Virus record (IMG/VR): IMGVR_UViG_3300028654_000001
Coordinates: 372,001-436,000 of that record
Strand: one strand, 5' to 3'
DNA length: 64,000 bases
Part shown: one piece after another, positions 1 to 64,000 of the stretch
How positions within the stretch are numbered: position 1 is the stretch's first letter
Layout: every line of letters starts with the position of its first letter
Notes under the pieces: generated by a model
Seen by the model: only the letters and a program-made list of their open reading frames with translations
The model's database searches: none
Told to the model about the DNA's origin: nothing
Made by a program: the position numbers and the translations under genes

Positions 1-1385
1 GCAACAATGGCTAACCTCTTAACCTTTGGCTGTAGCCCAGCCAACAGGAGAGCCGGGTACTGAGTAGAACCCTCACCAGCCTCTTTGAGACTGAAAGCAC
101 TCTTCTGAGCCTCACCTAGCGCAGCTAAAACCTCATTGAATGCGTTACCTATGGCCACGATAGCGGGGTGTTCATCACCAGCAGTGATGAAGTCCTCTGC
201 AATGACTGAAGACTTTCTGAACCATAGGTGAGGGGCTAGGGTGTTGGCGGGAATTGACTTCTTCATATAACGAAGGATCTCTTCGTCATTCTTCACCTCA
301 GGTCGACTATCATCGACCACGATCTTGTCCCCTTCCCACTTAGCGAAGTTCTTGCCTCCCAGTCCATTCTTTTCGAGTTCCTTGCCATCAGTGGTGAGCA
401 TCCCACCATGAGCCGGTTTCCTCTCATAGAAGGCATCAACAACCTTCTTCTCGGCTGCAGTCAGGGCTGCGGTAACTTCTGTGGCGGCAAGTTTCACAAG
501 AGCATGAGACCTCTCGAGACCATCGGGCTCCTTGAGTCTTTCAACCAACTCAAATGGCCCCACCCCCTCCGCTTGAAGAATGATAGCGTCCTTCGGGTCA
601 TATCCCTTAGAGGCCAGCAAAGCTTGTAACTCTTGAAGCTCGGCCTCTCTGGGGTCATAAACTGGCTCTGTTGGCTCCCCAACCTCGCCCAACGCTAGCC
701 TCTCGGGATCCGCAATGAACGACTTTCCGGTATAAGGAGACTTCATAGAACCCTTCCTACGAAGAGCCATGTAGAATTTCTGCCCATCCGAGTCCGTGTA
801 CTGCCATATAACGTTGGTCTTGTTACCTTGAGCTCTAAGCTCTTTGGCAACCGCAGTGAGGTTAACTCGAACTGGATGGCCAGGGAAGGTACTCCCGCTA
901 AAGGGATCTCGCATCATACCAGCCCTCTTCTCAGGAAGATAGAAAGTTACCCCATCGTCCCCCACATACTTCCACAAGACCGTGGAAGCTGCAGCTGTCT
1001 TCTCAGCTTTGTTGATCTCCCCAAAGTTCATCTTCTCACCCTTTGGGGTAAAGCTTCTTCCTGTGTAGGGAGACTTCAACGTTCCGGTGACCCGCTCCGG
1101 AAGGTAGAAGGTGGATCCGTCACCATCGGTATACTTCCAGAGAGCCCCCTTGACCTTGGCCTCATCCTCCTTGAGTTCCTTGCCAACATCCGAGAGGGAA
1201 GATCTTTCAGGATTAGCTGTAAAGGACTTACCAGTGTGCGGGGACTTTAACGTTCCAACTTTCTTCTCTGAGAGGTAGAAGTCCTTGCCCTCCTCGTCTG
1301 TGTACTTCCAGAGCACTGTAGCCGCGATCTTACTTTGAATGGAAGCCGCTCGTGCTAAAAGTGCCTGCTTGGGATCAGTCGTCAT
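1..1385 (-). CDS. Hypothetical protein (runs off the left edge, >460 aa) with four copies of a ~38-aa W-K-Y-T-D..FY..K-S-P-Y-T-G-K-S-F module; probable head/internal protein
   Basis: Absent from the ORF track. Manual translation from ATG at 1385 (MTDPKQALLARAASIQSKIAATVLWKYTDEEGKDFYL...) stays open to base 1. Confidence 0.8.
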   Translation of the reverse strand, partial: MTTDPKQALLARAASIQSKIAATVLWKYTDEEGKDFYLSEKKVGTLKSPHTGKSFTANPERSSLSDVGKELKEDEAKVKGALWKYTDGDGSTFYLPERVTGTLKSPYTGRSFTPKGEKMNFGEINKAEKTAAASTVLWKYVGDDGVTFYLPEKRAGMMRDPFSGSTFPGHPVRVNLTAVAKELRAQGNKTNVIWQYTDSDGQKFYMALRRKGSMKSPYTGKSFIADPERLALGEVGEPTEPVYDPREAELQELQALLASKGYDPKDAIILQAEGVGPFELVERLKEPDGLERSHALVKLAATEVTAALTAAEKKVVDAFYERKPAHGGMLTTDGKELEKNGLGGKNFAKWEGDKIVVDDSRPEVKNDEEILRYMKKSIPANTLAPHLWFRKSSVIAEDFITAGDEHPAIVAIGNAFNEVLAALGEAQKSAFSLKEAGEGSTQYPALLLAGLQPKVKRLAIV

Positions 1386-1426
1386 GGATATCTAGCCTCT
1401 CCGTAACTGGGAAGATTGAAAGAACT

Positions 1427-2089
1427 TTAACCACCCTGCTTCCGAAATTTCCTTAGGGCCTGACTAGCCTTCTCAACATCAACACCATCGGTATGTATGA
1501 CTTTAGGGGTGATACTACCTGGGATGCTCCGCGCATCTGGCAACGTAGGTATGTAGTAAGGGGTTTTCTCTTCAGTATTAGGCTCAGAATAACCACTTAG
1601 GTTTGGTTGAGCTTGAGAAACAATCTGAACCGTGGAAGAGGAAAGATTATCCAACTTTTCCAAAATGGTTTTCAACTTGTCGTCTTCAGTAGACTTTCTA
1701 TCACCCTCAGCTCTCAATCTAGCATTTTCAGCCTCCAACCTTCCAACCCTCTCCAAGAGTTCCAGCTGAGCTCTCTCTGATTCTTCCTGTACTTTTGAGA
1801 GTTCTGATTGTAGGTTGGTATTAGAGATAGGGGGCGCCACCAGTGGCTGGGGCTCAATGACAGAAGGCTGAGTTGACTTAGGTGCTACCTGTTGTTGAGG
1901 AGTACTTGGTCTATTATGCCAGAAGATCTTGCCACAACTTATGTGATCCCATAGCTCTCTAGACTTTAGAGCTAGTTCACCAGGTATCGACGTAACTTTA
2001 CCGTGAGGTACGTTGAAGCTTATGTCGGTAACCACCACCATACTGGTGATACCGCTGACTATTACTACATCTCCTGGATTCATCTTCAT
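1427..2089 (-). CDS. Hypothetical protein with central coiled coil
   Basis: 220-aa ORF co-oriented with and abutting its neighbours; heptad-like ELLERVGRLEAENARLRAE segment. Confidence 0.7.
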   Translation of the reverse strand: MKMNPGDVVIVSGITSMVVVTDISFNVPHGKVTSIPGELALKSRELWDHISCGKIFWHNRPSTPQQQVAPKSTQPSVIEPQPLVAPPISNTNLQSELSKVQEESERAQLELLERVGRLEAENARLRAEGDRKSTEDDKLKTILEKLDNLSSSTVQIVSQAQPNLSGYSEPNTEEKTPYYIPTLPDARSIPGSITPKVIHTDGVDVEKASQALRKFRKQGG

Positions 2090-2100
2090 AATCTCTCTGG

Positions 2101-2592
2101 TTATCTCTTGGCGGATGCTGCAACACCAGCAGCCATCTTTCTTACTTCAAGTACAATAGCCTTCCGAATCTGTACTATTGCTTCCTTCTTGGCCTTCTCA
2201 ACAAAGTCGTAAGACTCTCGACCCGGGTGGATCCACTTGCCATCCTTCATTGACTTGATAGTGGCACTCCGGAAAATCAGTTCACCTGTCTCGGTGATAA
2301 TTGGGATCGGAACTCGAGACTTAGTCAGCCACCTCATTTGACCCTTCCGTTGACCCCTCATTAGATGAATGAAGGCAGGGTGGGTCGAGTAAAACGTAAG
2401 AGACGATGGGCCTTGCTTTACCTGAAGTGACTTTGATAAAGCCTTCTTTGCCCTATCAGAAAAGGTAGACTGAACGAGCTTCAGCCTCAATCTGGTGAGA
2501 ACACTGAACTTTACACGGTTGAGCGCCTTGTCTGGACTGGTCTCTACCTCCTTGAGGAAAGGCTTACCGTAGATAGTTGCAAGACGGTCCAT
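2101..2592 (-). CDS. Hypothetical basic protein (neck module, possibly tail-completion-like)
   Basis: 163-aa ORF in operon context; function inferred from position only. Confidence 0.6.
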   Translation of the reverse strand: MDRLATIYGKPFLKEVETSPDKALNRVKFSVLTRLRLKLVQSTFSDRAKKALSKSLQVKQGPSSLTFYSTHPAFIHLMRGQRKGQMRWLTKSRVPIPIITETGELIFRSATIKSMKDGKWIHPGRESYDFVEKAKKEAIVQIRKAIVLEVRKMAAGVAASAKR

Positions 2593-2600
2593 AGATCGAC

Positions 2601-3950
2601 TCAGTAATTAGAGTTCTCCCAAGCCTTTGTTCTACCCCTCAACTGTCTCTCTTCTGGGATGTTGGGTTTGTCCATAATCTCAGTTGGAGATCCGAACTCA
2701 GGTCCTTGAGGTCTGAATTGAACAGCCACAAACTTGATTGGGTTTGCAACAGGTACCTTGTATCGAATATCCTTCTCGTCGAAGCACCCAATGGTAAAAT
2801 GTTGCTGGAGCAGCATCCCTCGATTGGTGGGCATCCGCACCGGGCCGATACTGTAGCGATCCCCATTGATCTTGAGTAAAAAGTCCCTGTGACTCAGGAT
2901 TGGTTGTGGACCAGTCCACACTTCATAGGAGTGTTCGACTGTCCTGCCAATATCCCTCTGGGCAATCTTCACATCGGCATCATCCGGAGCAATGATGATC
3001 TCGTAGGGACCCTCATAACCCCCAAGGACCCCAGTTCCAAAACAGAAGGTGCAGTCCGAAATGGGTTGTTTATGGGTTTGGTCATAACACAGACACGGGA
3101 GACCGACTACTTTTCGTAAATAAGCTCGAACCCGTTCACCACCCTGTTCAAGAATCCACCTGTTTCTCCTGATCGCCTCCCTCCAATAATTGTCTAACTT
3201 CTCGATCTCAAAGTTATTGGTGGCTGATGCACTCTCAAGAGGAGTCTCAATGAGGTTATCAGGATTAGTCTCATCCCAAGTGTGGCTTGCTGGGATCCCA
3301 ACAGTTGTAACCCTATAGAAGATTCGTTGTTTTAGGTCAGTCTTGAGTAGATCCCTCTTAAATCGATAGGCACAAGTAACACGACTAGTACTTGTAGGAA
3401 CTACAGGAAGAATCCTCTGCTGGTGAGCGGTGTCCGTATAGATGTTGGCATCAATCTCAACCTCCCCCGTCTGCCCATTTACAGCCAAGACCCTCACCTG
3501 AACCCCATCGACGAATACCATTACATCTTGAGTATTCTTTGTCGGAACCCCTCGAGAGGCTTCACCAACAATCGGATAGTTCAAAGTCTTGAAGACGTAC
3601 CGAGGACCATCCATGCCCGTACTGGCCTCACCGAAGAGGATAAACTGACGAGTTACATCCTCTTCCGGTACGAGCTCGTTGTCAGTCTGATCCCTCCAAA
3701 ACTTAGCCCCTACTGGAAGATCAGTAATTCGATGATAGGGCCCGAATTCAGAGTCAAAGCTACGATAAACGTTGACCCCGAGAATCTTAAACCGACTATT
3801 CAGAGTCAGATAGGCAGGGTCATCCCAAAGAAGATCAATAACTCCAACCTCCCCACCTCTCATGAACAGATTCAGAGGTGGGGCCGGCCACGGAAGCTTG
3901 TTCAACTCAACAAGCTGTGGATTCCTATCTCGGTTGCTTACGTCCGCCAT
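2601..3950 (-). CDS. Putative head-closure (stopper/neck) protein with CxC...CxxCxGTG zinc motif
   Basis: LPCLCYD...SDCTFCFGTGVLGGY resembles the Zn motif of large-myophage neck proteins; lies downstream of the adaptor-like gene. Confidence 0.55.
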   Translation of the reverse strand: MADVSNRDRNPQLVELNKLPWPAPPLNLFMRGGEVGVIDLLWDDPAYLTLNSRFKILGVNVYRSFDSEFGPYHRITDLPVGAKFWRDQTDNELVPEEDVTRQFILFGEASTGMDGPRYVFKTLNYPIVGEASRGVPTKNTQDVMVFVDGVQVRVLAVNGQTGEVEIDANIYTDTAHQQRILPVVPTSTSRVTCAYRFKRDLLKTDLKQRIFYRVTTVGIPASHTWDETNPDNLIETPLESASATNNFEIEKLDNYWREAIRRNRWILEQGGERVRAYLRKVVGLPCLCYDQTHKQPISDCTFCFGTGVLGGYEGPYEIIIAPDDADVKIAQRDIGRTVEHSYEVWTGPQPILSHRDFLLKINGDRYSIGPVRMPTNRGMLLQQHFTIGCFDEKDIRYKVPVANPIKFVAVQFRPQGPEFGSPTEIMDKPNIPEERQLRGRTKAWENSNY

Positions 3951-4017
3951 GGCTGGTCCTCACAAGAGGAGCCTAATAAAGGGAAAAACCCTTTATACGG
4001 ACACACTCAGAATGGGA

Positions 4018-4407
4018 TCAGTTGCCAGGGGCCCCCTTGGCTGCTTGAGCCTGATTAGACGCAAGCTGAGCTTGAAGAGCTGCTTGAGCTTGAGATGCTG
4101 CTTGTTGATTGAAGGCCTCCATGGCCTCTTCAACTGGCTTCACAGCCCCAGTCTTCGCATCAATCTCTACAGGGTAGTTAGTTGGAAGACCCCGAGATAT
4201 AAGGACACCCTCGAACAACCTCTGGCGCTCAGCCTCAATATTGGAAGCTGCTCGCATGAGACGAATCTTGTCCTGTTCCAAACTCAGGAGGCTGTCAGCA
4301 ACTTGAAGTCTTGAGGACTGAAGTTGTTGAAACTTCCTGAGTGTCTCCGCGTCAACTGGATCTGCTATGGTTAATTTTGGCTGATTTGATTCGGTCTGAT
4401 CACTCAT
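4018..4407 (-). CDS. Hypothetical coiled-coil protein
   Basis: 129-aa ORF preceded by a TTTTAT-type motif at about 4455-4468. Confidence 0.7.
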   Translation of the reverse strand: MSDQTESNQPKLTIADPVDAETLRKFQQLQSSRLQVADSLLSLEQDKIRLMRAASNIEAERQRLFEGVLISRGLPTNYPVEIDAKTGAVKPVEEAMEAFNQQAASQAQAALQAQLASNQAQAAKGAPGN

Positions 4408-4464
4408 TTGAGCTGTCTCCGTGAAATGGGGAGTACGCGTACTAAGCTATCGGTGATAAAAGGA

Positions 4465-4680
4465 TCAATCAGGGCAGCCAGCACAGCCCCTTCGAATAAC
4501 GTAGGAGAGTGATGGGCCACTATCAGGTATCAAGTTGAGTGTCCCATGAGAGAAGTTCGCCTTGATGATCTTAGCCCCTCTTCTATCAAGTATGGCCGTA
4601 CCCTCATTGATAGCCGTAAAGCACCGACCCATGTCCTCAGGAGACATGACATCATTACACTCGAAAGGAACCCCGAACAC
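4465..4680 (-). CDS. Small hypothetical protein (start uncertain)
   Basis: 71-aa ORF filling the gap on the coding strand. Confidence 0.35.
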   Translation of the reverse strand: MFGVPFECNDVMSPEDMGRCFTAINEGTAILDRRGAKIIKANFSHGTLNLIPDSGPSLSYVIRRGCAGCPD

Positions 4681-4842
4681 CTAGGTGGATACACCGAGGA
4701 AGGCTTTGATTCTCGCTTGAGTCTCAACAGGGGCCTTCTTCACCTCTGATTCCCATACCACTAAGCACTCAATTCCAATCTCTGCAAAGGCAACTACCAA
4801 CTCAGACTCATGCTCGAAGTTAGCCAGAAAACCGCCGCTAAC
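4681..4842 (-). pseudogene. Orphan C-terminal fragment of a Vsr/DUF559-like homing endonuclease
   Basis: Start-less frame translates to ...FEHESELVVAFAEIGIECLVVWESEVKKAPVETQARIKAFLGVST*, matching the LVxWExE C-terminal strand/helix of Vsr-like nucleases. Confidence 0.5.
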
Positions 4843-5470
4843 TCACCCCCAGGAATTTTGCCGGGGCGAGCACCCCTCTACCGACGTACGGGCCGAAACT
4901 AGACCGGATGCCCGACCCGTAGCGAGGTTGCTGCAAGCCTCGGATGATCTTCACAGTAGCCTTGGCTCTTTCAAGCTGGGCGGTGAATTGATCGATCAAG
5001 CTCTGTTTCATATCACTGTACTTAGCAGACTTCTCAAGATCCAAAGAAACACCTCCAATCGAGTAGCTATTGTGGGCCAAGATCCCATTCGCCAGTACGA
5101 AGTTCTCAGGACCGGGAACAGATAAATCATACATAAAAGGTCTAGAGAGCGCCTCTCTAACCCCAAGAATTAGCTCTTTACCTAGGAGGTCTCCTTGAAC
5201 CACAGCTATGGGTTCACGATCTTCAAACTTATTTGAGGGCTTTGCTACAGGGAGGAGACCCCTCATTGAAAACAAACTATGGTCTGTTGTAACAATAACC
5301 TGTCTTCCATCCAGTAAGGTAACTTGAACGCAATCTTTCTCACTAGAGGGATGCTTAAGGATTGCAGTAACCTTTGACTTAGTAACACGCCCAGTAGGGG
5401 TAACTGATCTAACCCGCAGTAGACCAGCCTGAAAAGCACTCTTGATTGCGGACCTAACTTCCGGTTTCAT
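4838..5470 (-). CDS. Split-intein C-precursor: IntC (~134 aa) plus 76-aa C-extein of a neck/adaptor protein
   Basis: Block B IVTTDHSLF; blocks F/G MYDLSVPGPENFVLANGILAHN|S; no block A. Likely start is ATG at 5470 after GAGGTG (ORF track starts at 5476). Confidence 0.9.
   Translation of the reverse strand: MKPEVRSAIKSAFQAGLLRVRSVTPTGRVTKSKVTAILKHPSSEKDCVQVTLLDGRQVIVTTDHSLFSMRGLLPVAKPSNKFEDREPIAVVQGDLLGKELILGVREALSRPFMYDLSVPGPENFVLANGILAHNSYSIGGVSLDLEKSAKYSDMKQSLIDQFTAQLERAKATVKIIRGLQQPRYGSGIRSSFGPYVGRGVLAPAKFLGVS
5069..5470 (-). mobile_element. C-terminal half of split intein (IntC)
   Basis: TxxH and terminal His-Asn (AAT at 5071-5069), followed by Ser+1. Confidence 0.9.
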
Positions 5471-6434
5471 AGACACCTCGCAAGGTCACAAGAAGGTCTC
5501 TGACCCTATCAACCCAAACAGAAAAGTCACCTGAATCATGCTCAGGAACCCTAAGAAGAGTCCAACCATGGTTCAGTAGATAGGTGGTCTTTCGTTTGTC
5601 CAACTTTGCAATATCAGGATTAGCTGTAAGACCGCAGATAGAACACCCATGCCAGTAACAACCATCAACCTCTATAGCCAGCTTTAGTTCAGAGAATGCT
5701 TCGTCAATATGGTAATAACCCACTCTGAACTCTCGTTGAAACCCATGAACACCAGCTTCAACTAAAGCCGCTTCAAACCTCTGATGGAGTTTAGAGAAAG
5801 TTCTCCTGATAAACCCACGAGCCTTAGCAGCAGATTCCCGTATCTCACCCCGGTGCTCTTTTTGATATAAGGCCTGCTTAGCTACAAAATCAGGATCTTT
5901 CCAGAGCTTAGCACTTCGCTCTCCTACTCTCATACGTGCCTCAGGGGTTTTATTATACTGAGTCAAATGAAGGGTAGCCCTTTCACGATAACCTGAGTCT
6001 TGCATCCGACGAGAAGCTTCAGCTATCTGATTCCGCGTCTTTTTCCCCTCAGGCGTTTGAAACCTAAGTTTAAGAGTTTCAGCTTGCGCTATCTTCTGAG
6101 CTTCAGTCTTCTTTTTTTTAGCACGAGTAACTGATGAAGTTAGAGCAGCATTTGGCCACTTTTCCTGGTATTGGCTGAGTGTCAAACCGGAACAGGACTT
6201 TAGATGCTTAGTAGAGATACTTGCTTGTTTTCCTCTACACTCAAGGCAAGTAACGAAGTGCTCACCTTCTATAAGATTACTTAGACTACTCTCTACAATT
6301 GCTGACCCGACAGAACCAGAGCTAACTAATACCCCAGCCGATACTAGGTTGATCAATGCACGTTGATTCATTCCAAACTGAGTAGTTACACTCAATCTTG
6401 ACCTACAACCGATTGGAACCCTAAAACCAGCCAT
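5454..6434 (-). CDS. Free-standing Vsr/DUF559-type homing endonuclease with N-terminal Zn finger and NUMOD-like helical region
   Basis: CLECRGKQASISTKHLKSCSGLTLSQY (Zn finger); FQREFRVGYYHIDEAF..LAIEVDGCYWHG..DKRKTTYLLNHGWTLLRVPEHD (DUF559/Vsr core). Confidence 0.85.
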   Translation of the reverse strand: MAGFRVPIGCRSRLSVTTQFGMNQRALINLVSAGVLVSSGSVGSAIVESSLSNLIEGEHFVTCLECRGKQASISTKHLKSCSGLTLSQYQEKWPNAALTSSVTRAKKKKTEAQKIAQAETLKLRFQTPEGKKTRNQIAEASRRMQDSGYRERATLHLTQYNKTPEARMRVGERSAKLWKDPDFVAKQALYQKEHRGEIRESAAKARGFIRRTFSKLHQRFEAALVEAGVHGFQREFRVGYYHIDEAFSELKLAIEVDGCYWHGCSICGLTANPDIAKLDKRKTTYLLNHGWTLLRVPEHDSGDFSVWVDRVRDLLVTLRGVYETGS

Positions 6435-7196
6435 TTAAGAACCATAACATATATCGTACAGGTCCGCTATAGTTACATCGACTTCTTGACCCTCAGGTAA
6501 GATTACACGAACCTCAGTCTCAGGAGCAATCGAGAACTCATCCGCGATCCAATTACTTTGAAGCATTTGAACAGCAAAAGACATGGCGGCAGTGAGAAGT
6601 AAGGTCTTCCACTCACTCTTCATCTGGACCATGTGGTCGACATCTTGGAAGAACGTCCTCGGTGGGGCGGCAATGATCATGTCTAGACCTTCGTCTAGAC
6701 ATTCGATGAGCTCCTCATCTTCCCAGATGTACCCGAATACACGACTGAACTGGTCAACAGTTTGCTCGTGGGCTGGGGGCCTAAATTTGTAGTTCTTGTC
6801 GGGATTGTTGTCTCGGGTGAGGATCCTCATTCTCCTTACCAACTCCATCTGTATCGCAGTATGACAGCTAGGGGTACTCGACTCTCTATCAGCAACATTG
6901 AACTCCTGTAGAGCCGTCTGAATAGGTCCACCCACCATTTCTCGGATAGTCCACCTAACTCGATAGTCTCCAAGGTTGGCATCCAGAGGTACCACAATGT
7001 TGGCAAAGTACTCGCCAACTGAAGCATTCACTGGAATCCGTCGTAGAGGGCCTACTAGAACCTCGAGGCCGGTTGTATTGTCATAGACGGCATAGTTGAT
7101 CTCAGCTGCATTGATCGGATGCCCTGAGGCGTTGGTAAGAAATACATTCAGGTCATTCCTACCTAGTTGTTGCCCGCGATAGAATAGAGTTCCCAT
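6435..7196 (-). CDS. Split-intein N-precursor: 221-aa N-extein of putative head-tail adaptor/neck protein plus 32-aa IntN
   Basis: ORF ends ...WIADEF|SIAPETEVRVILPEGQEVDVTIADLYDICYGS*, which is intein block A. The N-extein has an Ig-like domain and a helical adaptor-like WEDEEL..PPRT region. Confidence 0.85.
   Translation of the reverse strand: MGTLFYRGQQLGRNDLNVFLTNASGHPINAAEINYAVYDNTTGLEVLVGPLRRIPVNASVGEYFANIVVPLDANLGDYRVRWTIREMVGGPIQTALQEFNVADRESSTPSCHTAIQMELVRRMRILTRDNNPDKNYKFRPPAHEQTVDQFSRVFGYIWEDEELIECLDEGLDMIIAAPPRTFFQDVDHMVQMKSEWKTLLLTAAMSFAVQMLQSNWIADEFSIAPETEVRVILPEGQEVDVTIADLYDICYGS
6438..6533 (-). mobile_element. N-terminal half of split intein (IntN, 32 aa, Ser1)
   Basis: S-I-A-P-E-T-E-V-R-V...VTIADLY fits the block A pattern; Ser codon TCG at 6533-6531. 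Confidence 0.8.
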
Positions 7197-7199
7197 GGT

Positions 7200-7667
7200 C
7201 TAAAACCTTCTCCCGCCACAACAGTGATACCCAGGCCCCCACTCCCGCTCGAGCCACTCCCGTTCCCCATGGTGATGCCCATCTGGTCTACAAGGGTTGT
7301 GGTGGAACTCAGCTGGACTGAATACCTCGAACCCAAATCGATCTTCTTGCAGTGGGCCCTCGAAGTACTCCTGAAACACCCATTCTACATACCACTGACC
7401 AGACTGCCCACCCTCACCAGCATACCCAGTAGCGTAGTACTCACCTATATCAGCTTGAACAGGCATCCTATGGCATGGAAATACCTTGATTAAGTGACTG
7501 CAATGAGGGCCATGATGTTCCCGAGGCTTAGGGTGATACAGCAAAGTATACTTGATGCTGTAAGGGCTAAAAGGAGACCCAGCCCCATCAACAATGTAGA
7601 TCGGTAGATCACCACGTTGAAATAGATGGCCACACTTGAACACACCAGGGCTTGATTTAACAATCAC
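7200..7667 (-). CDS. Virion Ig-like protein, paralog of the N-terminal domain of the neck protein
   Basis: FQRGDLPIYI..RMPVQADIGEYYA..GQWYVEW aligns with LGRNDLNVFL..RIPVNASVGEYFA..GDYRVRW; His/Trp-rich tail. Confidence 0.65.
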   Translation of the reverse strand: MIVKSSPGVFKCGHLFQRGDLPIYIVDGAGSPFSPYSIKYTLLYHPKPREHHGPHCSHLIKVFPCHRMPVQADIGEYYATGYAGEGGQSGQWYVEWVFQEYFEGPLQEDRFGFEVFSPAEFHHNPCRPDGHHHGEREWLEREWGPGYHCCGGRRF

Positions 7668-7672
7668 TTGTC

Positions 7673-8071
7673 TTACCCTCCAGCACCCACAAATGAAACC
7701 TTCAAACCGCCGCCTGGTGGGACTACTCCAGTACCAGATTCAACATCGTAGTCTTGAGCAAGAATCTGAGATCCATCCGGGTATATGAGAAGAATCCTCC
7801 AATAGCCAATTGCATTGGGTCTCCACCTCACCCCATAGGATCCACCAGAGAGATTATCCAAGTAGACGTTACCAGAGGCTACTTGACCCTCGGTCACATC
7901 TGTTCCAGATACCAGCAACCAAGTCTGAGGTATATTGTCGTAATATACCTGCAGAACAAGTTGGGAAGTGGTCAAATCCGATACACGTGAGTAACCATCC
8001 AAACCAAAGAAATCGGCTTGGTCGTAAACGACCAAGTTGTTGAATACAAGCCGGCCTCTCGTGGTAGGCAT
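7673..8071 (-). CDS. Hypothetical virion protein (beta-rich), paralog of the 8122-8721 C-terminal domain
   Basis: WLLVSG..GSYGVRWRPNAIGYWRILLIY..YDV matches WPLVSG..GFYNIRFFPSVLGLWRLIITY..YDV. Confidence 0.7.
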   Translation of the reverse strand: MPTTRGRLVFNNLVVYDQADFFGLDGYSRVSDLTTSQLVLQVYYDNIPQTWLLVSGTDVTEGQVASGNVYLDNLSGGSYGVRWRPNAIGYWRILLIYPDGSQILAQDYDVESGTGVVPPGGGLKVSFVGAGG

Positions 8072-8121
8072 CTCACCCTACTCTTTCAAAAAAAAGTTTC
8101 GCGAAGAGGGTCAGAGATCAG

Positions 8122-8721
8122 CTACCTTTTGAAGAATGAGGTCTTTACTCCGGTAGATGGATTAACCGAAACCTTTGAAACCACATCGTAAGTAAAGGAC
8201 ACTGCCTGATCGTAAGCCCGGTAGGTAATAATAAGTCTCCATAAACCAAGAACACTAGGGAAGAATCGGATGTTGTAGAAGCCATCCGCTATCTCAGTCC
8301 AGTAGATCTTACCAGCAACGATCCTAATATCGTTAATCCCTACTCCGGACACCAAAGGCCAAGTAACCTCATCACTGTTGCAAAACACCTTGAGTTGAAG
8401 GTCTAATACAGGTACTTCAACTACTCTTGTTCTCCCGTCAGCCAAAAACAGGTCGACGTTATCGAGAACCATCTTGCCAGCGGTAACTATTCGAGTTGGC
8501 GCTTGATATCGAATCGGAGCCTCGTAACCACCTAACTCAACCGTAGCTGCAGCAGATAGTGTTGAGGACCCTGTTAGGTGTGCCGAAAAGTTGTAGACAA
8601 GCCTTGCCCCTAATGATGAACCACCATTCAAGTGGGCACGAGCCGAACGACTGACCCCCATAACCTGAGTCATCGAGGAACCACCCGACAGATTAGCTGC
8701 AATATCAACAGGATTGGACAC
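8122..8721 (-). CDS. Hypothetical virion protein
   Basis: 199-aa ORF; N-terminal repeated AxLxGxS motif; C-domain paralogous to 7673-8071. Confidence 0.7.
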   Translation of the reverse strand: MSNPVDIAANLSGGSSMTQVMGVSRSARAHLNGGSSLGARLVYNFSAHLTGSSTLSAAATVELGGYEAPIRYQAPTRIVTAGKMVLDNVDLFLADGRTRVVEVPVLDLQLKVFCNSDEVTWPLVSGVGINDIRIVAGKIYWTEIADGFYNIRFFPSVLGLWRLIITYRAYDQAVSFTYDVVSKVSVNPSTGVKTSFFKR

Positions 8722-8770
8722 TTTACCTGACCCCCATTTCGGGTTACGAGTTCGAACAAGTAACTCAGGA

Positions 8771-9190
8771 TCAGACTTCGGCCATCACCAGCGCACCCAT
8801 TGCAAACGAAACCTGGTCACCAGCGTTAATAACTTTGGGGGTAACAAGGGGTCCTTGATAAAGCATGTTACCAGCCGCCACGAGGTCACAGATCCCAACC
8901 CAACCAATGGCTGTTGACCCATAACCTGCTGTAGAGACTTCCCAGGTGATCGCTATTGAGTTAGCTACTGAGTTCCCAACTCCGATAGTTGCCCAAGTGA
9001 TTGGTTGACGAACATAATCCGTAACCCCAGCTCCTGTAGGGACCTCACCAAGAAATGACCCTGATACAGTCGGGTCTGAAGTTAACAGAGCGGCAAAGAC
9101 TGTAGTTGGCCAAGAATAAGCAAGCTCAGAGTTGTGCTTGAGAGCTTGGTCTAAAACCCTGCCAGCAAGGAATGTAGTTTTTGCGGCCAT
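8771..9190 (-). CDS. Small phage tail-fibre/virion structural protein
   Basis: Y.RQ.ITW..VANS.AITW..GWVGICD..GNMLY.GPL..PK.INAGD..SF..GAL pattern is typical of a widespread small tail/virion protein family. Confidence 0.65.
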   Translation of the reverse strand: MAAKTTFLAGRVLDQALKHNSELAYSWPTTVFAALLTSDPTVSGSFLGEVPTGAGVTDYVRQPITWATIGVGNSVANSIAITWEVSTAGYGSTAIGWVGICDLVAAGNMLYQGPLVTPKVINAGDQVSFAMGALVMAEV

Positions 9191-9276
9191 CGTGGTGTCT
9201 CCTGTCCCTTCTTCGAGGTGGTCTTCAGTACTGACCCATCAAACCCCACCCCATCAATGGATTGTTAGAGTAGTGG

Positions 9277-9561
9277 TTAGGCTGCCTGAGACACCCCAGG
9301 GATCACTGGTTTGATGAACTTAGCCATCACAAACACCGGACGATCCTTCTTCCGAGAGTTGCAATACTTGCAACAGGAGATCACATTGTCCTGCGTATTA
9401 GAACCACCTAGCTTAATGGAAACCAGATGATCAAATGTCTCTTTCTGATTAGAGGCATACTGAGCTGTAGTCAGAGGCTTTCGACAAGCATTACACACAG
9501 GATAGAGACCATCAGGGCGACTGCTATCCTTGTGAAGGTCAGTTGTTTGGTTTTTGGCCAC
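9277..9561 (-). pseudogene. Internally deleted HNH endonuclease (mini-HNH)
   Basis: HKDSSRPDGLYPVCNAC joined almost directly to TFDHLVSIKLGGSNTQDNVISCCKYCNSRK; the first CxxC of the HNH core is missing. Confidence 0.6.
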
Positions 9562-9603
9562 ATTTGATGCAAGTCCTCAGGGCTGTCATACGAAAGCCCC
9601 TAA

Positions 9604-9858
9604 TTATCCTTGCATATGGCACACGCTCTTGAGACTTTTTATATTATTTGCGTAGGGCTGAGCTGGAACCTTTGAGGTGTTATTGAACCACCCGGCCTTC
9701 AGCTCATCTACGTTGGCAATGGAGGTATCGAAGACAAAGAAGACTCGGTTGTTGTCCCTGTCAGTCCGGAGCATCTCCACGCCCGCCGTCTGAAGATATG
9801 CCGCGAAGTACAGGTCAGGAGTTCGAAACTCCTTCGTGCCGTTTACCTTGGTTGTCAT
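9604..9858 (-). CDS. DUF5659-like small protein
   Basis: FRTPDLYFAAYL..G..RTDR..RVFFVF pattern; SD GAGGA. Confidence 0.65.
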   Translation of the reverse strand: MTTKVNGTKEFRTPDLYFAAYLQTAGVEMLRTDRDNNRVFFVFDTSIANVDELKAGWFNNTSKVPAQPYANNIKSLKSVCHMQG

Positions 9859-9971
9859 TCAGTCCTCATCTAATCTGGGTATAATTTCAGTTGTAAAGTG
9901 TGTGATCTGGGTTTGGTTCTACATCTAAGCGGCCCCCCTAGAGTAAGGGGGCCGAGAGGTAATAAATTGAA

Positions 9972-10796
9972 TCAGAGAGCAAAAGATGGGGACAATAAGT
10001 CATTGACCCTAACTCTGGCTGCCGTCTTCCCGGTAGCAATGGCCCCATGCGTATTTGAAGTTGTTGGACCCAGAACTACGGGAGCTGGGATTACAATCTG
10101 AGTGTCGGTAATGGTTCCACCACCGGCAAGAATCTGCTCCTGAGTAATTCTTTTTGCCCCTTGTCCACTGAGGATTACGGTTGTCTCATACAACCCGTAA
10201 CCTAAGAGACCCCCACTAGCCCCATTCAGAGTAAGAGCACCGCCGATTATGGAACTGCTTGTGATGATAGGAGTCTTCACCGTGAACTGAGTTGACCCGT
10301 CATCATCCAAGCACACGATGGCTTGACCACTTGTGATGGCTGGGAACCTACGGGGATCCGGATTGAACCCACCATTGACCGGGTTGGTCGCTGTATAAGG
10401 TGATAGGTAACCATGGATGTTACCATTGAGGAAGCTCTTCTTGACGACATCAGTCTCCACGAAGTGGTAGGCCAAGAGAGCTTGGAGTGCTGTCACCTGG
10501 GCACTTGAGGTACCGCCACCGGTTACCGTCTTAATCTGGGTAGCCGAGATGTTGTAGTTGCTCAGAGTGATAGCACCACCTGTATAGACAGGAACCGTAG
10601 CTGCAATCAAAGCAGCAGCGGATCCGCTGAGGCCTTGAGCAGTAATATATGTCTGAATCGCAGCCGAATTAGGAGGAGAGAGATACCTATCCTGTCCTTT
10701 CGGGGACTCAGTTGATGCATTGGCAATGGACTTAGGCTCCACGTCCGCAATGAAGATGGCTTTTTCGAGATCCCGACGAATGACTGCGATGAACAT
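9972..10796 (-). CDS. Thr/Gly/Ser-rich virion structural protein
   Basis: Likely start is ATG at 10796 after AGGAGG; C-terminal ITQEQILAGGGTITDTQIVIP module is shared with 11189-12124. Confidence 0.7.
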   Translation of the reverse strand: MFIAVIRRDLEKAIFIADVEPKSIANASTESPKGQDRYLSPPNSAAIQTYITAQGLSGSAAALIAATVPVYTGGAITLSNYNISATQIKTVTGGGTSSAQVTALQALLAYHFVETDVVKKSFLNGNIHGYLSPYTATNPVNGGFNPDPRRFPAITSGQAIVCLDDDGSTQFTVKTPIITSSSIIGGALTLNGASGGLLGYGLYETTVILSGQGAKRITQEQILAGGGTITDTQIVIPAPVVLGPTTSNTHGAIATGKTAARVRVNDLLSPSFAL

Positions 10797-10815
10797 AAAA
10801 GTGTCCTCCTGAGAA

Positions 10816-11202
10816 CTATGCGGACTGTAACTTGCCTCTTGCTTGATCAATTCTCAAAAACCGAAGAATCTGACCATAATGTGTGTAAAAATCGGATACA
10901 GCCTGTCCGAAAACCAGTTGATTGGACAGGCGAACAAACTTTGCACGCCTAAGGATCAGCTCTAACCGGCGCAATTGCTTTTGATAGATACTAGCTCGTT
11001 CGAGCTTTTTGAGCTCTCCCTCGTTAGCCTTCATAGTCTCAAAGCGCCGGTTCATGTCTCTTAGTAGCTCTTGAGTTTGAATCTGAAAGAAGAGGTTCTT
11101 AGGTCTCCAAACATTATCCAACTTCTGGAAAGCATCAACTTCCCTATCTAGAACTTGGATTAAGTTTGGTTGACCCTCCACCTTAGGCTCACGATACGTC
11201 AA
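10816..11202 (-). CDS. Hypothetical helical protein
   Basis: 128-aa ORF filling the gap between two structural genes; start uncertain. Confidence 0.55.
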   Translation of the reverse strand: MTYREPKVEGQPNLIQVLDREVDAFQKLDNVWRPKNLFFQIQTQELLRDMNRRFETMKANEGELKKLERASIYQKQLRRLELILRRAKFVRLSNQLVFGQAVSDFYTHYGQILRFLRIDQARGKLQSA

Positions 11203-12124
11203 CTACTGGGGTAGACGTCAGAGTGTTAGCTGTGACTGCCACATGGGAGTTGGTTGTTACCACACCAGGGATCAAGGAAGCCTTGACCACAATCAAAGTG
11301 TCTGTTATGGACCCACCAGCTACACCAAGGATCTGAGCTTGGGTAAGGGTGACTGCACCAGTTCCAGTGATGATTACCGAAGTGGTATCTGGAGCTAGCG
11401 AGCGGAGACCAGTGCCAGCAATGTGCAGGTCAGTAGAGAGAGTGGCTGCCGAGACGGTGGGGGTAGTATTTGCAGCGGTGATCGCATGAGAGACCGTCTG
11501 GTTGTCAGCCGTCAATGAAACAGTGCTTGTGCCAGCTACGATACCAGCAGGAAGAAGAGCTTCCGGAATCACAACCGAAGTTGTTGGATGAGCTCCCACC
11601 GAACCACCGTGAGCCGCGATATAGGCAAACGTGTAAGTCACTGTGGTTGACCCAACAATATTAACCGTGCTGATGTCAGGAGACAAGGAGTCTAGGTTGG
11701 TCCCAGTGATCGTCAGATGATAAGTACTCCCAGAATCAACCACCGCTGAGGTGATCGCAGGGGCAGTGACATCAGCCGGAGTGAACGAGGTCACCGTAAT
11801 GAGGGGGGACGGGGCCTTATGGGACAACCCGTAGATGGTGCCTCGGTCTTGACTGATAAGAACCCTGTCCGATTCTGCAACGTCAATGTACCCTGGGATG
11901 CTATTGCCACTCCCGATTTTCCAGAATGGGATGTAACACTTCTGCTTCAGGTTATTCACGTCTGAGGCCACGCTTTTATCGGAACCCCCGAGTGAATTAC
12001 CATCTCTTTGGTACTTGTTTTTGTCACCAACTCCACGTTTCGCTGTCTTGTTCGGGAGTCCGTCATCAATATCATTGATAAGGATGCCACCTGTAGAAAC
12101 TTGTGTATGAGCTAACCTTAGCAT
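11189..12124 (-). CDS. Virion structural protein with two Ig/TIG-like Thr-rich repeats
   Basis: LTITGTNLDSLSPDISTVNI and LHIAGTGLRSLAPDTTSVII repeats; SD AGGAG. Confidence 0.75.
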   Translation of the reverse strand: MLRLAHTQVSTGGILINDIDDGLPNKTAKRGVGDKNKYQRDGNSLGGSDKSVASDVNNLKQKCYIPFWKIGSGNSIPGYIDVAESDRVLISQDRGTIYGLSHKAPSPLITVTSFTPADVTAPAITSAVVDSGSTYHLTITGTNLDSLSPDISTVNIVGSTTVTYTFAYIAAHGGSVGAHPTTSVVIPEALLPAGIVAGTSTVSLTADNQTVSHAITAANTTPTVSAATLSTDLHIAGTGLRSLAPDTTSVIITGTGAVTLTQAQILGVAGGSITDTLIVVKASLIPGVVTTNSHVAVTANTLTSTPVVDVS

Positions 12125-12164
12125 CTTGAGACTCCTAATAGTGTCTTGGGTATTCGACCAGACT

Positions 12165-12185
12165 CCGGTGAACAGGGTTCACTGG
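12165..12185 (-). promoter_or_regulatory. Leader hairpin (9-bp stem, CCT triloop) upstream of structural gene
   Basis: CCAGTGAAC-CCT-GTTCACCGG on the minus strand, just downstream of a GATCTTCTTATAC motif. Confidence 0.4.
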
Positions 12186-12455
12186 AACAAGGGGTATAAG
12201 AAGATCAACCGGGGATACTCATCCTAGACCCCGTGGACCCCCCACAGGGCCACGCATCTAATATCAATTAAACCAAAAGTGGTGGTTTGAGAGGCTGTTG
12301 TGTTAGTGACCCTGAGAGGTGTTGTTGCTCTTCACCCAAGGATTGCTAGTTAGTTGATATGACTATTACCAATGTTAGACGGGGACACTGAATTTATAAG
12401 TACTTCTACGAATAGAGGTGTAATTAGAAACGGGCACAAGTACTAGGCTAAGAAT

Positions 12456-15400
12456 ATGACTATCGCTGGTATCAAAGTTCTCATAGTTGGAAAACAATTC
12501 GAACTCCCATATGACGTTGTTAATCTAGAGGGTACAGCACACCTACTCGAAACAATTGCCACTTTTAGGCCGGACGTTATAGTCACCTCAGACTACATAC
12601 CTGGATCTCTTACTATGGCTTGTTACGATCTCAGGAAGAGGTGGATCCATATACCCCCTGATGTATCAAATAAAGAACTTTGCGCAAATATTGAGAGTTG
12701 CTACTCTTTCAACATTTGGACAGAGCAGGAGTTTTCAAAAGACCACCCTATGGTCTCGGTCTACACCCCAACCCATGACACTGGAGATTACCTGCAAGAT
12801 ACCTTTCAGTCACTAAGAAGTCAGACCTATGTGAACTGGGAATGGATCGTTGTAGACGACCAATCCTCTGACAAGACCTGGGCTAGACTTCAAGAATTTG
12901 CAGCTCAGGATTACCGGATTAGACCTTTTCAAAGTGGAATACACCTAGGAAAGATCGGAGCTCTCAAAGATCTGACAACCAGACTGTGCAGGGGGAAGTA
13001 CTTAGTTGAGTTAGATCATGACGACATGCTTACGGAAACCGCTCTTGAAGAGGTGAAAAACACCTTCGAGGCCAACCCAGATGTTGGCATGGTCTACACA
13101 AATAGCGCATCATTCTATGAGAACGGGTCCCCTCAACGCTTTAATGGATCCCCTTGGGATGCTCCTGATAGGTATCGTGAAGTCGAGTACCACGGACGAA
13201 AGTATTTAGAGTGCAGCAATCCAAATATTTATGACCGCTTTGGACCTCACTTCACTCAAGTGTTCGGCTGGTTCCTCACGGTAGGCCCTCATCACATCAG
13301 AGCCTTTCGTGCAGAGACCTTTCGTCAACTAGGAGGCTACAACCCAGAGCTCCCCATCGCCGATGATTGGGACCTGTATGCTAGGTTCTTCCTGGAATCC
13401 AAGTGCTTTCACTTGGATAAGCTCCTGTACTTGTACCGATATCGAGACGGATTTGGAAATGTAACGTTCCAACGTCTCCAGTCTATCCAGGATCATTTAG
13501 CCCTAGGCCGAAACCACTATATGGATAAGTTCAAGAATAAGAACGATGAGTTACTAGCTAATCACCCACCCATGGTTCCTAATCCTATCTCAACAAGTGT
13601 TGGAGAGAAGAGCACGTCTGCTGATCTATCCTTCGTTGTCCTTGATGCCACGGGAAGCCAGAATGCCATTGATTGCTTGAAAAGCTTGAGATATTATGCC
13701 CCTGATGCGGAGATCATACTTGTTGAGAACGGTTGTAGGTCAAAAGCTAGCAATGAGGCCAACATAGTTCTTGAGAGTTCTCACAATCTGGGTTTTGGCG
13801 GGGGGTGCAACCTAGGAGCCTGTGCGGCCAATCGTCCGTATCTGTGCTTCATTAATGATGACGCGGTACTCGTGGACACAGTGACCGTCCCGAAGCTTCT
13901 AGACGCTGCCAAGAAAAACTCCATAGCTGGGAGCTACTCGGACAGAGCAAAGCCCCCCCAAGGTGACTGGTCCCATGACTCAGTCCCAAAGGATGACAAG
14001 GCCCTGCCCATGGTAGCCGGGCTCTGCATGGTATTGTCCAAGAGCCTGTTTGACTCCCTAGGTGGTTTTGACCCAAGGTTCATGACGTGGGAAGACGACG
14101 ACTTTTGTGTTAGGGCTGGACGCCTTGGGGTGACCAGCGTGGCTGTAGGAGGGGCCTTCGTACACCACAAGGGCCACCGGACCTTCGAAACTATGAAGTT
14201 GGACCATGTAGCAGTCGAAGCTGAGAACCAGAGACTCTTCAGAGTGAAACACCAGAAGATCAAGGTCATCGCCATTGCCAAGAATGAGGAAAATTGCATT
14301 GTCGAGTTCTTCAAGCAGTTCGAGTCAATCACGAGTAGTTGGTACATGCTTGACACGGGGTCGACGGATAGGACTGTTGAATTAGCCAAGTCTATTGGAG
14401 TAGAGGTAGTCAAAGGTCCATTCACAGACTTTGCAACTACTCGTAACCAAGCTTTGAAGCTATTTGACTCAGAAAATAGCTGGGTCATCATGCTCGACCC
14501 CGACGAACGTTTGGACAAGCGCACCATTGAAGCTATCCCCGAGCTGATCTTCAACAGGCGTATCGTCTCACAGAGCGTATTTGATACCTATCTTGCTCCT
14601 TTGACTGCTGTCTATCCGGATGGGAATAGGAAAGAGTTCGTGGCCAAGCCCTTCCTGTTCAAGAACAACCCTACTTCTAGATGGGTCTTCAAAGTTCATG
14701 AGAAGTGGATCACTAAGGATCATTGCTCGAACTATGGTCAGTGCGCGATAGTCACCAATGCACTCATCGAGCATAGGATTGAGTTTCACACGGGCAAGCA
14801 TCGTGATGGAGCTGAAGGATTGTACTCCAGGTTGATGTCAGAAGAGCCCTACTTTCAAGACTTGGACTACAAGACCCGGATGCGCGAGGAGTTCCCAATA
14901 CTTGACTATGACCGCACTGAGGATCCACGAATAACCAAGATACAAGCAGGGCCCTTAGTCAGCGTAGTGATCCCTACTTACAAGCGAACAGACCTCTTGA
15001 GGAAAGCAGTACTATCCGCTCTGACTCAATCCTACAAGACTCTGGAAGTCATCATTGTTGGAGATCACTGTCCAGAACTGGATTCAGCTGCATTCGGAGA
15101 ATGGCCCTACTCAGAAGAACCTCGAGTTAGAGTTGTCAACTTGGCAAAGAATTACGGAGCTGGTGGTGCAGAGCCTAGAAACGTAGCAATCAATCTAGCC
15201 GCTGGGCCCTACATCGCCTATTTGGACGATGACAACACCTGGGCAAAGGACCACGTGAGCAACTTACTGACTACCATCTTGGCTGAGAACAGTATCTGGG
15301 GTTGGTCGTCGATGATGGTGAACGGGATTGATATGGTGTTTGACCGATTAGAGAAAGGCAAGATCGATACCTCGTGTGTCATTCACCACAAGAGTCTCAT

Positions 15401-16217
15401 ACTAAAACACGGTGGGTGGAAGCCCCGAACCGAAGCGAACTACTGGCATGACTACGAGCTGTTCTCACGTTGGAGAGAGGAGCCTCAAACGGTAACCAGG
15501 TACCCGTCAGTTAACTATAATGCTAGTGCTTCGGGCCAAGGAGCTTTTCTGGCTAGTCTGACCTCTTCAGATCGAGTCACCGACATCCCATTTGAACCCC
15601 TAACTTCCATACCATCAGAACCAAACCTCTTGACCATTGGTATTCTCAGTTTGGAGTTCCGAGCTGAAATGCTAAATAAGTTGCTACAAGAGCTAGAGAG
15701 TCAAAGAAGTGCCCTCCCCTTTCCTGACTCAGTAAGAATCGTAAAAGTGGATACTAGAGAGGCCACTGTTGGTGAAAAACGACAGAAGATCATAAATGAA
15801 TGCAGTACTGAGTATCTATGCTTCGTAGATGACAATGACATGATTGAGCACAATTACCTAAGCTCAATCCTACGAGCTCTCAAAGACAATCCAGACTGTG
15901 TAACCTTCAAAGGCATAATCACCACGGACAGTAAGAACCCAGAGCTATTCCGCTTATCCTTGCATTACTCAATAGGGGCTTGGTCCAAAGATGTTCAGGG
16001 AACTCACATGCGAACCCCCAATCATCTATGTCCAATGAAGGTTAAGTTAATGAGGAGAGTGGCTTATCAGGACATCACTTCATATGAGGATGCTCTCTGG
16101 GGTATGTGGATCTACCCACTATTACACAGCCAGTGTCACATTGACGAAGTTCTTTACCACTACCAGTACAGCCCAACTGGGTCTGAAGCAGCTAAGAAAG
16201 CACCAAAGCTCATGTGA
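12456..16217 (+). CDS. Multidomain glycosyltransferase with five tandem GT2 (GT-A fold) domains
   Basis: Domain starts VSVYTPTHD, LSFVVLD, IKVIAIAKNEE, VSVVIPTYKR and LTIGILSL; acidic DxD-type motifs LDHDD, INDDA, LDPDE, LDDDN and VDDND. Confidence 0.9.
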   Translation: MTIAGIKVLIVGKQFELPYDVVNLEGTAHLLETIATFRPDVIVTSDYIPGSLTMACYDLRKRWIHIPPDVSNKELCANIESCYSFNIWTEQEFSKDHPMVSVYTPTHDTGDYLQDTFQSLRSQTYVNWEWIVVDDQSSDKTWARLQEFAAQDYRIRPFQSGIHLGKIGALKDLTTRLCRGKYLVELDHDDMLTETALEEVKNTFEANPDVGMVYTNSASFYENGSPQRFNGSPWDAPDRYREVEYHGRKYLECSNPNIYDRFGPHFTQVFGWFLTVGPHHIRAFRAETFRQLGGYNPELPIADDWDLYARFFLESKCFHLDKLLYLYRYRDGFGNVTFQRLQSIQDHLALGRNHYMDKFKNKNDELLANHPPMVPNPISTSVGEKSTSADLSFVVLDATGSQNAIDCLKSLRYYAPDAEIILVENGCRSKASNEANIVLESSHNLGFGGGCNLGACAANRPYLCFINDDAVLVDTVTVPKLLDAAKKNSIAGSYSDRAKPPQGDWSHDSVPKDDKALPMVAGLCMVLSKSLFDSLGGFDPRFMTWEDDDFCVRAGRLGVTSVAVGGAFVHHKGHRTFETMKLDHVAVEAENQRLFRVKHQKIKVIAIAKNEENCIVEFFKQFESITSSWYMLDTGSTDRTVELAKSIGVEVVKGPFTDFATTRNQALKLFDSENSWVIMLDPDERLDKRTIEAIPELIFNRRIVSQSVFDTYLAPLTAVYPDGNRKEFVAKPFLFKNNPTSRWVFKVHEKWITKDHCSNYGQCAIVTNALIEHRIEFHTGKHRDGAEGLYSRLMSEEPYFQDLDYKTRMREEFPILDYDRTEDPRITKIQAGPLVSVVIPTYKRTDLLRKAVLSALTQSYKTLEVIIVGDHCPELDSAAFGEWPYSEEPRVRVVNLAKNYGAGGAEPRNVAINLAAGPYIAYLDDDNTWAKDHVSNLLTTILAENSIWGWSSMMVNGIDMVFDRLEKGKIDTSCVIHHKSLILKHGGWKPRTEANYWHDYELFSRWREEPQTVTRYPSVNYNASASGQGAFLASLTSSDRVTDIPFEPLTSIPSEPNLLTIGILSLEFRAEMLNKLLQELESQRSALPFPDSVRIVKVDTREATVGEKRQKIINECSTEYLCFVDDNDMIEHNYLSSILRALKDNPDCVTFKGIITTDSKNPELFRLSLHYSIGAWSKDVQGTHMRTPNHLCPMKVKLMRRVAYQDITSYEDALWGMWIYPLLHSQCHIDEVLYHYQYSPTGSEAAKKAPKLM

Positions 16218-16337
16218 GAACCAACGGAGGCACCTTCAGGTAATGAACACGTAATGTTTTTGGCTCAACATGACCCGAAAACAGCAATCGAGTGTATCTA
16301 TATGAGTACACTCGATTGCTGTAAAACCATTTCACTT

Positions 16338-16991
16338 TTATCGCCAACGACCACCAGCACATGCAAAGGCGAACGCATAAGCGGAAGCCCATGCACATGC
16401 ATCAGCCTCAGCCCAAACGCAAATGGGATTAGCATTACCAATCACACATTGATTGCCATTTATAATAGCAATGATTCCTGGAACACACGCTTGTACTTTT
16501 ACCGACGCACATGCCTGGAAAGAAGCCCAAGCCGCAGCTTCCACGCAAAATGCACCCCAACCACCAGGAAAGATTACACCACCAGCTCCGCACACTACAC
16601 CACCGGCTCCAGCTGCACAAGCAGCAAGACCTGCTTGGAAGCCCGCCTGAGCACCTTGTACAGCGGCTTGTGGTGGAACATCAGGACAGTTGGGCCAACA
16701 CCCCAACGGACACCCAAGGCCAGCATTAGCCCAGGGTACGTTTGGATCTTGTTGTCCGCATGCTTCGGTGCAAACCCCGCTAGTACCTCCTATATCTGAA
16801 GTTCCTCCTGTATTTGAAGTTCCTCCTGTATTTGAAGTACCTCCTGCAGTACTTAGGTTACTTCTGGTACCACCAGAAGCTATACTGTTGCCACCAGAAC
16901 CCTGCATTGATGCCTGAGCTGTAGCTACAAGTTCTAAAGGGCTGGTGTTTGAGCATGCACACGACAACAAGAGTAGACTAAAGTATTTCAT
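16338..16991 (-). CDS. Cys/Ala/Gly-rich putative lipoprotein
   Basis: MKYFSLLLLSCAC signal/lipobox-like start, GGTSNT repeats, many Cys in a hydrophobic C-terminal half. Confidence 0.7.
   Translation of the reverse strand: MKYFSLLLLSCACSNTSPLELVATAQASMQGSGGNSIASGGTRSNLSTAGGTSNTGGTSNTGGTSDIGGTSGVCTEACGQQDPNVPWANAGLGCPLGCWPNCPDVPPQAAVQGAQAGFQAGLAACAAGAGGVVCGAGGVIFPGGWGAFCVEAAAWASFQACASVKVQACVPGIIAIINGNQCVIGNANPICVWAEADACAWASAYAFAFACAGGRWR
16784..16850 (-). repeat. 18-bp tandem repeat encoding GGTS(N/D)(T/I)
   Basis: gaagttcctcctgtattt repeated, with degenerate flanking copies. Confidence 0.7.
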
Positions 16992-16993
16992 AA

Positions 16994-17278
16994 TTAACCC
17001 ACCTTTTCTTTACGTTCGACCACACTTGTAGATATAACTAACACACTAAGTAACCCTAATACTAGGCACAAGTAGGCCAAGTAAGATGTACCTTCGACAA
17101 CATTACCTACTCGTCTTCTGACAATCGAGGGTGTACCCCCGAGCGAAGGTGTGGTACCCCCGACCCCGAATGTACCCCCGACCCCGGCTGCACCTGCATC
17201 CATAACTGTGGTTAACGAGAGGAAACCGAAAACCAAGAGCAGTACAAGTATGGCTAGTTTAAATCGTTTCATTATCAA
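16994..17278 (-). CDS. Small membrane protein (two hydrophobic segments, GGT-rich loop)
   Basis: LAILVLLLVFGFLSL and YLAYLCLVLGLLSVLVI segments. Confidence 0.6.
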   Translation of the reverse strand: MIMKRFKLAILVLLLVFGFLSLTTVMDAGAAGVGGTFGVGGTTPSLGGTPSIVRRRVGNVVEGTSYLAYLCLVLGLLSVLVISTSVVERKEKVG

Positions 17279-19560
17279 TTTGGAAGTAGCAAACCATAGA
17301 TATAAATGTCGACATCACCATCAGTGACAGTGCCAACAACCGTAATGTTGCAGTAGATAACCTGATTATAGTTATACACCGCCTCATAAGCATTCAAAGA
17401 AGTCATGCCTGAGCCGAGCGATGCAATAGCTTCTCCAGCAATGACTGTTAGTACGCTTGCCGAAGTAACTGTAACTGGATTGATGATTTGGGTACCACCC
17501 GAGGTCGAACCGATAGAAACAGTCACGTTACCTGCTCCAACAACCGCTACAGACAAGCGCAAAATACAACGAGTCAGAATAAATCTACCCGACCCAGTTG
17601 GAGAGGGGACCGTATAGATCCCAACTGTTCGAGTTCCAGCAGAAAACCCGACTCGGGAAGTTACTTGCAAGCCGGTGTCGCCCTGGAATCCTTGCCAACC
17701 CTGATTTCCTTGGTTTCCTTGAAATCCGAGGTTACCCTGATTTCCTTGAAATCCGATGTTGCCTTGAAATCCGATGTTACCCTGATTTCCTTGATTTCCG
17801 ATGTTGCCTTGGGATCCGATGTCACCCTGATTTCCTTGGTTTCCTTGGAATCCGATGTCACCCTGATTTCCTTGGAATCCGAGGTTGCCTTGGATTCCGA
17901 GGTTACCCTGATTTCCTTGGTTGCCTTGAAATCCGAGGTTACCCTGATTTCCTTGGTTGCCTTGGGATCCGAGGTTACCCTGATTTCCTTGGTTGCCTTG
18001 GGATCCGAGGTTACCCTGATTTCCTTGGAATCCGAGGTTACCTTGATTTCCTTGGAATCCGAGGTTACCCTGATTTCCTTGCCTACCCTGATTTCCTTGG
18101 TTTCCCTGAAATCCTGTTAGACCAGTTGCCCCAAAACCCCTCATCACTTGAGTCCCGGAACCACTATAAGCAACCGCTACGAATAACCCTCCCCCGTAAG
18201 TTACGGAAGTCCACCCTGATACCTGTGATGGGGTACTGTCAACCCAATTAATGCCATCACTGGACCTCATCACTTGAGTCCCGGAACCACCATTAGCAAC
18301 CGCTACGAATAATCCTCCCCCGTAAGTTACGGAAGCCCAAGTTGCAACCTGTGATGGGGTACTGTCAACCCAATTAATACCATCACTGGACCTCATCACT
18401 TGCGTTCCGGAACTACTATAAGCAACCGCTACGAACAATCCTCCCCCGTAAGCTACGGAAGTCCACCCTGATACCTGTGATGGGGTACTATTGAACCAAT
18501 TAATGCCATCACTGGACCTCATCACTTGAGTCCCAGAACCACTATAAGCAACCGCTACGAATAATCCTCCCCCGTAAGCTACGGAAGTCCACCATGACAC
18601 CTGTGATGGGGTACTATTGAACCAATTAATGCCATCACTGGACCTCATCACTTGAGTCCCAGAACCACTATAAGCAACCGCTACGAATAATCCTCCCCCG
18701 TAAGCTACGGAAGTCCACCATGACACCTGTGATGGGGTACTATTGAACCAATTAATGCCATCACTGGACCTCATCACTTGAGTCCCGGAACTACTATAAG
18801 CAACTGCTACGAACAATCCTCCCCCGTAAGCTACAGAAGTCCAAGCTGCAACCTGTGATGGGGTACTGTCAACCCAATTAGTACCATCACTGGACCTCAT
18901 CACTTGCGTCCCAGAACCACTATTAGCAACTGCTACGAATAACCCTCCCCCGTAAGCTACAGATTCCCAAGTTGCAACCTGTGATGGGGTACTGTCAACC
19001 CAAGTAATAACTATAGGGATACCTGCTAACCCTTGTCTACCCTGATTCCCTTGTCTACCCTGCCATCCTTGGTTACCTTGAGGACCCTGATTCCCTTGTC
19101 TACCCTGCCATCCTTGGTTACCTTGAGGACCCTGATTCCCTTGAACCCCTGATCCAATGATTCCCTGCCACCCTTGGTTCCCTTGGTTCCCTTGGTTCCC
19201 TTGGTTCCCAGACAATCCGGAATCCCCTTGCGAGCCTTGAACTCCTGTACCCTGGAAGCCCTGATTACCCTGGACTCCAATCAATCCGACGTCTCCTTGG
19301 TTTCCTTGGTTCCCCTGATTGCCCTGCCATCCTTGCGGGCCTTGTGATCCTTGGTTCCCTTGGAATCCGATGTTACCTTGCCAACCCTGATTTCCCTGAT
19401 CTCCCGTCCCTTGGAAGCCCTGGACTCCTTGAGATCCGGTTGACCCAACATCTCCCTGATGCCCTTGGTTTCCTTGAGAGCCAGTTAACCCGGTGAGACC
19501 TTGGTTTCCCTGCCAACCTTGGTTGCCTTGGTCTAATTTCAGTTTGTTGACAAGATACAT
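17275..19560 (-). CDS. Collagen-like fibre protein with internal 7-repeat beta-propeller
   Basis: G-x-Q triplet tracts flank seven 42-aa WxxSxPSQVxxWxSVxYGGGLFVAVA repeats; C-terminal beta domain. Confidence 0.85.
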   Translation of the reverse strand: MYLVNKLKLDQGNQGWQGNQGLTGLTGSQGNQGHQGDVGSTGSQGVQGFQGTGDQGNQGWQGNIGFQGNQGSQGPQGWQGNQGNQGNQGDVGLIGVQGNQGFQGTGVQGSQGDSGLSGNQGNQGNQGNQGWQGIIGSGVQGNQGPQGNQGWQGRQGNQGPQGNQGWQGRQGNQGRQGLAGIPIVITWVDSTPSQVATWESVAYGGGLFVAVANSGSGTQVMRSSDGTNWVDSTPSQVAAWTSVAYGGGLFVAVAYSSSGTQVMRSSDGINWFNSTPSQVSWWTSVAYGGGLFVAVAYSGSGTQVMRSSDGINWFNSTPSQVSWWTSVAYGGGLFVAVAYSGSGTQVMRSSDGINWFNSTPSQVSGWTSVAYGGGLFVAVAYSSSGTQVMRSSDGINWVDSTPSQVATWASVTYGGGLFVAVANGGSGTQVMRSSDGINWVDSTPSQVSGWTSVTYGGGLFVAVAYSGSGTQVMRGFGATGLTGFQGNQGNQGRQGNQGNLGFQGNQGNLGFQGNQGNLGSQGNQGNQGNLGSQGNQGNQGNLGFQGNQGNQGNLGIQGNLGFQGNQGDIGFQGNQGNQGDIGSQGNIGNQGNQGNIGFQGNIGFQGNQGNLGFQGNQGNQGWQGFQGDTGLQVTSRVGFSAGTRTVGIYTVPSPTGSGRFILTRCILRLSVAVVGAGNVTVSIGSTSGGTQIINPVTVTSASVLTVIAGEAIASLGSGMTSLNAYEAVYNYNQVIYCNITVVGTVTDGDVDIYIYGLLLPN
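17680..18117 (-). repeat. Collagen-like G-N-Q/G-F-Q 9-bp-unit repeat tract
   Basis: Direct repeats such as ccctgatttccttgg and ccgaggttaccctg. Confidence 0.9.
18139..19002 (-). repeat. Seven 126-bp tandem repeats (beta-propeller blades)
   Basis: Near-identical 126-bp units; units 3 and 4 give identical translations. Confidence 0.95.
19022..19527 (-). repeat. Collagen-like G-x-Q repeat tract (N-terminal)
   Basis: GNQGWQGRQGNQGPQ repeats. Confidence 0.9.
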
Positions 19561-19593
19561 TAACGCCTCCCGTCGAGTTATGCCGAATATGAT

Positions 19594-20310
19594 TTATCTG
19601 GGATTTGCGTATGTGAACTGACAGGAGAACGCCGCGGTCGCTCCAGAACCTCGAACCCAGAAAGAAGAAACAATGCCGTCAAATCCAATACTCTCTTGGC
19701 TTGAGGCTTGACCTGGAACAATGATCTCAGGACCCCCCTCTTGGAAGGCTATGTACAGATCAGCTGAAGCACTCAAATTTCTAACTCTGAAGTTAGACAT
19801 CTGTCGTGGTAGGTCAATCTGTAGTGAATCAGAGATAGAAGACCCAGACGGAGCTGTAGAGTTGAACCCAGATTGCTCGTTACCTACAAACGGTGGTAAG
19901 ACTAGCGTAGGAGCACTCGGGGCCGGGTCCGTCATGTCTGCACCCGTCGAATCCACATAAACCAGCTTCAACCAAAAGTGACCAGAATCCGGTAGTGGAT
20001 AAGTATACGGACTTAGGTCTACTGGAGGGCTTACAGGTGGTGGGTTGTTCGGAAGCGCCGACGGCTTCAAAAGGATCTGTACGTTATTACCAGCTATGAT
20101 GGGATTCTGAAGCCTGGCTACTGCTGGATCAACAAACCCAGTATTAGGGACAGTAATCACTGGAGCTGGAGCTGTGAAGTTGGGATCATCATTGACATCA
20201 GTGTAAAGGCGATACTTCACAACTCCAGTGGACACGGAGTCCAACAATGGAGTTATTAGATGAATGAAGCCTGGCTTGCGTCGTATGATTGAAAAAGTGC
20301 GTCCGCTCAT
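19594..20310 (-). CDS. Hypothetical Pro-rich virion-like protein
   Basis: 238-aa ORF with beta-rich C-terminal domain. Confidence 0.65.
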   Translation of the reverse strand: MSGRTFSIIRRKPGFIHLITPLLDSVSTGVVKYRLYTDVNDDPNFTAPAPVITVPNTGFVDPAVARLQNPIIAGNNVQILLKPSALPNNPPPVSPPVDLSPYTYPLPDSGHFWLKLVYVDSTGADMTDPAPSAPTLVLPPFVGNEQSGFNSTAPSGSSISDSLQIDLPRQMSNFRVRNLSASADLYIAFQEGGPEIIVPGQASSQESIGFDGIVSSFWVRGSGATAAFSCQFTYANPR

Positions 20311-20723
20311 GATGTCACCACCTGTGGGCTTTTGATAAGAGAGTCATAGGTCGACGCAGAAGCATCCCCCTTCTCTTTACGAGCTAGTTCTTGAGCCTCT
20401 TTCCAAGTTCCAGTCTCTACTCCATCAAAGTTTGGTTGTAGGCTTGCCTTGAAAACATGATCCCTCTCTCTTCTGCCAACCTCTTCGCGCCGCTTCTTAC
20501 GGTAAGCATTTTCCTTAATGGACTTGGTAGCCCATCCGCCAGACTCCCCTTCTTTCAAGATAAAACCTAAGTTTCCAGGGGAAAACCCAATATTAGCTGG
20601 TAGTCCGCAGTTGTTACAGTGGATCTCTTTCTTCTCAGCTTTGATGGAATCATACTCAGAATAGGAGAGGCGTTGGTCTCTTGTAGTTCCACACTCATGA
20701 CATTCTACAACATAGGTTGGCAT
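20307..20723 (-). CDS. FmdB-family zinc-ribbon protein
   Basis: MPTYVVECHECG...HCNNCG; likely start is ATG at 20723 after GAGGA. Confidence 0.75.
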   Translation of the reverse strand: MPTYVVECHECGTTRDQRLSYSEYDSIKAEKKEIHCNNCGLPANIGFSPGNLGFILKEGESGGWATKSIKENAYRKKRREEVGRRERDHVFKASLQPNFDGVETGTWKEAQELARKEKGDASASTYDSLIKSPQVVTS

Positions 20724-20736
20724 CTGATCCTCATTT

Positions 20737-21588
20737 TCATTTACCCCTCTTGCGAGTGGGGATTGACCACTTTCTTGAGTGGCCAATAACAGCGGCAACG
20801 TGCTTACATACACGATTGATCCTAGTAGGATCTTTTATGTCAGGGGTCGAAGCGGTACCTACTGGCTTACCATCGAGGTACTGATCTTGCTTCGCGTGAT
20901 ACTCAGACCCAAGCCACCTCCAAGCTTTGCAAGAACAGGAAAATAAAACATCCATCCTCGCCAGAGCTGTGATATTACCCTTTCTAGCGGCTTTGAGCCG
21001 AACCATCTTGGGGCCATTCCCACAATCAACAGTAAAGATCCACCGAAGATTGGTAACGTCGACCCGCTTGACTCCAACAGAACAGGTACGAGCCTTGATT
21101 CGAACCTTTGGATTAAGTCCCTCTTCAATATCAGAAATCTTGGTAGCTACTCGAATTGGACTCTCGAGGGGAACCCTGACCTCGTGAGCAGTCCGAAGAA
21201 GATACAACTGCACCACGTCCTCGATGAGAGCCGCGTTATGGCGGTTAGGGATCCCATCTCTATAGGGGTAGTGGGTTTCGTTGTAGTCCTTGTCAATGCG
21301 AGGGCCTGGCCTGTTGTAAGTAGGCTTGGCTTCTGAGTGATCTATTTCGTCACCTTTACTCTGATCCTTCAGGAGATCGTCAGCATCATCAACCTTGTAC
21401 ATTGAAGAATCCTCAACGTTAGGTTGCCTGGCATCCTCCTCAGACGGTTTTGCAAAGGTGGACTCCCCAGGGATATCCGAGTCTAGGGACACACCTTTAT
21501 CCGAAGGCCCTGTTCCAGGGAGACCCGACTCCGCTACGGGAGTACCCCCAGCTGCATACGGGGGACGGAGCACCAGAGGTTGGTTCAT
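20737..21588 (-). CDS. SWIM-type zinc-finger protein
   Basis: FSCSCKAW...RVCKHVAAV. Confidence 0.75.
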   Translation of the reverse strand: MNQPLVLRPPYAAGGTPVAESGLPGTGPSDKGVSLDSDIPGESTFAKPSEEDARQPNVEDSSMYKVDDADDLLKDQSKGDEIDHSEAKPTYNRPGPRIDKDYNETHYPYRDGIPNRHNAALIEDVVQLYLLRTAHEVRVPLESPIRVATKISDIEEGLNPKVRIKARTCSVGVKRVDVTNLRWIFTVDCGNGPKMVRLKAARKGNITALARMDVLFSCSCKAWRWLGSEYHAKQDQYLDGKPVGTASTPDIKDPTRINRVCKHVAAVIGHSRKWSIPTRKRGK

Positions 21589-23192
21589 TCTTTTTCAGCT
21601 AGTTCCTGAGCTCTATCCTCAAGAGCACTCTTGAGCTTCTGATGGGCTGCACGAGTTTTGCTCTTCACAATCTTGGACAACTCATTGAGAGTCTTCTCAT
21701 CCTTGAAACAAGGGTCCCAATCCCCATCCCAGGTACCAACCCCAGCACCCTCAGCCTCCATGAAGTATAAGTACCCAGCACCACCTCTGAGTTCGGATAA
21801 CACCCCAACCACATCATCAGCATCAGTACAGCCCTTGAGGGGGCCTTTTTCAAGATCTAACTTGGACAGGTTTCCCTTCGCCCAGTCTTTCAGAACTCTC
21901 TCAACAGCATCATCGTAAGCACGAGCCGCACTCTTGATCTCTGAGTTCAACGTTGCCGATGATCGGTCAGATTCAATGTTCTCGAGCTCCATCTCCAAGA
22001 GACCCTCTAGCGTCTCTGCATCATTGATGGTGGAAGACTTGAGCATAGCCAGCCGAACATAGTGACGAGCTGTCTTCTCAGGCTTCAGCAGGTTACCTAT
22101 CTCAGAGGTGAGCCAGTTGACTACTTGCTCTGAGTAGTTCGATCTTGGGACTGGAATTGTCCCGTAAGGAGCATCCAGGGTTGCGATCCCAGAGGTTTCA
22201 TTAGAAGCAATGTTCAAGGTGAGTGCTGCCTTAACAGACTCTGTCGTGCCAGGAGGAGTAATCTCGAGGACAGTGTAATTCCCGTAGTCCCAACCCCGGG
22301 GCATAATGGTATCACTCTTGATAATCTTGACTTGAGTCCCCCTGCCAATACGAGTCTTCAACAACTTAATGTACTTAGCAGTGAGGGGTCTCGGGAGGTA
22401 CTCCCGATCCTTCACCAGGTAGTCATACCCGGCAGCTTCTTTGGCTATCGCCAATTGAACATAGTGGCGAGCAGTGAACCCAAACCCTAATTGAAGAGGG
22501 TTCTCCTCCTCCAACGCCTTAGGAATCTTAGGAGCCTTGAGGTTGTTCTTCGAGAGAACGTTGATTGCATCGGCCATCAACTTGCAACAATCTCGGAACT
22601 TCCCCAGCTTACTTGGACTTGTCAGACTATCCGGGAGATCTGACTCAACCCTATGGAACAGTCCTAGAGCTTCACTGATAGCTTCGGGGTCATCCTTCGG
22701 ACTCTTCTCTGAGTCGAACAGCTTGGCGAAGTCCTTGACAGCTTTTGTCAGTTCTGTCTCCCGAGTTACCTGTTCATTGATATCCAAGGTGTCTGCTAGG
22801 TAATCCAAACTCTTGTGAAGACTATTGTAGATGTCGTACACTACCGACATACTAACTGACTTCTTTTGCTCGAGTTCTTTCTCGAAGTCAGTATCGGACA
22901 CAAGAAGCTTCATACCTTTGACTTCAGCTTCAGCCTTGTCCCCTGCACGCTCCTTCTCGAGAGTCTTAACAACTTCCTCAATGTACTCCTTCTCATTCCT
23001 GAGAGACACCGTAACCGAGAAGATGGTGTCTCTCAGGTACTGAAGAGCAGTCTTTTCCCTTTTTACCACATCAAGGATCACTGGCTTTGATGGGATCTTA
23101 GCCGGAGCTTTCTTGGGAGCTCGCTTCCTTGCCGCCGCTGCTACGCGCTCGGCAAGGAGAATATCTTGAAAGTCACTGAGAAGGTTTGCCAT
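21585..23192 (-). CDS. Modular hypothetical protein (probable internal head protein)
   Basis: Start at ATG 23192; N-terminal ERVAAA motif; duplicated TARHYVxLA linker. Confidence 0.7.
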   Translation of the reverse strand: MANLLSDFQDILLAERVAAAARKRAPKKAPAKIPSKPVILDVVKREKTALQYLRDTIFSVTVSLRNEKEYIEEVVKTLEKERAGDKAEAEVKGMKLLVSDTDFEKELEQKKSVSMSVVYDIYNSLHKSLDYLADTLDINEQVTRETELTKAVKDFAKLFDSEKSPKDDPEAISEALGLFHRVESDLPDSLTSPSKLGKFRDCCKLMADAINVLSKNNLKAPKIPKALEEENPLQLGFGFTARHYVQLAIAKEAAGYDYLVKDREYLPRPLTAKYIKLLKTRIGRGTQVKIIKSDTIMPRGWDYGNYTVLEITPPGTTESVKAALTLNIASNETSGIATLDAPYGTIPVPRSNYSEQVVNWLTSEIGNLLKPEKTARHYVRLAMLKSSTINDAETLEGLLEMELENIESDRSSATLNSEIKSAARAYDDAVERVLKDWAKGNLSKLDLEKGPLKGCTDADDVVGVLSELRGGAGYLYFMEAEGAGVGTWDGDWDPCFKDEKTLNELSKIVKSKTRAAHQKLKSALEDRAQELAEKE

Positions 23193-23299
23193 AGTACCTG
23201 TTTCCAACTTTGGAGTCTATAACCAAGGAAAAGTCCTTAACGAACTCCCCAGTCACATTCATAGATACTCCCGATTACGAAGCGAGCCTGATGAGTCGC

Positions 23300-24187
23300 T
23301 TACTGATGTTTGTCTTTTACGACATCTTTGTTGGTTTCCCAATGATCGGCAATCTCATCGAGTTGATCCTTGGTCAGTGCTGGATTGGACTTCTTGAACC
23401 CATCAATTACATCCTGCCTGGTTGTTGCTTGGATCTGACCCATGGCCTCAACAGCTTCCTGAGCCGTCTGAGAGAGGGCCATTCGAACCATGCTCAGTCG
23501 ATAGCTGGCATCCTTGGGTGAGATTCGAGCTCCCTCGATCTCGTCAGCAATTCGACGAAGGGCTCCGGCAACGTGTGACTTAGAAGCTGCTTTGAACATT
23601 CGATGATTTCCTTGGTTTGAAGTAACAGATGACTTACGTCTGAGTTTTTTGAGAGCTGCCTCAGCATCCTCAAGAATAGAGTCAGCTACGCCTCGTTGAC
23701 TAGGTGGAATGCTCTTCTTCAACTCAATGGCTTTAGCTAGGATATCCTCGAGACTATCTTCCACCTTGTTGAAATCTTGAATGGTCAGAGCCGCAGCAGT
23801 CTTGGGTTGCTCTGGCCTTGGTTGAATAAAGGGGGATCTACGATCAATCTGCTTGATCCTGGTATCTCTTAGGACACCCTCCAACTCCTCCACCTTCTCA
23901 GGCTTGAGTTGCTCCTTCAGCTCTTCGTAATCAAGCCTGGATGCTGCAAGGGCCGTGGCCGCAAGAGCCTTATCTAGCTTGAATAGACTCTCTGGGATCC
24001 CATAAATGGTGTCTCCAGCCACCTCGTAGAAGTTATCCCGGTGCGGTGACATAGAGATCAACCGTACAGCTTGGCTGACGAAGTTCTTCAATTGCTCGCA
24101 ACGAAGGCGAGCATCCGTTAATTCCTCCATAATGTAGATTAACGCACCAGCTTCCTTGTTAGTGCTTGTAGGTTTGTCCGAGTCCAT
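23300..24187 (-). CDS. Hypothetical helical protein
   Basis: 295-aa ORF with KTAAA and KAAS motifs. Confidence 0.7.
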   Translation of the reverse strand: MDSDKPTSTNKEAGALIYIMEELTDARLRCEQLKNFVSQAVRLISMSPHRDNFYEVAGDTIYGIPESLFKLDKALAATALAASRLDYEELKEQLKPEKVEELEGVLRDTRIKQIDRRSPFIQPRPEQPKTAAALTIQDFNKVEDSLEDILAKAIELKKSIPPSQRGVADSILEDAEAALKKLRRKSSVTSNQGNHRMFKAASKSHVAGALRRIADEIEGARISPKDASYRLSMVRMALSQTAQEAVEAMGQIQATTRQDVIDGFKKSNPALTKDQLDEIADHWETNKDVVKDKHQ

Positions 24188-24219
24188 TGAACAGTGGATG
24201 CTACAAGAAGATTAGGGGA

Positions 24220-24963
24220 TCAAGAATCCTCTGGCCTAACCACTTTCTTGGATCTGGATCTTCGGTTAGCCTCACGGCGCCTAATCCTACGTAGAGCTTC
24301 CTCTGGAGAACACTGAGTGTCTCTTTCCAGCGCTTTTGTTGCTTGTACAGCCCTGCCTTTGGCAAGGGCTTCAGCATTCCCAGCTAGCCATACTGGATTA
24401 TCAGAACGACGTGCTATACCCTCTGAGTGCTTCAATCTAAATTCTGGATCCTTATGCAGTTTCTGGAGTGTTGCAGAGTTTTTCTCTTTCCACTCCTGGC
24501 TCTCATGCATACGTCGTAATTGCTCCAGGTTATTCCGCACCCACTCAGGATCACTCAACCTCTTTTTAGCACCCTCAAACTGTGCAGCCTTCCATGTAGA
24601 GGTGGAGGAAGACTTACGAACCGCGGCATCATGCCTCTCGCGTACAACTGGTTGAGAAGAATCATAACCTTCCCCACCAGCGCTCAGATTATACCCTTTT
24701 GGACTAAGAGAAGAATATGATCTTATGAGCCTAATCTCTGCATCAACTAGATCAGAACGAGACCCAATCACAGTTTCTAAGCACTCGATACTAAACTTGT
24801 CCGAACCATACTTCTTGATGGCCCTATACAAGGGATGGGTACTATCCTTCTTGGATGCCCAACGGTGTTGTCGCCACCGTTGGGCAATTGAGACAGAAGT
24901 TTGGCCAATGTACACCTTGCCGTTAACAGTGTTGGTAATACGGTAGATGTACCCGGCTATCAA
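24220..24963 (-). CDS. GIY-YIG homing endonuclease
   Basis: GYIYRITNTVNGKVYIGQT..R..H..E..GYNL; SD GAGGTGG. Confidence 0.9.
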   Translation of the reverse strand: MIAGYIYRITNTVNGKVYIGQTSVSIAQRWRQHRWASKKDSTHPLYRAIKKYGSDKFSIECLETVIGSRSDLVDAEIRLIRSYSSLSPKGYNLSAGGEGYDSSQPVVRERHDAAVRKSSSTSTWKAAQFEGAKKRLSDPEWVRNNLEQLRRMHESQEWKEKNSATLQKLHKDPEFRLKHSEGIARRSDNPVWLAGNAEALAKGRAVQATKALERDTQCSPEEALRRIRRREANRRSRSKKVVRPEDS

Positions 24964-24972
24964 GTCACCACC

Positions 24973-26265
24973 TCAGGACTGGAAAGCCTCAGGGAACTCT
25001 TCTAGCAGTAATCGTTTGAAATCATCACTCTCAGAGGCGAAGATTGCACGAATCACCCCATAGTTTTTCTCGAACTTGAAGCGAATCAAGGCTAACCTAC
25101 GCTTCCAGTGATCATTGAAGTCATACTCGTCTGGGAACTCACTGCAAATCATCTTGGCAGTCATCCGACGAGCATCAGCCGTACCATCTCGCTCAATGTG
25201 TGAGGGCTGCTCTTCCGGATACTCCTCTTCTCGGCTTGGAGCTTGAGCTTTCTCAGGCTGTGCCACAGGGGTGACACCCGGGAAGGCCTTCTTTGGCCCG
25301 TTGGTGTTCCTGAAGGTCATGCCCTCAGCTTGAACGACCGATTGCTGTGGGACGCTATCCGACCCCGAGGCATCGAATATCTCCGTTCCACCACCGGTGG
25401 TGACCCCAACACTGACACCTTCCACAGTCTTAGGTTGAACTGCTGAAGCTATCCTAGCCACCTGACGCGGCTCAGAAGCTACCGTAGTTCTGGCCTTGGG
25501 CTCTTGACGCTTGGGTTGAGTCTGGTTGTTCACAGCCAGGTTAGTAGTCTGAGCCGGGGGTGGGACATAACCAACAAGTCTGGTTAGGACATCCGCTTTC
25601 CTAGCTTCCTTAGACGCCTGGTGAGCCTCTCTCTCATCCTCAGTCATCGCAGCTAGAAGTTGTTCTTCGGTGATCCCTTGACCAGGCTGAATCTTAACTT
25701 GGTTTGCCTGACTAATAGCAGCCCCAACAGTGTTAGGAGTTACCTGCAGAGCTGACTTGGCTGGCGTCTGAAGGATTCGATTGACCTCAACTCCAAATTC
25801 AGAACCACCCACATCTGGGGCATTACCGCGAGCCACAAAAGCCCCAGCCCTACCTTGTTGAGCCCTTGCCTGGATTGTCTGTTGTTGAGCTGCAGCAGTC
25901 CGCTCTCCGCGGTTCATAACTACACGCTCATCAGACTCAACAACGGCAGCTGCAACTCTCTTTGGAGGAGACAGAGGATTCTGACCTAGATCGTTGGCGG
26001 GCCGGAACCCTATGTTGGCTGAGATGTTTGGTGAGATCCCTGCTTCAGGATCATACTGATCCTCTAACACCATCCAACCAAGACGGACAGCTCCACGAAG
26101 AGTCGGTAAAACCATGCGGGAGCCGTTGAGTTCGGCGTTAGTACCATCAAACAGGATTTCCATCCCGTCTAGTACCTTTTGCCCCGAATTACCAAGCTCA
26201 AAGCTCTTGGTGGTTATGTATTTCTCCATCTGACCTGGTCTATATCTAATCTGATCGGTTGGCAT
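24973..26265 (-). CDS. Hypothetical protein (Ala/Gln/Pro-rich centre)
   Basis: 430-aa ORF with SD AGGAG. Confidence 0.75.
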   Translation of the reverse strand: MPTDQIRYRPGQMEKYITTKSFELGNSGQKVLDGMEILFDGTNAELNGSRMVLPTLRGAVRLGWMVLEDQYDPEAGISPNISANIGFRPANDLGQNPLSPPKRVAAAVVESDERVVMNRGERTAAAQQQTIQARAQQGRAGAFVARGNAPDVGGSEFGVEVNRILQTPAKSALQVTPNTVGAAISQANQVKIQPGQGITEEQLLAAMTEDEREAHQASKEARKADVLTRLVGYVPPPAQTTNLAVNNQTQPKRQEPKARTTVASEPRQVARIASAVQPKTVEGVSVGVTTGGGTEIFDASGSDSVPQQSVVQAEGMTFRNTNGPKKAFPGVTPVAQPEKAQAPSREEEYPEEQPSHIERDGTADARRMTAKMICSEFPDEYDFNDHWKRRLALIRFKFEKNYGVIRAIFASESDDFKRLLLEEFPEAFQS

Positions 26266-26323
26266 CTGATCTCCTATAAGGGGTGTTTACTTACCCGATA
26301 ACTATAGGAGTCCTATAAACAAG

Positions 26324-27025
26324 TTATCCCTCACGGGGCTCCAGAGGATTGCAAAATTCACACGATGCCTTTGGCTTCTTGTGCCACCTCAAGTGAGTAT
26401 AGTACCGACCATTTTTAGACAATTCTTCGGGGTCAACCTCTCTTGGACCCTTCAAAGTACTACCCCTAAGAATGTTCATTTCATCAAAAGTCAGAAATTC
26501 TTTGATGTCTAGATCAGAGTTTAGCAACCACTCAATGACCCGCCCCTTCAACTCACGACGTCTTTCAGACCGAAATCTCTCAGTTTTTAGAATTCGAATC
26601 AAGGAGTCGTAAATAACAGTAGGGAGTTCCTTCAACTTCTCATCCCATGCAGAAGATAAGGAATGACTGATCTCAACGCGGTTGCCTCTAGGTAGGGATC
26701 CTCCAAACTCCCAAAGCTGCACCTCTTCTAATGAGGAATATCCAAGTTCCACCCTACACTCATTAATGAATGACAACAACCTAGAGGACAGTTTGAAAAA
26801 CTCTCTGAGGTAGGTTATACGCTCACTTTCAAACCGAGAGTGAACCTGCTTTTCTGAAAATTTGGTCCAAGCAAGAAAGGCCACCCTCCTGTAGCTAGCT
26901 GACCGTATACTCGATACTCTCGAACTGATACAGTTACTTGTACCAATCTTGAGTACTTCTGGCTCAACCAAAACAAAGTAAGTCCCACCAAAGTTTGGGG
27001 CTGGAAGGTCTACTAAGTCATTCAT
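26324..27025 (-). CDS. T5orf172/MUG113-like GIY-YIG domain protein
   Basis: TYFV..VLKIGTS..SRVSSI..EKQVHSRF..REFF. Confidence 0.7.
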   Translation of the reverse strand: MNDLVDLPAPNFGGTYFVLVEPEVLKIGTSNCISSRVSSIRSASYRRVAFLAWTKFSEKQVHSRFESERITYLREFFKLSSRLLSFINECRVELGYSSLEEVQLWEFGGSLPRGNRVEISHSLSSAWDEKLKELPTVIYDSLIRILKTERFRSERRRELKGRVIEWLLNSDLDIKEFLTFDEMNILRGSTLKGPREVDPEELSKNGRYYTHLRWHKKPKASCEFCNPLEPREG

Positions 27026-27037
27026 TAGGTTTAACGA

Positions 27038-27074
27038 ACACAGCTCTGGTATGACAGGTATACCAGAGCTGTGT
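27038..27074. repeat. Perfect 15-bp inverted repeat (hairpin) between HU and the T5orf172 gene
   Basis: ACACAGCTCTGGTAT-gacaggt-ATACCAGAGCTGTGT. Confidence 0.8.
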
Positions 27075-27088
27075 CACGAACAGGATTA

Positions 27089-27442
27089 TTAGTCCTTTGC
27101 GGCCTTCTTGGTCGCCTTCTTGGTGGCTGGCTTCTCTACAGGAACAATCACGCCTGTATCGACCTTGATCGCCTTCAGGAAACGAGCCTTGAGCTTCTTC
27201 GAAGCAGGCTTCGCCGGCACAGTCATGGTAGCACCGGTTGCTGGGTTACGAGCGGTACGGGCTGCTTTGGGGCCAACCTTAACCAACACGAACTTGACCA
27301 CACCCGGAATCACGAACTTCTGTTCTTTCTTCAGGGTCTTGCCGGCAACTGTGACTAGAGCACCCAAAAAGGCCCGCACGTGGGTCTTGGTGGTGTTTTC
27401 CATTTCGGCTGAGATGGCATTGATGAGCTGAGTTTTCGTCAT
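27089..27442 (-). CDS. hup: HU family histone-like DNA-binding protein
   Basis: MTKTQLINAIS...IPGVVKF..KAARTARNPATG..VPAKPASKKLKARFLK; Lys/Ala tail; start at ATG 27442 after AGGAAG. Confidence 0.9.
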   Translation of the reverse strand: MTKTQLINAISAEMENTTKTHVRAFLGALVTVAGKTLKKEQKFVIPGVVKFVLVKVGPKAARTARNPATGATMTVPAKPASKKLKARFLKAIKVDTGVIVPVEKPATKKATKKAAKD

Positions 27443-27555
27443 AACTAGGACTTCCTTCTGATTTGTTAGGATCTGAAGGCACACTCTACGTGGTGCCTTG
27501 AATTACCCAGATAGCTACTCGAGTTGACCAGGGTTTCTGATTCAAGAGGTGTAGG

Positions 27556-27993
27556 TTAAACCTCTTGCTCAGGTTCCCCTTGCTCTCGGGTATCTGAACT
27601 GGGCCACATAGAGGCGAGGTCTGGATTTTGCTCATCGCAAACCGTCTTCATCGCCTGCTCCGCATATGTACTCTCTTCTACTCTAAGCATCAAGAAGTTT
27701 TGGATAGCTAACTGCACTTGTTTGAAGACCTCTCCGAAGGCCTCCACTTCTGTACTACCAGTTCCCCTATACTCTTGCTTGAACTCTAAGTTTGCCCCTT
27801 CTTCACTCACGCTCTTTGTACCTACTAAGAAAACGTGAAGGCTCCAGTCACCATCTAGCATCCCGGGCAGATCCGATGGAGTGTGCTCGAAGGACATTGA
27901 CACTTTGGTTATCGATTGAGGATCAATCGACTTCCCAAGTAGATGGAGAGCTGATGCTAGGGAACTGAAAGCACTCATGTCCACGAAGTACAC
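27556..27993 (-). CDS. Hypothetical protein
   Basis: 145-aa ORF; start uncertain. Confidence 0.6.
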   Translation of the reverse strand: MYFVDMSAFSSLASALHLLGKSIDPQSITKVSMSFEHTPSDLPGMLDGDWSLHVFLVGTKSVSEEGANLEFKQEYRGTGSTEVEAFGEVFKQVQLAIQNFLMLRVEESTYAEQAMKTVCDEQNPDLASMWPSSDTREQGEPEQEV

Positions 27994-28109
27994 CGGAGAC
28001 TGGACTAACTTTCGGTGGATTCGACGTGGGAGCTAAAAAAGTTCCCTGAGGGTTCGGGGGCTTGCGACAAATCAGAGAAAAGACTGGTCAGATGGTCGGT
28101 GTTGGTGGA

Positions 28110-30416
28110 TCAGGTCTTCTTATAACAGCCGTTCAACGTCAGCCGTGTGGTCTTTGAAATAGTCTCAATCCCAAACTTATGACGAAGTTTCCTAATGGCT
28201 ACTTTAGATACGCTATAAAGTTTAGCGATCTGGTCATCACTATTGCGAAGGTATAGGTCTGAAAGAACATCCTTGGTCAACGAATCAAAAGAAAGGCTCC
28301 CAGAGGCCTTGGCACTTCTCTGGGTAAAGCTAATTGTTTGGATCCCCCACCGCTTTCGCTGCTGAGAGATCAAAACATCCGAAGTCCCGAATCTCTTACC
28401 GATCTCAGCATCAGTCATTAATTGGGCCTCGTACAACTCTCTCAAAGCGGCCTCAGTCAACCCAGATACCTTGGTATCACAGGTCTCTTTCTTATTGGGC
28501 TCTTTTGGTAGTTGGTAACAAGGAACCAAACACGTCCCCCCACCCTTCAGAAAGACTAAAATAGGTTCCATTCTATGATGACTACCGAAAGAGCCAAGCT
28601 TCATCTCAAGAGTACCCTCATACTCAAACCCGCACAGCTCGGCCATTCTAATTGACTCACTAACCAAAGGCAGTTGGGATCCATCAACTTGGATATCAGC
28701 CACATTAAGTAGCAGTCTTCCACCTGGGGCCAGACTGTTGAAGGACTTAGCTAGTAGTACAGAGAGAAATCTACTCAACCATAGATCCCAAGTTGGGTAA
28801 CGAACCCAACTCTGAGATGGATCATTGGAGTACCGCTCAACAGAAAAGTACGGAGGGCTAGTGAGAACCAAGTCAGCCTGAATATCACCTAGGTCTACCT
28901 CCTCAATTGGTTGATTGAAGAAAGTTAGGTTGACTCCTAGTAAATCCTGCAACTTTTGAAAAGACTCCCCAGCCTTCGGGTGAGGATCAACCCCAATATA
29001 TCGACGACCTGCTGCCAAAGCTCCGACAGCCCTACCCCCATATCCAGCACAGGGATCCAACACTAAACCACCAACTGAGGAGAAGTCCTCTACCAACCTC
29101 TTAGCAATAGCTGGTCTAAAGTTGGAAGGGGTTCGTACTATAGCTCGAAGTGCTCGAAATACATTCATTGGATACAGAGGGTCCCCAACTTTCAATTGGA
29201 AGTCTACAGCTCTTCGAATCAAGGCGGGGTCAAACCAAGCCCTAGTAAGAGATGGATTCTGTCCGTTGGTCGCTTCAAATCTATGTGGGAAGGCGGCCTG
29301 ACATACTGCTAACCCTACTCGACCACCCCCCTCAATCACCCCGTCACTTACTTTCGCCAAGGTTCTATGGCGTAGATTAGTGAAGTCCCTAACAACCTCA
29401 TCGTCAGAAGGCGGCTCTGGTAGCTTGAGTGAGGTTAGCAACTCAATCAAGGGTTCACCTTGCAACCCAGAATCTACGATACCTTTTGCTTCTTCCCAGG
29501 TAGGAATATACTTCGAGGTGTCTATTACAAAACCTGAACTTTTAACCGATCTTCGTACGGTATCGACCGAAGACCCTGTTGCCTGAGAAATCCACTCTAA
29601 GGATCGACCTTGCTCAACATAGTCACCAAGTTGATCCCTTAGTAAGTCAGCCGAAGATAGACCCCTAGCCCTGGGCACTAGTTCCAACTTATAGCCCATT
29701 GAAGGGGGGATATGAGGGGCTACCAAGTCCAAGAACCTGGTAAGGCTCTCACGATCGTGCAGCCATATATCAGCATCGTTAGTCTTGTAGAGTACAGGTA
29801 CGAGCCCAAACCGTTTCAGGAGTTCGAGTTGAACTTGTTGATCCTCGGGCCTTGGTGAAACAGAAAACCTAACATACCCGTTGGAGGTTTTTGAGCCATC
29901 ATCCAAGAACCAAATGGCCAAAGAGAAGGCATCAAACTCCGCAAGATCTATGTTGGAGAAGGACTTGTTCCCAGAACCATCAGGGTAGGCTTGCTTCCAA
30001 TAGGGGTATAAGTCCCTGGAACTATGCAGAGTCAGGCGAGATCCTGTATAGGTAACCCCATTCTTCACCGTCTTAGCTGGTTTGACTGAGCAAAGATGAT
30101 CGCCCCAAAGGGCGGCTTTCCAAGAGATGTAGTCATGCTGTTGGTCCGAGTGGTATTCACAGAGGCTTGCTGTGCAATCACTGCGAGAGGTGAGCCCAGC
30201 ATCTCCGAGTAGAGAGCCCAAGAGGAGAGTCTTCTGTAGTTGGGTCAGGGGCGGCAACTTCAAACGATCCGACTTTTGAATAGTCTGGATCTGGTACTTC
30301 ATTCTTCGTAGACTCACCTGCCTCTGACTCAACCCATACAACAAACCAATCTTGATCTCGGATAACCCATCATCCAGGTAAAGCCTGCGAAGTTCGGCTT
30401 CAGTGACGTCTGCCAT
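28110..30416 (-). CDS. LAGLIDADG endonuclease - amino DNA methyltransferase fusion with HTH repeats
   Basis: LLLGSLLGDAGL and LAIWFLDDG (LAGLIDADG); SNFRPAIAK, VLDPCAGYGG (motif I) and LTSPPYF (motif IV); HTH at the N-terminus and two at the C-terminus. Confidence 0.85.
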   Translation of the reverse strand: MADVTEAELRRLYLDDGLSEIKIGLLYGLSQRQVSLRRMKYQIQTIQKSDRLKLPPLTQLQKTLLLGSLLGDAGLTSRSDCTASLCEYHSDQQHDYISWKAALWGDHLCSVKPAKTVKNGVTYTGSRLTLHSSRDLYPYWKQAYPDGSGNKSFSNIDLAEFDAFSLAIWFLDDGSKTSNGYVRFSVSPRPEDQQVQLELLKRFGLVPVLYKTNDADIWLHDRESLTRFLDLVAPHIPPSMGYKLELVPRARGLSSADLLRDQLGDYVEQGRSLEWISQATGSSVDTVRRSVKSSGFVIDTSKYIPTWEEAKGIVDSGLQGEPLIELLTSLKLPEPPSDDEVVRDFTNLRHRTLAKVSDGVIEGGGRVGLAVCQAAFPHRFEATNGQNPSLTRAWFDPALIRRAVDFQLKVGDPLYPMNVFRALRAIVRTPSNFRPAIAKRLVEDFSSVGGLVLDPCAGYGGRAVGALAAGRRYIGVDPHPKAGESFQKLQDLLGVNLTFFNQPIEEVDLGDIQADLVLTSPPYFSVERYSNDPSQSWVRYPTWDLWLSRFLSVLLAKSFNSLAPGGRLLLNVADIQVDGSQLPLVSESIRMAELCGFEYEGTLEMKLGSFGSHHRMEPILVFLKGGGTCLVPCYQLPKEPNKKETCDTKVSGLTEAALRELYEAQLMTDAEIGKRFGTSDVLISQQRKRWGIQTISFTQRSAKASGSLSFDSLTKDVLSDLYLRNSDDQIAKLYSVSKVAIRKLRHKFGIETISKTTRLTLNGCYKKT

Positions 30417-30423
30417 ACCGAAG

Positions 30424-30432
30424 AGTATAGCA
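30424..30432 (-). promoter_or_regulatory. Extended -10 sigma70-type promoter (TGcTATACT), likely leaderless
   Basis: TATACT ends 7 nt before the ATG at 30416; no SD is visible. Confidence 0.5.
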
Positions 30433-30516
30433 TGGTGTGTTTAGGTTGCACTAGAAAAGATAACTTTGGTGGGTTCCCAGTATGACCGACGTGTCCAAAC
30501 TGGAAACTACCGGGTT

Positions 30517-31485
30517 TCAAGATGAGGGACGCCCCACAACTCGAGGGTGCTCGATGCCATGCTTCTTTAGGTGCCGATCAACTGTGGTTGCGGCTACCCC
30601 AGTTAACTTGGCCATCCTTCGAATCGGTACACCTTGAGCTGCCAACTCACGAAGGGATACCTCGGGGGCCTTCTCTCGAACTTGATAATGAGGACCCTGA
30701 AAGCCGAAGTTCAACTTGTAGTGCATGAATTCAGGCATGTGCGGCTTCACCAGAGCAATAAGTAGGTGAGCTTGGTCTTCACCTTCGAAGATGAATTGAC
30801 CGGTGTTTCCCTGGACAGGAACCCATCGAGGATTAAGACTGAACTTCCGAAAAATAGCTTGTGCAACCTCACGACTCTCTGACCCCATCCCGAAAGTGAT
30901 AACAGGCCACCAAGCGGCGGAGCCATCATCCATAAACCAAATTGCAAGTGCAAGAGCATCAACTAAGTCAACTACCTGCATTTGAAGTTGCTTGGGTCCA
31001 GGTTCCGGATAAAACAGATCATGCCATGGAAGCATAGTTGCATGAGATACAGTCTCACACCTGAAACCAGGAAACTCACTCCCTAGTGTCTTCCAAAGTA
31101 CTGGACGTAGCCCCAACTTAACCCAAGACCCCCACTCCTTGCTCTTCCACTCCAAGTACTCTTTTTGATCTTCACAATGGTTCTCTGAATACCTAGCAAC
31201 ATGGGTACTCTTTGAGATCCTACCGTCACCAAGCATCGAACCAACAAGAACAGATCGAAGACGTCCTTCAATAGGTACTAACTCATGGCGCTCAGTGCGA
31301 CAAATCGTCTCAATCCCCCAACGATGTCGCCAACTACGTATATGCTTAATAGGACACCCTACCTGAGCAGCAATTTCAGAGTCAGTAAGCTTAGACTCCA
31401 GATATTGGATTCTTAATTCGGCTTCGGATATTGGACAAGGTACGAGCTTCATACTAAACCGTATCACTAAGCTTTTAGGTGTCAA
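30517..31485 (-). CDS. LAGLIDADG homing endonuclease with N- and C-terminal HTH
   Basis: VLVGSMLGDGRI and LAIWFMDDG; paralogous to the N-half of 28110-30416. Confidence 0.85.
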   Translation of the reverse strand: MTPKSLVIRFSMKLVPCPISEAELRIQYLESKLTDSEIAAQVGCPIKHIRSWRHRWGIETICRTERHELVPIEGRLRSVLVGSMLGDGRISKSTHVARYSENHCEDQKEYLEWKSKEWGSWVKLGLRPVLWKTLGSEFPGFRCETVSHATMLPWHDLFYPEPGPKQLQMQVVDLVDALALAIWFMDDGSAAWWPVITFGMGSESREVAQAIFRKFSLNPRWVPVQGNTGQFIFEGEDQAHLLIALVKPHMPEFMHYKLNFGFQGPHYQVREKAPEVSLRELAAQGVPIRRMAKLTGVAATTVDRHLKKHGIEHPRVVGRPSS

Positions 31486-31507
31486 GGGTTAGGTTCAATA
31501 AAAGCAT

Positions 31508-31546
31508 TAAAGAGAAAGGCCGAGAGTCCTTTCGGAAACCCGGCCT
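31508..31546 (-). terminator. Rho-independent terminator after major capsid gene
   Basis: AGGCCGGGTTTCC-GAAA-GGACTCTCGGCCT followed by TTCTCTTT. Confidence 0.8.
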
Positions 31547-31570
31547 ACACTCAATTTAGCCTATTTAGGC

Positions 31571-32440
31571 TTATACGCGAGTTACCAGCAACCTGGTGAG
31601 ACCGCGGGGGTTGAAGGCCCCAATGCCGACGTTTTCGAAGCAAGAAAATCCTATTGTCCTTGCTTTTGGATCGTCAGCCGACAGAACCGTGAGCTCTGTA
31701 CGTACGGGGAATCTTCCAAAGTTCTCAGGTTCCGCTGCGATGTACACAAAACCAGCAGGAACCAAACGGCTCGTGATGATCTGTGCACCCCACAGGTTCG
31801 CCTGAAGACCGGTCTTCAGAAGAACGGCTTGGCTCTCGATGTCGAGGATGTCCCTACCGAACTTACGGATATCCGCATAGTCGGTAGCATTCATGTAGAT
31901 ACGAGCTACACGAAGGTCATGACGCTCTACCTCAGCAAAGGCATCTGCTAGGACGCTTGGAGAGATCGGGGCCACAACGTTGATGTCGGGGTTGGTCTGA
32001 GGCAGGGTGTCGAAGCCCGAGACAGCAATGCTGTCGAGAACTGCGAACACACGCTCATCTTCAGCAGCCTGGATCTGGGCTTTCGCCAAGTCCTGGGCAC
32101 GTTCGATGAGGTCGAACCTACGCTCTTTGATCTGGGTGAGGGGGATCTCAGGGTTCGAGGCAATCTCGAAGAGCGGGAAGATGACCCTACGGGGCTTCTG
32201 GATCGCGAGGATGTTTTCACCCTCTTCGCCGACCACATAAGCCGTAACGTCTGGATCTTTATCATAAATTGGCAGGGCCCCGTCTGGGAGTTGCTCTACC
32301 AAAAATGTTTTCCGCCCGACGGCCGTGTAGTCACGACGCAGCCTGAGGGGCTGAATCATGGAGGCAGCGAGCTTCGCACGGCCAGCAGCCGTTTTGATAT
32401 ACTCACTGATGATCTGTTGCTTTACTTCGTTTGATACCAT
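31571..32440 (-). CDS. Major capsid protein (HK97 fold)
   Basis: 289 aa; order protease-scaffold-decoration-MCP; V.EEGE..FEIASNPEI..ERAQDLAKAQIQAAED..DIRKF..LWGAQII pattern; strong codon bias and terminator. Confidence 0.85.
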   Translation of the reverse strand: MVSNEVKQQIISEYIKTAAGRAKLAASMIQPLRLRRDYTAVGRKTFLVEQLPDGALPIYDKDPDVTAYVVGEEGENILAIQKPRRVIFPLFEIASNPEIPLTQIKERRFDLIERAQDLAKAQIQAAEDERVFAVLDSIAVSGFDTLPQTNPDINVVAPISPSVLADAFAEVERHDLRVARIYMNATDYADIRKFGRDILDIESQAVLLKTGLQANLWGAQIITSRLVPAGFVYIAAEPENFGRFPVRTELTVLSADDPKARTIGFSCFENVGIGAFNPRGLTRLLVTRV

Positions 32441-32471
32441 GGTCGTGTCCTTGTCCTTTTCTTCTTCGTTC

Positions 32472-33104
32472 TCAGATCCGGAGATCGATCACGAGCATGG
32501 GTGTGTCTGAAGTTTGAACAGCCTTGACCACGCCGACCACGGTCAGAACTGACGATGAGCTAGCCACATACTCATAGGATTCGTGTGGCAGGTTTGTTGC
32601 GAGACCGTTGACACTTGCGTATACGAGGTCACCAACAGCCCAAGAGATAGGAGTGGTCCCATCAGCCTGAGATACCGTTTCGTAGATCGTCAACCCAAGA
32701 GTTGACCCTGATCCACAGACGTACGGACCCTTACCCGATGCTGGTCCAGGAGTGTTCTCATAGGCATTACCAACGGCATCGTTGATAAAGAAGCCAAGTG
32801 GACGTGCTCCCGTAACAATATTGGTTAGGTTCGTGATGAGAGCTCCGGGAGTTCCGGGAGTTCCACCGACGAGGTTGTTGCCAGTGGGGCGGGTGAATGC
32901 GATTGAACCACCGAGAACACCAACCTTGGTGATGCCGGCGAGTGTTGAGCTCTTCGCTCCTGCAGTTGTGATGAGAGCAGGGTTTAACTGAGTGAAAGCG
33001 TCAGCGGCAAGTGCACCCACAGAATTGCGGGTAACAACATGAAACAGCTGGACTCTTGCACTAGTTTCCTTGAAGTCACCAGAACTTTGTCCGTATAGAG
33101 GCAT
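32472..33104 (-). CDS. Capsid decoration/cement protein (putative)
   Basis: Immediately upstream of MCP; Gly/Thr-rich with a GDLVYAS..GL.T beta-tulip-like motif. Confidence 0.65.
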   Translation of the reverse strand: MPLYGQSSGDFKETSARVQLFHVVTRNSVGALAADAFTQLNPALITTAGAKSSTLAGITKVGVLGGSIAFTRPTGNNLVGGTPGTPGALITNLTNIVTGARPLGFFINDAVGNAYENTPGPASGKGPYVCGSGSTLGLTIYETVSQADGTTPISWAVGDLVYASVNGLATNLPHESYEYVASSSSVLTVVGVVKAVQTSDTPMLVIDLRI

Positions 33105-33195
33105 AGTTGCTCCTTGGGGGATAAAGTGAGGTTAACCTTCACATTCACATCTACATCTAGGCAGTCACGAAGACTGGGTAACTTTTGTGTTGGTA

Positions 33196-33220
33196 GAGTG
33201 GGCCACAAGGTGACCCACTC
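33196..33220 (-). promoter_or_regulatory. Intergenic hairpin (11-bp stem, CTT triloop) between scaffold and decoration genes
   Basis: GAGTGGGTCAC-CTT-GTGGCCCACTC, with no U-tract. Confidence 0.55.
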
Positions 33221-33230
33221 ACCACATGAC

Positions 33231-34670
33231 TCACTGATTTGTGGGGATACCGAATGCATCCCTTACGTCAGGAGCCGAGCTCCAGAGCGAGGAGAGTTGA
33301 TCACCACCACTGCTGGCCACCTTGGCCGTGGAGGTTCCACCGATCCTGCTCACTCCCTGGCTGGGAACCGTGCCTACGGTCCTCATCGAGGCAGTTCGAA
33401 CTGCATGAGCTTGCTTCTGCTGCTGTTGGCCACCGTCCTGAGCCTGCTGAGCTTGCTCGGTCTCGGCATTGGCAAAGAGCTGCATGAGCATGTCATCTTC
33501 CGGGCCTAGTTGAACTTCGCCGACATCCATGGTGGGGGTGTCGAGTTCGATGTCCATGTTGGCCATGGGCTGAACCTGTTGCTGCTGGGCAAGCATCTGG
33601 TCGATGAGTTCACCATCGCTACCCTGTTGCTGAGCCTGACCCTGCTGGGCCTGACCCATGCAAGCTGCAGCCGCTGCAACTGGATCCTGGCCATTCTGAA
33701 TCGCCTGTTGCACTGCTTGTGCAACCTGCTGGGCCTGACTCTGTTGCTGCATCTGAGCTTGTTGCTGTTGCTGACCAGCTTGTTGACCACCCTGTTGCTG
33801 TGCAGGTGGGGCTTGTACTTGCTGAGCCTGAAGCTTATCAAGCTGTTGCTGAGCTTGCTGAATCATCTGAGCGAGCTGTTGCTGCATCTGAGCCTGTTGC
33901 TCCTGTCCAGCTTGTTTCTGCTCCTGTTGCTGAGCTTGCTGACCCTGTTGGTCTTGAGCCAAGAGAGCCCTCACCGAAGTGTGACGAGGATCAGAAAAGT
34001 TCTGAGAAGCCTGAACCTGTTGCTCCTGTTGCTCCTGTTGCTGGTCCTGCTGAGCCGCTTGCTTCTGCTCCTGTTGCTGCTGACCCTGCTCTTGCTGAGT
34101 CTGCTGAGCTTGCTTCTGCTGCTCCTGTTGCTGCTGACCCTGCTCTTGCTGAGCTTGCTTCTGCTGCTCCTGCTGACCCTGGTCCTGCTGAGCTTGCTGG
34201 GCAGCCTGAACCTGTTGCTCCTGTTGCTGGTCCTGCTTGGCAGCAAGACGAGTAAATGTCGACATTAGCTCTTCATCAGGTAGGTGCATGAAGGAGATCG
34301 ACTGCTCTTCGATATCCATTGAGGAGGCAGTCTTCGGGAGTACCGACCGAGCCAGGGCGACACACACGGCAGCCTTCTTGACAAGAACCTCTTCCGAGGC
34401 GGTCTTCTCAGGGTGGTTGAAGGTGTCGTTCCTCATCTCAGGCATCCCGATCTCATTCCTCTTGACCTGACCACCTGAGTACTCGGCTTCCCAAGTTCCG
34501 GCGGCTGGGTGAATGTCTTCGGCAAATGTCGAGGGGTCACCAATCACGTAGGCATCAGCCGCTGGCTGCTGTCGAACGTGGTCTTGGTTCATGGTGTACG
34601 GGTCAGCAACCTTAAGACCCGCCTCTTTGGCGATGTTGTTGATATTCCAGGTTGAACGCTCGCGGGTCAT
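33231..34670 (-). CDS. Gln-rich scaffolding/prohead core protein (putative)
   Basis: Lies between protease and MCP; long poly-Gln coiled region. Confidence 0.7.
   Translation of the reverse strand: MTRERSTWNINNIAKEAGLKVADPYTMNQDHVRQQPAADAYVIGDPSTFAEDIHPAAGTWEAEYSGGQVKRNEIGMPEMRNDTFNHPEKTASEEVLVKKAAVCVALARSVLPKTASSMDIEEQSISFMHLPDEELMSTFTRLAAKQDQQQEQQVQAAQQAQQDQGQQEQQKQAQQEQGQQQQEQQKQAQQTQQEQGQQQQEQKQAAQQDQQQEQQEQQVQASQNFSDPRHTSVRALLAQDQQGQQAQQQEQKQAGQEQQAQMQQQLAQMIQQAQQQLDKLQAQQVQAPPAQQQGGQQAGQQQQQAQMQQQSQAQQVAQAVQQAIQNGQDPVAAAAACMGQAQQGQAQQQGSDGELIDQMLAQQQQVQPMANMDIELDTPTMDVGEVQLGPEDDMLMQLFANAETEQAQQAQDGGQQQQKQAHAVRTASMRTVGTVPSQGVSRIGGTSTAKVASSGGDQLSSLWSSAPDVRDAFGIPTNQ
33590..34250 (-). repeat. 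CAG/CAA-rich low-complexity repeat (QQEQQKQA units)
   Basis: Repeated cagcagcaggagcagcagaagcaagct-type units. Confidence 0.85.
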
Positions 34671-34715
34671 GGATGTGATCCCTTTCTTGCTATCGAGTGT
34701 AGGCGTATAAAGAGT

Positions 34716-36386
34716 TCATTGGATACCGAGGGAGAACAGTTCACCTTTTTCGATTAGTTGAGCTCTCTCGGAAACTATTGGGGTTCGGCCCATTACCTCA
34801 CTACAAGCAGTGAGGTAATCATCTACATTTGGATATGATCTCGTTCCGCCTACTGCGATAACGGTCTTGTAAATTCGAGTGTCGCCTGCTAGGGAAGACT
34901 TTTTAGTCGCCCTCTCCAGAAGTCGGCACATAACAAGAATCTCACGACCACTAAATCTTTTTGCTTGAGCCACGGCTTGCCACCCACCTACATCGTGGAG
35001 GATCAGCCCAGCCAACACACTTTTTGCAGCTCTTTCGTCTTTAACGTTAGCTGCCACCATCTTAGCTCTGTCGATCCACTTAGAATACTTCAGAGCTGAT
35101 TTGATGAGAGATTCATTTGAATGGTTTGGATCTAAGGTGGACTCATCCTTATCTTTATTGGAGTCCGCCAAGTTCTTCTTGACCTTCTTGGTAACCTCAT
35201 CAACGATAGCCCCGTATAGGTCGTCGATGGTCTTCTTAAAGGGGTTCTCCTTCTCAGAAGGTGTGCTCGGAGCTGTGTCCTTAAACTCAGACTCACCAGG
35301 GAAGTCTTGTTGTGCAGCCACAGGACCCCCACCGTTAATCTCAGTGAGCCTCTGCTCTAAAGCCTGAGCAGCTCGGTCACTACCAGAGAAGGCGGCAGGA
35401 GTTTTTAAGTATCCCAGAGAGGGACCATCATAGAGGTATGCCAGGTGATCCCCTGGGGTGGCCTTGACGTTGATTGACCGACGAGGGGTATTGAGTCGTG
35501 CAGCCTTCTGCATCGCATTGACGTCGAAGACCTCAACAGGACGGGAGAAGGCTACCTGGATCTTCTGCCTGGCGTTCTCAACCATCAAGGCTGTCTTCGG
35601 GTCTAAGATCTTATTAAGGACAGCGCCGACGAAGGCTGGGTTGGCAACCCAGGAGCCCTCGATGAACTTCACCGACCCAGGCTCTACCTTAACGTGTCCG
35701 CAGAGCTCGGCAATCTTCCGACGCTTACCACTCGCGTCAATGAACCATTGACCCTTCTCGTACTTGATGTGCCTGCAGAGCTGAGTCTCATCCTCGGCTA
35801 CGTTACCGCACTTGGTGCAGACCGTGAACGAGACATGACACCCCATAGAGAGTGTGCTGAGGGTCCCGTCTAAGATAGCTGCTATGAGTTCTCGGTGCTT
35901 CCTGTCAGTGGCAATCAGGATGTCTACGTAAACTGAATCCCCAATATCTCGAGCTGCGGCATCAATGATCTTGCCCTTGGAGAGTTCTGGGATCTGAATG
36001 TGTTCAACGTAGTTCTCACCACCTATAAACGTCCTGAAAGACGAAAGAAGTAACTTTCTCTCCCAAGCATCATTGTTGTTATTAATGTACTTGGTGGTGC
36101 CGGCAGTAATATAGAAGTCTGGGAACTTACGGTCGATCTGGACACCATCGAACATCTGCTTGCCAGTGGGTAGCCCCACTGGAGTCTCTGTGTCGACTGA
36201 GGCAATGATGGTGCAGTGCGAAAGTAGGTACTGAGTCGGGTCATACTGTTGGAGTACAACCTGAGAGGCTTTCCTAATCTCAAATGTAGGTGATGGTAGA
36301 CACGCCTTAGCACGGATGTCTTCCCAGACGGCTTGGTTGATAGTCGCGTTGGTGACTCGAGCTTTTGCGTACTTTGGGAAACCCAT
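34716..36386 (-). CDS. Prohead (capsid maturation) protease with Cys-rich insert
   Basis: YVEH...GKIIDA...LSMGC..CTKCG..LCRH..FIEGSWVANPAF fits HK97/herpes-type Ser protease motifs; position between portal and MCP. Confidence 0.75.
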   Translation of the reverse strand: MGFPKYAKARVTNATINQAVWEDIRAKACLPSPTFEIRKASQVVLQQYDPTQYLLSHCTIIASVDTETPVGLPTGKQMFDGVQIDRKFPDFYITAGTTKYINNNNDAWERKLLLSSFRTFIGGENYVEHIQIPELSKGKIIDAAARDIGDSVYVDILIATDRKHRELIAAILDGTLSTLSMGCHVSFTVCTKCGNVAEDETQLCRHIKYEKGQWFIDASGKRRKIAELCGHVKVEPGSVKFIEGSWVANPAFVGAVLNKILDPKTALMVENARQKIQVAFSRPVEVFDVNAMQKAARLNTPRRSINVKATPGDHLAYLYDGPSLGYLKTPAAFSGSDRAAQALEQRLTEINGGGPVAAQQDFPGESEFKDTAPSTPSEKENPFKKTIDDLYGAIVDEVTKKVKKNLADSNKDKDESTLDPNHSNESLIKSALKYSKWIDRAKMVAANVKDERAAKSVLAGLILHDVGGWQAVAQAKRFSGREILVMCRLLERATKKSSLAGDTRIYKTVIAVGGTRSYPNVDDYLTACSEVMGRTPIVSERAQLIEKGELFSLGIQ

Positions 36387-36388
36387 GA

Positions 36389-37138
36389 TTAGGGACCTAC
36401 TCCAAGCCAGTTGTGTGGTTCACCTGTGGGGCCTAGAACTGAGACAGGATCGATGAGATAGAGGCACTTGGGGCAAGCGAATATCTTGTGCTTGGCTCCC
36501 TCATGCATCTTATAGGTAGCCCACCTCATCCGATTCGAACACTTGGGGCAAGCTGGCTTCCCAGTCTTGATGTCTTGACCGGTGGCTCTGTACTGACGGT
36601 TCTGGGCTACCCAGTAAGCGGCAGACTTCCTCATGTGATTTTGGAGTCTAATCTCTCCCGCATTCTTTGCGAAACGATAGAACTTTGAGACCTCATCACG
36701 AAGTGCCTCGTCATCCACATTAGGAGCAAGCGTTCTGTATAGGTCATCATAGGCGATGACCTCACTTGCCCCTTTGTGCCAGTGCTTAGCCAAGTCCCGG
36801 TAGACCGAGGGCTGGAAGTAGCTCTTCCTCCAGAGGGGTGAGGCAGAAGCCTCTTTTCGAGCCCTCTCGATTTCAACTGTCACGTAGCTCTGATCAAACT
36901 GAGGGGGTAGATACCGGATGAACTGGGGGGCTACTCGCACCACGTCATCAGGGAATACCCTCTCATTACCAAATGGCCACTGGACATCGAGAACACCCAA
37001 ACCCTTATGGACAGCCGTAACTGTACCAACATAGGGAGAGAGGTCCCCATCAATGACATCGATCTTCTGAACGACATCACCACGGGTGAACTCTTTTACT
37101 AATGACCAGTAATCAATCAAGTTGGGCTCTCTTTCCAA
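36389..37138 (-). CDS. Hypothetical protein with C-terminal zinc ribbon
   Basis: CPKCSNRM...CPKCLYL. Confidence 0.7.
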   Translation of the reverse strand: MEREPNLIDYWSLVKEFTRGDVVQKIDVIDGDLSPYVGTVTAVHKGLGVLDVQWPFGNERVFPDDVVRVAPQFIRYLPPQFDQSYVTVEIERARKEASASPLWRKSYFQPSVYRDLAKHWHKGASEVIAYDDLYRTLAPNVDDEALRDEVSKFYRFAKNAGEIRLQNHMRKSAAYWVAQNRQYRATGQDIKTGKPACPKCSNRMRWATYKMHEGAKHKIFACPKCLYLIDPVSVLGPTGEPHNWLGVGP

Positions 37139-37800
37139 CGGTTTAGGTACTTAACAGCCAAGTCTAACTTCGATTGATTTTTCTCTAACAACCCAAGCAA
37201 CAGATTGCACTGACGATGAAGCAAGCCACGAACACATTTACCACATGAAGATCCGGCTCGACCAGGACGCGGAGGGCAACATTGGTGGTCGTGATCAACC
37301 ACTACAGAATTAGCTTCCTTACCTCTAGGGAGCATGGGCTCACCACACAGGGCACACATACCCTTCTGTTGTTCCCACAAGGCATTGAAGTCAATATTAT
37401 ATTGATTACGTCTAAAGTTAATAGTTTGGTCTGGGTGGTTTGCCGCCCATTCCTTTGACCTCTCACTTTGACAATTCTTGCAAGTCCCGAATAACCCATC
37501 CTTATTCCTAGAGTCCTTGAGGAAGGATTCCTTGGGTAGAACTCGCTTACATCTCCTACAACGTTTAAGATTAGGATCTTCAACGATCAGAGACCCTGAC
37601 CGAGCAGCACTGATCTTAGACCCTATTTCAGATCTACGGTCATCAGTGGTATTATCCCATCTTAGTTGAATAACTTTAGCCTGATTTGTGCGTGACTCAT
37701 CATTCCAAGGCTTCCTTGGACCCTTGGAATGGCCTCTAAGAGCTTTCGAGATCTTGTCTCGACGCTCAAGTTCAGCTTCGGTTACTTTACAAGCAGGCAT
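37117..37800 (-). CDS. Endonuclease VII-domain (His-Me finger) homing endonuclease
   Basis: QQKGMCALCG..VDHDH..VRGLLHRQCN; NUMOD-like and CxxC N-terminal region. Confidence 0.85.
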   Translation of the reverse strand: MPACKVTEAELERRDKISKALRGHSKGPRKPWNDESRTNQAKVIQLRWDNTTDDRRSEIGSKISAARSGSLIVEDPNLKRCRRCKRVLPKESFLKDSRNKDGLFGTCKNCQSERSKEWAANHPDQTINFRRNQYNIDFNALWEQQKGMCALCGEPMLPRGKEANSVVVDHDHQCCPPRPGRAGSSCGKCVRGLLHRQCNLLLGLLEKNQSKLDLAVKYLNRWKESPT

Positions 37801-37813
37801 GTTAGTCAACTAA

Positions 37814-38914
37814 TTATGGAGCTAGGGGACGGCCGGTGGTGGACTTGCCAGTTTCAACTGCTTGACTCTGGTCATCCTTGAACAAGGACATGTAGGTGTT
37901 CTCGTCTGCATCCGTCTGAATGGGGGCCATGGGCGCATTGAACGTGTCCATGTAACTCTCATCAGAGTCCTTCTGCACAACCTTGCCCTCTTTCGCGAGG
38001 GTATGGACCTGACGCTTGAGTAAAGACTCTGGGCCCATCGAAGCCGCTTCGATCTCATCAGCAACCTTATCGATGCTGTTGACGAGGGCCTTGGCTACAA
38101 CAAATGGGATTCCCCACTTCTCGTGGTTATCTTGAATTGAGGAGGCCATGTGATCCAGACGACCTAGAACCTGGCTTGCTTCTTCCTTGGCGAATTTCAT
38201 GCTCATAACGGTACCCTCTGACTGGTTTGTTGAAGACTCTCGGATTGTGAGAAGGGGATCTGTTTCCTTTTCCCCGGCTAACTTGGCTAACAGCATATTA
38301 TAGAGGTCTGAGTTGATGGCTCCTCCGTACCTGCCGTCACCTACAGATCTGATAGCAAGATCAAGGGCCGCTCTAAACCTTGTGTCAGGGAGCATCCCTT
38401 CAATCTGCTTTGACAGAACCGATGACTGCATCCACTCACGAGCAGATGCTAGCAACAGTGAGAAGTCCTCACTTGTTAGATCACGAACCCTACCCTGCTG
38501 CCACTTGACATAGGGATCAAGGCCACCCTTATCCTGTGGGTAAGGTGTGATACCGTGATATATCGAGGTTCTGATTGATGCCAGGAGGGGGTCGTTCGAA
38601 GGCATAGACTTGTCCGTCTGCCAAACCTGCAAGGGATAAGAAGAATAGGGGGTAGATCCATAAGCCCTTAGAGCAGCTTGAATGAACTCTCGATAGAGGT
38701 TAGAAGAACCCCCAATCTCGCGAAAGTTCATGGATTTGTCCTTGTCTTTCTTGATATCCTTATCCTCATCGGTATCCGGATCTTTTTCAGCGTGGACTCG
38801 TTCCCGACGCCGATCCTTCCGAGGGGGCTTAATCTTAGGCAGTGGATGGACAAGGCGTTCTGTCTCCTCGTCTTCTCGCTGACTTAGATCTTTGGTGCCA
38901 AGCAAGTCCATCAA
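37814..38914 (-). CDS. Hypothetical head-module protein
   Basis: 366-aa ORF downstream of portal. Confidence 0.7.
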   Translation of the reverse strand: MMDLLGTKDLSQREDEETERLVHPLPKIKPPRKDRRRERVHAEKDPDTDEDKDIKKDKDKSMNFREIGGSSNLYREFIQAALRAYGSTPYSSYPLQVWQTDKSMPSNDPLLASIRTSIYHGITPYPQDKGGLDPYVKWQQGRVRDLTSEDFSLLLASAREWMQSSVLSKQIEGMLPDTRFRAALDLAIRSVGDGRYGGAINSDLYNMLLAKLAGEKETDPLLTIRESSTNQSEGTVMSMKFAKEEASQVLGRLDHMASSIQDNHEKWGIPFVVAKALVNSIDKVADEIEAASMGPESLLKRQVHTLAKEGKVVQKDSDESYMDTFNAPMAPIQTDADENTYMSLFKDDQSQAVETGKSTTGRPLAP

Positions 38915-38942
38915 TGATGTCCAAAGTTGAAAAGGACTATTG

Positions 38943-40766
38943 TTAACCGAACCGACCCTCTTCTTCTTGAGCGGGTTCCGGTTTGACCGCTAGCTTTAGG
39001 TACTCAGCAATCTTGGGCATTACATCAGTCTTCTCAGCGAGCATTCTACCGACTTCACTGTAGATCCCGCGAATCACTTCATTGAATATCGCGTCGTTAA
39101 CAGTAAAGGCGTCTCTTTCAAGCTTCTCCTTGATATCAGCCGAATCAAGGTTGAAGAGTTCAAGGATGGTCTCAATGGGTACAGACCCTTTCTGATACAG
39201 GTTGAAGAGGGCGTCAAAGGTGTCTTGTGAGTCACGAAGGGCGAGTCTGGTAAAGCTTAGTTTCGGGTATAGAACCACCTCGTTGCCCCAGTCATCGGTC
39301 TCTACGAAGCCCTTCCTACGGGCAACTGGTTTGAACAAGTAATTCTCAACATACTCCTGAATAACCTCACGAAATAACAGGTACCGAGTGTTGAGAACCT
39401 CGAGCTTGACTCGGTCACCGGCAAAGGTTGACTCACCATTAAGGAGAGACTCGGTTACTCCAAGACCGGCGAAGAGCTGCTTGTCCGTAATCTCATATTC
39501 ACCGGACAAATCTAGCAAACGATCTCTAGATCCGATCTCTTCCCAATGAACTTCGTAGTTAGTGACAATCGAGAAGTCTGGGTCCACTAAAGAAAGATCA
39601 ACTTGCTCACGAAGATCGTCGACATCAGGATCTGAAAGGCCCTCACCCCATACCAGACGCTTGGGGGTCATGGCTCGAGTAGCAATCAAGGTTTGCGCCT
39701 GACGTAGCTTCTCACGGTAGTAAAGAGTCCTTAGGCAACGGTCAAGGAGACTAGCTCCAAGATCCTCGCCGGCTCCGCGTCTCCCGGCCAAATGATAGCA
39801 AAAGGAACCCTCATCTGCGTCAGTCCCAAGAGGGATGAGCTTTCCCGCTTCCAAGTACTCACGGACCTCAGGTGGGATCTCCTCCACCATCTCTTGGGCA
39901 CGTTCGTCACCAGACTTGGCCTGACTGAATAGGGCGCGGTCCCGCTCACTTGGGATCAGCTCGATTCTAACCTTGTCTGTAAATGAAAATGTAGTGAGTT
40001 TTACCTGATCAATTGGCAGAATGATGAGTTTAGACCACCCCTGGTAATTTTTCTGATAGTAGGCTAGCTCACGTTCGTCACGATCTTCATGCTCTTCTAC
40101 ATTTTCGTCTTCGAACTCTGATCCAGAACCGTCTTCATTAAGGACAGCTCTTGGTATCTTTTCGATCTTGTAACCAATCTCAGGAGGGACCTCTACAACG
40201 GAATCCTCAGCAAAAAAGAAGACGTTCCCATCCAACCAGTAGTGGTGGGTACCCATAATCAGACGGTTAAACAGTGAAACCTTGTTACACATCCTTTCGA
40301 AGAAGTCTAGGATGTACCTACCGTAGTCATCGGCGTCCTTGAAACCCTTGGGAAAGGTTCTTGGCTTCGGTCTGGATAGGCGAACCTTGGAGAGCGGGAT
40401 CTCCGTATGGATGTCAATAGCCTGCCCAACAAGTGGGTCGGTATTGTAGAAGTGACGGTAGATCTCCCTCTTCTCACGAAGTGACTGAGGGAGTTCCAGG
40501 AAGTCTGTGGAGAGCTGTGGAGAAAAGAAGGCACTCGTACCAGAGAGAGCTGTGTTCGAACCAGCACCAAGAGGTGACGGGCCTCCGTAGGAACCTCCAC
40601 CCATAACATTAGAAGTCCTGATCCTACGAGCAAGACGCTCCTTCTCAGTGAGGTTAGAATAGCTACTGCCCTTAGAGATGTAGGGGTTAGATCTAGGGTA
40701 CTTGTTCTGTTCAGACCCAAAGTTGGATCCGAGACTAGTGAAGTTAGTAAAACGATCTGATGGCAT
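38943..40766 (-). CDS. Portal protein
   Basis: 607 aa between TerL and protease; YRHFYNTDPLV..AID..DGNVF..LDRCLR.L..E.LR motif series is typical of large-phage portals. Confidence 0.75.
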   Translation of the reverse strand: MPSDRFTNFTSLGSNFGSEQNKYPRSNPYISKGSSYSNLTEKERLARRIRTSNVMGGGSYGGPSPLGAGSNTALSGTSAFFSPQLSTDFLELPQSLREKREIYRHFYNTDPLVGQAIDIHTEIPLSKVRLSRPKPRTFPKGFKDADDYGRYILDFFERMCNKVSLFNRLIMGTHHYWLDGNVFFFAEDSVVEVPPEIGYKIEKIPRAVLNEDGSGSEFEDENVEEHEDRDERELAYYQKNYQGWSKLIILPIDQVKLTTFSFTDKVRIELIPSERDRALFSQAKSGDERAQEMVEEIPPEVREYLEAGKLIPLGTDADEGSFCYHLAGRRGAGEDLGASLLDRCLRTLYYREKLRQAQTLIATRAMTPKRLVWGEGLSDPDVDDLREQVDLSLVDPDFSIVTNYEVHWEEIGSRDRLLDLSGEYEITDKQLFAGLGVTESLLNGESTFAGDRVKLEVLNTRYLLFREVIQEYVENYLFKPVARRKGFVETDDWGNEVVLYPKLSFTRLALRDSQDTFDALFNLYQKGSVPIETILELFNLDSADIKEKLERDAFTVNDAIFNEVIRGIYSEVGRMLAEKTDVMPKIAEYLKLAVKPEPAQEEEGRFG

Positions 40767-41269
40767 TAGACCGGCTCCTCACCATACAGGTCATTGAGGT
40801 CAGAAGAGAGATCACCTTTAGGGATCAATTCACTGTCTATCAGGGCAGGGTCAGCCTCGGTCTTTGGCTTAACGACTCCGAACAATGCCTCTAAGGGATC
40901 AGCTCTTTCTTCTCGAGCTCGTTGCCTACGTTCTGAAGACTCTTTTTTCCTAGCACTCTCGCGAGCTCGTTGAGTTTTTTCCTCATTATCACGTTGGATG
41001 GCTAGTGTAAGCCTGCCTTCCATTGTAGTACTCCTACGAGAGGCTTGCATAACCATACCTGAAAAGCGTTTACCAACATTAGCTACTGAGAGGTAAGCGT
41101 AAACAGAGTCCCCATCTACGCTCTTCCTTACAATACTGTGTAAATGAGAGTAAACCGTGTGAAGTTTCTCAGCAGTGTCACTAATGGAGGTACGTAGAAA
41201 GTTAGCCTCTTCACAGAGCTCCGCCGGAGTCATTTGAGCAAGCGGCTTAGGATTCTGGTTAGGGGGCAT
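40766..41269 (-). CDS. Hypothetical helical protein
   Basis: 167-aa ORF translationally coupled to portal. Confidence 0.7.
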   Translation of the reverse strand: MPPNQNPKPLAQMTPAELCEEANFLRTSISDTAEKLHTVYSHLHSIVRKSVDGDSVYAYLSVANVGKRFSGMVMQASRRSTTMEGRLTLAIQRDNEEKTQRARESARKKESSERRQRAREERADPLEALFGVVKPKTEADPALIDSELIPKGDLSSDLNDLYGEEPV

Positions 41270-41272
41270 AGA

Positions 41273-41791
41273 TTACATTGAAGTTTGGACACCCAAATAG
41301 AAGTTGTTGAGGTCCTTCGGTATTTGAGCAACAAAACCAGTGAAGAATGCTGGAGCCATCGAGTCACCCGCGAGGGTCATTTCATCTTCTATAGTCCAAT
41401 AACCTCGTCTCGATAAGTAGAGTATCGCATTAGGAGTGTAGACTAGAGGAACAAGAGGTCCGCCGAAGGTTCTTGAGTTGTATGTATAGCGTTCGTAACT
41501 TATCGTGGACATAAGAGCCCCACCTGAGACCATAACCGCGTACTGGTATTCAGGTTGCTGCTTAGTCATCGCAGTTAGTTTGTCGGACGCTTCATCGGAA
41601 CCCCAGATCAGGAACCCGCCGTATAGACCTGAGGAATAGGTTACAATTCTCTCATTAATGTTTGAGTCAACCCACTGAACCCCTTGCCCACCAGTCCAAC
41701 CTGAGTTGACCATAGCCTGGGACACGACAACCGGTTGGGTGTCGCCCATAAAGAAGACTACACAGTCACGACTTCGAACAATCTCAGGCAT
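41273..41791 (-). CDS. Decoration-like protein, paralog 3 of 3
   Basis: RDC..GD..V.VS..GW.GGQGV.WVD..GFL.WGS.E.SD..YE.YTY..GPLVP..Y shared by three tandem genes. Confidence 0.75.
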   Translation of the reverse strand: MPEIVRSRDCVVFFMGDTQPVVVSQAMVNSGWTGGQGVQWVDSNINERIVTYSSGLYGGFLIWGSDEASDKLTAMTKQQPEYQYAVMVSGGALMSTISYERYTYNSRTFGGPLVPLVYTPNAILYLSRRGYWTIEDEMTLAGDSMAPAFFTGFVAQIPKDLNNFYLGVQTSM

Positions 41792-41796
41792 ATTAG

Positions 41797-42324
41797 TCAG
41801 ATTGAGGTTTGAATCACTAGGTATTCGTTGTTATCCGGGATAGGTGGTTGCACAACACTTCCGATGTAGTAACCGTTTGGAGCTCTAGGGTCACCAGAGG
41901 GTGTCCACTCATCTTCTATCGTCCACAGACCTCGAAGGGAGAATAAGACTCTCACCCCAGCCGTATAGTTGATGGGAACCAATGGCCCAACTTGACGGGA
42001 GGCATAAGTGTACTTCTCGTAGGTTCGAGTGGCGATCAGCCACCCACCAGCGCAGAAAGTTCCGAACCCGTACAGGGGTTGGTTCCCAGTCAATGAGTTA
42101 TACTGATCTGAGGACTCATTAGAACCCCAGAGCATGAACCCACCGTAGATCCCATCAGAGTAGTCAACGATAAACTCGTCAATATCCGAGTCTACCCAGC
42201 GAACCCCCTGGCCTCCTTGCCACCCATTCAGCATCATATTCTTAGAAACAGAGACCGTGTATGCATCGCCCTTAAATATGACGTAGCAATCTCGATCTCT
42301 AGGGAATTGCTGGATGAATGACAT
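41797..42324 (-). CDS. Decoration-like protein, paralog 2 of 3
   Basis: Same motif series as its neighbours. Confidence 0.75.
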   Translation of the reverse strand: MSFIQQFPRDRDCYVIFKGDAYTVSVSKNMMLNGWQGGQGVRWVDSDIDEFIVDYSDGIYGGFMLWGSNESSDQYNSLTGNQPLYGFGTFCAGGWLIATRTYEKYTYASRQVGPLVPINYTAGVRVLFSLRGLWTIEDEWTPSGDPRAPNGYYIGSVVQPPIPDNNEYLVIQTSI

Positions 42325-42860
42325 TAGATGGAAACCTGAATGCTCATGTAGTTGTTCGTATAGGAACTTGGGGCTTGGGAAACGAATCCGATGTAGTAGG
42401 TGTTCAACCCTCTCGCGACAAGGTCAGGTATCCCCGAGTCAACCCACTCCGTGATCTCTTTCGTCCAGAAGCCTCGTATTGAGAAAACGAGGCGGTCACT
42501 CGCGTGGTATACAAGAGGGACTAGGGGACCACCTGACATCCTGGATTGGAACGTGTACTTCTCGTAAGAGGTAGTCGAGATTTGCCAGCCACCGGCGCCG
42601 ACGGTCCCAAACCGATAGTAGGGTTGGTTCCGAGTCATGGCCGTGAACTGGTCTGAAGACTCATCCGATCCCCAGAGCATGAACCCAGCGTAGTACCCAT
42701 CAGAGAGGGTAACGAGAAACTCATCCGAGGTTGGGTTCACCCACTTAACGCCCTGACCCCCTGCCCACCCTTGGGTGGCCAGCACATCATCTACAGTGAT
42801 AGGATAAGCGTCACCCTTCATTAGAATTATGCAATCTCTGGATCTGGGCTGCTCAGGCAT
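42324..42860 (-). CDS. Decoration-like protein, paralog 1 of 3
   Basis: Same motif series; likely start is ATG at 42860, overlapping the TopIB stop (TAATG). Confidence 0.75.
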   Translation of the reverse strand: MPEQPRSRDCIILMKGDAYPITVDDVLATQGWAGGQGVKWVNPTSDEFLVTLSDGYYAGFMLWGSDESSDQFTAMTRNQPYYRFGTVGAGGWQISTTSYEKYTFQSRMSGGPLVPLVYHASDRLVFSIRGFWTKEITEWVDSGIPDLVARGLNTYYIGFVSQAPSSYTNNYMSIQVSI

Positions 42861-43906
42861 TAGAGGGTTTCCTGCTTCTGCTTCCGCCCTGGCATCTGCG
42901 CCCATGCTGTGACGATCTTTTGAAGAAGCTCATTATTCAAAATGTCCCCGTTCATGAACTTCTCCCAAGACCCACCACAGGCTCGGAACACAACCCTCAT
43001 TGACTTAAAGTCAATGTCTTCCGTAATAGTGTTCTCTCCGATCATGTGATCGATCAGTTGTCGAATGATTCGATTTGAGAATACTAGAGGGGGCTGTTGA
43101 TCTGGGTCTAATCCAGCTGCCTTCTCATTGAACTTTTCTATGACAGACCCGTCCTTCATGTAGGACTCTTCCAAAGCCGGGACCAAGTATTGGCTACGGA
43201 GAGTAGATGCTTCATGCCCTACTGCTTCGGCTGCTCCCTCAAGAGCCTCCTTGAACTCACCCTTGAGGATCTTGTCTCGCTCCTTACGGTCATGCGGTAG
43301 CTTTACCCCTTTAGAGCGAAGAGCCCTCAACCTCTCCTGCATCTCTCGATTAGCGTGGAGCCCTCGTAAGTCTTTAGCTGTGATGTTGAAGGAGGCTAAA
43401 TACTCATTTACCTCCTTCGAACTAACGTCGTCAAAGAGCCCCCCACTAGACTTCTCAACTGAATCGTAGGCTGCCTTCAATGCTGGAAGGATCTTAGGGT
43501 CATCAACAACCTTCTCGTGTTTGACTCCTGACTTTCCTGTGTATTTGATAGTAGCTTTTCCCTTACCAATAGAGACATGTTGCTTCTGCCACCCAGTAAC
43601 TCCGAAGTGACCCCTCTCCTCAGCGGACTCGTCATTTCCTACCCTCTCGTAGGTATGGTCAATCAATGCCACCACAAGAGCCGTCAACTTAGTCTTCTGG
43701 TTACTCGAACTTAGATCAGAGTTGACCTTCTTACGAAGACTGTCCAGAGACTTACGAAGCTTCTCGATTCGGTCAGCCTTCTGATTATTCCTACGGGATA
43801 CCTGTTGGTCTGAGTACTCATACACAACGGTTCCAGTGTCCAAGACCTTCTTGTTCTTGTACCGAGCCGCTACACGTAGAGAGATCTCATCCAAGGGGAA
43901 AATCAT
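42860..43906 (-). CDS. DNA topoisomerase IB (poxvirus/bacterial type) with C-terminal extra domain
   Basis: Catalytic pentad in order: ERVGN, GKSG, KDLR, VGH, SQY. Confidence 0.85.
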   Translation of the reverse strand: MIFPLDEISLRVAARYKNKKVLDTGTVVYEYSDQQVSRRNNQKADRIEKLRKSLDSLRKKVNSDLSSSNQKTKLTALVVALIDHTYERVGNDESAEERGHFGVTGWQKQHVSIGKGKATIKYTGKSGVKHEKVVDDPKILPALKAAYDSVEKSSGGLFDDVSSKEVNEYLASFNITAKDLRGLHANREMQERLRALRSKGVKLPHDRKERDKILKGEFKEALEGAAEAVGHEASTLRSQYLVPALEESYMKDGSVIEKFNEKAAGLDPDQQPPLVFSNRIIRQLIDHMIGENTITEDIDFKSMRVVFRACGGSWEKFMNGDILNNELLQKIVTAWAQMPGRKQKQETL

Positions 43907-45894
43907 TAGTATCTCCTGCCTAGTGCACGAGGTGCCATACGATCCCTGACTATCCCGTGACTCCGCATTCGAGACACATGATAGTGCTGTAGAGAGGAGG
44001 CAGTCTTTGGTTGTGACCCTGAATACCCACGAGCAACAACCTTAGTGTTAGCCAACTTCTCGAGTGACAACCAAATAGCTCGAACTAAAGCGTCTGAAAC
44101 GTCATCATGAGCCCCAGAAATCTTTGGACACTCAACGGTAACCTGACTCTTTGCAAACTGAGTAGCCTCGAGGGTCAGTAACTCAGTAATGAATGCCGAG
44201 TGCTTACCACTTGATCCGTCACTCTCTGGTAGAGGGAAGTCATACAGCTGCAGTCGATGATCTAGCATGGTAAGCTTTGCAGCCTGAAACATCCGACTCT
44301 TCTGGTCTCTGGTGAAAAACTCACTCTTGAATTGCTTCAACCCCTTTTTGTGCAGAGATTGCTCAAGAGGGAGTCCTTGCCAACGATCGAAAAGACCATC
44401 TGTGATGTAGAACTTCTTGCAGAGTTCAGCGATCCAGTTAGATATCTCGTCGAAGTCTAGTCGCTCAACCCCCTCAATGGTGCGAGCATACTGAAGAAGT
44501 GGGGTTTGTAGATGGGGGTTTGACTCCCTCCACGGAAGCCCGGCATACCAAACCTCATGATAATCCTGGATAACTGTACGCCCCTCTAAGTGAGTGATTA
44601 CGATAGCGGTACCGTCTTTCCCGGCAGTAACCCCCACGTCTATCCCCATCTGATGAGGGTACCTGGCTGGACCTGCTGTCCTTGGGCGACGAGCTAGGTC
44701 AACACACTCAAGGAGATCAGCTTCTCTTTCGATCCAACCACGAACACGGTCAGAGAACTCAGCTCCGTACTCTGTCATGAAGACCGTTGGATCCTCATGG
44801 TACTTTTGACGAAGAAAGTCAGGCTCAACCGTTGGATTCACTTCCCAGGTGGGTGCCTGAATAGCCAACATATTCTCGGATCCCTCAGCCCGAGACATAG
44901 CAAAATGGAATAACTCGTAGAACTTCCCACCTCTATTAAGGGGGGATGAGATTGAGATGATTCGACTCTCAACAGGACCAATTGGACGACTCTTGTTCTT
45001 TGGATCCTTCGGGGAGAAAGCTAAAGCTGAAGGAGTTACAGCGTCATAGATGTCCTTGGCTGATGAGATCCCTTTGTCCTGGAAGTGAGCCATCTCATCA
45101 AGGATGATCACAATATTACCAGAACCACGGAGACCCTTGGACACTGAAGCTTTGAAGGTAACTCTTATGCTAGCTTTACCATTGAACGACGTAAACTTAC
45201 CGTTTTCATGCCGAACTGTTGGACCATACTTCTCAATGTCATACGGGGTTCGGAATTGGACGTAACTCAAGGTGTTGTTAGCAATGTACGGCTTGAAAAA
45301 CTCACACTTTGTTAGGTGAGCTGTCACGTCATTAAATAGGAGGCCGGCCTGATCCTTGTCGGTAGCTACCGAGATGACTTGAATTCTGTTTCCGTTAGGG
45401 AGCCCGTAATACTTCTGAGGGTTACCTAGTTGAATCAGACGATACAACTCATAGCTAGCGAAGACTGCTGAGAGGGTTGTCTTACCAGACCTCCTACCGA
45501 TGGGTAGAATTAGCTGACGGCGCATGTGATCCTGCTCACCAATATTACAGCGACCCTCACTATACAGAAACTTCAGATATTCTACTTCAGTGAACTCGTA
45601 TAGAACCCTGGACTTGAACATATCAGTGACGAAGATGTCCCTGATCTTGTCATCCAAAGGCATATTGTAGTAGAGTTTTACAATGAATCTCTGGACAGGG
45701 TAAAGACCCATATCCAGACCCCAGCTGGCTTCAGCATATTGGAGTACGTTGAAGATCCTGACCTTGCGCCCGTCGAGAGCTTCCTCTACGATGTCACCAC
45801 AGCCGATGCTGTTCTCTGCAACTGATTGAGCTCTGAACCCTGAGCTCCTAATGAGGTCGGCTACTCCTCTCGACTTATTATCCTTAGAGGGCAT
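43906..45894 (-). CDS. terL: Terminase large subunit
   Basis: Walker A GRRSGKTT, Walker B ILDEMAHF, nuclease GIDVG..D and HDDVSDA. Confidence 0.92.
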   Translation of the reverse strand: MPSKDNKSRGVADLIRSSGFRAQSVAENSIGCGDIVEEALDGRKVRIFNVLQYAEASWGLDMGLYPVQRFIVKLYYNMPLDDKIRDIFVTDMFKSRVLYEFTEVEYLKFLYSEGRCNIGEQDHMRRQLILPIGRRSGKTTLSAVFASYELYRLIQLGNPQKYYGLPNGNRIQVISVATDKDQAGLLFNDVTAHLTKCEFFKPYIANNTLSYVQFRTPYDIEKYGPTVRHENGKFTSFNGKASIRVTFKASVSKGLRGSGNIVIILDEMAHFQDKGISSAKDIYDAVTPSALAFSPKDPKNKSRPIGPVESRIISISSPLNRGGKFYELFHFAMSRAEGSENMLAIQAPTWEVNPTVEPDFLRQKYHEDPTVFMTEYGAEFSDRVRGWIEREADLLECVDLARRPRTAGPARYPHQMGIDVGVTAGKDGTAIVITHLEGRTVIQDYHEVWYAGLPWRESNPHLQTPLLQYARTIEGVERLDFDEISNWIAELCKKFYITDGLFDRWQGLPLEQSLHKKGLKQFKSEFFTRDQKSRMFQAAKLTMLDHRLQLYDFPLPESDGSSGKHSAFITELLTLEATQFAKSQVTVECPKISGAHDDVSDALVRAIWLSLEKLANTKVVARGYSGSQPKTASSLQHYHVSRMRSHGIVRDRMAPRALGRRY

Positions 45895-45898
45895 ACCC

Positions 45899-46507
45899 TT
45901 ACCTCAAAACATTCTGGGCTTTGTCTTCCCAATCTTCCATTGCAGTGGAAAACTTGCTGAAGAATAAGTCCATGAACTCCGCTGGTAGCACCTCTTGAGC
46001 AACCTCCCGCATGACCTCAACCCAGAGAGCGAATATCTTCTGCATCTTCTCACTACCGAGGTTTATTGAGTCACGGTCAGCCTCCCTAATTTTTAACTCA
46101 ATTTTAGCGAGTCTTTCTAGGGCATCAATTCGACGAGAGGAGAGTTGTCCAGTATCCACCCCACGCTTCTCACTCTCGATTCGTTGAAAGTGAATAGCAG
46201 ACTGCTCTCGAGCAATATCAAGCTTAACCCTATGGAGCAGAGTCATAGTGTCACAGTTACCCTCGATGGCTCTCACCAAGGGATCAGTTTCTGTGAACCT
46301 CATCTTCTCTTCTGTCATCAACGCGTGATACTCAAGATCACTCGTTGTGGGCATCCGCTCAACCTTACGAGGTCGACCCGGACCACGCTTGACAACTAAG
46401 GCATTCTTTCCTGTATTAGGGGCAGCATGAACCGGAAGGATCGACATGGTCCCTTCAGCTCGAACCTTTTCTGGGATCTCTGTTACATCTGGTGCTTCAT
46501 CACTCAT
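45899..46507 (-). CDS. Putative terminase small subunit with AT-hook
   Basis: Directly upstream of terL; KRGPGRPRK AT-hook; helical; likely start is ATG at 46507. Confidence 0.55.
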   Translation of the reverse strand: MSDEAPDVTEIPEKVRAEGTMSILPVHAAPNTGKNALVVKRGPGRPRKVERMPTTSDLEYHALMTEEKMRFTETDPLVRAIEGNCDTMTLLHRVKLDIAREQSAIHFQRIESEKRGVDTGQLSSRRIDALERLAKIELKIREADRDSINLGSEKMQKIFALWVEVMREVAQEVLPAEFMDLFFSKFSTAMEDWEDKAQNVLR

Positions 46508-46511
46508 GGGG

Positions 46512-46904
46512 TTACCTATTGACAGACTTTGTTCCACCACCGCCGCCTGTCTCTATTAGGTATTGAGACAGGTTGCGAACTGTCGCGTAACCCTTGTCCT
46601 TTGGGATCTGGTTCTCGATTGCGTTACTAAGATCCTTGCCAGTCTCAGCTAAGTTGAGAACCCCGGTCTGGTCTGGCTTTGGGAAGAAAACATCTTTAGG
46701 ACGTAGGTCGCGACGATCTGGGTCGATAGTGTCTTCATGGTCAGAATTCATTTCCTGACCGTATTCCTTGAGGACTCCTCTACTAATCCCTTTCGGGTTG
46801 TTGAGAGGTTTGACAAGATCCTTCACGTCTTTCCGCATACCAGGAGGTTGATCCGCTTGAAGGAACCTGGCGGCCACACGAAGGGTTAGGATGTCGTCTC
46901 TCAC
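46512..46904 (-). CDS. Hypothetical protein with N-terminal RVAARF motif
   Basis: 130-aa ORF coupled to its neighbours. Confidence 0.7.
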   Translation of the reverse strand: MRDDILTLRVAARFLQADQPPGMRKDVKDLVKPLNNPKGISRGVLKEYGQEMNSDHEDTIDPDRRDLRPKDVFFPKPDQTGVLNLAETGKDLSNAIENQIPKDKGYATVRNLSQYLIETGGGGGTKSVNR

Positions 46905-48937
46905 AGGTCTACCTTTGCCCTGCCCATCTGAACCGATACCTTCTCTGGCTTCACCGGTTCTGGGTTGAGATCAATGTTCATCGAGGTCATAGCGTACTCC
47001 GCCACGATCGAGTGAGATGGAATCATAAGGCTCTGGAGGTCATGCTCAGTTGAGTCACCAGATGCCAGGATCTCCCTCTGCATTGCCGTCTTGTCTGCAT
47101 AAGGGGGATCCACTACCAACGGCTTTGCATACTTCGAGCAAGTCCCCGGAACGGCCTGATGAATACAACTCGAGCACTTCGGGCCAATCTTAACATAAGG
47201 GACCTGTCGAGCTCTATGAAGCCTACCACCCTCCTCACACCCACGAGAATAGTCCTCATAGACTGTTGGATCGATGAAGAAGATCCCTTGAAGACCCTGT
47301 TCAGCGAGTGTAGTCTTGAGCAAGTCAGTAGCTGCCCTAATGTCTGTATTGGCAAACTTGGACTTGAGGAGACCTAGAAGCTGTCTTCCGTAGAGACCCT
47401 CATTCATGTATCGAGAAGCAGTCTTCAGGATCTCGTGGTTCAAGATATCCCGCTTGGTCAGGTCTTTGGCTTCCTTATCGTACTTGTACCCGTTGAATTC
47501 TTGCTCAATATAAGCTCGAAGCGGGGTGTTGGCCTTCTTAGGAGTAGTAGCTGTCCTGTAAATAGCCTTGATAGCTTCAGCAGGCGTTGCACCCCAAGCC
47601 ACCTTGTCAGATCCTGTCTCTAGGTTGCCAGCCTGACGATGCTCCCATAGGAGGGCGTTGACCGTCTCTTGTGTATACAGGTCCTCAGCCTTGGCAACCA
47701 ACCGCTTGCCATACATCATGCACCGAGCCACCTTATTGTAGAGGCACCCAGGGCACCTCCCACCAGCCACAATCCCTTTAATGGATGGGTTGTGCTTAGC
47801 AAGGAAATCGGCTCCCGTATGACAATCATCAAAGGTCTCTTGCGTTGAGTAGGTGGTCCCGAAGTAACCGGCCTCTTTGAAGACGGGCTCCCAAGTTGGC
47901 CTGGTTGCTTTCAGATCATCCAAGGAAAAGGATAGTTTAAGGGACTGCAACAGTTCCTGTTCTCCATGGCCCTTGAGCATCTCCCTACGCAGGAAGGCGG
48001 ATATATCGAATGCCTTCAAGTTCATAGCACTCTTGTTCACTGAGGCGGTCCGACCTGTGGCTACTTCTGGACTCCACGCTAAGTGTTCGTTGACAAGTCC
48101 CTGAGCTTGAGCAGAGATGATCGGTAGATGAACCTTCGGTGGTTCTACAGTAGCCTTAAGGAACTGTAGTGGGTTGACAACTGGCTTCTGCATCTCAGCA
48201 GAATCAGCAACCTTCACATCATCCGCCAAGAGGGCTCGCTTGATCCTACTTCGAGGATCTTCACTCGAGGCTTGAACAATCTGCTTACCCCTAGCGGATT
48301 GATTCCGCTCAACAGCATCTGCGAGAGCTTGGGTGTAGGGTACCTCGAGAACTATCTCTTTCTGAAAAACAGCACAATTCTGGCTAGATCCATGAATGCA
48401 ACCCAGACATCGATCTTTGGCTACAACGAACCTAGAGTCTTGAGCATACCTCTTAACGAAGTCAACCGTTTGACGGCTTGCTTGATGACAAGTGGGGAAG
48501 TCCTCCGAGTCAACGTATAACTTACCTAGAAGCCCGCGCTCAGCTACCACCTGAGTCAGGATCTGACGTGAGGCTACCAGAGTGTCCCGATCAAACCTTG
48601 ACGTCAATTCACCCTTGAACTTCTCAAGGTCAGTCGATTGCATAAGAGCCAACCGAGCCACTTTGATCACCCTCTGAAGGATATCCTCAGATGATAACTT
48701 CCCATGAGCCTGACTAAGATCACCCATGGTCCGAGGGGATTCCTTATTAGGAACCAAATAGGTGGATGGGCTCTTGTCCTCATGACTCCACAACGCCTGC
48801 ATATCAGGAGCTATATCTAGGTTTTGCTTCGGAAGAGTATCCAACTCACGATACTGCTTCTCATCCACATCGAGCCAATCGAGGTTGGCGACGGAGCCTT
48901 CTTTGATGAAACTGGAGATGTCGCCTAGCTCAGCCAT
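46901..48937 (-). CDS. Hypothetical protein with three repeated 4-Cys metal-binding domains
   Basis: Three E.G..G..(Y/F)..C..C..C..C..(Y/F).K.LV modules. Confidence 0.8.
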   Translation of the reverse strand: MAELGDISSFIKEGSVANLDWLDVDEKQYRELDTLPKQNLDIAPDMQALWSHEDKSPSTYLVPNKESPRTMGDLSQAHGKLSSEDILQRVIKVARLALMQSTDLEKFKGELTSRFDRDTLVASRQILTQVVAERGLLGKLYVDSEDFPTCHQASRQTVDFVKRYAQDSRFVVAKDRCLGCIHGSSQNCAVFQKEIVLEVPYTQALADAVERNQSARGKQIVQASSEDPRSRIKRALLADDVKVADSAEMQKPVVNPLQFLKATVEPPKVHLPIISAQAQGLVNEHLAWSPEVATGRTASVNKSAMNLKAFDISAFLRREMLKGHGEQELLQSLKLSFSLDDLKATRPTWEPVFKEAGYFGTTYSTQETFDDCHTGADFLAKHNPSIKGIVAGGRCPGCLYNKVARCMMYGKRLVAKAEDLYTQETVNALLWEHRQAGNLETGSDKVAWGATPAEAIKAIYRTATTPKKANTPLRAYIEQEFNGYKYDKEAKDLTKRDILNHEILKTASRYMNEGLYGRQLLGLLKSKFANTDIRAATDLLKTTLAEQGLQGIFFIDPTVYEDYSRGCEEGGRLHRARQVPYVKIGPKCSSCIHQAVPGTCSKYAKPLVVDPPYADKTAMQREILASGDSTEHDLQSLMIPSHSIVAEYAMTSMNIDLNPEPVKPEKVSVQMGRAKVDL

Positions 48938-50423
48938 TATAGTCTTCCCTGTAGAGATCTTGCTGATCGTTACGGTAATTATGAGTAGTGTAGTCGTACT
49001 TTATGTACGGAACCTCACCCTGCTCCATCCGATAGTCTGTGTTTGGTGAGATATCACGGTCATAGTTGTAGTTCGAGTCATCTCCAGGCATCTGGGAATC
49101 CGCAAACATGAACTCATCGTTGTGAGAGGGTCGCGGGGTAAGTGGGGCATCCTTACCGGGTGGGCTTCCTTGGGGCATCGTTGACTGCCCGAAGAGGCTC
49201 ACGTTGAATTGGTTTCCCTTGTCCCCCTCGTAGTAGTCCGACCGGGATACTCCGTCGGGGCCATCAAAAGGGAGGTCTGAACTCGCGTAGTTCGTCCAAA
49301 AGTCACTCGGAGACAGGGTGTCTTGGTAAGGTCCAGCACCCGGGTTTGGATCCTTGGTATTCGCTCCAGGATCATCAGGTAACTCACTCTGCGGACCCCA
49401 AACACCCCTACCATCTGGGTTTTTAGTTCCGTACCCTTCAGATCCCTGACCTTTGGCCCCATATCCGAGCCCAAAGTCATTGGCTTCAGTTGGGGTATCG
49501 TCATCACTGGGCATTGAGGACTCGCCCCAAACCTCACCAGTGGAATTTCTACTGAGTTGATTATCAAACCAAGAGGGGTAGTTGTACTCACTACCAACCC
49601 CATCGGTCTTGCCCCAGTCATCATCAACTGGCGGGTCATCCTCGTTGTAAGATCCACCGGGACCAGTTTGCTCCCCACGGTCTAAGTGATCTACCCGTGG
49701 CCCAGGAAGTGAACAAGGTGCAACAGACGAGTTAGCGTATTTTAATCTAGCACAAGGGGCTTTCCAATCCGAAGCCTCCTTTGTCTTGTAGGTCTCACCA
49801 GGGGGTTTAGCCTCATTAGTTTCGGGATCACTTCCTTGAGGGACTTGAGAAGCTCCAGTATCCTTCTTCTCATCCTTGATTTGATCCTTCATTTGCTTAG
49901 TCTTGGGTGGACTCTTCTTCTCGACCTCTTCCACCTCATCGTCCCCATAGCGCTCAGGATCCTCTAGGACTTCGTCAGCCTCATCAATGAGTTCTTCTAC
50001 GTCCGAAGCATCGGCATCATCTAGAATCGAGATCTGAGGTCTCCAGTGAGGCGCGTGAATCTCATCGTGAAGGGTGTCCGTGAGTGAGGAGAGGGTCTCA
50101 CAAGCCTCTTGGAGTCGTGACCTAACCTCCTTGACTTTGAGAACGTACCCCTTCCCGCCTAGCATACCATCAGGGGAGATGTCTGAGGACTTGAGCCTAG
50201 CGAATTCCTTGTAGGCTGTTAGGGTGTGACCTAAGGCTACCGAAGTCGAGAACAACGTTCTGGCTAATGGTTTGAGAGCCTTTAGGTCGAAGTCATGGTT
50301 CTTAGGGATCTCACGCTTTCCACCCTCACCCATAGGGGGAGGAACCGGAGGAGTTTTGGGAGGAGAGAGAGGAAGACCTTCTTCCCTCGCAATAACGATT
50401 CTAACCTTTTCACTAGAGTTCAA
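48930..50423 (-). CDS. Acidic, Gly/Pro/Asp-rich hypothetical protein (probable internal head protein)
   Basis: ~500-aa ORF; likely TTG start at 50423 after GGAGG. Confidence 0.75.
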   Translation of the reverse strand: MNSSEKVRIVIAREEGLPLSPPKTPPVPPPMGEGGKREIPKNHDFDLKALKPLARTLFSTSVALGHTLTAYKEFARLKSSDISPDGMLGGKGYVLKVKEVRSRLQEACETLSSLTDTLHDEIHAPHWRPQISILDDADASDVEELIDEADEVLEDPERYGDDEVEEVEKKSPPKTKQMKDQIKDEKKDTGASQVPQGSDPETNEAKPPGETYKTKEASDWKAPCARLKYANSSVAPCSLPGPRVDHLDRGEQTGPGGSYNEDDPPVDDDWGKTDGVGSEYNYPSWFDNQLSRNSTGEVWGESSMPSDDDTPTEANDFGLGYGAKGQGSEGYGTKNPDGRGVWGPQSELPDDPGANTKDPNPGAGPYQDTLSPSDFWTNYASSDLPFDGPDGVSRSDYYEGDKGNQFNVSLFGQSTMPQGSPPGKDAPLTPRPSHNDEFMFADSQMPGDDSNYNYDRDISPNTDYRMEQGEVPYIKYDYTTHNYRNDQQDLYREDYNG

Positions 50424-50434
50424 GAGGCCTCCGA

Positions 50435-50707
50435 TCAAACTTTGAGTGGTGACCCGTTGTCGTCGAACATCCGCTCCACGTACATACCGCCACTGGGCTC
50501 ACGTCTGATTGACCACAGGTCTCTTTCCGCCTTATGGATCAGCTCGTCATTTGATAACCGAATGAACGGACTCAGATCTCGGATGGAGGCTACTCTTACT
50601 CGATGAGGGGTAGGGGTAACCATCTCGGGCTCTCTCTTGAAGAAGGCGTCAAGCCCTGTTGAGCCTTGAACCTCAAAACCACTCAAATCAAAGTTACGGT
50701 TAGACAT
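50435..50707 (-). CDS. Small hypothetical protein
   Basis: ~90 aa; contains an RVRVAS motif. Confidence 0.65.
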   Translation of the reverse strand: MSNRNFDLSGFEVQGSTGLDAFFKREPEMVTPTPHRVRVASIRDLSPFIRLSNDELIHKAERDLWSIRREPSGGMYVERMFDDNGSPLKV

Positions 50708-50715
50708 CCTTAGCC

Positions 50716-51633
50716 TCATGAAACAACAAGACGAATTTCAACGTCTAGATACTGGTTTGAACTGTACCCACTGATGCGAAGCTTCTCAGAATATGTACCT
50801 TGGAAAAGGTTATCTGGAGGTTGTACCGTCACAGTAACCGTTTGTGAGCCCCCAGAATTTATTTCGCCCTCAGATGGCAACCAACTTCTAAGCCAGTTGT
50901 TGCAGAGCCCGGTCAGAGCCCTGATGTCAAATTCCAATACAGATCCAACTGGGCCTGTATTTAGGACATTGAACGACTGTTGAGTCCCAGGGGGGTCAAC
51001 CATTGTGATATGCCCAGATACATCACGAATTGCGTTGAATGTTAGAATGGGTATGCTGGACCCGATGGTAGCTTTCGGTCGAACAATTACTGTAATCCCC
51101 ATTGTCTGTGGGTTATTAGAGGCTGTCGGATCTTGAATGGTAACTCCACCGCTATAGGGGCTATTGGCTGCTAGCAGCGAAGTGGAGTCAACCTCAACGG
51201 TGAACTCACCGCTCTCATTAATGGACAAGTTACCCACTGTAGATGGGTTGACCACAATGAATGGGGCAGATGTAGTGAGGCTCGCTCCAAGGAGAGAACC
51301 GTATACGCCTGCGTTGGTCAAACCAACGGTCTGAGAAGGTGAGAACCCTCTCCCCTCGTCTACCGCAAAGGTGAGCGAGCTTGGTGGACCAATGAGGATG
51401 CTTGGAGCGAAGTTAGCCTGAAGCTCAATAATGCTGTCAGCCATCGCTCTAACAACGGGACCTGGGATCGGAATGGAATCCCGTAGGAGCCCGTACGGAG
51501 ATATCACGTCCCTCACTTGGTAAGTGGGGTTCGATTGGGACACATCGAGTCGAGTAGTCCACTTCCAAGATCCTGGTGGGACTTGATACTCAAACTGGTA
51601 GTCGTGGTAGCGGAGGTTCTGTACGAGTGGCAA
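50716..51633 (-). CDS. Ig-like (BACON-like) repeat virion protein
   Basis: Two beta-sandwich repeats: SLTFAV..QTVGLTNAG..YSGGVTI and LTFNA..QSFNVLNTG..YSEKLRI. Confidence 0.7.
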   Translation of the reverse strand: MPLVQNLRYHDYQFEYQVPPGSWKWTTRLDVSQSNPTYQVRDVISPYGLLRDSIPIPGPVVRAMADSIIELQANFAPSILIGPPSSLTFAVDEGRGFSPSQTVGLTNAGVYGSLLGASLTTSAPFIVVNPSTVGNLSINESGEFTVEVDSTSLLAANSPYSGGVTIQDPTASNNPQTMGITVIVRPKATIGSSIPILTFNAIRDVSGHITMVDPPGTQQSFNVLNTGPVGSVLEFDIRALTGLCNNWLRSWLPSEGEINSGGSQTVTVTVQPPDNLFQGTYSEKLRISGYSSNQYLDVEIRLVVS

Positions 51634-51685
51634 GGCAGTCCTCTAAACTGCCAGGCTACAAATAGAAGCTCAGGTTATCCCAAGG

Positions 51686-52309
51686 TTAGGTGATTGCATC
51701 CCCACCACGGTTACTCCACTGTGGAAGCGATACCGCTCTTAAGATGTTGAAATTTTTAGAGGCTATAGAGGTGAACACCTTAGCGTACGGTATAAAGCGC
51801 TCGTCTTCTTGAGATTTCTTTTCTAAAGCCCTCACTGCTCCAAAGAAGCGATGCCTAACACGACCTTGAGTTAGGTTGAGCCTGGAAGCGACCTCACTCT
51901 GGCACGTTGTCTCCCACATACCCAACATAATGTCTACGTCTATTGGCTTGAGTGGCACTTCCAACAGACTCTTCCTCATCTCTGTTTCTTCGAGCTGAGG
52001 CATAGACGTTAGAAACTTGATCCTTTGAATCCCCCTATCCAATCTGTAGCTGATAGCCGCTTGGGTAACTCCAAAGTAATGAGCAATACTGGCCTGCCTC
52101 ATCTTATCCTTGAAGTACATCTGAATCAAGTCAGCTTCTCTATCAGGGATCTTAGGGAATAATGGTTCTATCTCGTTCTCGTAACTCATCGAAGCAAGGT
52201 CAGAGTCTGCAGGATCGTCTGGATTCTCCATCTCATAGAAGGGGGATGGATCTGGAAATCGATTGGCTATTTCATAGGGGTCTACCGAAATCAGATAACC
52301 TGTGCTCAT
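51686..52309 (-). CDS. Sigma-70 region-4-like tandem HTH protein (transcription regulator or degenerate sigma factor)
   Basis: IPDREADLIQMYF..QASIAHYFGVTQAAISYRL and QSEVASRLNLTQGRVRHRF. Confidence 0.75.
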   Translation of the reverse strand: MSTGYLISVDPYEIANRFPDPSPFYEMENPDDPADSDLASMSYENEIEPLFPKIPDREADLIQMYFKDKMRQASIAHYFGVTQAAISYRLDRGIQRIKFLTSMPQLEETEMRKSLLEVPLKPIDVDIMLGMWETTCQSEVASRLNLTQGRVRHRFFGAVRALEKKSQEDERFIPYAKVFTSIASKNFNILRAVSLPQWSNRGGDAIT

Positions 52310-52322
52310 AGATCAAACTCCG

Positions 52323-54194
52323 TCAGCCAGTTTTGGAGAATCCTGGACCGTGTTGTGGGAAGAAAGAACCCATAATTGACTCAGGTTGGATTGAGCACTC
52401 TCTTAGTGAGTTAATAGCCGCGTCGTAATCAGCAGACGCCTCAGTGATTGGACATTCAACATCCTCACATAGAGCCATCAACTTTAGATTCAAACGAGCT
52501 TGCGTCTCAAAAGCACGGATCTTATCATACTGGGCGGTAGTGATACCTGCCAGATTTGAAGAGTATACGCCGTCTAGTGATTCGTAGTTATTCAAGAGTG
52601 ATGCAATCACTTTCCGGGGTATCCTAGCTACTCCGGGCAGGTTGTCTGAGTCATCGCCGATGAATGCTCGCAAGTGGATCATCTTACGAGGAGCGACCCC
52701 ATACTCTAGCACAACCTTGTCAGGGTCGTACAGGGTCTCTGGTCTAGATCCTACCTTGGGAACCAAAACTAAGTCTGTGTATGTGACCAACTGTAAGAAA
52801 TCTCTGTCTGTGGAAACTACGAAGTTGTGAGCTCCTTTCATTTTTACTTTTACTAGGTGAGCTATTAGATCGTCTGTTTCCTCATCGGGGTTATACGCTT
52901 GATTAACCCCAAACGAAGGCAACATACTTCGAAGTCGAAGCATCTCTTCGTGAACCCCTTCAGTGTGAGGCTCCCTAGTTGCCTTGTAATCAGGATAGTC
53001 CTTAACCCTACGTTGCCGAGACCCATCCCACACAACATAGATGTTTGCCTGACTGAAACGTTTTTTGAGAGCAGCAACACTTCGAAGGAATCCAAAAATG
53101 ATTGAGGTTGGACGCCCCTCACTGTCTATAAGTGATCCACCCTGAACGAACCTCAAAGCCTTTTCGGACCTGTAGGCTAGGTTATGCCCGTCGAAAATTA
53201 GATTCTGTACCATACTAGGTTCCCAATCCGGAATAGAACGCTCAATAACCTCAACAGATTCCTGAATCTTATGCAGTCGATCGAAAACAGTCTGAAGGTA
53301 TGCTAGCTGTAGCTCTTTATTATCGAGAGGAGTCATATCCTCTCGCTCGGTAGTGATCCTATACTTGTGAAATATACCCTTGCCCCTATCAAGGAAAGAG
53401 CAGATCTGCTGGTACTTCTGGTATTTTTCTGACAGTGACACCCCGTTCTCATCTATAATTCTATCAGAGGGGGAGGCCGAATCAGTTACAAGTCTAAGAA
53501 GTCGCCTGCCGCTAGAACACCACTTGTCTAACTGCACTATATTACTGAACTTAGTGGAAACTGTATTGATATTTGGGGTCCTACACTCTACGATGGGTGT
53601 AACTTTTCGTGTCCAATCTCTGATTCTGGTAACCTTCGTAATGAAGGGGGAGTGAAAGTACTGCTCATCATCTCCACTTCTTGGAATGTACCTCAATGAG
53701 GTACGCGGTAGAGTCAGCAAGGACTTCTTAGATCTGAGGTTTATGAATACCTGAACGCTACCTGTCTCAGGTATATCCTCAATGACGCGCCCCCTGAGGT
53801 TCTTGTATGGCTCGCTCATGATTACCACATCATCCCCAACCTCGATACCCTGCTCGGTCTCGATGTGGATCTGACGTCTCATCCGATCGATATCCTTGTC
53901 ATAGACACAAGCTAATCTACGAGATATACTGCTAGTAACCGTTAAAACAGAGGATATATATCGAGTACCCTCCATCTTGAGAAACTCAGCATCAGTTAGG
54001 TCACGCCTAACGAACACATAATTGTCAATCAGCTTGTGAACAACACGGGATCCACCAGGAACCTTTACTACCGAAGCGGGGATGAAGAACTCCTTACCCT
54101 TAACCATTCGATTAAGGGACTTATGAAGAACATCAGGGTCTTCATCCTCACCTTGAGGGTTTAGCTCTAGTACTACCCATTCAGTTGTTGCCAC
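52323..54194 (-). CDS. NusG/RfaH (NGN+KOW) - 5'-3' exonuclease (FEN/Pol I N-domain) fusion
   Basis: N-part: WVVL..FIP..LIDNYVFV..YISSVL..GDDVVIMSEPYKNLRG. C-part: IFDGHNLAYR..VWDG..YKATR..ETDDLI..STDRDFLQL..GDDSDNLPGV. Likely GTG start at 54194. Confidence 0.85.
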   Translation of the reverse strand: MATTEWVVLELNPQGEDEDPDVLHKSLNRMVKGKEFFIPASVVKVPGGSRVVHKLIDNYVFVRRDLTDAEFLKMEGTRYISSVLTVTSSISRRLACVYDKDIDRMRRQIHIETEQGIEVGDDVVIMSEPYKNLRGRVIEDIPETGSVQVFINLRSKKSLLTLPRTSLRYIPRSGDDEQYFHSPFITKVTRIRDWTRKVTPIVECRTPNINTVSTKFSNIVQLDKWCSSGRRLLRLVTDSASPSDRIIDENGVSLSEKYQKYQQICSFLDRGKGIFHKYRITTEREDMTPLDNKELQLAYLQTVFDRLHKIQESVEVIERSIPDWEPSMVQNLIFDGHNLAYRSEKALRFVQGGSLIDSEGRPTSIIFGFLRSVAALKKRFSQANIYVVWDGSRQRRVKDYPDYKATREPHTEGVHEEMLRLRSMLPSFGVNQAYNPDEETDDLIAHLVKVKMKGAHNFVVSTDRDFLQLVTYTDLVLVPKVGSRPETLYDPDKVVLEYGVAPRKMIHLRAFIGDDSDNLPGVARIPRKVIASLLNNYESLDGVYSSNLAGITTAQYDKIRAFETQARLNLKLMALCEDVECPITEASADYDAAINSLRECSIQPESIMGSFFPQHGPGFSKTG

Positions 54195-55626
54195 CAGCAC
54201 CTCTTCCAATCCAGATTCCTTCAAACTCCCTACGCCAATCGGATGGTGGGATGGGAGCTCTTCCATCCCTTGACTTAGTGTCAAAACTGATCGGTTTCTG
54301 CTTCCTACTCTGAGTAGGAAGTTCTTCAGGGATCACAGCCGTGTCATTCTCTGTAAGGGCCTGCATATCTCTTGAACCTAAGTTACCTTTCCCATCCTTC
54401 CGTAGCCCCTCCATGTCTTGTTCAATCGGAGGCGGGACTAAAGTTGTAGTTCTGATGGGTTTGGTTACTTCTACAGTAGGTTCTATAGGAGTGACATTTG
54501 GTTGTGTTTGTGGGGTAGCTGTTTGGACGAAAGTACTGACTGCGATAGTTTGGGTTACTTCTTGTTGGACTTGACGAGTAATAGGCCCTGACCTAAGTCT
54601 TTGATTCAGGGTGGTTATATCACAGATTAGTCCGATCTGTGTTGTATAGCGAGATTTGAGGAAGTGCTCTGCAATAGAAGTTAATCCAGTGCTGTACAGC
54701 TCACTGACTTTTGCGCTAAGTTCTTTGTCTGCGAATGTAAAATCAGCATTCATACCGTTAGCAAGACGAAATGAATTCATTGCAGCCTCAGCAAGACCTG
54801 AAGCTGCTTCCTCAGGGGTGATTCGCTCGCAGACAGAATCAACTAGAGATAGTGCTTGCTTGAGATTAGAGGGTATGTTGAGTAGGATCTCGTAATAAGT
54901 GCTAACTACGGAAAGGTTAAGGTGTTCCCTGACATTAGCCACCTTAACAGGACCCACCTGGGCTATCATCTCCAAGCGGTTCACCACATCTCGTACGTGA
55001 CCCCCAGAGAAGTCTATTACTATGAGTATGGCATCATCCTCATACTCGACCTTCTCCGCTTCAAGGATCCGTTTCATGCGGACAAGGATGTCTTCTCGAG
55101 TCACCCGACGTATCGAATACTCCTCGCACCTAGAGCGAATAGCACCACGAACCTTCTCAGGTTCAGTAGTGCAGAACATACCAAGCATCTTCCTCTCTTC
55201 AAGAGGTTTCAGAAGAACGTCTTGGGCATCCTTCGACATACGATGGCATTCATCGAATAGATAGATCCTCTTCGCTGCCCCCATCACCGTAAATGGTAGC
55301 TCATCGACGATCCTTCTAATTTGTTCTATGTTACCCTGACTAGCTGCATCCTGCTCCACGAAAACCATGGAAGTGTCATTCAAGATCGATAGACAACTCT
55401 CACACGTGTTACACGGTTCTGGGTTATTCTTATCCAGGTTGTGGCAGAGCATTGCCCGTGCAAAGATTCTTGCGAGAGTTGTCTTACCTTGCCCAGATCC
55501 ACCACTGAATATGTAACTAGTGTCGAGAGCGGTCCCGTTCCTCAACCTCGCTTTAAGGAGTTGAACAGTCCCGGTCTGACCTAGTACATCAGAGAAAATC
55601 AAAGGACGATGAGAGGTGTCCCACAT
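54181..55626 (-). CDS. dnaX: DNA polymerase III gamma/tau clamp-loader subunit
   Basis: HRPLIFSDVLGQ, GGSGQGKTTLARI, PCNTCESC, LFDECH, IRSRC. Confidence 0.92.
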   Translation of the reverse strand: MWDTSHRPLIFSDVLGQTGTVQLLKARLRNGTALDTSYIFSGGSGQGKTTLARIFARAMLCHNLDKNNPEPCNTCESCLSILNDTSMVFVEQDAASQGNIEQIRRIVDELPFTVMGAAKRIYLFDECHRMSKDAQDVLLKPLEERKMLGMFCTTEPEKVRGAIRSRCEEYSIRRVTREDILVRMKRILEAEKVEYEDDAILIVIDFSGGHVRDVVNRLEMIAQVGPVKVANVREHLNLSVVSTYYEILLNIPSNLKQALSLVDSVCERITPEEAASGLAEAAMNSFRLANGMNADFTFADKELSAKVSELYSTGLTSIAEHFLKSRYTTQIGLICDITTLNQRLRSGPITRQVQQEVTQTIAVSTFVQTATPQTQPNVTPIEPTVEVTKPIRTTTLVPPPIEQDMEGLRKDGKGNLGSRDMQALTENDTAVIPEELPTQSRKQKPISFDTKSRDGRAPIPPSDWRREFEGIWIGRGAGGNN

Positions 55627-55628
55627 GG

Positions 55629-55766
55629 TTAGAAAACCTCTGAAGTAACAAGCCCTAAATCTTGAAGCCTATCCACAAGGTAAGCTCTCAAGTCTCTGCA
55701 GTCCCAACGAACCTCAATTACACGAACGTTGTGTATGGATGGGGTTACCCCAGAGATGATGTCCAT
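55629..55766 (-). CDS. Small hypothetical protein (45 aa)
   Basis: Not in the ORF track; MDIISGVTPSIHNVRVIEVRWDCRDLRAYLVDRLQDLGLVTSEVF with a GGAG SD, exactly filling the gap. Confidence 0.5.
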   Translation of the reverse strand: MDIISGVTPSIHNVRVIEVRWDCRDLRAYLVDRLQDLGLVTSEVF

Positions 55767-55786
55767 GCTCCACACTACAGTACCCC

Positions 55787-56281
55787 TTAGTTGACTGTAG
55801 CTTGTTGGACTACTTCACTATCTTCACTATCCCCCGTCATGAAACTTAGGTCGAGCTCTTTAGCTACAGAAGCAAAGTTTGATAGATCTTCTGTCCAAGC
55901 TCCGTGCCGACGTAGGATCGAACTGAATTCGTGAACGTCTGGCTCCCTTGTAGCCCACTTCATTTCAGAGGTCTGCTCTTCTTCTTCTCCAGTGCATCGC
56001 TCAAGGAAGTGATCAACAAGAGCTGTTCTCTTGGCACCATCCATCTCATTCCAAACATCCAATGGGATTTCCAGCAAGAAGTCTGGGTGACCTTCCATGA
56101 GAAATTTCTGCTGATCACTTAGTTTCTTCACAGAGCCTAGTACTATCTTACCCCCTTTGGAGCTAGCTTTTTCCTTGAAAATATACCTGATAATGGCAGT
56201 TGCCAGTTCAGGATGGTGGGTGCCAATTAGGCTGTTAGCAAGATTCTCAACTGGTTCTGCTTCAGTATATACTTGAGCCAT
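55787..56281 (-). CDS. Putative phage metallopeptidase-like protein
   Basis: LVDHFLERC...PDVHEFSSILRRHGAW pattern. Confidence 0.65.
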   Translation of the reverse strand: MAQVYTEAEPVENLANSLIGTHHPELATAIIRYIFKEKASSKGGKIVLGSVKKLSDQQKFLMEGHPDFLLEIPLDVWNEMDGAKRTALVDHFLERCTGEEEEQTSEMKWATREPDVHEFSSILRRHGAWTEDLSNFASVAKELDLSFMTGDSEDSEVVQQATVN

Positions 56282-56283
56282 GA

Positions 56284-56985
56284 CTACTCCGAGATCTGTT
56301 CCAAAAGGTACGGGCCTAATCTGTCATCACCCCACGCTTCCCAGAGGTCGGCGGGGTCCTTAACCGGTTTGCCATTTAGGGTTACACCTCTGGGGTACTC
56401 CAAAACCCGAACTAGTTCCACTTTGGAGCCATGGTCACGCAGAAAGTCGCTACTTGCCCTAAGACCACTCGAATCAGCATCAAAGAAGATGTACAGCTTG
56501 CGGACAAGCCTGATGATCCACCGCAACAGGTCCTCCCTAACTTTAGAGGTTATTGTTGAGAAAGCAAACGGGAGAACCCTCTGAACTGGGAATAAATCAA
56601 AGACCCCTTCGACAATACATGCAGATCCTGTATCCCAAATATACTGCATACTCTGGCCGAGTCCGAAAAGAACTGGCTCTAACTCAGTCAAAAAGTAATC
56701 CGAGTACTTCTTGACGGATCTATCAACAGGTCTAAATTGAAGACCGCAGATCTCACCAGACGTATTAGTCAAAGGCAACACATAGGAGTCTTCTAGACTT
56801 TCCCCGTTCTTAAACTGCTTCAGGAATTCCTGGGGGATTTGAATGTCTGGAAGTTTCTTATCTACGTAGCCAATTTGAAACAACTCTATCTGCGGAGAAG
56901 ATACTCCTCGAGTCCATAGGGCATCCAGGACTCTTTCATCCAAGTTACCCCTAGAAAAAGAAACGAAGTCATCAACCCATTCCAT
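56284..56985 (-). CDS. DnaG-like primase (TOPRIM domain, no Zn-binding domain in this ORF)
   Basis: IVEGVFD, FDADSSG, KDPAD. Confidence 0.8.
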   Translation of the reverse strand: MEWVDDFVSFSRGNLDERVLDALWTRGVSSPQIELFQIGYVDKKLPDIQIPQEFLKQFKNGESLEDSYVLPLTNTSGEICGLQFRPVDRSVKKYSDYFLTELEPVLFGLGQSMQYIWDTGSACIVEGVFDLFPVQRVLPFAFSTITSKVREDLLRWIIRLVRKLYIFFDADSSGLRASSDFLRDHGSKVELVRVLEYPRGVTLNGKPVKDPADLWEAWGDDRLGPYLLEQISE

Positions 56986-57556
56986 CGACTTTGATCACCG
57001 TTATGTTTTGACGGACATTATAGAACTGAAGACCGAGGTAGTCTCCAATCCTTACATAAACACCTAGGTTTGGTGGAGTTGTAAATAGAAGGGCGCCACC
57101 AAGCGGTAACTTGGCTGATAACACCTGAATCCCATCAACGATTCCGACAAGACCCTCAGATGAACTCGTGGTAAACTGAGACACCAAGTTATCAGATATG
57201 ACCAGATTCTTCGGCTTACTTGAGGATGCTCTCATGAACTCGATAGCAGAGTTTGTAGTGGTGAACCGGTTATTCCAACCAGACTCTACGGACAGAACCC
57301 CCAGAGCGCTGTAAAGTCGGCCTAGAAGGATAGACTCACTCTCCAGGGGGCAACCAGAGAACCCAAATCTAGCTATACCTTCTCGGCTACGTCTTGTCGG
57401 AACAAACGAGCCTCTGGCATTTGTTACCAACAGTGGCTCAGTCTCCTGTGGTACCTCCCGCTCTGACATGAAGGGCACCGAGAACCCACCTGATGGGGCA
57501 GCCCGCTGTCGGTAACGTTCAGTAACCAGGAGGTGAGCTAAAATTGATAGGTTCAT
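56972..57556 (-). CDS. Hypothetical protein
   Basis: Likely start is ATG at 57556. Confidence 0.6.
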   Translation of the reverse strand: MNLSILAHLLVTERYRQRAAPSGGFSVPFMSEREVPQETEPLLVTNARGSFVPTRRSREGIARFGFSGCPLESESILLGRLYSALGVLSVESGWNNRFTTTNSAIEFMRASSSKPKNLVISDNLVSQFTTSSSEGLVGIVDGIQVLSAKLPLGGALLFTTPPNLGVYVRIGDYLGLQFYNVRQNITVIKVDGMG

Positions 57557-58109
57557 CTCGAAAAACCCTCTCAACCTTCTCAGGTGCTGGTAGTAACTTT
57601 TGAGCATCAATCTTCGGTAGCACCGACTCAATCTTGATCCTCAAAAACTTGAAGAGAAGTTTCTTCCACCACGGAACCCCAAGTTTGAAGTCCCCGATCA
57701 CCCAGAGCAGGGCAAACACTTCTGGTAGGTTGTCACGTACCCAATTTATACTCTGCAAATCCATCTCTAGTTCTGGGAGGATAGATTCCTTGCCCTTAGC
57801 TGGGGTGAAATAAGGGCACTTCTTGGCATCAATAGGCTCCTCACAGATGGTCCCTCCCCATTCAGATGGGTCCTCACTCTGGAGCAGACATAACCCTATC
57901 GTCTGTAAAACTGGGAGCCCTACCTTATCAGTGATACGGTTGTAGCTCTCGTTCTCCTCCCCTTCGATCTGCTTCCGTTGGTCAAGTGGGTGTCGATAGT
58001 TATTGATACAGAGGTGAGGGAGCCTCTCAGAGGCCACTGCCACACGCCGGTCGAGCTCTTTACAAACAAGGTCTCTAACAAAGTCCTCAACCTCTGATTC
58101 AGTTTTCAT
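57519..58109 (-). CDS. Hypothetical protein with Cys motifs
   Basis: 196-aa ORF coupled to its neighbours. Confidence 0.65.
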   Translation of the reverse strand: MKTESEVEDFVRDLVCKELDRRVAVASERLPHLCINNYRHPLDQRKQIEGEENESYNRITDKVGLPVLQTIGLCLLQSEDPSEWGGTICEEPIDAKKCPYFTPAKGKESILPELEMDLQSINWVRDNLPEVFALLWVIGDFKLGVPWWKKLLFKFLRIKIESVLPKIDAQKLLPAPEKVERVFRDEPINFSSPPGY

Positions 58110-58795
58110 TTGGGGCCTCGTATGCGCTTGGCAACGAAATGGTTCCTACCAGACTCTTGTCTAGTTTCACACTGGTAGGCACTCACAGAGTGATCAAGGT
58201 AGGCAAGTTTGTGAGTCACCATCATAATTTGAATGCCAGTTGTTTCAGCAAGGCTCTTAAGGAATTGACCTGTATTCTCAATGTAGTCATCCGAAACAGC
58301 ATTTAGGGTCTCATCCAGTAATAGGATCTTGCCTTTATTAAGGCGTATTAGAGTCAGCAACCGTAAGATCAGGCTAGCTATACTCGAGGGTCCCCCACCA
58401 AATGAATCCAAAGGGGAGCCTTTGACCCCACCGTTATCTGGGTCACCAGAACAGATGAAGAACTCTGCACTGACCTTGTTGTACTTCGAGGATAGTTCAG
58501 CTTTGAAGCTCAAGTCCTGATCATAAAAGATGGTGCGAAGACCTTCGGTTATCACCTGTTCAATGAGCTGTACTTGCCCCATGATCATATGATCCATGAG
58601 AACTCTGAACAGCTCGGACACCTTTGTTAGAACTTCTTGACGCAAGGAGAGGGCAATTAGGTCCCTCTCCTTTGCTTCAAGATCCGTAACCAACTGGTCT
58701 CGAAGAGTACCCAGTTTTGTGGCCTTGTTACGGAGACTTTGGATTCTATGACTACGGGTCACTCCCTCGACGGCATGAACCTGGTCACTCTGCAT
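58106..58795 (-). CDS. sbcC: SbcC/Rad50-like ABC ATPase, C-terminal half only
   Basis: Short coiled coil, signature-like SFGGG, Walker B LLLDE and H-loop MVTH; no Walker A. Confidence 0.8.
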   Translation of the reverse strand: MQSDQVHAVEGVTRSHRIQSLRNKATKLGTLRDQLVTDLEAKERDLIALSLRQEVLTKVSELFRVLMDHMIMGQVQLIEQVITEGLRTIFYDQDLSFKAELSSKYNKVSAEFFICSGDPDNGGVKGSPLDSFGGGPSSIASLILRLLTLIRLNKGKILLLDETLNAVSDDYIENTGQFLKSLAETTGIQIMMVTHKLAYLDHSVSAYQCETRQESGRNHFVAKRIRGPK

Positions 58796-60000
58796 GGAAT
58801 GGATCCTTCTGGTTCCGGGGTAACCTTACCGGTTTTCGCATCGAGTCTGAATTCATCGATTGTCCTGAAAAGACCAACCTCATTTTTACGAGTGGCAGTA
58901 GGGGGGGATATAACCCATCGTATCTCTGCATCGTGTCCCTTGATGGTCTGAACTAACTCGATGAAGAAGTCTACGTTGACTCCGATCGTATAAGCCTGTG
59001 GTTCAACAGCTTCCTCTTCAGATTCGTTGAACTTGTACTTGACATTGACAGCAATCGTCCGAGTCTTTGACTCTGGAAAGGAAAATCTCATCTCCTTCGA
59101 GTTAGGATTGAAGTTGATTTTGACTCGATTCTTGTCCTTAGCCATGCACGCACGGGCATGTTGAAGTGCATTAAGAAGGGCAGCTCTATTAGCAGTAACC
59201 GCTATTGGGTCCTTCTTAGTCGTATAGTAATTGAACTTGTCGTGAAACTTCTCGTGCTCAGGCCACCCGAATACACTATCCTTATCGTTGACAGCAAATG
59301 TGTAGTGTTTACCCTTACAGATAGTGACTTCACCATCGCACTTTGACAAGAAACTTAGGAAGGATGAAGCATGCTGCCCGTGGATCTCTAGACTCTTACC
59401 CTTAAACTCATCGGTATAGAAGTAGAATGCTCGATTACCGTCGGCCGCGTACAGATAACCATCACCGTTCGGGAGTCGATTCTTATCAATAACCTCAATA
59501 CCTTTCAAGTTTTCAGTTTTACTGTCCTTCAAGTCAGCAGTAAATGGTCTTGCTAGGCTGATTGCCTCGCGAAGGATACTCGAAGAAAATATATACTTGG
59601 TTTGAGCCGATTCAAAGTCAGTATCACAAGTTGCCAACAACCCGGGATCAAAAGATCCAAACTCAGACTCAGCACCGCCTGGTGTATGATACTCAACTGT
59701 GTAGCGACCCTCATCAGACGTAGCTTCGATGTCACAAGTACCCTCTGCGAGGAGGTACTTCAATGCTCCTATATACTCAGATGGGAATGCAAATGACCCA
59801 TCCCCTTCTGTCTCTAGAAGAGAGAACTTAGCTCTGGAAACACATTGAGTGTTACGGGAGTACAAGAAACACTCCAAGCCCCGAACTACGAAGAGGTAGC
59901 CTGCACCCCCGCTTTGGGTTACTCCGCTTGGGTTTACAATAGAAACTACCTCAAGAGCCTCACTCAGGTCTTGCAGGTTGAATTTGATCTTGGTCTTCAT
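58759..60000 (-). CDS. dnaN: DNA polymerase sliding clamp (beta-clamp-like)
   Basis: 413 aa with three repeated domains (L.EAL..V, ILREAISLA, LLNAL..A), LYAADG and VNVDFF; neighbours dnaX. Confidence 0.7.
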   Translation of the reverse strand: MKTKIKFNLQDLSEALEVVSIVNPSGVTQSGGAGYLFVVRGLECFLYSRNTQCVSRAKFSLLETEGDGSFAFPSEYIGALKYLLAEGTCDIEATSDEGRYTVEYHTPGGAESEFGSFDPGLLATCDTDFESAQTKYIFSSSILREAISLARPFTADLKDSKTENLKGIEVIDKNRLPNGDGYLYAADGNRAFYFYTDEFKGKSLEIHGQHASSFLSFLSKCDGEVTICKGKHYTFAVNDKDSVFGWPEHEKFHDKFNYYTTKKDPIAVTANRAALLNALQHARACMAKDKNRVKINFNPNSKEMRFSFPESKTRTIAVNVKYKFNESEEEAVEPQAYTIGVNVDFFIELVQTIKGHDAEIRWVISPPTATRKNEVGLFRTIDEFRLDAKTGKVTPEPEGSIPCRVTRFMPSRE

Positions 60001-60007
60001 CTAATCC

Positions 60008-60283
60008 TCATCGGTTGTCGTAATCTGCCAAAATAGTCTCTGCTGAGATGAGCTCTTCCTCAAACCGCACTATGAGCCCCTCAAGTTCCTGTTGAGCCTT
60101 ATCTCTGTCTTCCACTAGTGTTCTTGGGTTGTAGCCAGCTTCCTGAATCTCCTTCACAAGGGAAGTCAACTCATCTCGCTTTGATTTTAGTTCCCCGCCT
60201 AACTCGGCTTTCCGCCGAAGTACTTTACTGTGTCGACTAGACAGGCTAGCCATCTTTTCTTGGAGTTTATCTGGTGTCAACAT
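60008..60283 (-). CDS. Small all-coiled-coil protein
   Basis: 91 aa with heptad pattern throughout. Confidence 0.7.
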   Translation of the reverse strand: MLTPDKLQEKMASLSSRHSKVLRRKAELGGELKSKRDELTSLVKEIQEAGYNPRTLVEDRDKAQQELEGLIVRFEEELISAETILADYDNR

Positions 60284-60291
60284 AGTTCAAC

Positions 60292-61257
60292 CTAATCATC
60301 AGACCCAAGGGTTAACTCTGTTACACCTTCCGGAAGGTTTAAGCGGGCCCTTCGACGATACTTTTGAATCTCCTTCTGTCCATCTTCACAAAGTGGTACA
60401 AAAGGGCACAGAGTGCAGTTATGACTTGGTTGAGCAGGAAACAATTCCTGCCGGAGCTCATCATGAGATTGCGGGGTATCCTCAATAGATTCCAACTTAC
60501 GAACTGACTGGTCAATCCTGGCCAACACTGAAAGAACCTCAGTTTGTAAGTTATCGAGGTCTTTCTCTGAAAATGGAATCCATTCTATGGCCTCTTCACC
60601 GCTAAACCTCCAGAATATGTAGCCTAGCTTATCGGGAATGATCTTACGTTTGGCACGGTATAATACCGCGTACCACTTCAGTTGGACCCCCTCAGCCTTC
60701 TCACCCTTCTTCAGCGGCTGACCATCAACGTATTTGTCCCGATGCTTTGACCCCTTACCGTCAAGAATCACCAAGTCGTTGTATGGAGGAACCCTCTGAA
60801 TGACAAAGTCTGATCTACCACCCATAATATAAGAACCAAACTTAGAGTCAAGTTTGAGTTCTGGCTCCATTCGCGGCCCAACAAGCCTATTATGGCGAAT
60901 TGTTTGGAGACCTACAGGGATTGTAGCATACAAGTCATTTAGAATCTCATCTTTGCTGTGGTAGTTGGCCTTCTCATCTGGCCAGTCAATGATACGACCC
61001 TTCTTAGTGGTATCCGCTATAGCAGCATCGAGATGAGGTTGAGCAAGATTTTGCAGTTTACCAGCACAATCGGAGTCTCTCCACAATCTATCTCGGTAGA
61101 ATGACTCAAAGAGTGTGCCTATTGCTGAACCATATAGAGCATTGATCCCATTCTCCGGCTCTGGTGGAGTAGCTTTCACCACATATTTATTCCAGTATGA
61201 GTATGGGCATTTCCTCTCCGTACTGAAACCAGAGTAGGATATATAATTGATGCTCAT
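60292..61257 (-). CDS. PD-(D/E)XK (RecB/Cas4-like) nuclease
   Basis: KCPYSYW, GRSDFV..ILDGKGS, QLKWY, CTLCPFVPLC. Confidence 0.85.
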   Translation of the reverse strand: MSINYISYSGFSTERKCPYSYWNKYVVKATPPEPENGINALYGSAIGTLFESFYRDRLWRDSDCAGKLQNLAQPHLDAAIADTTKKGRIIDWPDEKANYHSKDEILNDLYATIPVGLQTIRHNRLVGPRMEPELKLDSKFGSYIMGGRSDFVIQRVPPYNDLVILDGKGSKHRDKYVDGQPLKKGEKAEGVQLKWYAVLYRAKRKIIPDKLGYIFWRFSGEEAIEWIPFSEKDLDNLQTEVLSVLARIDQSVRKLESIEDTPQSHDELRQELFPAQPSHNCTLCPFVPLCEDGQKEIQKYRRRARLNLPEGVTELTLGSDD

Positions 61258-63350
61258 CCGACCTCAGCTTGCTCTAGATACTTCATGGCCTCACTACGAA
61301 CATCATCAGCAAAGTCCAATGATGCTATGCTAGACTCGATGGATGCATTGGGATCCATTGCCAAGTCAGTCACGAGTCTAGTCACAAATTGATCTATATC
61401 GTGGTGCTCACGTTCTTGAAGGGCTTTCTTATCCAGGTCAAAAACATCGGCAGCAGGGGCCACAATCAACTTGGAAATGCTTACCTTGATAGTCTGACCA
61501 TCAAACTCGAGAAGGGATACTTGCGGGGTTCTCTCAAGATTCTCTCGTACCAAGGCCCCCCTAGAGACAGCCCCTTGATTGACAAAATACTTCCCACCAA
61601 TCTCCTCTATACCTTGATCTTTATGCCAATGTCCAAAGCAATTATGAACAAGAATACCTCCTGCAAGATACTCACCAGTGGAGGTTCTGAAGTTATGAAC
61701 TAGCCCTTTGTAGGGGGTTCTAGATACACTGCGAACTCGAACATAATACAACCCGTCAGAAAAGAAACCAGCTACTTTAGTCTTTGATCGATCTGGGGGT
61801 ATGATACCCATTCTATTTGACAGGGACTCTCCATCATCTCCATAGAACGAGATAACTTGACAAGGATGGTATCCATCTTTTTGTGGAGGTCTAACTGTGA
61901 AGTAAGGTCGGAGTCCAATAGACAGAGCTAGAAAGAAAATCTGAAATCCAAGAGTAATTGATACAGTAGCCCCCATTACTTCAGTTCTAGTTTTTCGTGC
62001 GTGACCATCCCCAAGCAGCCAGCCAACTAAGAACTCTAAGCGATCTATAGCTGATCTATTCCAGATCCAAGACGATAGACTCTTCTGATCAGAAAAACGC
62101 CCACTGTGTTCGAGGAAGAAATCAGAAACTTCTTTTCCATAAGCGCATACTTGAACACAAGACCCACTAGTCTTATGGGTATGAGTTTCAAGACCAAAGT
62201 GTTCACTCACTAATAGACGAACATCCTCATGTAGGTCTACTTCATCCTCATGAAAACTCCAAGCCACTCCAGCTACAGGAACCTTTTCTCTATTCTCTAT
62301 GATGTGCCCCTCTGCTGCGTAGTAACCCAAAAGCCTAGCTAACCCTGAGTATGAAGCTGAATCATTCGGAATCTGTGGAACAGGAATTGCCAGATAATCA
62401 CCAATACTAACACTTCCCGCTCTAACCCAAGAAGCTCTAACCTCAGGAGCATTAGGACATACCGAACATGGGTATGAAGAGACTGGCTTATCAGGATGAC
62501 ACCTACGTGTAGATCGAGAGGGTACTAAACACCGCATACCCGTAGCAACCCAGTAAGGGTGTTCAGAGGTTACCCCTAAGACTACAGGTGGGACTCCTTC
62601 CACATCAAAAGATATAAGATCTTCGTCTACCAATCTAGAAGGGTGGACACACTCAACACTATTACTTGGGTCTCTTCCAACAACAATAGTACCCCCCACA
62701 ACCTTCTCAATCAATATAGGCCGATACAGAGAATCTAATACGGGGGTACCTGATGGAAAGCACCACACATCGGGACCATTACGGCTCACGAGGGACTCGT
62801 AAGAGAAAACAGGCTCGTTCCAGAAGTCCTCAACAGCAGAGGGTGGAGTCTTGCAGGCTAGGGCGTGCACAATAGCAACAAGATGAGTGTCACCCTTCTG
62901 CTTCTGGATGCTCAGGAGATCAGCCAAAGAGCGGGTTGAACTGTATGGAACCCCAACCACTCGAACCCGAAGGTCCCCATCCTCAAAGACTTGCTCCCGG
63001 AGAAGCTTAAAGGCGTCACTCGCATAGATCACCCCCAGAGGCTGCTTGGCTAAGCTCTCCAAGTTGTTGTATGCTAAGTCATGATTACCCTCAACTCCGA
63101 AGGTTGGGCACCGGTAACCTCTATGGATTCGTATTGTTCTTTCAACAAGGTGATGCGGATTCTTAGAGGAAGCCTTGACGTGAAAGTAGTCTCCTCCATC
63201 AAGAACTGCATTCACCTCATACTTGGCTGCCAGACCACCGATCTGCTCTAGGTTAGAGAATATCTCTGCTGTATAATCCCCCTTCCACGAAATTGGGCTG
63301 TGAGCTGCCAAGTGAGTGTCTGTTCTGAACAAGAATGAGATCCTAGGCAT
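61254..63350 (-). CDS. sbcD: SbcD/Mre11 metallophosphoesterase containing a cis intein
   Basis: DTH, GGDYF and GNHD; GHWH is restored after intein removal. Confidence 0.9.
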   Translation of the reverse strand: MPRISFLFRTDTHLAAHSPISWKGDYTAEIFSNLEQIGGLAAKYEVNAVLDGGDYFHVKASSKNPHHLVERTIRIHRGYRCPTFGVEGNHDLAYNNLESLAKQPLGVIYASDAFKLLREQVFEDGDLRVRVVGVPYSSTRSLADLLSIQKQKGDTHLVAIVHALACKTPPSAVEDFWNEPVFSYESLVSRNGPDVWCFPSGTPVLDSLYRPILIEKVVGGTIVVGRDPSNSVECVHPSRLVDEDLISFDVEGVPPVVLGVTSEHPYWVATGMRCLVPSRSTRRCHPDKPVSSYPCSVCPNAPEVRASWVRAGSVSIGDYLAIPVPQIPNDSASYSGLARLLGYYAAEGHIIENREKVPVAGVAWSFHEDEVDLHEDVRLLVSEHFGLETHTHKTSGSCVQVCAYGKEVSDFFLEHSGRFSDQKSLSSWIWNRSAIDRLEFLVGWLLGDGHARKTRTEVMGATVSITLGFQIFFLALSIGLRPYFTVRPPQKDGYHPCQVISFYGDDGESLSNRMGIIPPDRSKTKVAGFFSDGLYYVRVRSVSRTPYKGLVHNFRTSTGEYLAGGILVHNCFGHWHKDQGIEEIGGKYFVNQGAVSRGALVRENLERTPQVSLLEFDGQTIKVSISKLIVAPAADVFDLDKKALQEREHHDIDQFVTRLVTDLAMDPNASIESSIASLDFADDVRSEAMKYLEQAEVG
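61641..62762 (-). mobile_element. 374-aa intein with LAGLIDADG homing endonuclease
   Basis: CFPSGTPV (block A), VTSEHPY (block B), LLGYYAAEG and WLLGDG (LAGLIDADG), VHNF..GILVHN|C (blocks F/G). Confidence 0.92.
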
Positions 63351-64000
63351 ACTTTCTCTCTGATGTGTGCTGATGCCCCAAGCTCAATGGCTGGACGCAA
63401 GTAGGACAAACACCAAGAGAAGTAGCCTCCTTCTCTAATTCCCTCTCCTGTAGCTCGTAGGTAGTAATTTCAGCAGTAAGGTCATCGACAAGACTCTTCA
63501 GAGCCGTCAATCGTTGACTGAACTTAGACAAGTTCAGGATCTGGATGTGCAATCGATTCAAGTCATCGATAGGTGGGGGTCTGGACTTGCTAGCCGCGTC
63601 CAGTAATTTGAACTTCTCCTTTAGAACTCGAGCTCTTACAATTAACCCATCGAGTAATCGAATCACGTTAAGATTCTCCTTGATTGGATCAATCTCGGGT
63701 ACAGCCGATGAAAAGGTCTCAACCCAACTGAGATCCTCACAGTCTTCCTCACGTCGTCCAAGGTCATCAGATAACCTTGTGAGTACCCTTACCTTCTCGT
63801 ACGGGGTCTTCACCGCAGTTACTTCTGGCACAGCTACAGAACTAACTGCGGTAAGTGAGCGTACCTGTATAGCTATTGAACGAGTAGACCCTATGAATCC
63901 ATTCAATGCCGAGACAGATGACTCAACAGCGTCAACACTCTCACTTCTATGTGCTAAAGACTCAACCTTCTGTATTGCTTCATCGATCCCATCATACTTT
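63343..64000 (-). CDS. 3' part of SbcC/Rad50 N-terminal half (coiled coil ending in CPTC zinc hook); starts beyond the window
   Basis: Frame is open from the right edge; long coiled coil ending GVCPTCVQP; directly upstream of sbcD. Confidence 0.65.
   Translation of the reverse strand, partial: KYDGIDEAIQKVESLAHRSESVDAVESSVSALNGFIGSTRSIAIQVRSLTAVSSVAVPEVTAVKTPYEKVRVLTRLSDDLGRREEDCEDLSWVETFSSAVPEIDPIKENLNVIRLLDGLIVRARVLKEKFKLLDAASKSRPPPIDDLNRLHIQILNLSKFSQRLTALKSLVDDLTAEITTYELQERELEKEATSLGVCPTCVQPLSLGHQHTSERKYA

What the first reader, a model, noticed from the sequence alone, without database searches (positions are those of the whole stretch)
20737..50707. Recurrent RVAAR(Y/F) and K/R-x-A(A/S) motifs: candidate capsid-targeting and maturation signals
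Unrelated proteins start with near-identical motifs: TopIB LRVAARY (43859-43876), 46512-46904 LRVAARF (46863-46880), and 21585-23192 ERVAAA. K/R-x-A(A/S) recurs at domain boundaries in MCP (KTAA), scaffold (KTAS, RTAS, KVAS), 23300 (KTAA), 36389 (KSAA), 46901 (RTAS), TopIB (KAAG) and the 1-1385 protein. By analogy with T4 capsid-targeting sequences and gp21 processing, these may mark proteins packaged in the head and cut by the prohead protease.
Basis: partly seen in the sequence, partly recalled or inferred. Interest (0 to 1): 0.6.

Follow-up and report, generated by a model that had tools for sequence, protein, structure and literature searches.

The report
N-terminal address tag on megaphage proteins
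About thirty unrelated proteins of a 512-kb uncultivated phage start with the same short helical peptide, most likely an address label that loads enzymes into the virus head; neither loading nor cutting has been tested.

Summary
The window lies in a complete 512,571-bp phage genome.

**The tag**
- A profile search of the whole genome finds 30 copies in 29 reading frames: about 26 N-terminal, 3 C-terminal, 1 unclear.
- The consensus is (M)x[DE]ΦxΦΦxRV[AV]xR[YFVW]xxA, with the Arg usually 6-10 residues after the start codon.
- The proteins behind the tag are unrelated to each other.
- The conserved residues use many synonymous codons.
- Conservation follows α-helical periodicity.
- Orthologues in related 240-530-kb phages keep the tag.
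- Carriers include TopIB, a DRAT-like ADP-ribosyltransferase, five HExxH proteins and a J-domain protein.

**The short pattern**
- K/R-x-A-(A/S) carries little information but is enriched in the head module: 33 observed against 15 expected.
- The excess is driven by [KR][TV]A[AS].
- [KR]TA[AS] flanks the variable middle of 51 scaffold orthologues.

**The protease**
- The 34716-36386 protein has the T4 gp21/herpesvirus assemblin fold (Z 9.0).

**Verdict**
- A T4-CTS-like capsid-targeting tag is the best reading, at about 0.5 confidence.
- Packaging, the receptor and cleavage are all untested. One complex prediction gave no answer.
- This is a new variant of a known kind.

The parts
43835..43900 (-). 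N-terminal tag of the TopIB protein (gene 42860-43906); core RVAARY at 43859-43876
   Evidence: Pfam PF01028 matches residues 38-235 at 4e-27. The tag is kept in TopIB orthologues of the TerL loci, where the locus reaches the TopIB gene.
46839..46904 (-). N-terminal tag of the conserved 130-aa protein (gene 46512-46904); core RVAARF at 46863-46880
   Evidence: Best profile hit, 23.9 bits. Orthologues in 13 distinct loci keep the core: RV[AV][AR]R[FY] in 12 of the 13, KVAARY in L028.
23106..23171 (-). Weaker N-terminal tag (core RVAAAA, 23130-23147) of the 540-aa protein 21585-23207
   Evidence: 11.6 bits against 8.3 for the reversed control. The orthologue in L048 keeps it.
47390..47440 (-). 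Internal tag-like copy (core KTASRY) in the 678-aa protein 46901-48937
   Evidence: The segment is conserved through all 17 aligned orthologue rows (16 loci). The KTAS core itself varies, appearing also as KQAS, KAAS and RATT.
33231..34670 (-). Gln-rich scaffold protein. Carries KTAS at 34395-34406 and 34323-34334, RTAS at 33387-33398 and KVAS at 33312-33323, flanking the variable middle.
   Evidence: 7 [KR]xA[AS] sites against 0.8 expected. KTA[AS] near residue 89 and RTA[AS] about 55 residues from the C-terminus are kept in nearly all of 51 unique orthologues.
34716..36386 (-). Prohead protease with the gp21/assemblin fold and an inserted zinc ribbon. Carries RKAS at 36264-36275 in a low-confidence N-terminal stretch.
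   Evidence: phrog_18299 at 2.5e-12. tblastn matches to annotated prohead proteases. AF2 model with pLDDT 71.7. Z 9.0, rmsd 3.3 Å over 127 residues to T4 gp21, 5jbl.
31571..32440 (-). HK97-type major capsid protein; KTAA at 32384-32395 in the N-arm
   Evidence: phrog_2522 at 3e-52 and PF05065. 77-98% identity across the clade.
23792..23803 (-). KTAA in the 295-aa protein 23300-24187, in a variable linker
   Evidence: P[KR]xA[AGT] is kept in orthologues although the flanks vary.
25891..25959 (-). RVAA (25948-25959) and RTAA (25891-25902) in the 430-aa protein 24973-26265
48041..48052 (-). RTAS in the 678-aa protein 46901-48937
   Evidence: G[KR]x-A[SAGQ] is kept in a variable stretch in orthologues.
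990..1001 (-). KTAA in the protein that runs off the window start (3-1385)

Best explanation
The shared peptide is an amphipathic α-helical address tag of about 17 residues: (M)x[DE]ΦxΦΦxRV[AV]xR[YFVW]xxA.

**Proposed mechanism (inferred)**
- The phage places the tag at the N-terminus, rarely the C-terminus, of about 30 otherwise unrelated proteins.
- One face of the helix docks on a component of the assembling procapsid: the scaffold core, the inner face of the highly conserved capsid protein, or the protease.
- The tagged enzymes are thereby enclosed in the head and delivered with the DNA.
- This parallels T4 capsid targeting sequences on the internal proteins and Alt.

**Relation to the short pattern (possible, not shown)**
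- The short core [KR][VT]A[AS] recurs in scaffold, protease, capsid protein and other head-module proteins.
- It may be the same recognition element in reduced form, or the site where the gp21-fold protease trims these proteins.

**Shown here**
- The tag exists.
- Its position is N-terminal.
- It is selected at the peptide level.
- It has helical character.
- It is conserved across the clade.
- The core is enriched in the head module.
- The protease has the gp21/assemblin fold.

**Inferred only**
- Encapsidation, the receptor, and any cleavage.
For: **The tag is real, N-terminal and selected as a peptide**
- 30 profile hits of 7 bits or more against 8.3 bits for the reversed control.
- 22 of 30 are bounded by an upstream stop within 31 codons (P 8e-12).
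- The distance from start codon to Arg is most often 8.
- The conserved R, V and A positions use many synonymous codons.
- The proteins behind the tag are unrelated: 3 weak pairs among 29.
- Conservation peaks at a period of 100-110° (permutation P 0.034), and the hydrophobic moment is 0.44 against 0.25 for random segments.

**The tag is conserved across the clade**
- It is kept in orthologues of the 130-aa protein and of TopIB at 45-78% TerL identity.
- A variant with the same RVA[AS] core is N-terminal in G004, where TerL is 45% identical.
- Five relatives give 3-13 matches each.

**The carriers look like injected enzymes**
- DRAT-like ADP-ribosyltransferase at 1e-10, a J domain, TopIB, and five HExxH proteins.

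**Link to the head**
- [KR]xA[AS] is 2.2-fold over expectation in the head region, and 9 of 24 [KR]TA[AS] sites lie there.
- The sites flanking the scaffold middle are conserved in 51 orthologues.
- The protease has the gp21 fold, Z 9.0.
- An upstream element [ACT]TTATAG is shared by 6 carriers and by the head-module gene 24973-26265 (Fisher P 6e-5).
- T4 precedent: PMC9026906.
Against: - There is no proteomic, structural or expression evidence for packaging.
- Tag carriers are not enriched in the head module: 3 of 30 lie in 6% of the genome.
- The complex prediction with capsid protein, scaffold ends and tag gave no answer, which is neither support nor refutation.
- Phage proteases of this fold that have been characterised cut after Glu, and the tag has no conserved Glu site.
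- Position 12, the residue after the proposed cut, is variable: A, R, S, E, K, G or H.
- The isolated relative Tunturi_5 (capsid protein 48% identical) lacks the tag.
- A J-domain protein and metallopeptidases could equally act in the cytoplasm.
Confidence: 0.5

Rival explanations
1. The tag is a docking helix for a hub other than the capsid. Candidates are a phage-built replication or assembly compartment, a multi-enzyme complex, or a phage or host chaperone, so the tagged enzymes would be gathered inside the infected cell rather than packaged.
For: - Carriers are scattered through regions of small, mixed-strand genes far from the head module.
- One carrier is a J-domain protein.
- The one-sided helical conservation says only that there is a common binding partner.
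- The tag sits at a domain junction inside a HAD-TopIB fusion in LR745208.1, where it cannot act as a free N-terminus.
Against: - No tubulin gene is found in the genome.
- The capsid protein is not of the nucleus-forming phiKZ type; that phiKZ-group capsid proteins differ is my own knowledge, while the HK97 assignment rests.
- Tag copies and the short core occur in several head-module proteins.
- The ADP-ribosyltransferase and TopIB have packaged counterparts in T4 and in poxviruses; the T4 Alt part is in PMC9026906, the poxvirus part is my own knowledge.
Confidence: 0.25
2. The tag is a recognition signal for timed degradation or chaperone handling, that is a degron or a chaperone-binding N-terminus. 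It would control the level or folding of a set of phage proteins.
For: - The strict N-terminal position, with the Arg 6-10 residues from the start.
- In T4 the N-terminus of the capsid protein directs proteins to GroEL, as cited in PMC10052503.
Against: - C-terminal and internal copies exist.
- The tag is strictly kept on a small protein that sits next to the terminase genes throughout the clade.
- No dedicated unfoldase was looked for or found.
Confidence: 0.1
3. The short K/R-x-A-(A/S) pattern is unrelated to the tag and to proteolysis. It would reflect Ala- and Lys-rich helices and conserved structural segments of head proteins.
For: - The pattern carries few bits and is also 1.3-fold over expectation outside the head region.
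- Several instances lie in conserved folded segments, such as 36389 KSAA and the capsid N-arm, which Tunturi_5 keeps as KSAA.
- TerL KTAS is not conserved.
- Scaffold KKAA, RLAA and KQAA look compositional.
Against: - [KR]TA[AS] is 2.2-2.7-fold enriched in two genomes, with varied codons.
- 9 of 24 sites lie in 6% of the proteome.
- Sites are kept in otherwise variable linkers in 23300 and at 46901 site 296.
- Sites lie at the borders of the variable scaffold middle in 51 orthologues.
- Near residue 120-130 of its 23300 orthologue, LR745208.1 carries a full tag-like RVAKRF, close to where the window protein has KTAA at residue 129. The two were not aligned across this stretch, so positional correspondence is unverified.
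Confidence: 0.35
4. The recurrence is chance, a DNA-level repeat, or shared ancestry of the carrier genes.
For: None beyond two weakly related carrier pairs and one clear pair.
Against: - P 1.2e-9 for the exact hexamer and P 8e-12 for N-terminal placement.
- Synonymous codons vary at every conserved position.
- 26 of 29 carrier bodies have no detectable similarity to any other.
Confidence: 0.02

Closest known systems
T4 capsid targeting sequences (CTS) on internal proteins IPI-III and Alt, removed by gp21
   Same: - A short N-terminal peptide is shared by unrelated proteins; the T4 propeptides are 10-19 residues (PMC9026906).
- One carrier is an ADP-ribosyltransferase.
- A gp21-fold protease is encoded in the head module.
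   Different: - The sequence is unrelated.
- There are about 30 carriers rather than a handful.
- Conservation extends past the proposed cut and is helical.
- There is no Glu-type cleavage site.
- Some copies are C-terminal or internal.
- Targeting and cleavage are untested.
Encapsulin cargo-loading peptides
   Same: A short conserved terminal peptide addresses diverse enzymes to the inside of an HK97-fold shell. The shell protein here is small (289 aa) and highly conserved.
   Different: By my own knowledge, encapsulin peptides are mostly C-terminal, extended and rich in Gly, Ser and Leu, and encapsulins have no portal or terminase. Here the peptide is an N-terminal Arg-containing helix in a tailed phage.
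Bacterial microcompartment encapsulation peptides
   Same: An N-terminal amphipathic helix of about 18 residues on unrelated enzymes (my own knowledge); helical periodicity was shown here.
   Different: No microcompartment shell genes were looked for, and the context here is a phage head module.
Propeptides of giant phages phiKZ, 201phi2-1 and SPN3US, cut at A-X-E
   Same: Large heads with many internal and ejected proteins, processed by a gp21-like protease (PMC10052503).
   Different: In those phages the propeptides are mostly long (111-254 residues) and share only the cleavage motif, not a common tag. The clade here is different, with a small HK97-type capsid protein.
Herpesvirus assemblin sites, (V/L/I)-X-A↓S
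   Same: The protease fold is the same (Z 6-8 to several assemblins), and the candidate site here also has Ala followed by Ser or Ala.
   Different: The assemblin specificity is recalled from my own knowledge. No cleavage was tested here.

Membership tests
T4-type capsid targeting sequence system | Short N-terminal peptide shared by otherwise unrelated head-internal proteins | tested here: met
   About 26 N-terminal copies on unrelated proteins. Whether these proteins are head-internal is not known.
T4-type capsid targeting sequence system | The peptide is necessary and sufficient for incorporation into the prohead | not testable with these tools
   This needs fusion and assembly experiments. 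The complex prediction gave no answer.
T4-type capsid targeting sequence system | The peptide ends in a prohead-protease site and is removed at maturation | tested here: inconclusive
   No conserved Glu site follows the tag. The RVA[AS] core resembles the head-enriched [KR][TV]A[AS], but the residue after it varies.
T4-type capsid targeting sequence system | A gp21-type prohead protease is encoded with the head genes | tested here: met
   phrog_18299, annotated relatives, and Z 9.0 to 5jbl.
Encapsulin cargo-loading peptide | C-terminal extended peptide binding a portal-less HK97-fold nanocompartment | tested here: not met
   The tag is N-terminal and helical. Portal and terminase are present.
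gp21 / assemblin prohead protease (gene 34716-36386) | Assemblin-like fold of the catalytic core | tested here: met
   Model pLDDT is 71.7, with the core at 80-95. T4 gp21 gives Z 9.0, rmsd 3.3 Å over 127 of 164 residues, followed by herpesvirus proteases at Z 6-8.
gp21 / assemblin prohead protease (gene 34716-36386) | Conserved catalytic Ser and His | tested here: inconclusive
   H57, H129, S136, H164 and nearly invariant S180 are conserved over 68 sequences. They were not mapped onto the gp21 active site.
Type IB topoisomerase (gene 42860-43906) | Match to the catalytic-core profile above the curated cut-off | tested here: met
   PF01028 at 95.4 bits against a cut-off of 23.7, residues 38-235.
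Twin-arginine (Tat) signal peptide | Invariant RR followed by a hydrophobic stretch | tested here: not met
   Position 12 is Arg in only 7 of 28 copies, and no hydrophobic stretch follows.

The most novel reading that the evidence does not exclude
The tag is a clade-wide protein-addressing code of soil megaphages. One face of a 17-residue helix would direct about 30 unrelated enzymes per genome to a single phage-built receptor that is not the T4-type scaffold core. That receptor could be the inner face of the unusually conserved capsid protein, as in encapsulin loading inside a tailed-phage head, or a so far unknown intracellular structure. If so, the cargo list of an uncultivated phage clade could be read from sequence, and the tag could load foreign proteins.
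Probability: 0.2. Interest if true: 0.85.

Novelty: new variant of a known kind. Interest (0 to 1): 0.66.

Why it matters
- Phages of 400-600 kb are known almost only from metagenomes, and what their large heads carry besides DNA is unknown.
- A sequence tag that marks about 30 proteins per genome gives a testable list of candidate packaged or co-localised effectors: an ADP-ribosyltransferase, TopIB, HExxH peptidases and a J-domain protein.
- The clade is widespread. The capsid protein has 2031 homologues at E ≤ 1e-5, on contigs up to 620 kb.
- The tag gives a simple handle for experiments: tag-GFP loading, and protease assays.
- It would be an independent example of the CTS / cargo-peptide principle in tailed phages.

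Tried and rejected
**Searches that found nothing**
- Megablast of the head region against 50,697 phage records: no match.
- Sequence and profile searches of the protease against the PDB: blank.
- PHROG and NCBIfam scans of the carriers: almost nothing. One carrier, L024, matched two PHROG families of unknown function, and NCBIfam gave only sub-cutoff HExxH and DnaJ matches.
- Literature search for a described tag of this kind: nothing relevant.

**Predictions that failed or gave no answer**
- First AF2 model of the protease, from 11 sequences: unusable, pLDDT 33.6. It was replaced by a 68-sequence alignment.
- Complex prediction with capsid protein, scaffold N-end, scaffold C-end and the first 45 residues of the 130-aa protein: no answer, ipSAE 0.10 and 0.08 against a mark of 0.32. 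This is not evidence either way.

**Relatives checked for the tag**
- Tunturi_5: one weak hit in a 50-aa frame.
- LR745208.1: one or two hits. The tool's first-look filter is insensitive for a 22-position model, since it found 3 in G004 where direct scanning shows 10 or more.

**Explanations ruled out**
- Pro/Gly-rich linker after the helix: not found, 0.137 against 0.128.
- DNA-level repeat: rejected.
- Paralogy of the carriers: rejected.
- Tat signal: rejected.

**Procedural notes**
It was redone from coordinates.
- The large representative-protein search and the reads tools were not used.
- No alternative genetic code was needed.

Full report
**Context.** The window is bases 372,001-436,000 of a 512,571-bp IMG/VR virus record with direct terminal repeats, rated 100% complete. 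Bases 20-51 kb of the window hold a head and packaging module on the minus strand:
- terminase large subunit, 43906-45894
- TopIB, 42860-43906 (PF01028, 4e-27)
- portal, 38943-40766
- a 556-aa protease, 34716-36386
- a Gln-rich scaffold, 33231-34670
- a 210-aa protein
- an HK97-type capsid protein, 31571-32440 (phrog_2522, 3e-52)

The clade is large. 2031 capsid homologues score E ≤ 1e-5, the best 120 are at least 85% identical, and their contigs reach 620 kb. Related contigs of 240-530 kb were fetched.

**Observation 1: the RVAAR(Y/F) motif.**
- Genome-wide, RVAAR[YF] occurs four times against 0.013 expected (P 1.2e-9). Every copy lies at residues 9-16 of its protein.
- I built a profile from these copies and iterated it on the six-frame translation. 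It returns 30 hits of 7 bits or more in 29 reading frames, 27 of them above 9 bits. The best hit on the reversed database scores 8.3 bits.
- In 22 of the 30 hits the conserved Arg lies within 31 codons of an in-frame stop, so the motif must be N-terminal (P 8e-12).
- The distance from the nearest start codon to the Arg is 6-10 residues in most copies, most often 8.
- Three copies are C-terminal and two proteins carry a copy at both ends.
- The consensus is (M)x[DE]ΦxΦΦxRV[AV]xR[YFVW]xxA. Val10 is invariant in 28 aligned copies.

**What kind of signal it is.**
- The conserved Arg, Val and Ala positions use all their synonymous codons. Selection therefore acts on the peptide, not on a DNA or mRNA element.
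- With the tag removed, the 29 carrier proteins show only three similarities among themselves. The tag is not a by-product of gene families.
- Column conservation has a clear period of 100-110° (permutation P 0.034). The mean hydrophobic moment is 0.44 against 0.25 for random 15-mers.
- The conserved residues therefore line one face of an amphipathic α-helix. That is the signature of a docking peptide.

**Conservation in relatives.**
- In the 18 terminase loci (TerL 45-78% identical), the small protein upstream of the terminase genes keeps the core across 13 distinct loci. It is RV[AV][AR]R[FY] in 12 of them and KVAARY in L028. TopIB keeps RVAARY followed by a Lys-rich stretch.
- Other tagged frames appear around the capsid gene in relatives. 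In several of them a large protein next to the portal gene has an internal copy near residue 75-85.
- A profile search of five complete or large relatives gave 13, 8, 7, 3 and 4 matches.
- I fetched the most distant relative, G004 (393 kb; TerL 45% and capsid protein 77% identical), and scanned it directly. At least ten reading frames there begin with a variant, M-x-Φ-Φ-R-I-A-x-RVA-[AS]-[RK], so the core RVA[AS] is what stays constant.
- The isolated Acidobacteriota myovirus Tunturi_5 (309 kb) has the same order of protease, scaffold-like gene, small gene and capsid gene, and a capsid protein 48% identical. It shows no tag, and its paper has no virion proteomics (PMC11924767).

**The carriers.**
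- Apart from TopIB, they include a DRAT-like ADP-ribosyltransferase (1e-10), a J-domain protein (1e-7), and five proteins with an HExxH signature. Three of those five have weak zincin matches.
- The rest have no known family.
- They are spread over the genome, with clusters at 135-139, 169, 273-282 and 466-473 kb.
- Only three lie in the head module, so the tag itself is not a head-module feature.

**Observation 2: K/R-x-A-(A/S).** The pattern is short, so I tested it against per-protein shuffles.
- The finding region has 33 hits against 15.05 expected (z 4.7). The rest of the genome has 208 against 159. The densities are 3.40 and 1.42 per 1000 residues.
- Val and Thr at the x position carry the excess.
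- [KR]TA[AS] occurs 24 times against 10.7 expected, and 9 of the 24 fall in the finding region, which holds 6% of the proteome.
- G004 shows 23 against 8.6, again with several in its head module.
- Codons vary at these sites.
- In 51 unique scaffold orthologues (N-domain 42-96% identical), KTA[AS] near residue 89 and RTA[AS] about 55 residues from the C-terminus are nearly universal. They border the variable Gln-, Glu- or Lys-rich middle.
- In the 23300 protein and at site 296 of the 46901 protein, a [KR]xA[small] element is kept inside otherwise variable stretches.

TopIB KAAG does not fit the pattern, and 36389 KSAA lies in a conserved folded segment.

**Are the two motifs one?** Three observations suggest a link:
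- The constant part of the tag across the clade is RVA[AS], which fits [KR][VT]A[AS].
- Site 505 of the 46901 protein is a conserved internal copy that reads KTASR[YF] in most orthologues, a hybrid of both motifs.
- Near residue 120-130 of its 23300 orthologue, LR745208.1 carries a tag-like RVAKRF, close to where the window protein has KTAA at residue 129. The two were not aligned across this stretch.

Against a simple identity, [KR]TA[AS] is not N-terminally enriched, and the residue after RVA in the tag is variable.

**The protease.**
- Pfam and PDB sequence searches were blank.
- The profile phrog_18299 (head maturation protease, 2.5e-12) supports the assignment. So do tblastn matches to annotated prohead proteases: Tunturi_5 gp331 at 6e-46, Rhodococcus phage E3 gp77 at 9e-18, and Erwinia and Dickeya jumbo phages at 2e-5 to 3e-4.
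- An AF2 model from 68 sequences (pLDDT 71.7, core 80-95) aligns best to T4 gp21 (5jbl, Z 9.0, rmsd 3.3 Å, 127 residues). Herpesvirus assemblins follow at Z 6-8.
- Residues 1-46, which hold a conserved R-x-A-[SA] at residues 38-41, are of low confidence.
- Known phage enzymes of this fold cut after Glu (A-X-E in SPN3US, PMC10052503). Assemblins cut Ala↓Ser (my own knowledge).
- The fold therefore allows the proposed specificity but does not predict it.

**Interpretation.** I read the tag as an address helix that recruits diverse proteins to one partner.
- The best-supported partner is the assembling procapsid, by analogy with T4. There, 10-19-residue N-terminal propeptides target the internal proteins and Alt to the scaffold core and are then removed by gp21 (PMC9026906).
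- The ADP-ribosyltransferase carrier, the TopIB carrier (poxviruses package theirs, my own knowledge), the tagged small protein beside the terminase genes, and the tag-like copies in head-module proteins all fit this reading.
- Six carriers share an upstream element with a head-module gene, which fits weakly.
- Packaging, receptor and cleavage are inferences. I put 0.5 on capsid targeting, 0.25 on docking to another hub, and about 0.3 on [KR][TV]A[AS] being the protease site.
- One complex prediction (capsid protein, both scaffold ends, tag) returned no answer and counts for nothing.

**Novelty.** I found no description of this tag in the searchable literature. The principle is known from the T4 CTS, encapsulin cargo peptides and microcompartment encapsulation peptides. 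What is new is the sequence, the number of carriers and the clade, so I rate it a new variant of a known kind.

Noticed in passing
window 26266-26335, and upstream of carrier genes elsewhere in the genome (e.g. genome 3466, 135753, 193890, 461943, 470439, 471453, 503642): A promoter-like element [ACT]TTATAG(G) lies 11-14 nt before the start codon of several tag carriers, with three copies upstream of gene 24973-26265. Six of the 15 genes that have it are carriers (Fisher P 6e-5). The word is under-represented genome-wide (97 against 188 expected).
   Followed up: partly
window 31571-32440: The capsid protein is far more conserved than its neighbours. Against G004 it is 77% identical, where terminase is 45%, portal 48%, protease 34% and the scaffold N-domain 37%. 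The 80 loci kept from the viral-contig scan are at least 91% identical.
   Followed up: partly
window 42860-43906; L043 about 12097; L147 10626-12210: TopIB has different architectures across the clade. Here its catalytic core is fused to a C-terminal module of about 70 aa. In G004 that module is a free-standing 91-aa protein ending in an RVAS motif, and no TopIB match is seen next to the terminase gene. In LR745208.1 TopIB follows an additional N-terminal region of about 190 residues, HAD-like by eye and not scanned, with the tag at the junction.
   Followed up: partly
window 24220-24963, 28110-30416, 30517-31485, 37117-37809, 61254-63350: Homing-endonuclease-like genes interrupt the head module. 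Tool matches are LAGLIDADG fused to a DNA methylase (28110-30416) and LAGLIDADG_3 with a metallophosphatase domain (61254-63350). 30517-31485 was not scanned; its similarity to the LAGLIDADG-methylase-like frame of LR745208.1 suggests the same family. GIY-YIG-like and HNH-like sequences at 24220-24963 and 37117-37809 were judged by eye only. In two relatives (L036, L041) the terminase reading frame is about 1100 aa, suggesting an insertion or fusion.
   Followed up: no
window 41273-42905: Three tandem paralogues of 172-193 aa lie between TopIB and the portal gene. LR745208.1 has a single copy elsewhere in its head region. No family match.
   Followed up: no
window 12456-16217 (+) and 17275-19560 (-): A 1253-aa protein with four GT2 glycosyltransferase stretches lies on the opposite strand. 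Next to it is a 761-aa protein with collagen triple-helix repeats and EPTP repeats, with near-identical internal DNA repeats.
   Followed up: no
genome-wide; examples: Most start codons, including those of head genes, lack a clear Shine-Dalgarno sequence, and GTG and TTG starts are common.
   Followed up: no
L146 (Tunturi_5) 19986-22533: In the isolated relative Tunturi_5, [KR][TV]A[AS] sites lie near both ends of the protease (KTAA at 34, KVAS at 266 of 288) and of the scaffold-like gp332 (RVAA at 23, KVAS at 517 of 535). This phage could be used to test cleavage experimentally.
   Followed up: partly
window 27089-27484: A small basic protein inside the head region looks like an HU/IHF-type DNA-binding protein by eye. 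It was not tested with any tool.
   Followed up: no

What the first reader, a model, noticed from the sequence alone, without database searches (positions are those of the whole stretch)
28110..30432. LAGLIDADG endonuclease fused to a DNA methyltransferase, apparently on a leaderless sigma70 transcript
A single ORF joins HTH, LAGLIDADG, an amino-MTase (DPCAGYGG then TSPPY; SPPY is typical of N4-cytosine enzymes) and two more HTH copies. It has its own extended -10 (TGcTATACT, 7 nt from ATG) within an otherwise late region. It could be a self-protecting selfish element (cut unmethylated competitor DNA, methylate self) or an anti-restriction MTase that captured a homing nuclease for mobility.
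Basis: partly seen in the sequence, partly recalled or inferred. Interest (0 to 1): 0.6.

Follow-up and report, generated by a model that had tools for sequence, protein, structure and literature searches.

The report
Mobile homing-nuclease–methyltransferase fusion cassette in megaphage
A 2.4-kb mobile gene cassette next to the capsid gene of a 512-kb soil phage encodes one protein that joins an I-SceI-type DNA-cutting (homing) enzyme to a DNA methyltransferase; it belongs to a large, undescribed phage family and raises the testable idea of a 'homing restriction-modification' enzyme.

Summary
On the minus strand, 28110..30416 is one intact 768-aa ORF. Its parts in order are an HTH, an I-SceI-type double-motif LAGLIDADG nuclease, another HTH, a circularly permuted N4/N6 amino-methyltransferase and two more HTHs. 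TGcTATACT lies 7 nt before the ATG. Both catalytic centres are invariant in 50 family members, and dN/dS is about 0.11 in every domain. Contigs from three other samples show no frameshift.

The gene is a discrete cassette (28100..30516). It is absent from a near-identical relative, where 17 bp stand in its place. It sits in an insertion hotspot just downstream of a very conserved putative major capsid gene, in a widespread clade of soil and rhizosphere megaphages. In relatives that site is empty, or holds a stand-alone LAGLIDADG gene (also present here at 30517..31452), this fusion, or the same methyltransferase fused to a tandem PD-(D/E)xK nuclease-like module.

The fusion is old: its LAGLIDADG domains form one clade. 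It is essentially confined to phage contigs. A sigma70-like promoter abutting the start codon recurs in these cassettes (14 of 23, against 6 of 1085 control ORFs), but no RNA data exist.

It is most likely a free-standing homing-endonuclease cassette with a fused protective methyltransferase. Whether the methylation shields against host restriction or against its own nuclease is unresolved.

The parts
28100..30516 (-). F cassette: the whole mobile unit, made of the promoter region, the 768-aa fusion ORF and 10 nt of 3' tail
   Evidence: blastn against L011, a near-identical relative that lacks it: homology stops at 30517 and resumes at 28099, with 17 unrelated bp in between.
28110..30416 (-). 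ORF of the LAGLIDADG-methyltransferase fusion protein (768 aa plus stop; P0001)
   Evidence: AF2 model has mean pLDDT 90.5 and pTM 0.76. No indels in contigs of 3 other samples.
30424..30432 (-). Extended -10-like element TGcTATACT, 7 nt upstream of the ATG; no Shine-Dalgarno sequence
   Evidence: Unique in the window at this strength. The same element and spacing are conserved in the 88%-identical orthologue L005, and analogous TTGACA-N16-18-TAnnnT-N5-9-start arrangements occur in relatives. No SD motif.
30282..30404 (-). N-terminal HTH module (aa 5-45), of the kind associated with phage homing nucleases
   Evidence: Three helices in the AF2 model. PHROG matches to the HTH parts of 'HNH endonuclease' and 'DNA binding protein' families. 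Repeated in P0002 and P0003.
29667..30251 (-). I-SceI-type monomeric double-motif LAGLIDADG nuclease domain (aa 56-250)
   Evidence: Pfam LAGLIDADG_2. The family profile hits I-WcaI and I-SceI at E 4e-17 to 1e-16, with the LGD, DDG and YKL motifs aligned. Foldseek TM 0.74-0.75. G71, D72, W169, D172, D173 and K243 are invariant in 50 sequences.
29532..29654 (-). Middle HTH module (aa about 255-295), followed by a variable linker up to aa about 345
   Evidence: AF2 helices at 255-294. Aligns with the C-terminal HTH of the stand-alone paralogue P0002. The linker is the least conserved segment: 59% identity against 76-79% for the other domains versus L010.
28542..29381 (-). Amino-methyltransferase domain (aa 346-625), with motif X/I (FRP...DPCAGYGGR) placed before motif IV (TSPPY); a circular permutation of beta-class N4/N6 DNA methyltransferases
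   Evidence: Against PDB 2zie, query aa 430-483 matches chain 217-270 and query aa 480-577 matches chain 5-102. PF01555 is above its cut-off. Motif residues are invariant. PADLOC gives MTase_II.
28131..28463 (-). Two C-terminal HTH repeats (aa 652-762); absent from most family members, which are about 640 aa
   Evidence: They are 46% identical to the HTH pair that sits in front of the active LAGLIDADG unit in LR745208.
30483..31527 (-). S cassette: a neighbouring, independently mobile stand-alone HTH-LAGLIDADG-HTH homing endonuclease gene. The ORF is 30517..31452 (311 aa from its ATG). Its promoter-like element TTGACA-N16-TACGGT-N5-ATG lies at 31485..31450.
   Evidence: Absent from L005, which carries only the fusion: 1045 bp are replaced by 120 bp. 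Sequence. Pfam LAGLIDADG_2 at E 4e-18. It belongs to a separate LAGLIDADG clade.
31571..32440 (-). Putative major capsid protein gene, the conserved anchor of the insertion hotspot. A terminator-like hairpin follows at about 31511..31546.
   Evidence: 91-100% amino-acid identity in the 80 best of more than 590 matching IMG/VR stretches. Weak Phage_capsid Pfam hits on homologues. Hairpin.

Best explanation
Window 28100..30516 (minus strand) is a free-standing homing-endonuclease cassette of a soil/rhizosphere megaphage.

1. Transcription. The cassette is read from its own sigma70-type promoter, which abuts the start codon and so gives a leaderless or nearly leaderless mRNA.
2. Product. It makes one 768-aa protein.
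3. Nuclease part. The HTH-flanked I-SceI-type LAGLIDADG domain is the mobility engine. During co-infection it makes a double-strand break at a long specific site near the capsid-gene/downstream-gene junction of related genomes that lack the cassette. Recombinational repair then copies the cassette in.
4. Methyltransferase part. The permuted N4/N6 amino-methyltransferase is a permanently fused passenger that methylates phage DNA at its own short motif. I think it most likely protects progeny DNA from restriction in the host, which pays the phage for carrying the selfish nuclease. It may also, or instead, mask the nuclease's own target.

Shown here: the domain identities, conservation of both active sites, purifying selection, the cassette borders, the presence/absence polymorphism, the age of the fusion, and the recurrent promoter geometry.

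Inferred: cleavage, homing, methylation, the transcription start, and the biological role of the methylation.
For: Domains and folds.

Active sites: both LAGLIDADG acidic residues and the I-SceI K223-equivalent lysine are invariant, as are methyltransferase motifs I and IV, across 50 members at 25-91% identity.

Selection: dN/dS is 0.09-0.18 in every domain against the 88% orthologue.

Mobility:
- Three near-identical backbones differ only by cassette content. The window carries S+F, L005 carries F only and L011 carries S only, with sharp borders.
- Among loci carrying the same capsid gene, about half have no LAGLIDADG or methyltransferase gene downstream (several of them a gap of only 161-320 bp). 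About 20 have a stand-alone LAGLIDADG gene, about 9 have the fusion and 3 have a PD-(D/E)xK-methyltransferase.
- The order is S then F here but F then S in L038.

A long-lived fusion lineage confined to phage contigs.

Promoter:
- 14 of 23 non-redundant cassette genes have a sigma70-like promoter 4-10 nt before the start, against 6 of 1085 control ORFs.
- It is the only such case in the window.
- There is no SD, whereas neighbouring structural genes have one.

Methyltransferase autonomy: the same permuted methyltransferase, including the conserved region in front of motif X, exists as a stand-alone enzyme in at least hundreds of clusters and in Vibrio and Bacteroides phages. It therefore does not need the nuclease to find DNA. 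The phage encodes three other PF01555 methyltransferases, which fits a methylation-based anti-restriction strategy.
Against: - There is no biochemical or expression evidence of any kind, and no RNA run holds this DNA.
- Stand-alone LAGLIDADG genes succeed at the same site without a methyltransferase, so the benefit of the fusion is not explained by homing alone.
- The same methyltransferase clade is fused at least twice to a second, unrelated nuclease-like module. That hints at a functional nuclease-methyltransferase coupling rather than an arbitrary passenger.
- No sequence difference at the capsid-gene 3' end separated cassette-bearing from empty genomes, so the target site is unknown.
- Some relatives start with TTG or have the -10 further upstream, so not all can be strictly leaderless.
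Confidence: 0.55

Rival explanations
1. Single-chain 'homing restriction-modification' enzyme. The methyltransferase modifies a base inside, or overlapping, the LAGLIDADG recognition site, so carrier genomes are immune to their own nuclease without changing the conserved target sequence. Unmethylated cassette-free genomes that co-infect are cut and then converted. The fusion would exist because nuclease and methylase must act on the same site.
For: - The same methyltransferase clade, at the same genomic site, is fused either to a monomeric double-LAGLIDADG module or to a tandem PD-(D/E)xK module. The tandem module resembles NhoI, Eco15I-N, single-chain PvuII and I-Ssp6803I by fold. Both are pseudo-dimeric modules of a kind able to make double-strand breaks.
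- The fusion has been kept for a long time with both active sites invariant.
- The flanking capsid gene is extremely constrained, so immunity through target mutation would be costly.
- The AF2 pTM of 0.76 for the whole chain suggests a defined inter-domain arrangement.
Against: - Stand-alone LAGLIDADG genes occupy the same hotspot without any methyltransferase.
- The methyltransferase has many autonomous stand-alone relatives.
- Authors discussing another phage LAGLIDADG-methylase considered an R-M role unlikely, because LAGLIDADG enzymes have long sites and are not known in R-M systems (PMC9957025).
- No target site could be deduced.
Confidence: 0.3
2. The LAGLIDADG domain no longer cuts. It serves, with the HTH modules, as a sequence-specific DNA-binding platform (as in WhiA-type proteins) that delivers the methyltransferase to particular sites, for example for regulation or marking of phage DNA.
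For: - LAGLIDADG scaffolds combined with HTH domains are known as non-catalytic DNA binders (WhiA; from general knowledge).
- One relative (LR745208) carries an additional unit with N and R at the two catalytic positions.
- Four HTH modules imply extensive DNA binding.
Against: - In all 50 aligned members the unit next to the methyltransferase keeps both acidic residues and the lysine that aligns with I-SceI K223. WhiA-type proteins have lost these.
- The gene shows the presence/absence pattern of a mobile nuclease gene.
- The methyltransferase has autonomous relatives.
Confidence: 0.08
3. The cassette is not mobile at all. It is an ancestral accessory gene of this phage clade that has simply been deleted many times, and the nuclease has another role, such as degrading host or competitor DNA.
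For: - The fusion is found at the same position even in a relative whose capsid protein is only 57% identical.
- The cassette GC (0.478) equals the genome's (0.487).
- Fusion LAGLIDADG and methyltransferase trees are broadly similar.
Against: - The cassette borders are sharp and include its own promoter.
- Unrelated short filler sequences occupy the site in relatives.
- Neighbour order varies, S-F against F-S.
- The capsid gene is 94% identical where the fusion is only 44% identical. That mismatch suggests exchange or very fast evolution rather than simple co-descent.
- I-SceI-type enzymes are rare cutters and are poorly suited to bulk DNA degradation (general knowledge).
Confidence: 0.07

Closest known systems
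I-SceI and I-WcaI (monomeric, two-motif LAGLIDADG homing endonucleases of yeast mitochondrial group I introns; PDB 1r7m, 5a0m, 6x1j)
   Same: Same fold (Foldseek TM 0.74-0.75 over about 225 columns). The family profile matches at E about 1e-16. The LGD, DDG and YKL motifs align with those of I-SceI.
   Different: This gene is not intron-encoded. It is free-standing in a phage, flanked by HTH modules, and covalently joined to a methyltransferase.
Free-standing homing endonuclease genes of T4-like phages (seg and mob genes; general knowledge)
   Same: An intergenic cassette with its own expression signals, sporadic presence between conserved genes in close relatives, and location beside a highly conserved essential gene.
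   Different: Those genes encode GIY-YIG or HNH enzymes without a fused modification enzyme. Here the nuclease is a LAGLIDADG type and it carries a methyltransferase. Homing has not been demonstrated.
Cluster F actinophage methylases with an in-frame LAGLIDADG domain (Taj_79 and eight others; Genes 2023, PMC9957025)
   Same: A phage DNA methylase and a LAGLIDADG endonuclease domain in one polypeptide. The authors raise the same two readings, a selfish element or a single-peptide R-M.
   Different: In those proteins a roughly 139-aa LAGLIDADG domain is inserted inside the methylase, in nine closely related phages, and no evidence of transfer was found. Here a roughly 195-aa I-SceI-type domain sits at the N-terminus of a permuted methyltransferase, in at least 55 clusters, as a demonstrable indel cassette. 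tblastn found no mycobacteriophage match at E<=1e-5, so the two are not close relatives.
Type IIG/IIC single-chain restriction-modification enzymes such as MmeI (PMC2582602, listed)
   Same: An N-terminal nuclease followed by an amino-methyltransferase in one chain, with motif I placed before motif IV.
   Different: Type IIG nucleases are PD-(D/E)xK domains that cut at a fixed distance from a short site read by the methylase's recognition domain, and the genes are cellular defence genes. Here the nuclease is a LAGLIDADG with its own long-site DNA-binding saddle, and the gene lies on phage contigs.
TTHA0409 of Thermus thermophilus (PDB 2zie) and other beta-class N4/N6 DNA methyltransferases (Pfam PF01555)
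   Same: Best sequence match for both halves of the catalytic domain. Same FxP...DPxxGxG and TSPPY motifs.
   Different: The order of the two halves is swapped (circular permutation). The base methylated and the recognition motif are unknown.

Membership tests
LAGLIDADG homing endonuclease, monomeric two-motif (I-SceI) type | Two LAGLIDADG helices, each carrying the metal-binding acidic residue | tested here: met
   LLGD(72)AG and FLDD(173)GS. G71, D72, D172 and D173 are invariant in 50 sequences and align with the I-SceI motifs.
LAGLIDADG homing endonuclease, monomeric two-motif (I-SceI) type | The alpha-beta-beta-alpha-beta-beta-alpha pseudo-dimeric fold | tested here: met
   AF2 model (pLDDT over 90 in this region). 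Foldseek top hits are I-SceI and I-WcaI, TM 0.74-0.75. Pfam PF03161 scores 52 bits against a cut-off of 25.
LAGLIDADG homing endonuclease, monomeric two-motif (I-SceI) type | Site-specific double-strand cleavage of a long (about 18-22 bp) target | not testable with these tools
   Needs purified protein and candidate target DNA.
Free-standing homing endonuclease gene (mobile cassette) | Sporadic presence/absence at one locus among close relatives, with sharp borders | tested here: met
   Window carries S+F, L005 carries F only, L011 carries S only. Flanks are 87-94% identical, and 17-bp or 120-bp fillers occupy the site. Survey of 80 loci.
Free-standing homing endonuclease gene (mobile cassette) | Not embedded in an intron or intein | tested here: met
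   It is intergenic, between the S gene or capsid gene and the 145-aa gene. No Hint or intein Pfam match.
Free-standing homing endonuclease gene (mobile cassette) | Cleavage of the cassette-less allele and copying of the gene by repair (homing) | not testable with these tools
   The phage is uncultured. A plasmid-based assay would be needed.
Beta-class N4/N6 DNA amino-methyltransferase (Pfam N6_N4_Mtase, PF01555) | AdoMet-binding motif I (DPxxGxG) and catalytic motif IV ((S/D/N)PPY) | tested here: met
   DPCAGYGGR at 454-462 and TSPPY at 519-523, invariant in the family. PF01555 scores 38.6 bits against a cut-off of 26.7.
Beta-class N4/N6 DNA amino-methyltransferase (Pfam N6_N4_Mtase, PF01555) | Linear order: motif IV half first, motif X/I half last | tested here: not met
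   The order is reversed. Query 430-483 matches 2zie 217-270, and query 480-577 matches 2zie 5-102. It is therefore a permuted derivative and not a beta-class member by topology.
Beta-class N4/N6 DNA amino-methyltransferase (Pfam N6_N4_Mtase, PF01555) | Methylation of DNA at N4-C or N6-A in a defined motif | not testable with these tools
   No long-read methylation data are available here. SPPY alone does not decide the base.
Type IIG/IIC single-chain restriction-modification enzyme | Nuclease and methyltransferase in one polypeptide | tested here: met
Type IIG/IIC single-chain restriction-modification enzyme | Nuclease of a fold known from restriction enzymes (PD-(D/E)xK, HNH, GIY-YIG, PLD, half-pipe) | tested here: not met
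   The nuclease is a LAGLIDADG domain. Sister proteins at the same locus (P0055-P0060, L041, L045, L047) do have a tandem PD-(D/E)xK-like module.
Type IIG/IIC single-chain restriction-modification enzyme | Methylation by the same protein blocks its own cleavage | not testable with these tools
   This is the decisive experiment; see next steps.
Leaderless sigma70-dependent transcript | A -10 element 5-9 nt upstream of the start codon, and no Shine-Dalgarno sequence | tested here: met
   TGcTATACT-N7-ATG. Unique in the window. Recurrent in homologous cassettes, 14 of 23 against 6 of 1085 controls. No SD.
Leaderless sigma70-dependent transcript | Mapped 5' end at the A of the ATG | not testable with these tools
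   No RNA run holds this DNA. Only assembled contigs of DNA runs were available.
WhiA-like non-catalytic LAGLIDADG DNA-binding proteins | Loss of the catalytic acidic residues | tested here: not met
   Both are retained and invariant. Only the extra N-terminal unit of LR745208 has lost them.

The most novel reading that the evidence does not exclude
The protein would be the first LAGLIDADG-based restriction-modification enzyme, a single-chain 'homing R-M'. Its methyltransferase would immunise the carrier phage's own copy of a long, conserved target beside the capsid gene. Its nuclease would cut the unmethylated copy in co-infecting rival phages and so drive the cassette into them. The parallel tandem-PD-(D/E)xK-methyltransferase proteins at the same site would then be a second, convergent solution to the same problem.
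Probability: 0.3. Interest if true: 0.85.

Novelty: new variant of a known kind. Interest (0 to 1): 0.62.

Why it matters
Homing endonucleases and restriction-modification systems are the two classic kinds of selfish nuclease element, and they are usually treated as separate. LAGLIDADG enzymes have not been described in R-M systems (stated in PMC9957025).

This finding gives a large natural family of at least 55 sequence clusters, on phage genomes of 300-550 kb from soils worldwide, in which an apparently active I-SceI-type nuclease is permanently welded to an apparently active DNA methyltransferase. A sister lineage has the nuclease replaced by a restriction-enzyme-like fold. The question of whether a homing nuclease can use methylation for self-immunity therefore becomes directly testable with one recombinant protein.

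The family also offers:
- new rare-cutting nuclease scaffolds that come with built-in DNA-binding modules;
- a compact set of natural promoter-at-ATG cassettes;
- a well-defined hotspot for studying how selfish genes and useful passenger genes spread among uncultured megaphages.

Tried and rejected
1. MTase-only alleles in near relatives. The shorter database proteins at 43-82% identity turned out not to be real methyltransferase-only genes.
- P0010, P0011 and P0016 are gene calls that start at an internal ATG.
- P0074 is likewise a partial call. The full fusion is in frame in L097 and probably starts at a TTG.
- P0065 (L096) is a split form whose upstream partner is a truncated PD-(D/E)xK-type module.
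- True stand-alone relatives exist only at about 30-40% identity.

2. Target-site immunity. I compared the last 93 nt of the capsid gene plus 45 nt downstream across empty, S, F and PD-(D/E)xK-MTase loci. No substitution tracked cassette content. This is inconclusive.

3. Expression. No RNA run holds the stretch, and the runs available are assembled contigs only, so neither a transcript start nor expression could be examined.

4. Nucleotide search of deposited phage genomes found nothing. The protein search found only one full-length relative, LR745208.

5. Host. No CRISPR or tRNA work was done. One distant relative lies in a Paludibacteraceae MAG bin, which I do not regard as evidence for the host.

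7. Intein or intron origin was rejected: no Hint domain, and the position is intergenic.

8. An RNA methyltransferase was considered, because Foldseek ranks Trm11 and PrmA for the methylase part. I rejected it as the primary reading. Sequence similarity to DNA N4/N6 methylases covers both halves, and Foldseek cannot align permuted topologies.

9. The large representative-protein search and the complex prediction were not used, because nothing in the argument needed them.
Full report
WHAT IS THERE

The window is part of a 512,571-bp virus record with direct terminal repeats (window = bases 372001-436000). On the minus strand, 28110..30416 is a single ORF of 768 aa that starts with ATG.

Pfam finds LAGLIDADG_2 at aa 64-219 (52 bits, cut-off 25) and N6_N4_Mtase in two stretches (38.6 bits, cut-off 26.7), plus a weak HTH_23.

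Directly upstream, read on the coding strand, lies TG-c-TATACT (30432..30424), then 7 nt, then the ATG. There is no Shine-Dalgarno motif, whereas the capsid gene and several neighbouring genes have one.

An AlphaFold model built on 50 homologues is confident (mean pLDDT 90.5, pTM 0.76). It shows this order of parts:
- HTH (aa 5-45)
- LAGLIDADG domain (aa 56-250)
- HTH (aa 255-295)
- linker
- Rossmann-fold methyltransferase (aa 346-625)
- two HTH repeats (aa 652-762)

IS THE ORF REAL?

- Contigs from three further rhizosphere samples cover the ORF piecewise, including the LAGLIDADG-to-methylase junction and the promoter. They show 0-1 substitutions and no indels.
- Orthologues at 91, 88, 78-72 and 54% identity keep the same uninterrupted frame.
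- Against the 88% orthologue, dN/dS is 0.11 for the LAGLIDADG domain and 0.115 for the methyltransferase, and 0.09-0.18 for the other segments.

THE NUCLEASE DOMAIN

- A profile of the family hits I-WcaI and I-SceI in the PDB at E 4e-17 to 1e-16. The family's LGD, DDG and YKL motifs align to the corresponding I-SceI motifs.
- Foldseek ranks I-SceI and I-WcaI first, with TM 0.74-0.75.
- From general knowledge, I-SceI D44 and D145 bind the catalytic metals, and K122 and K223 are the lysines mutated to make nickases.
- Their counterparts here are D72, D173 and K243, which are invariant, and K151, which is conserved in at least 90% of 50 family members sharing as little as 25% identity.

This is the signature of an enzyme that still cuts, and not of a WhiA-like degenerate scaffold.

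THE METHYLTRANSFERASE DOMAIN

The best sequence match is the beta-class enzyme TTHA0409 (PDB 2zie). The two halves are in swapped order. The motif X/I half (FRP...DPCAGYGGR) comes first and matches the C-terminal part of 2zie. The motif IV half (TSPPY) follows and matches its N-terminal part. The domain is thus a circular permutation of the PF01555 type.

Motifs I and IV and a dozen further residues are invariant. PADLOC's Type II methyltransferase models also match.

The same permuted domain, including the conserved roughly 90 residues in front of motif X, occurs as a stand-alone protein of 300-440 aa in many hundreds of clusters. It is sometimes found with an HTH or a ParB domain, and it occurs in Vibrio and Bacteroides phages. 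It is therefore an autonomous DNA methylase module. Whether it makes 4mC or 6mA cannot be told from SPPY alone.

THE GENE IS A CASSETTE IN A HOTSPOT

The 289-aa gene at 31571..32440 is a putative major capsid protein. Its homologues have weak Phage_capsid hits. It is extraordinarily conserved: more than 590 IMG/VR stretches match, and the 80 best are 91-100% identical at the protein level. They lie on contigs of up to 529 kb.

I built domain HMMs from the family alignment and scanned what lies downstream of this gene in those 80 loci plus four others. Counts are approximate because some loci are near-duplicates.
- About half have neither a LAGLIDADG nor a methyltransferase gene there. In several, the next conserved gene follows after only 161-320 bp.
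- About 20 have a stand-alone HTH-LAGLIDADG-HTH gene of 310-327 aa.
- About 9 (plus L001, L005, L007 and L009) have the LAGLIDADG-methyltransferase fusion.
- Three have the methyltransferase with a different N-terminus.
- Others hold unrelated small genes, including a lysozyme, a superoxide dismutase and a lectin-like protein.

Three near-identical backbones make the point sharply.
- The window carries both a stand-alone gene (S, ORF 30517..31452) and the fusion (F).
- L005 carries only F.
- L011 carries only S.

By blastn, F corresponds to window 28100..30516 (2417 bp) and is replaced by 17 unrelated bp in L011. S corresponds to 30483..31527 (1045 bp) and is replaced by 120 bp in L005. The flanks are 87-94% identical. 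In L038 the order is F then S. This is the population pattern expected of free-standing homing endonuclease genes.

THE FUSION IS OLD AND PHAGE-SPECIFIC

A word-based search found 61 proteins. More than 50 of them combine PF03161 and PF01555, at 26-91% identity, on contigs of up to 549 kb.

In a tree of 80 LAGLIDADG domains, the fusion-type domains form one clade (support 99). It is separate from the stand-alone clade (support 99). The three 'stand-alone' rows that fall inside the fusion clade are ORFs cut by contig ends. A second, deep fusion clade contains LR745208, L067, P0062 and P0063.

In LR745208 (485 kb) the equivalent gene is a 1229-aa protein. An extra LAGLIDADG unit with N and R at the catalytic positions precedes an HTH pair, an intact unit, the methyltransferase and a zinc-ribbon tail. 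P0001 aligns colinearly with its residues 342-911.

In 185,579 prokaryotic species genomes only one locus matches over the full length. It too lies just downstream of a capsid homologue (57% identical), on an 85-kb contig of a MAG, and is presumably a binned phage contig. All other hits are LAGLIDADG-only.

The capsid protein of L009 is 94% identical to the window's, while the adjacent fusion is only 44% identical. The cassette therefore either evolves much faster than its anchor or is exchanged among lineages.

A SECOND NUCLEASE-LIKE PARTNER

Proteins P0055-P0060, P0064 and the genes in L041, L045 and L047 carry the same methyltransferase. In the methyltransferase tree they are nested among, or sister to, the LAGLIDADG-fused ones, in at least two places.

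In front of the methyltransferase they have zinc ribbons and two repeats with E...D...(D/N)VK motifs. An AlphaFold model of this part has pLDDT 78. Its best structural matches are the restriction enzymes NhoI, the Eco15I N-domain and single-chain PvuII (over both repeats), the PD-(D/E)xK homing endonuclease I-Ssp6803I, and DpnI.

The methyltransferase is therefore the constant part, and its N-terminal nuclease-like module has been swapped.

THE PROMOTER

In the window, P0001 is the only ORF of 100 aa or more with a strong sigma70-type match ending 4-9 nt before a start codon. The stand-alone gene next door has TTGACA-N16-TACGGT-N5-ATG. The TTG that a mechanical ORF list takes as its start is in fact the -35 hexamer.

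Across 23 non-redundant LAGLIDADG or methyltransferase genes at this site, 14 reach a score of 8 or more for such an arrangement. Only 6 of 1085 control ORFs from the same loci do. Typical examples are TTGACA-N16/17-TAC(G/A)(G/A)T-N5/6-ATG.

The capsid gene ends with a terminator-like hairpin. The cassettes thus bring their own promoter, placed so that transcription should start at or next to the start codon. This is comparative support, not proof. Some relatives use TTG starts or have the -10 further upstream, and no RNA data exist.

HOW IT MOST LIKELY WORKS

The shown facts fit a free-standing homing endonuclease cassette.

I infer that the LAGLIDADG domain, helped by its HTH modules, cuts cassette-free relatives near this junction during co-infection, and that repair copies the cassette.

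For the methyltransferase, two roles remain open.
- I give about 0.45 to a beneficial passenger that adds one more anti-restriction methylation specificity. The phage already has three canonical PF01555 methylases. The domain is autonomous elsewhere. Stand-alone nucleases manage at this site without it.
- I give about 0.3 to self-immunity, a homing R-M. This is favoured by the repeated fusion of this one methylase to two unrelated nuclease modules and by the extreme constraint on the neighbouring capsid gene.

Fusion rather than a two-gene operon may also be favoured because a leaderless transcript offers no ribosome-binding site for a second ORF. That is my own inference.

A pure DNA-targeting role for the LAGLIDADG domain, or a non-mobile ancestral gene, seems unlikely, for the reasons listed under the rival explanations.

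COMPARISON WITH WHAT IS KNOWN

The nearest precedent I found is a set of nine cluster F actinophage methylases with an in-frame 139-aa LAGLIDADG domain. Their authors discuss the same two readings and note that LAGLIDADG enzymes are not known from R-M systems (PMC9957025).

That family is unrelated at the level of my searches. It has a different architecture and showed no evidence of transfer.

Five literature searches gave no description of the present family, of its capsid-side hotspot, or of the PD-(D/E)xK sister fusions. I therefore rate it a new variant of a known kind.

LIMITS

Everything about activity, target, methylation motif, transcript start and host is inference. The phage is uncultured and is known from rhizosphere and soil metagenomes. 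The trees used the quick IQ-TREE mode with SH-aLRT support only.

Noticed in passing
window 30483-31527 (minus strand; ORF 30517-31452): A second, independent mobile cassette: a stand-alone HTH-LAGLIDADG-HTH homing endonuclease gene with TTGACA-N16-TACGGT-N5-ATG. The TTG start at 31485 given by a mechanical ORF list is really the -35 hexamer. The cassette is absent from L005 and is the commonest occupant of this site in relatives.
   Followed up: yes
window 26324-27025 (minus strand): A T5orf172/MUG113 (GIY-YIG-like) gene sits between the HU-like gene and the 430-aa gene. L005, L010 and L011 have no room for it there (HU to p430 gap of about 70-200 bp), so it is probably a third mobile nuclease cassette. 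Relatives carry a GIY-YIG gene (L006 11425-12165) or another LAGLIDADG-like gene (L005 5338-5838, minus strand) just past the 430-aa gene.
   Followed up: partly
L041:7041-9629, L045:2368-4650, L047:6983-9271; proteins P0055-P0060, P0064: At the same capsid-downstream site, the same methyltransferase is fused to zinc ribbons plus a tandem PD-(D/E)xK nuclease-like module. By fold it resembles NhoI, Eco15I-N, single-chain PvuII and I-Ssp6803I. No Pfam family covers this module.
   Followed up: partly
window 31571-32440 and loci L010-L089: The putative major capsid protein is 91-100% identical across the 80 best of more than 590 matching IMG/VR stretches, on contigs up to 529 kb. Its immediate neighbours drop to 30-60% identity. 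That is unusually strong conservation for a phage structural protein.
   Followed up: partly
L001:3140-6829 (LR745208.1, 485-kb uncultured phage): A 1229-aa version of the gene. A degenerate LAGLIDADG unit (N and R at the catalytic positions) is fused in front of an HTH pair, an intact LAGLIDADG unit, the methyltransferase and a long Cys-rich zinc-ribbon tail. It looks like an S-type and an F-type gene merged into one frame.
   Followed up: partly
L009:1746-4544; also the first genes of L096, L097 and L098: The homologue of the window's 556-aa gene (34716-36386) carries an intein with a LAGLIDADG_3 nuclease in several relatives (932 aa or more). The window's copy is intein-free. This is a further selfish element in the same structural-gene block.
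   Followed up: no
G000 C1:16718-17482, 482124-483347, 4566-5702 (outside the window): The phage genome encodes three further canonical (non-permuted) PF01555 DNA methyltransferases.
   Followed up: no
L012:6995-8929 and 8956-9597; L053:6883-7674; L037:6939-7562: Other occupants of the hotspot are a 644-aa protein with HTH repeats and zinc ribbons but no LAGLIDADG or methylase match, followed by an Fe/Mn superoxide dismutase; a phage lysozyme with a peptidoglycan-binding domain; and a concanavalin-A-like lectin/glucanase-fold protein.
   Followed up: no
L096:4974-6912 and L097:5083-6999: Database 'methyltransferase-only' proteins P0065 and P0074 are not real MTase-only alleles. L097 has the whole fusion in frame but no ATG at its N-terminus (probably a TTG start). 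In L096 the PD-(D/E)xK-type partner is truncated and shifted out of frame, which is either decay of the nuclease part or an assembly error.
   Followed up: partly
window 27089-27484 (minus strand): An HU/IHF-like histone-like DNA-binding protein gene lies among the capsid-region genes and is conserved in relatives (66-98% identity in the closer ones).
   Followed up: no

What the first reader, a model, noticed from the sequence alone, without database searches (positions are those of the whole stretch)
52323..54194. NusG fused in frame to a 5'-3' exonuclease
A full NGN+KOW module is linked by about 180 helical residues to a complete FEN/Pol I-type 5' nuclease with its acidic active-site motifs intact. 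A transcription elongation factor tethered to a 5'-3' nuclease suggests coupling of RNAP to nucleic-acid degradation: torpedo-like termination (as with Spt5-recruited Rat1/Xrn2 or archaeal FttA), R-loop or primer removal at transcription-replication conflicts, or host shut-off. An internal Met just before the nuclease (PSMVQNLIFDG) could also yield a stand-alone enzyme.
Basis: partly seen in the sequence, partly recalled or inferred. Interest (0 to 1): 0.75.

Follow-up and report, generated by a model that had tools for sequence, protein, structure and literature searches.

The report
NusG-like factor fused to flap nuclease
A 512-kb soil phage, like dozens of related giant phages, joins a NusG-type RNA-polymerase-binding module to its only flap nuclease in one protein, hinting at an undescribed physical link between transcription and DNA replication.

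Summary
The gene lies on the minus strand (52323-54194, 623 aa). It has four parts: NGN (4-98), KOW (117-170), a poorly conserved four-helix spacer (173-327) and a Pol I-type 5' nuclease (331-600) with every catalytic residue invariant.

The window comes from a 512,571-bp phage genome with terminal repeats. No RNA polymerase was detected in it, but it encodes several sigma factors. This is its only NusG-like module and its only FEN.

The fusion is real and conserved:
- 63 of 75 related viral loci carry it as one ORF.
- All 75 loci share the order clamp ... primase-like - metallopeptidase - clamp loader - [NusG/FEN] - sigma-region-4 protein.
- Basal relatives encode NusG-like and FEN as adjacent separate genes, or NusG-like alone.
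- The fusion arose apparently once and re-split twice, at or within a few codons of Met328.

Met328's column holds a start-capable codon in 40 of 50 distinct fused genes, so a free FEN isoform is plausible.

RNAP binding and mechanism are inferred, not shown. My best reading is an RNAP-tethered replicative flap nuclease acting where transcription meets replication. Torpedo termination is unlikely. I found no description of it in the literature; only JGI's automatic annotation names both domains.

The parts
52323..54194 (-). Whole NusG-like/FEN fusion gene, 623 aa plus stop codon (52323-52325). The GTG start overlaps the clamp-loader stop by 14 nt.
53901..54185 (-). NGN domain (residues 4-98). 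Motifs EWVVLEL..GE and L55-x3-Y59-x-F61 align with NusG WYVV..GxE and LFPGYVFV.
53685..53846 (-). KOW domain (residues 117-170). GDxV..GPY motif. The invariant LRSK hairpin replaces NusG IFGR.
53214..53678 (-). Helical spacer (residues 173-327). Four long helices, variable in length (137-190 aa) and weakly conserved. Absent from basal relatives whose genes are separate.
53211..53213 (-). Internal ATG (Met328), candidate start of a stand-alone FEN isoform. One natural re-split lies exactly here and the other a few codons upstream.
52698..53201 (-). FEN N-terminal PIN-like nuclease domain (residues 332-499) with invariant metal-binding acids and the YKAxR arch motif.
52431..52697 (-). FEN H3TH / SAM-fold DNA-binding domain (residues 500-588), with the GDxSDNxPGV motif.
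52326..52430 (-). C-terminal tail (residues 589-623) with the conserved [IL][ILM]xxFF motif and, in close relatives, GFxK. Candidate clamp-binding peptide; untested.
   Evidence: one search gave no answer
54181..55626 (-). Upstream operon partner: DnaX-like clamp-loader ATPase.
51686..52309 (-). Downstream operon partner: protein with sigma-70 region 4 (SigF/FliA-like) plus a second HTH, and no region 2. It starts 13 nt after the fusion's stop codon.
55787..60000 (-). Rest of the conserved replisome block: phage metallopeptidase (55787-56281), Toprim/primase-like (56284-56985), three unknown ORFs, and a beta-type sliding clamp (58759-60000).

Best explanation
SHOWN.
- The gene encodes one 623-aa polypeptide. 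It comprises a NusG-family NGN+KOW module, a helical spacer of about 155 aa, and a catalytically intact Pol I-type 5' flap nuclease.
- It is the only NusG-like module and the only recognisable FEN in the genome. No RNase HI or XPG-type FEN was found either.
- The genome is a 512-kb phage. It uses a family-A polymerase with no 5'-nuclease domain of its own, has no detectable RNA polymerase, and encodes several sigma factors.
- The gene sits in a conserved replisome operon, between the clamp loader and a sigma-region-4 protein.
- The fusion arose from adjacent genes, apparently once, and has been kept across a large clade of 230-530-kb phages.

INFERRED.
- The NGN domain docks on the beta' clamp helices and beta gate loop of the host RNAP that the phage's sigma factors redirect, as all characterised NGN domains do.
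- The spacer holds the FEN near the upstream DNA of the elongation complex.
- The FEN keeps its replicative job of removing Okazaki-primer RNA and 5' flaps.
- As the tethered form, it also clears RNA:DNA hybrids and flaps made where RNAP and the replisome share the template. These would be R-loops, and transcripts used as primers after co-directional collisions. Such events should be frequent in a genome with about 240 kb of genes on one strand.
- A second product, free FEN started at Met328, is probably also made and would serve ordinary lagging-strand maturation.
For: Domain identity.

Sole FEN and sole NusG in the genome. The same holds for FEN in 12 near-complete relatives: 12 of 12 have exactly one PF02739 hit and 0 of 12 have RNAP beta.

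No RNAP but three sigma region-2 loci.

Family-A polymerase lacking a 5' nuclease.

Operon order conserved in all 75 viral loci and in assemblies at 39-53% identity.

Link to transcription:
- The neighbouring gene is always a sigma-region-4 protein.
- One relative fuses a full sigma factor (r2+r4) to the same NGN-KOW family.

Adjacent-gene ancestry, an apparently single fusion and two fissions.

Internal start: ATG 33, GTG 6 and TTG 1 of 50; no Ile or CTN-Leu at that column. Upstream anti-SD pairing averages -4.8 vs -3.0 kcal/mol at random sites, p 1.4e-6.

One-strand gene array.

That all NGN domains contact the clamp helices and gate loop is stated in PMC7819879.
Against: - No direct or predicted evidence that this NGN binds any RNAP. 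The host is unknown.
- The Pro of the NusG FPGY motif is not kept, and the KOW hairpin differs (LRSK vs IFGR), so its partners may differ from NusG's.
- The covalent link is dispensable in evolution. Basal relatives have separate genes, three loci have NusG-like without an adjacent FEN, and two lineages re-split.
- Other lineages carry a winged-helix-like extension in place of the FEN.
- The spacer is poorly conserved and matches no known fold.
- The anti-SD statistic is not corrected for relatedness, and the window's own upstream motif is weak (-4.6 kcal/mol).
- A tethered FEN sits near the 3' end of the transcript, not the 5' end it would have to thread.
Confidence: 0.4

Rival explanations
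1. Co-expression fusion without mechanical coupling. The NusG-like part is a phage elongation/antitermination factor for very long operons, and the FEN is simply the replicative primer-removal nuclease. Two neighbouring, translationally coupled genes merged, and the link only fixes stoichiometry or timing.
For: - Separate adjacent genes in basal relatives and two re-splits in the fused clade.
- Three loci have NusG-like with no adjacent FEN (L013).
- The spacer is weakly conserved.
- A conserved internal start would free the FEN anyway.
- Long one-strand gene arrays favour a processivity factor.
Against: - The fusion is retained in 63 of 75 loci, across NGN-KOW identities down to about 30%.
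- A helical spacer of about 140-190 aa appeared with the fusion and is always kept, which plain stop-codon loss does not predict.
- In the re-split lineages the spacer stays on the NusG half, suggesting it has a role.
Confidence: 0.25
2. Replication-coupled transcription, by analogy with T4 late transcription. The NGN occupies the beta' clamp helices (the gp55/sigma-2 site). The neighbouring sigma-region-4 protein occupies the beta flap (the gp33/sigma-4 site). The FEN with its C-terminal tail anchors the complex to the sliding clamp or to nicks and flaps in replicating DNA, so that RNAP is recruited to or activated on replicating phage genomes.
For: - The gene trio clamp loader - NusG-like - sigma-4 protein is invariant, with the clamp nearby.
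- The FEN has a conserved C-terminal hydrophobic tail: [IL][ILM]xxFF in fused forms and DWLxxI in most separate forms.
- The sigma-4 protein has an extremely conserved C-terminus.
- A sigma/NGN-KOW fusion exists in a relative.
- The T4 mechanism itself is from established knowledge, not tested here.
Against: - The clamp/tail co-fold gave no answer (score 0.00), which is neither support nor evidence against.
- The nuclease active site is fully conserved, which a mere anchor would not need.
- The phage also has ordinary sigma factors with region 2.
- NusG-only relatives keep the trio without a FEN.
Confidence: 0.15
3. The NGN-KOW module no longer binds RNAP. It has been re-used as a replisome adaptor (for example binding the clamp loader, primase or SSB), so the protein is purely a replication enzyme.
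For: - The gene is translationally coupled to the clamp loader in every locus.
- The KOW hairpin and part of the FPGY motif diverge from NusG.
- The family profile finds only 408 proteins among 1.84 billion and not bulk bacterial NusG, so it is a divergent branch.
Against: - The invariant neighbour is a sigma-region-4 protein, and one relative fuses this module to a sigma factor.
- The core NGN motifs (WVV..GE, L-x3-Y-x-F) are invariant.
- No NGN domain with a non-RNAP partner site is known (PMC7819879).
Confidence: 0.1
4. Torpedo-like termination or host shut-off. The RNAP-borne nuclease degrades nascent RNA 5'-3' to dislodge RNAP, or destroys host nucleic acids.
For: - XRN enzymes share the PIN-like/FEN-like catalytic fold.
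- Spt5/NusG-family factors recruit termination nucleases in eukaryotes and archaea. Foldseek also matched Spt5 in an FttA pre-termination complex, 9bct.
Against: - The domain is a standard Pol I-type FEN with an H3TH duplex-binding module. Its best matches are FenA, ExoIX, Taq and T5 FEN, which are junction-specific enzymes, not processive ssRNA exonucleases.
- It is the sole FEN in 13 of 13 genomes checked, so replication needs it.
- It sits in the replisome operon, not an early host-takeover region.
Confidence: 0.05

Closest known systems
Bacterial NusG and its specialised paralogues (RfaH, LoaP, UpxY)
   Same: - Two-domain NGN+KOW layout, fold and core motifs.
- Weak sequence hits to all of these families.
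- The best structural matches are NusG and RfaH bound to RNAP.
- A mobile-element-encoded, lineage-specific paralogue, as the specialised ones are.
   Different: - Carries a C-terminal extension of about 450 aa (spacer + nuclease).
- The FPGY Pro is lost, and the KOW hairpin reads LRSK instead of IFGR.
- Encoded in a replisome operon.
- Pfam NusG score is borderline.
- RNAP binding, any recruitment signal, and Rho or S10 contacts are all unknown.
Pol I-type 5' nucleases / stand-alone FENs (M. smegmatis FenA, E. coli ExoIX/Xni, B. subtilis YpcP, Taq 5' domain, T5 D15, T4 RNase H)
   Same: - PIN-like domain plus H3TH domain, all metal-binding acids and the arch Lys/Arg.
- The sole FEN of a phage with its own replisome, like T5 D15 or T4 RNase H.
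   Different: - Joined to neither a polymerase nor nothing, but to a transcription-factor module through a helical spacer.
- Has its own conserved C-terminal FF tail.
T4 late-transcription machinery (gp45 clamp, gp44/62 loader, gp55, gp33)
   Same: Genes for a clamp, a clamp loader, a clamp-helix-site binder and a flap-site-type protein are clustered, and short conserved C-terminal tails are present. This would be an analogous logic of coupling transcription to replication.
   Different: - No homology to gp55 or gp33.
- A clamp interaction is not shown (one search gave no answer).
- An active nuclease is part of the protein.
Spt5-linked termination nucleases (Rat1/Xrn2 in eukaryotes, FttA in archaea)
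   Same: The concept of a NusG/Spt5-family factor bringing a nuclease to RNAP.
   Different: - Those interactions are non-covalent, and the nucleases act on single-stranded nascent RNA.
- Here the link is covalent, and the nuclease is a DNA-junction FEN needed for replication.

Membership tests
NusG/Spt5 family | NGN domain fold (alpha/beta) with core motifs | tested here: met
   Foldseek on the AF2 model of 1-327 returns only NusG/RfaH/Spt5 in the top 30, E to 3e-9. The profile hits 2lq8 at E 2e-7 to 4e-7. W6, G15/E16, L55, Y59 and F61 are invariant or nearly so.
NusG/Spt5 family | C-terminal KOW beta-barrel with the KOW motif | tested here: met
   PF00467 is recorded for many homologues. The profile hits the NusG KOW structure 1nz9 at E 1.6e-4. 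Model strands 122-170.
NusG/Spt5 family | Pfam NusG (PF02357) gathering score | tested here: inconclusive
   20.8 bits against a 22.2 cut-off for the protein, but 24.7 bits, over the cut-off, for the six-frame ORF. Some homologues carry PF02357.
NusG/Spt5 family | Binding to the RNAP clamp helices and gate loop | not testable with these tools
Inferred only from fold, motifs, the sigma neighbour and the sigma fusion.
NusG/Spt5 family | KOW contact residues for Rho/S10 (IFGR hairpin in bacterial NusG; role recalled from the literature) | tested here: not met
   The aligned hairpin is an invariant LRSK (R154, S155, K156). The Phe position is Arg. This argues against housekeeping-NusG behaviour, not against family membership.
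Pol I-type 5'-3' exonuclease / FEN (PF02739+PF01367) | PIN-like N-domain and H3TH domain above curated thresholds | tested here: met
   98.2 bits (cut-off 34.3) and 56.1 bits (cut-off 40). Foldseek matches FenA at E 1.9e-17, TM 0.78 by target.
Pol I-type 5'-3' exonuclease / FEN (PF02739+PF01367) | Two clusters of metal-binding carboxylates, and arch Tyr/Lys/Arg | tested here: met
   D335, E438, E439, D441, D463, D465, D514, D517, Y403 and R407 are invariant. D390, D442 and K404 are conserved in at least 90% of 39 sequences.
Pol I-type 5'-3' exonuclease / FEN (PF02739+PF01367) | Structure-specific 5' nuclease activity | not testable with these tools
   Needs an enzyme assay.
T4-type clamp-coupled transcription factors | C-terminal peptide that binds the sliding clamp | tested here: inconclusive
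   A conserved FF tail exists. The co-fold with the phage clamp dimer scored 0.00 and was reported as no answer.

The most novel reading that the evidence does not exclude
The NusG-like/FEN protein, the adjacent sigma-region-4 protein and the phage sliding clamp would form a physical bridge between host RNA polymerase and the phage replisome. In this reading the NusG-type factor works as a replication-coupled transcription device or an RNAP-borne R-loop/primer nuclease, with a second, free FEN isoform made from a conserved internal start. This would be a new way for a virus to coordinate transcription and replication on a half-megabase genome.
Probability: 0.25. Interest if true: 0.85.

Novelty: new variant of a known kind. 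Interest (0 to 1): 0.66.

Why it matters
NusG/Spt5 is the only transcription factor family conserved in all domains of life. In the literature I could search, its known partners are Rho, the ribosome and processing factors, none of them covalently attached enzymes.

Here a whole clade of giant phages has attached the family's RNAP-docking module to the replication flap nuclease and placed it in the replisome operon next to a sigma-like protein. If the tether works as inferred, it gives a directly testable handle on how transcription-replication conflicts, R-loops or replication-coupled gene expression are managed on very large viral genomes.

The variants found alongside it show the NGN-KOW module being used as a portable platform. 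They are: NusG-like alone, NusG-like with winged-helix-like repeats, NusG-like with FEN, and sigma factor with NusG-like.

The probable two-product gene (full-length protein plus free FEN) would be another example of an internal start yielding two proteins from one gene.

Tried and rejected
- Clamp binding. Co-folding the phage clamp dimer with the fusion's last 64 residues scored 0.00, and the tool says this is no evidence either way.
- Spacer identity. Foldseek on the 1-327 model gave only NusG-module hits. The protein-atlas feature search of 176-328 scored no higher than 0.61, below noise. The profile against PDB gave only coiled-coil-like noise. I found no known fold.
- Literature.
- GenBank phages. 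No record covers 80% or more of the protein. The 484-kb uncultured phage LR756508 has only a stand-alone FEN without this module.
- Apparent split gene in L011. Rejected as a true split: it is a 1-nt shortfall in a T-run, probably an assembly error.
- Internal promoter or terminator. The consensus scan gave no more sites than shuffled sequence.
- Alternative genetic code. Rejected: the standard code gives 81% coverage by long ORFs.
- Phage-encoded RNAP as the NGN target. No Rpb2_6 or Rpb1_2 match was found. The T7-type search also found nothing, but its control was silent, so that absence is weak. Very divergent RNAPs could still escape Pfam.
Full report
WHAT IS THERE

The finding's coordinates hold a single open reading frame on the minus strand, window 52323-54194. 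It is 623 aa long and starts at a GTG preceded by GAAGAGG. The public collection holds the identical 623-aa gene call (P0001).

Pfam places a 5'-3' exonuclease N-domain at residues 332-499 (E 5.5e-28) and its H3TH/SAM-fold domain at 500-588 (E 5.4e-15). It gives a NusG NGN match at 6-106 that falls just below the gathering score (20.8 vs 22.2 bits). NCBIfam gives weak, concordant hits to nusG, RfaH, UpxY and LoaP over residues 27-167.

The weak N-terminal signal becomes solid with family information:
- A profile of 39 full-length homologues hits the NusG structure 2lq8 at E 2e-7 across both domains.
- An AlphaFold2 model of residues 1-327 (mean pLDDT 82) retrieves only NusG, RfaH and Spt5 chains as its 30 best PDB matches. 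E-values reach 3e-9 over about 176 aligned columns.
- The family motif L55-I-D-N-Y59-V-F61-V aligns with NusG LFPGYVFV.
- The KOW segment GDDVVIMSEPY aligns with GDMVKIISGPF.

The full-length model (pLDDT 82, pTM 0.53) shows NGN strands and helices at 5-98, a helix at 99-114 and a KOW barrel at 122-170. Four long helices follow between 183 and 320, and then the nuclease. Foldseek matches the nuclease to M. smegmatis FenA (E 1.9e-17), E. coli ExoIX, the Taq 5' domain and T5 FEN.

Across homologues down to 37% identity, the metal-binding acids and the arch motif are invariant or nearly so. These are D335, D390, E438, E439, D441, D442, D463, D465, D514 and D517, plus Y403-K404-x-x-R407. The spacer keeps only W194 and R306.

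The strand is minus. The spacer is about 155 residues rather than 180. The internal Met is residue 328 (ATG at 53211-53213).

WHERE IT IS

The window is bases 372001-436000 of a 512,571-bp virus record with direct terminal repeats. GC content is 49% and the genetic code is standard. It comes from rhizosphere metagenomes.

Contig pieces from three further samples cover most of the gene, including the spacer/nuclease junction, with no differences and no indels.

The genome's relevant content is as follows:
- No match to the RNAP beta or beta' catalytic domains. The T7-type RNAP search also found nothing, but its control was silent, so that absence is weak.
- Three sigma-70 region-2 loci.
- A family-A DNA polymerase in a 1422-aa ORF.
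- A second clamp-loader subunit.
- No DnaE, no RNase HI and no XPG-type FEN.
- Exactly one NusG-like match and one PF02739 match, both in this gene.

So the phage probably depends on host RNAP redirected by its own sigma factors. Its polymerase lacks a 5' nuclease domain, and this protein is its only recognisable primer- and flap-removing enzyme.

In the window, the gene overlaps the stop codon of a DnaX-like clamp-loader gene by 14 nt. A gene for a protein with sigma-70 region 4 starts 13 nt after its stop codon. Further upstream lie a phage metallopeptidase, a Toprim/primase-like gene and a beta-type clamp.

IS THE FUSION CONSERVED?

Yes. The word-indexed search lists 120 homologues down to 37% identity, nearly all covering 92-100% of the query, on contigs up to 473 kb. 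JGI's automatic name for them is '5'-3' exonuclease/transcription antitermination factor NusG'.

An exhaustive profile search with the N-terminal half finds 408 proteins (E <= 1e-3) among 1.84 billion cluster representatives. This is a small, divergent branch, not bulk bacterial NusG.

A scan of IMG/VR returned 75 loci, many on contigs of 230-530 kb. I annotated them with HMMs built from this family and its neighbours. All 75 share the order clamp ... Toprim - metallopeptidase - clamp loader - [NusG-like ...] - sigma-4 protein.

The slot between the clamp loader and the sigma-4 gene is filled in three ways:
- 63 loci have a single fused ORF.
- 9 loci have NusG-like and FEN as adjacent separate ORFs.
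- 3 loci, plus L013 from an assembly, have a 171-190-aa NusG-like gene and no FEN before the sigma-4 gene.

Relatives at 39-53% identity from other assemblies show the same synteny.

A maximum-likelihood tree of the NGN-KOW module separates three groups:
- A clade with separate genes and no spacer (L079-L084).
- A NusG-only clade.
- A fused clade of 51 rows (support 97/76).

Two fissions are nested inside the fused clade. In L062, the NusG+spacer ORF ends and the FEN ORF starts in an ATGA overlap exactly at the conserved Met. L031 and L032, from different samples, share a two-ORF layout in which the FEN has its own ATG.

One apparent split (L011) is a one-base shortfall in a T-run and is probably an assembly error.

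The simplest history is adjacent genes, then one fusion that brought in the spacer, then rare re-splitting. The tree's root is a midpoint, so the polarity is inferred.

In 12 near-complete relatives (393-529 kb), none has RNAP beta, and each has exactly one FEN, the one in this operon.

THE INTERNAL START

At the column of Met328, the 50 distinct fused genes that could be scored carry ATG 33 times, GTG 6 times and TTG once. Neither Ile nor CTN-Leu ever occurs there. The subclade that lacks a start-capable codon at that column has a Met four to eight codons upstream.

Predicted pairing to the anti-Shine-Dalgarno sequence upstream of this site is stronger than at random in-gene positions. The means are -4.8 and -3.0 kcal/mol (Mann-Whitney p 1.4e-6). 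This test is not corrected for relatedness, and the window's own site is modest at -4.6 kcal/mol.

Together with the natural fissions at or within a few codons of this site, this makes an internally initiated free FEN plausible. It is not shown. The consensus promoter and terminator scan shows nothing beyond chance inside the gene.

LINKS TO TRANSCRIPTION

The invariant downstream neighbour has a region-4 domain most like SigF/FliA (E 1e-7 to 8jzt). It has a second invariant HTH, no region 2, and a strikingly conserved C-terminus, FNILREVKLPQWxxRGGD.

One relative (P0178, 541 aa) fuses a complete sigma factor (regions 2 and 4) to the same NGN-KOW family.

Other lineages keep the same operon slot but extend NGN-KOW with one or two repeats of a winged-helix-like motif instead of spacer+FEN.

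These architectures tie the module to RNAP and DNA. They show it serving as a platform that carries different DNA-directed additions.

According to the NusG review PMC7819879, all NGN domains studied contact the beta' clamp helices and the beta gate loop.

Against a housekeeping-NusG role, the KOW hairpin that reads IFGR in bacterial NusG is an invariant LRSK here. My recollection is that the Phe of that hairpin is needed for Rho and S10 contacts. That point rests on memory, not on a test.

HOW IT MOST LIKELY WORKS

Shown: the domain identities, the intact active site, the sole-FEN status, the operon context and the evolutionary history.

Inferred:
- The NGN docks on host RNAP.
- The spacer places an active flap nuclease near the upstream DNA of elongation complexes.
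- The enzyme removes RNA primers and flaps during replication.
- In its tethered form it clears RNA:DNA hybrids, or transcript-derived primers, where RNAP and the replisome meet.

About 240 kb of this genome is transcribed from one strand. A processivity factor and a way to deal with co-directional encounters would therefore both be useful. I put this composite reading at about 0.4.

The rivals are:
- A fusion of convenience without mechanical coupling (0.25). The repeated separations favour it. The ever-present spacer and the long retention of the fusion count against it.
- A T4-like, clamp-coupled transcription device (0.15). The clamp loader/NusG/sigma-4 trio and the conserved C-terminal tails suggest it, but the only test I could run, a co-fold of the tail with the clamp dimer, gave no answer.
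- An NGN-KOW re-used as a replisome adaptor (0.1).
These fit poorly with a junction-specific Pol I-type FEN that replication probably needs.

COMPARISON AND NOVELTY

The two halves are clear members of known families: NusG/Spt5 by fold and motifs, and Pol I-type FEN by every sequence criterion. The combination, its spacer and its replisome-operon setting are not described in any paper I could find. They are also absent from deposited phage genomes. Only an automatic annotation string records the two domains.

I classify it as a new variant of a known kind, of moderately high interest. The protein is common in uncultivated giant phages, its function is experimentally approachable, and it bears on how transcription and replication are coordinated.

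Nothing here called for a referred step.

Noticed in passing
window 51686-52309 (-): A protein with a SigF/FliA-like sigma region 4 plus a second invariant HTH and no region 2. Its C-terminus, FNILREVKLPQWxxRGGD, is almost unchanged across all 75 related loci. Its function is unknown. It could bind the RNAP flap or act as a partner of the NusG-like protein.
   Followed up: partly
L012:3612-5237: A 541-aa protein (P0178) on an 18-kb viral-like contig fuses a full sigma factor (Sigma70_r2 + r4) to the same phage NGN-KOW family. Sigma region 2 and NGN use the same RNAP site, so this may be a built-in initiation-to-elongation hand-over.
   Followed up: partly
L094:5001-6221 and L095:5001-6188: In the same operon slot, other lineages extend NGN-KOW with 150-230 aa and no FEN. 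Several of these proteins (P0196, P0250, P0212, P0224, P0229) carry one or two repeats of a winged-helix-like motif (GRxxLYRRVxYAFRNQR...G.W.LT..G).
   Followed up: partly
L037:5195-8002, L059:5263-7989, L064:5221-7959; L011:2405-5008: In some relatives the clamp-loader gene carries an insertion of about 430 aa between its first 50 residues and the rest, which looks intein-like. In L011 a LAGLIDADG gene interrupts it.
   Followed up: no
window 28110-30416 (-) and 61254-63350 (-): Two more genes with LAGLIDADG endonuclease domains inside enzymes: an N6/N4 DNA methylase and a calcineurin-like phosphoesterase. Homing elements or inteins appear common in this genome.
   Followed up: no
window 12456-16217 (+): A 1253-aa protein with four family-2 glycosyltransferase domains. 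It is one of the few plus-strand genes in the window.
   Followed up: no
window 17275-19560 (-): A 761-aa protein with six collagen triple-helix repeat stretches plus EPTP/DUF6242 beta-propeller-like matches. It may be a fibre or host-recognition protein.
   Followed up: no
G000:C1:296443-298908 (L091, L092), outside the window: The family-A DNA polymerase lies in a 1422-aa ORF, and its Pfam match is split into two pieces about 1.2 kb apart. This suggests a large insertion, possibly an intein. It has no 5' nuclease domain.
   Followed up: no
whole genome, about 240-480 kb (window included): Nearly all long ORFs over about 240 kb lie on the minus strand, with matching negative GC skew. This is a very long one-directional gene array.
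   Followed up: partly
window 52326-52430 (-); L079-L083 FEN C-termini: The FEN ends in a short conserved hydrophobic tail: [IL][ILM]xxFF, plus GFxK in close relatives of the fused forms, and DWLxxI-COOH in most of the separate-gene forms. This resembles clamp-binding peptides. The co-fold test gave no answer.
   Followed up: partly
L032:3660-3700: In the re-split lineage, the switch between the NusG+spacer frame and the FEN frame lies next to a run of seven A's just before the FEN ATG. I did not examine whether ribosomal frameshifting could still yield some fused protein there.
   Followed up: no
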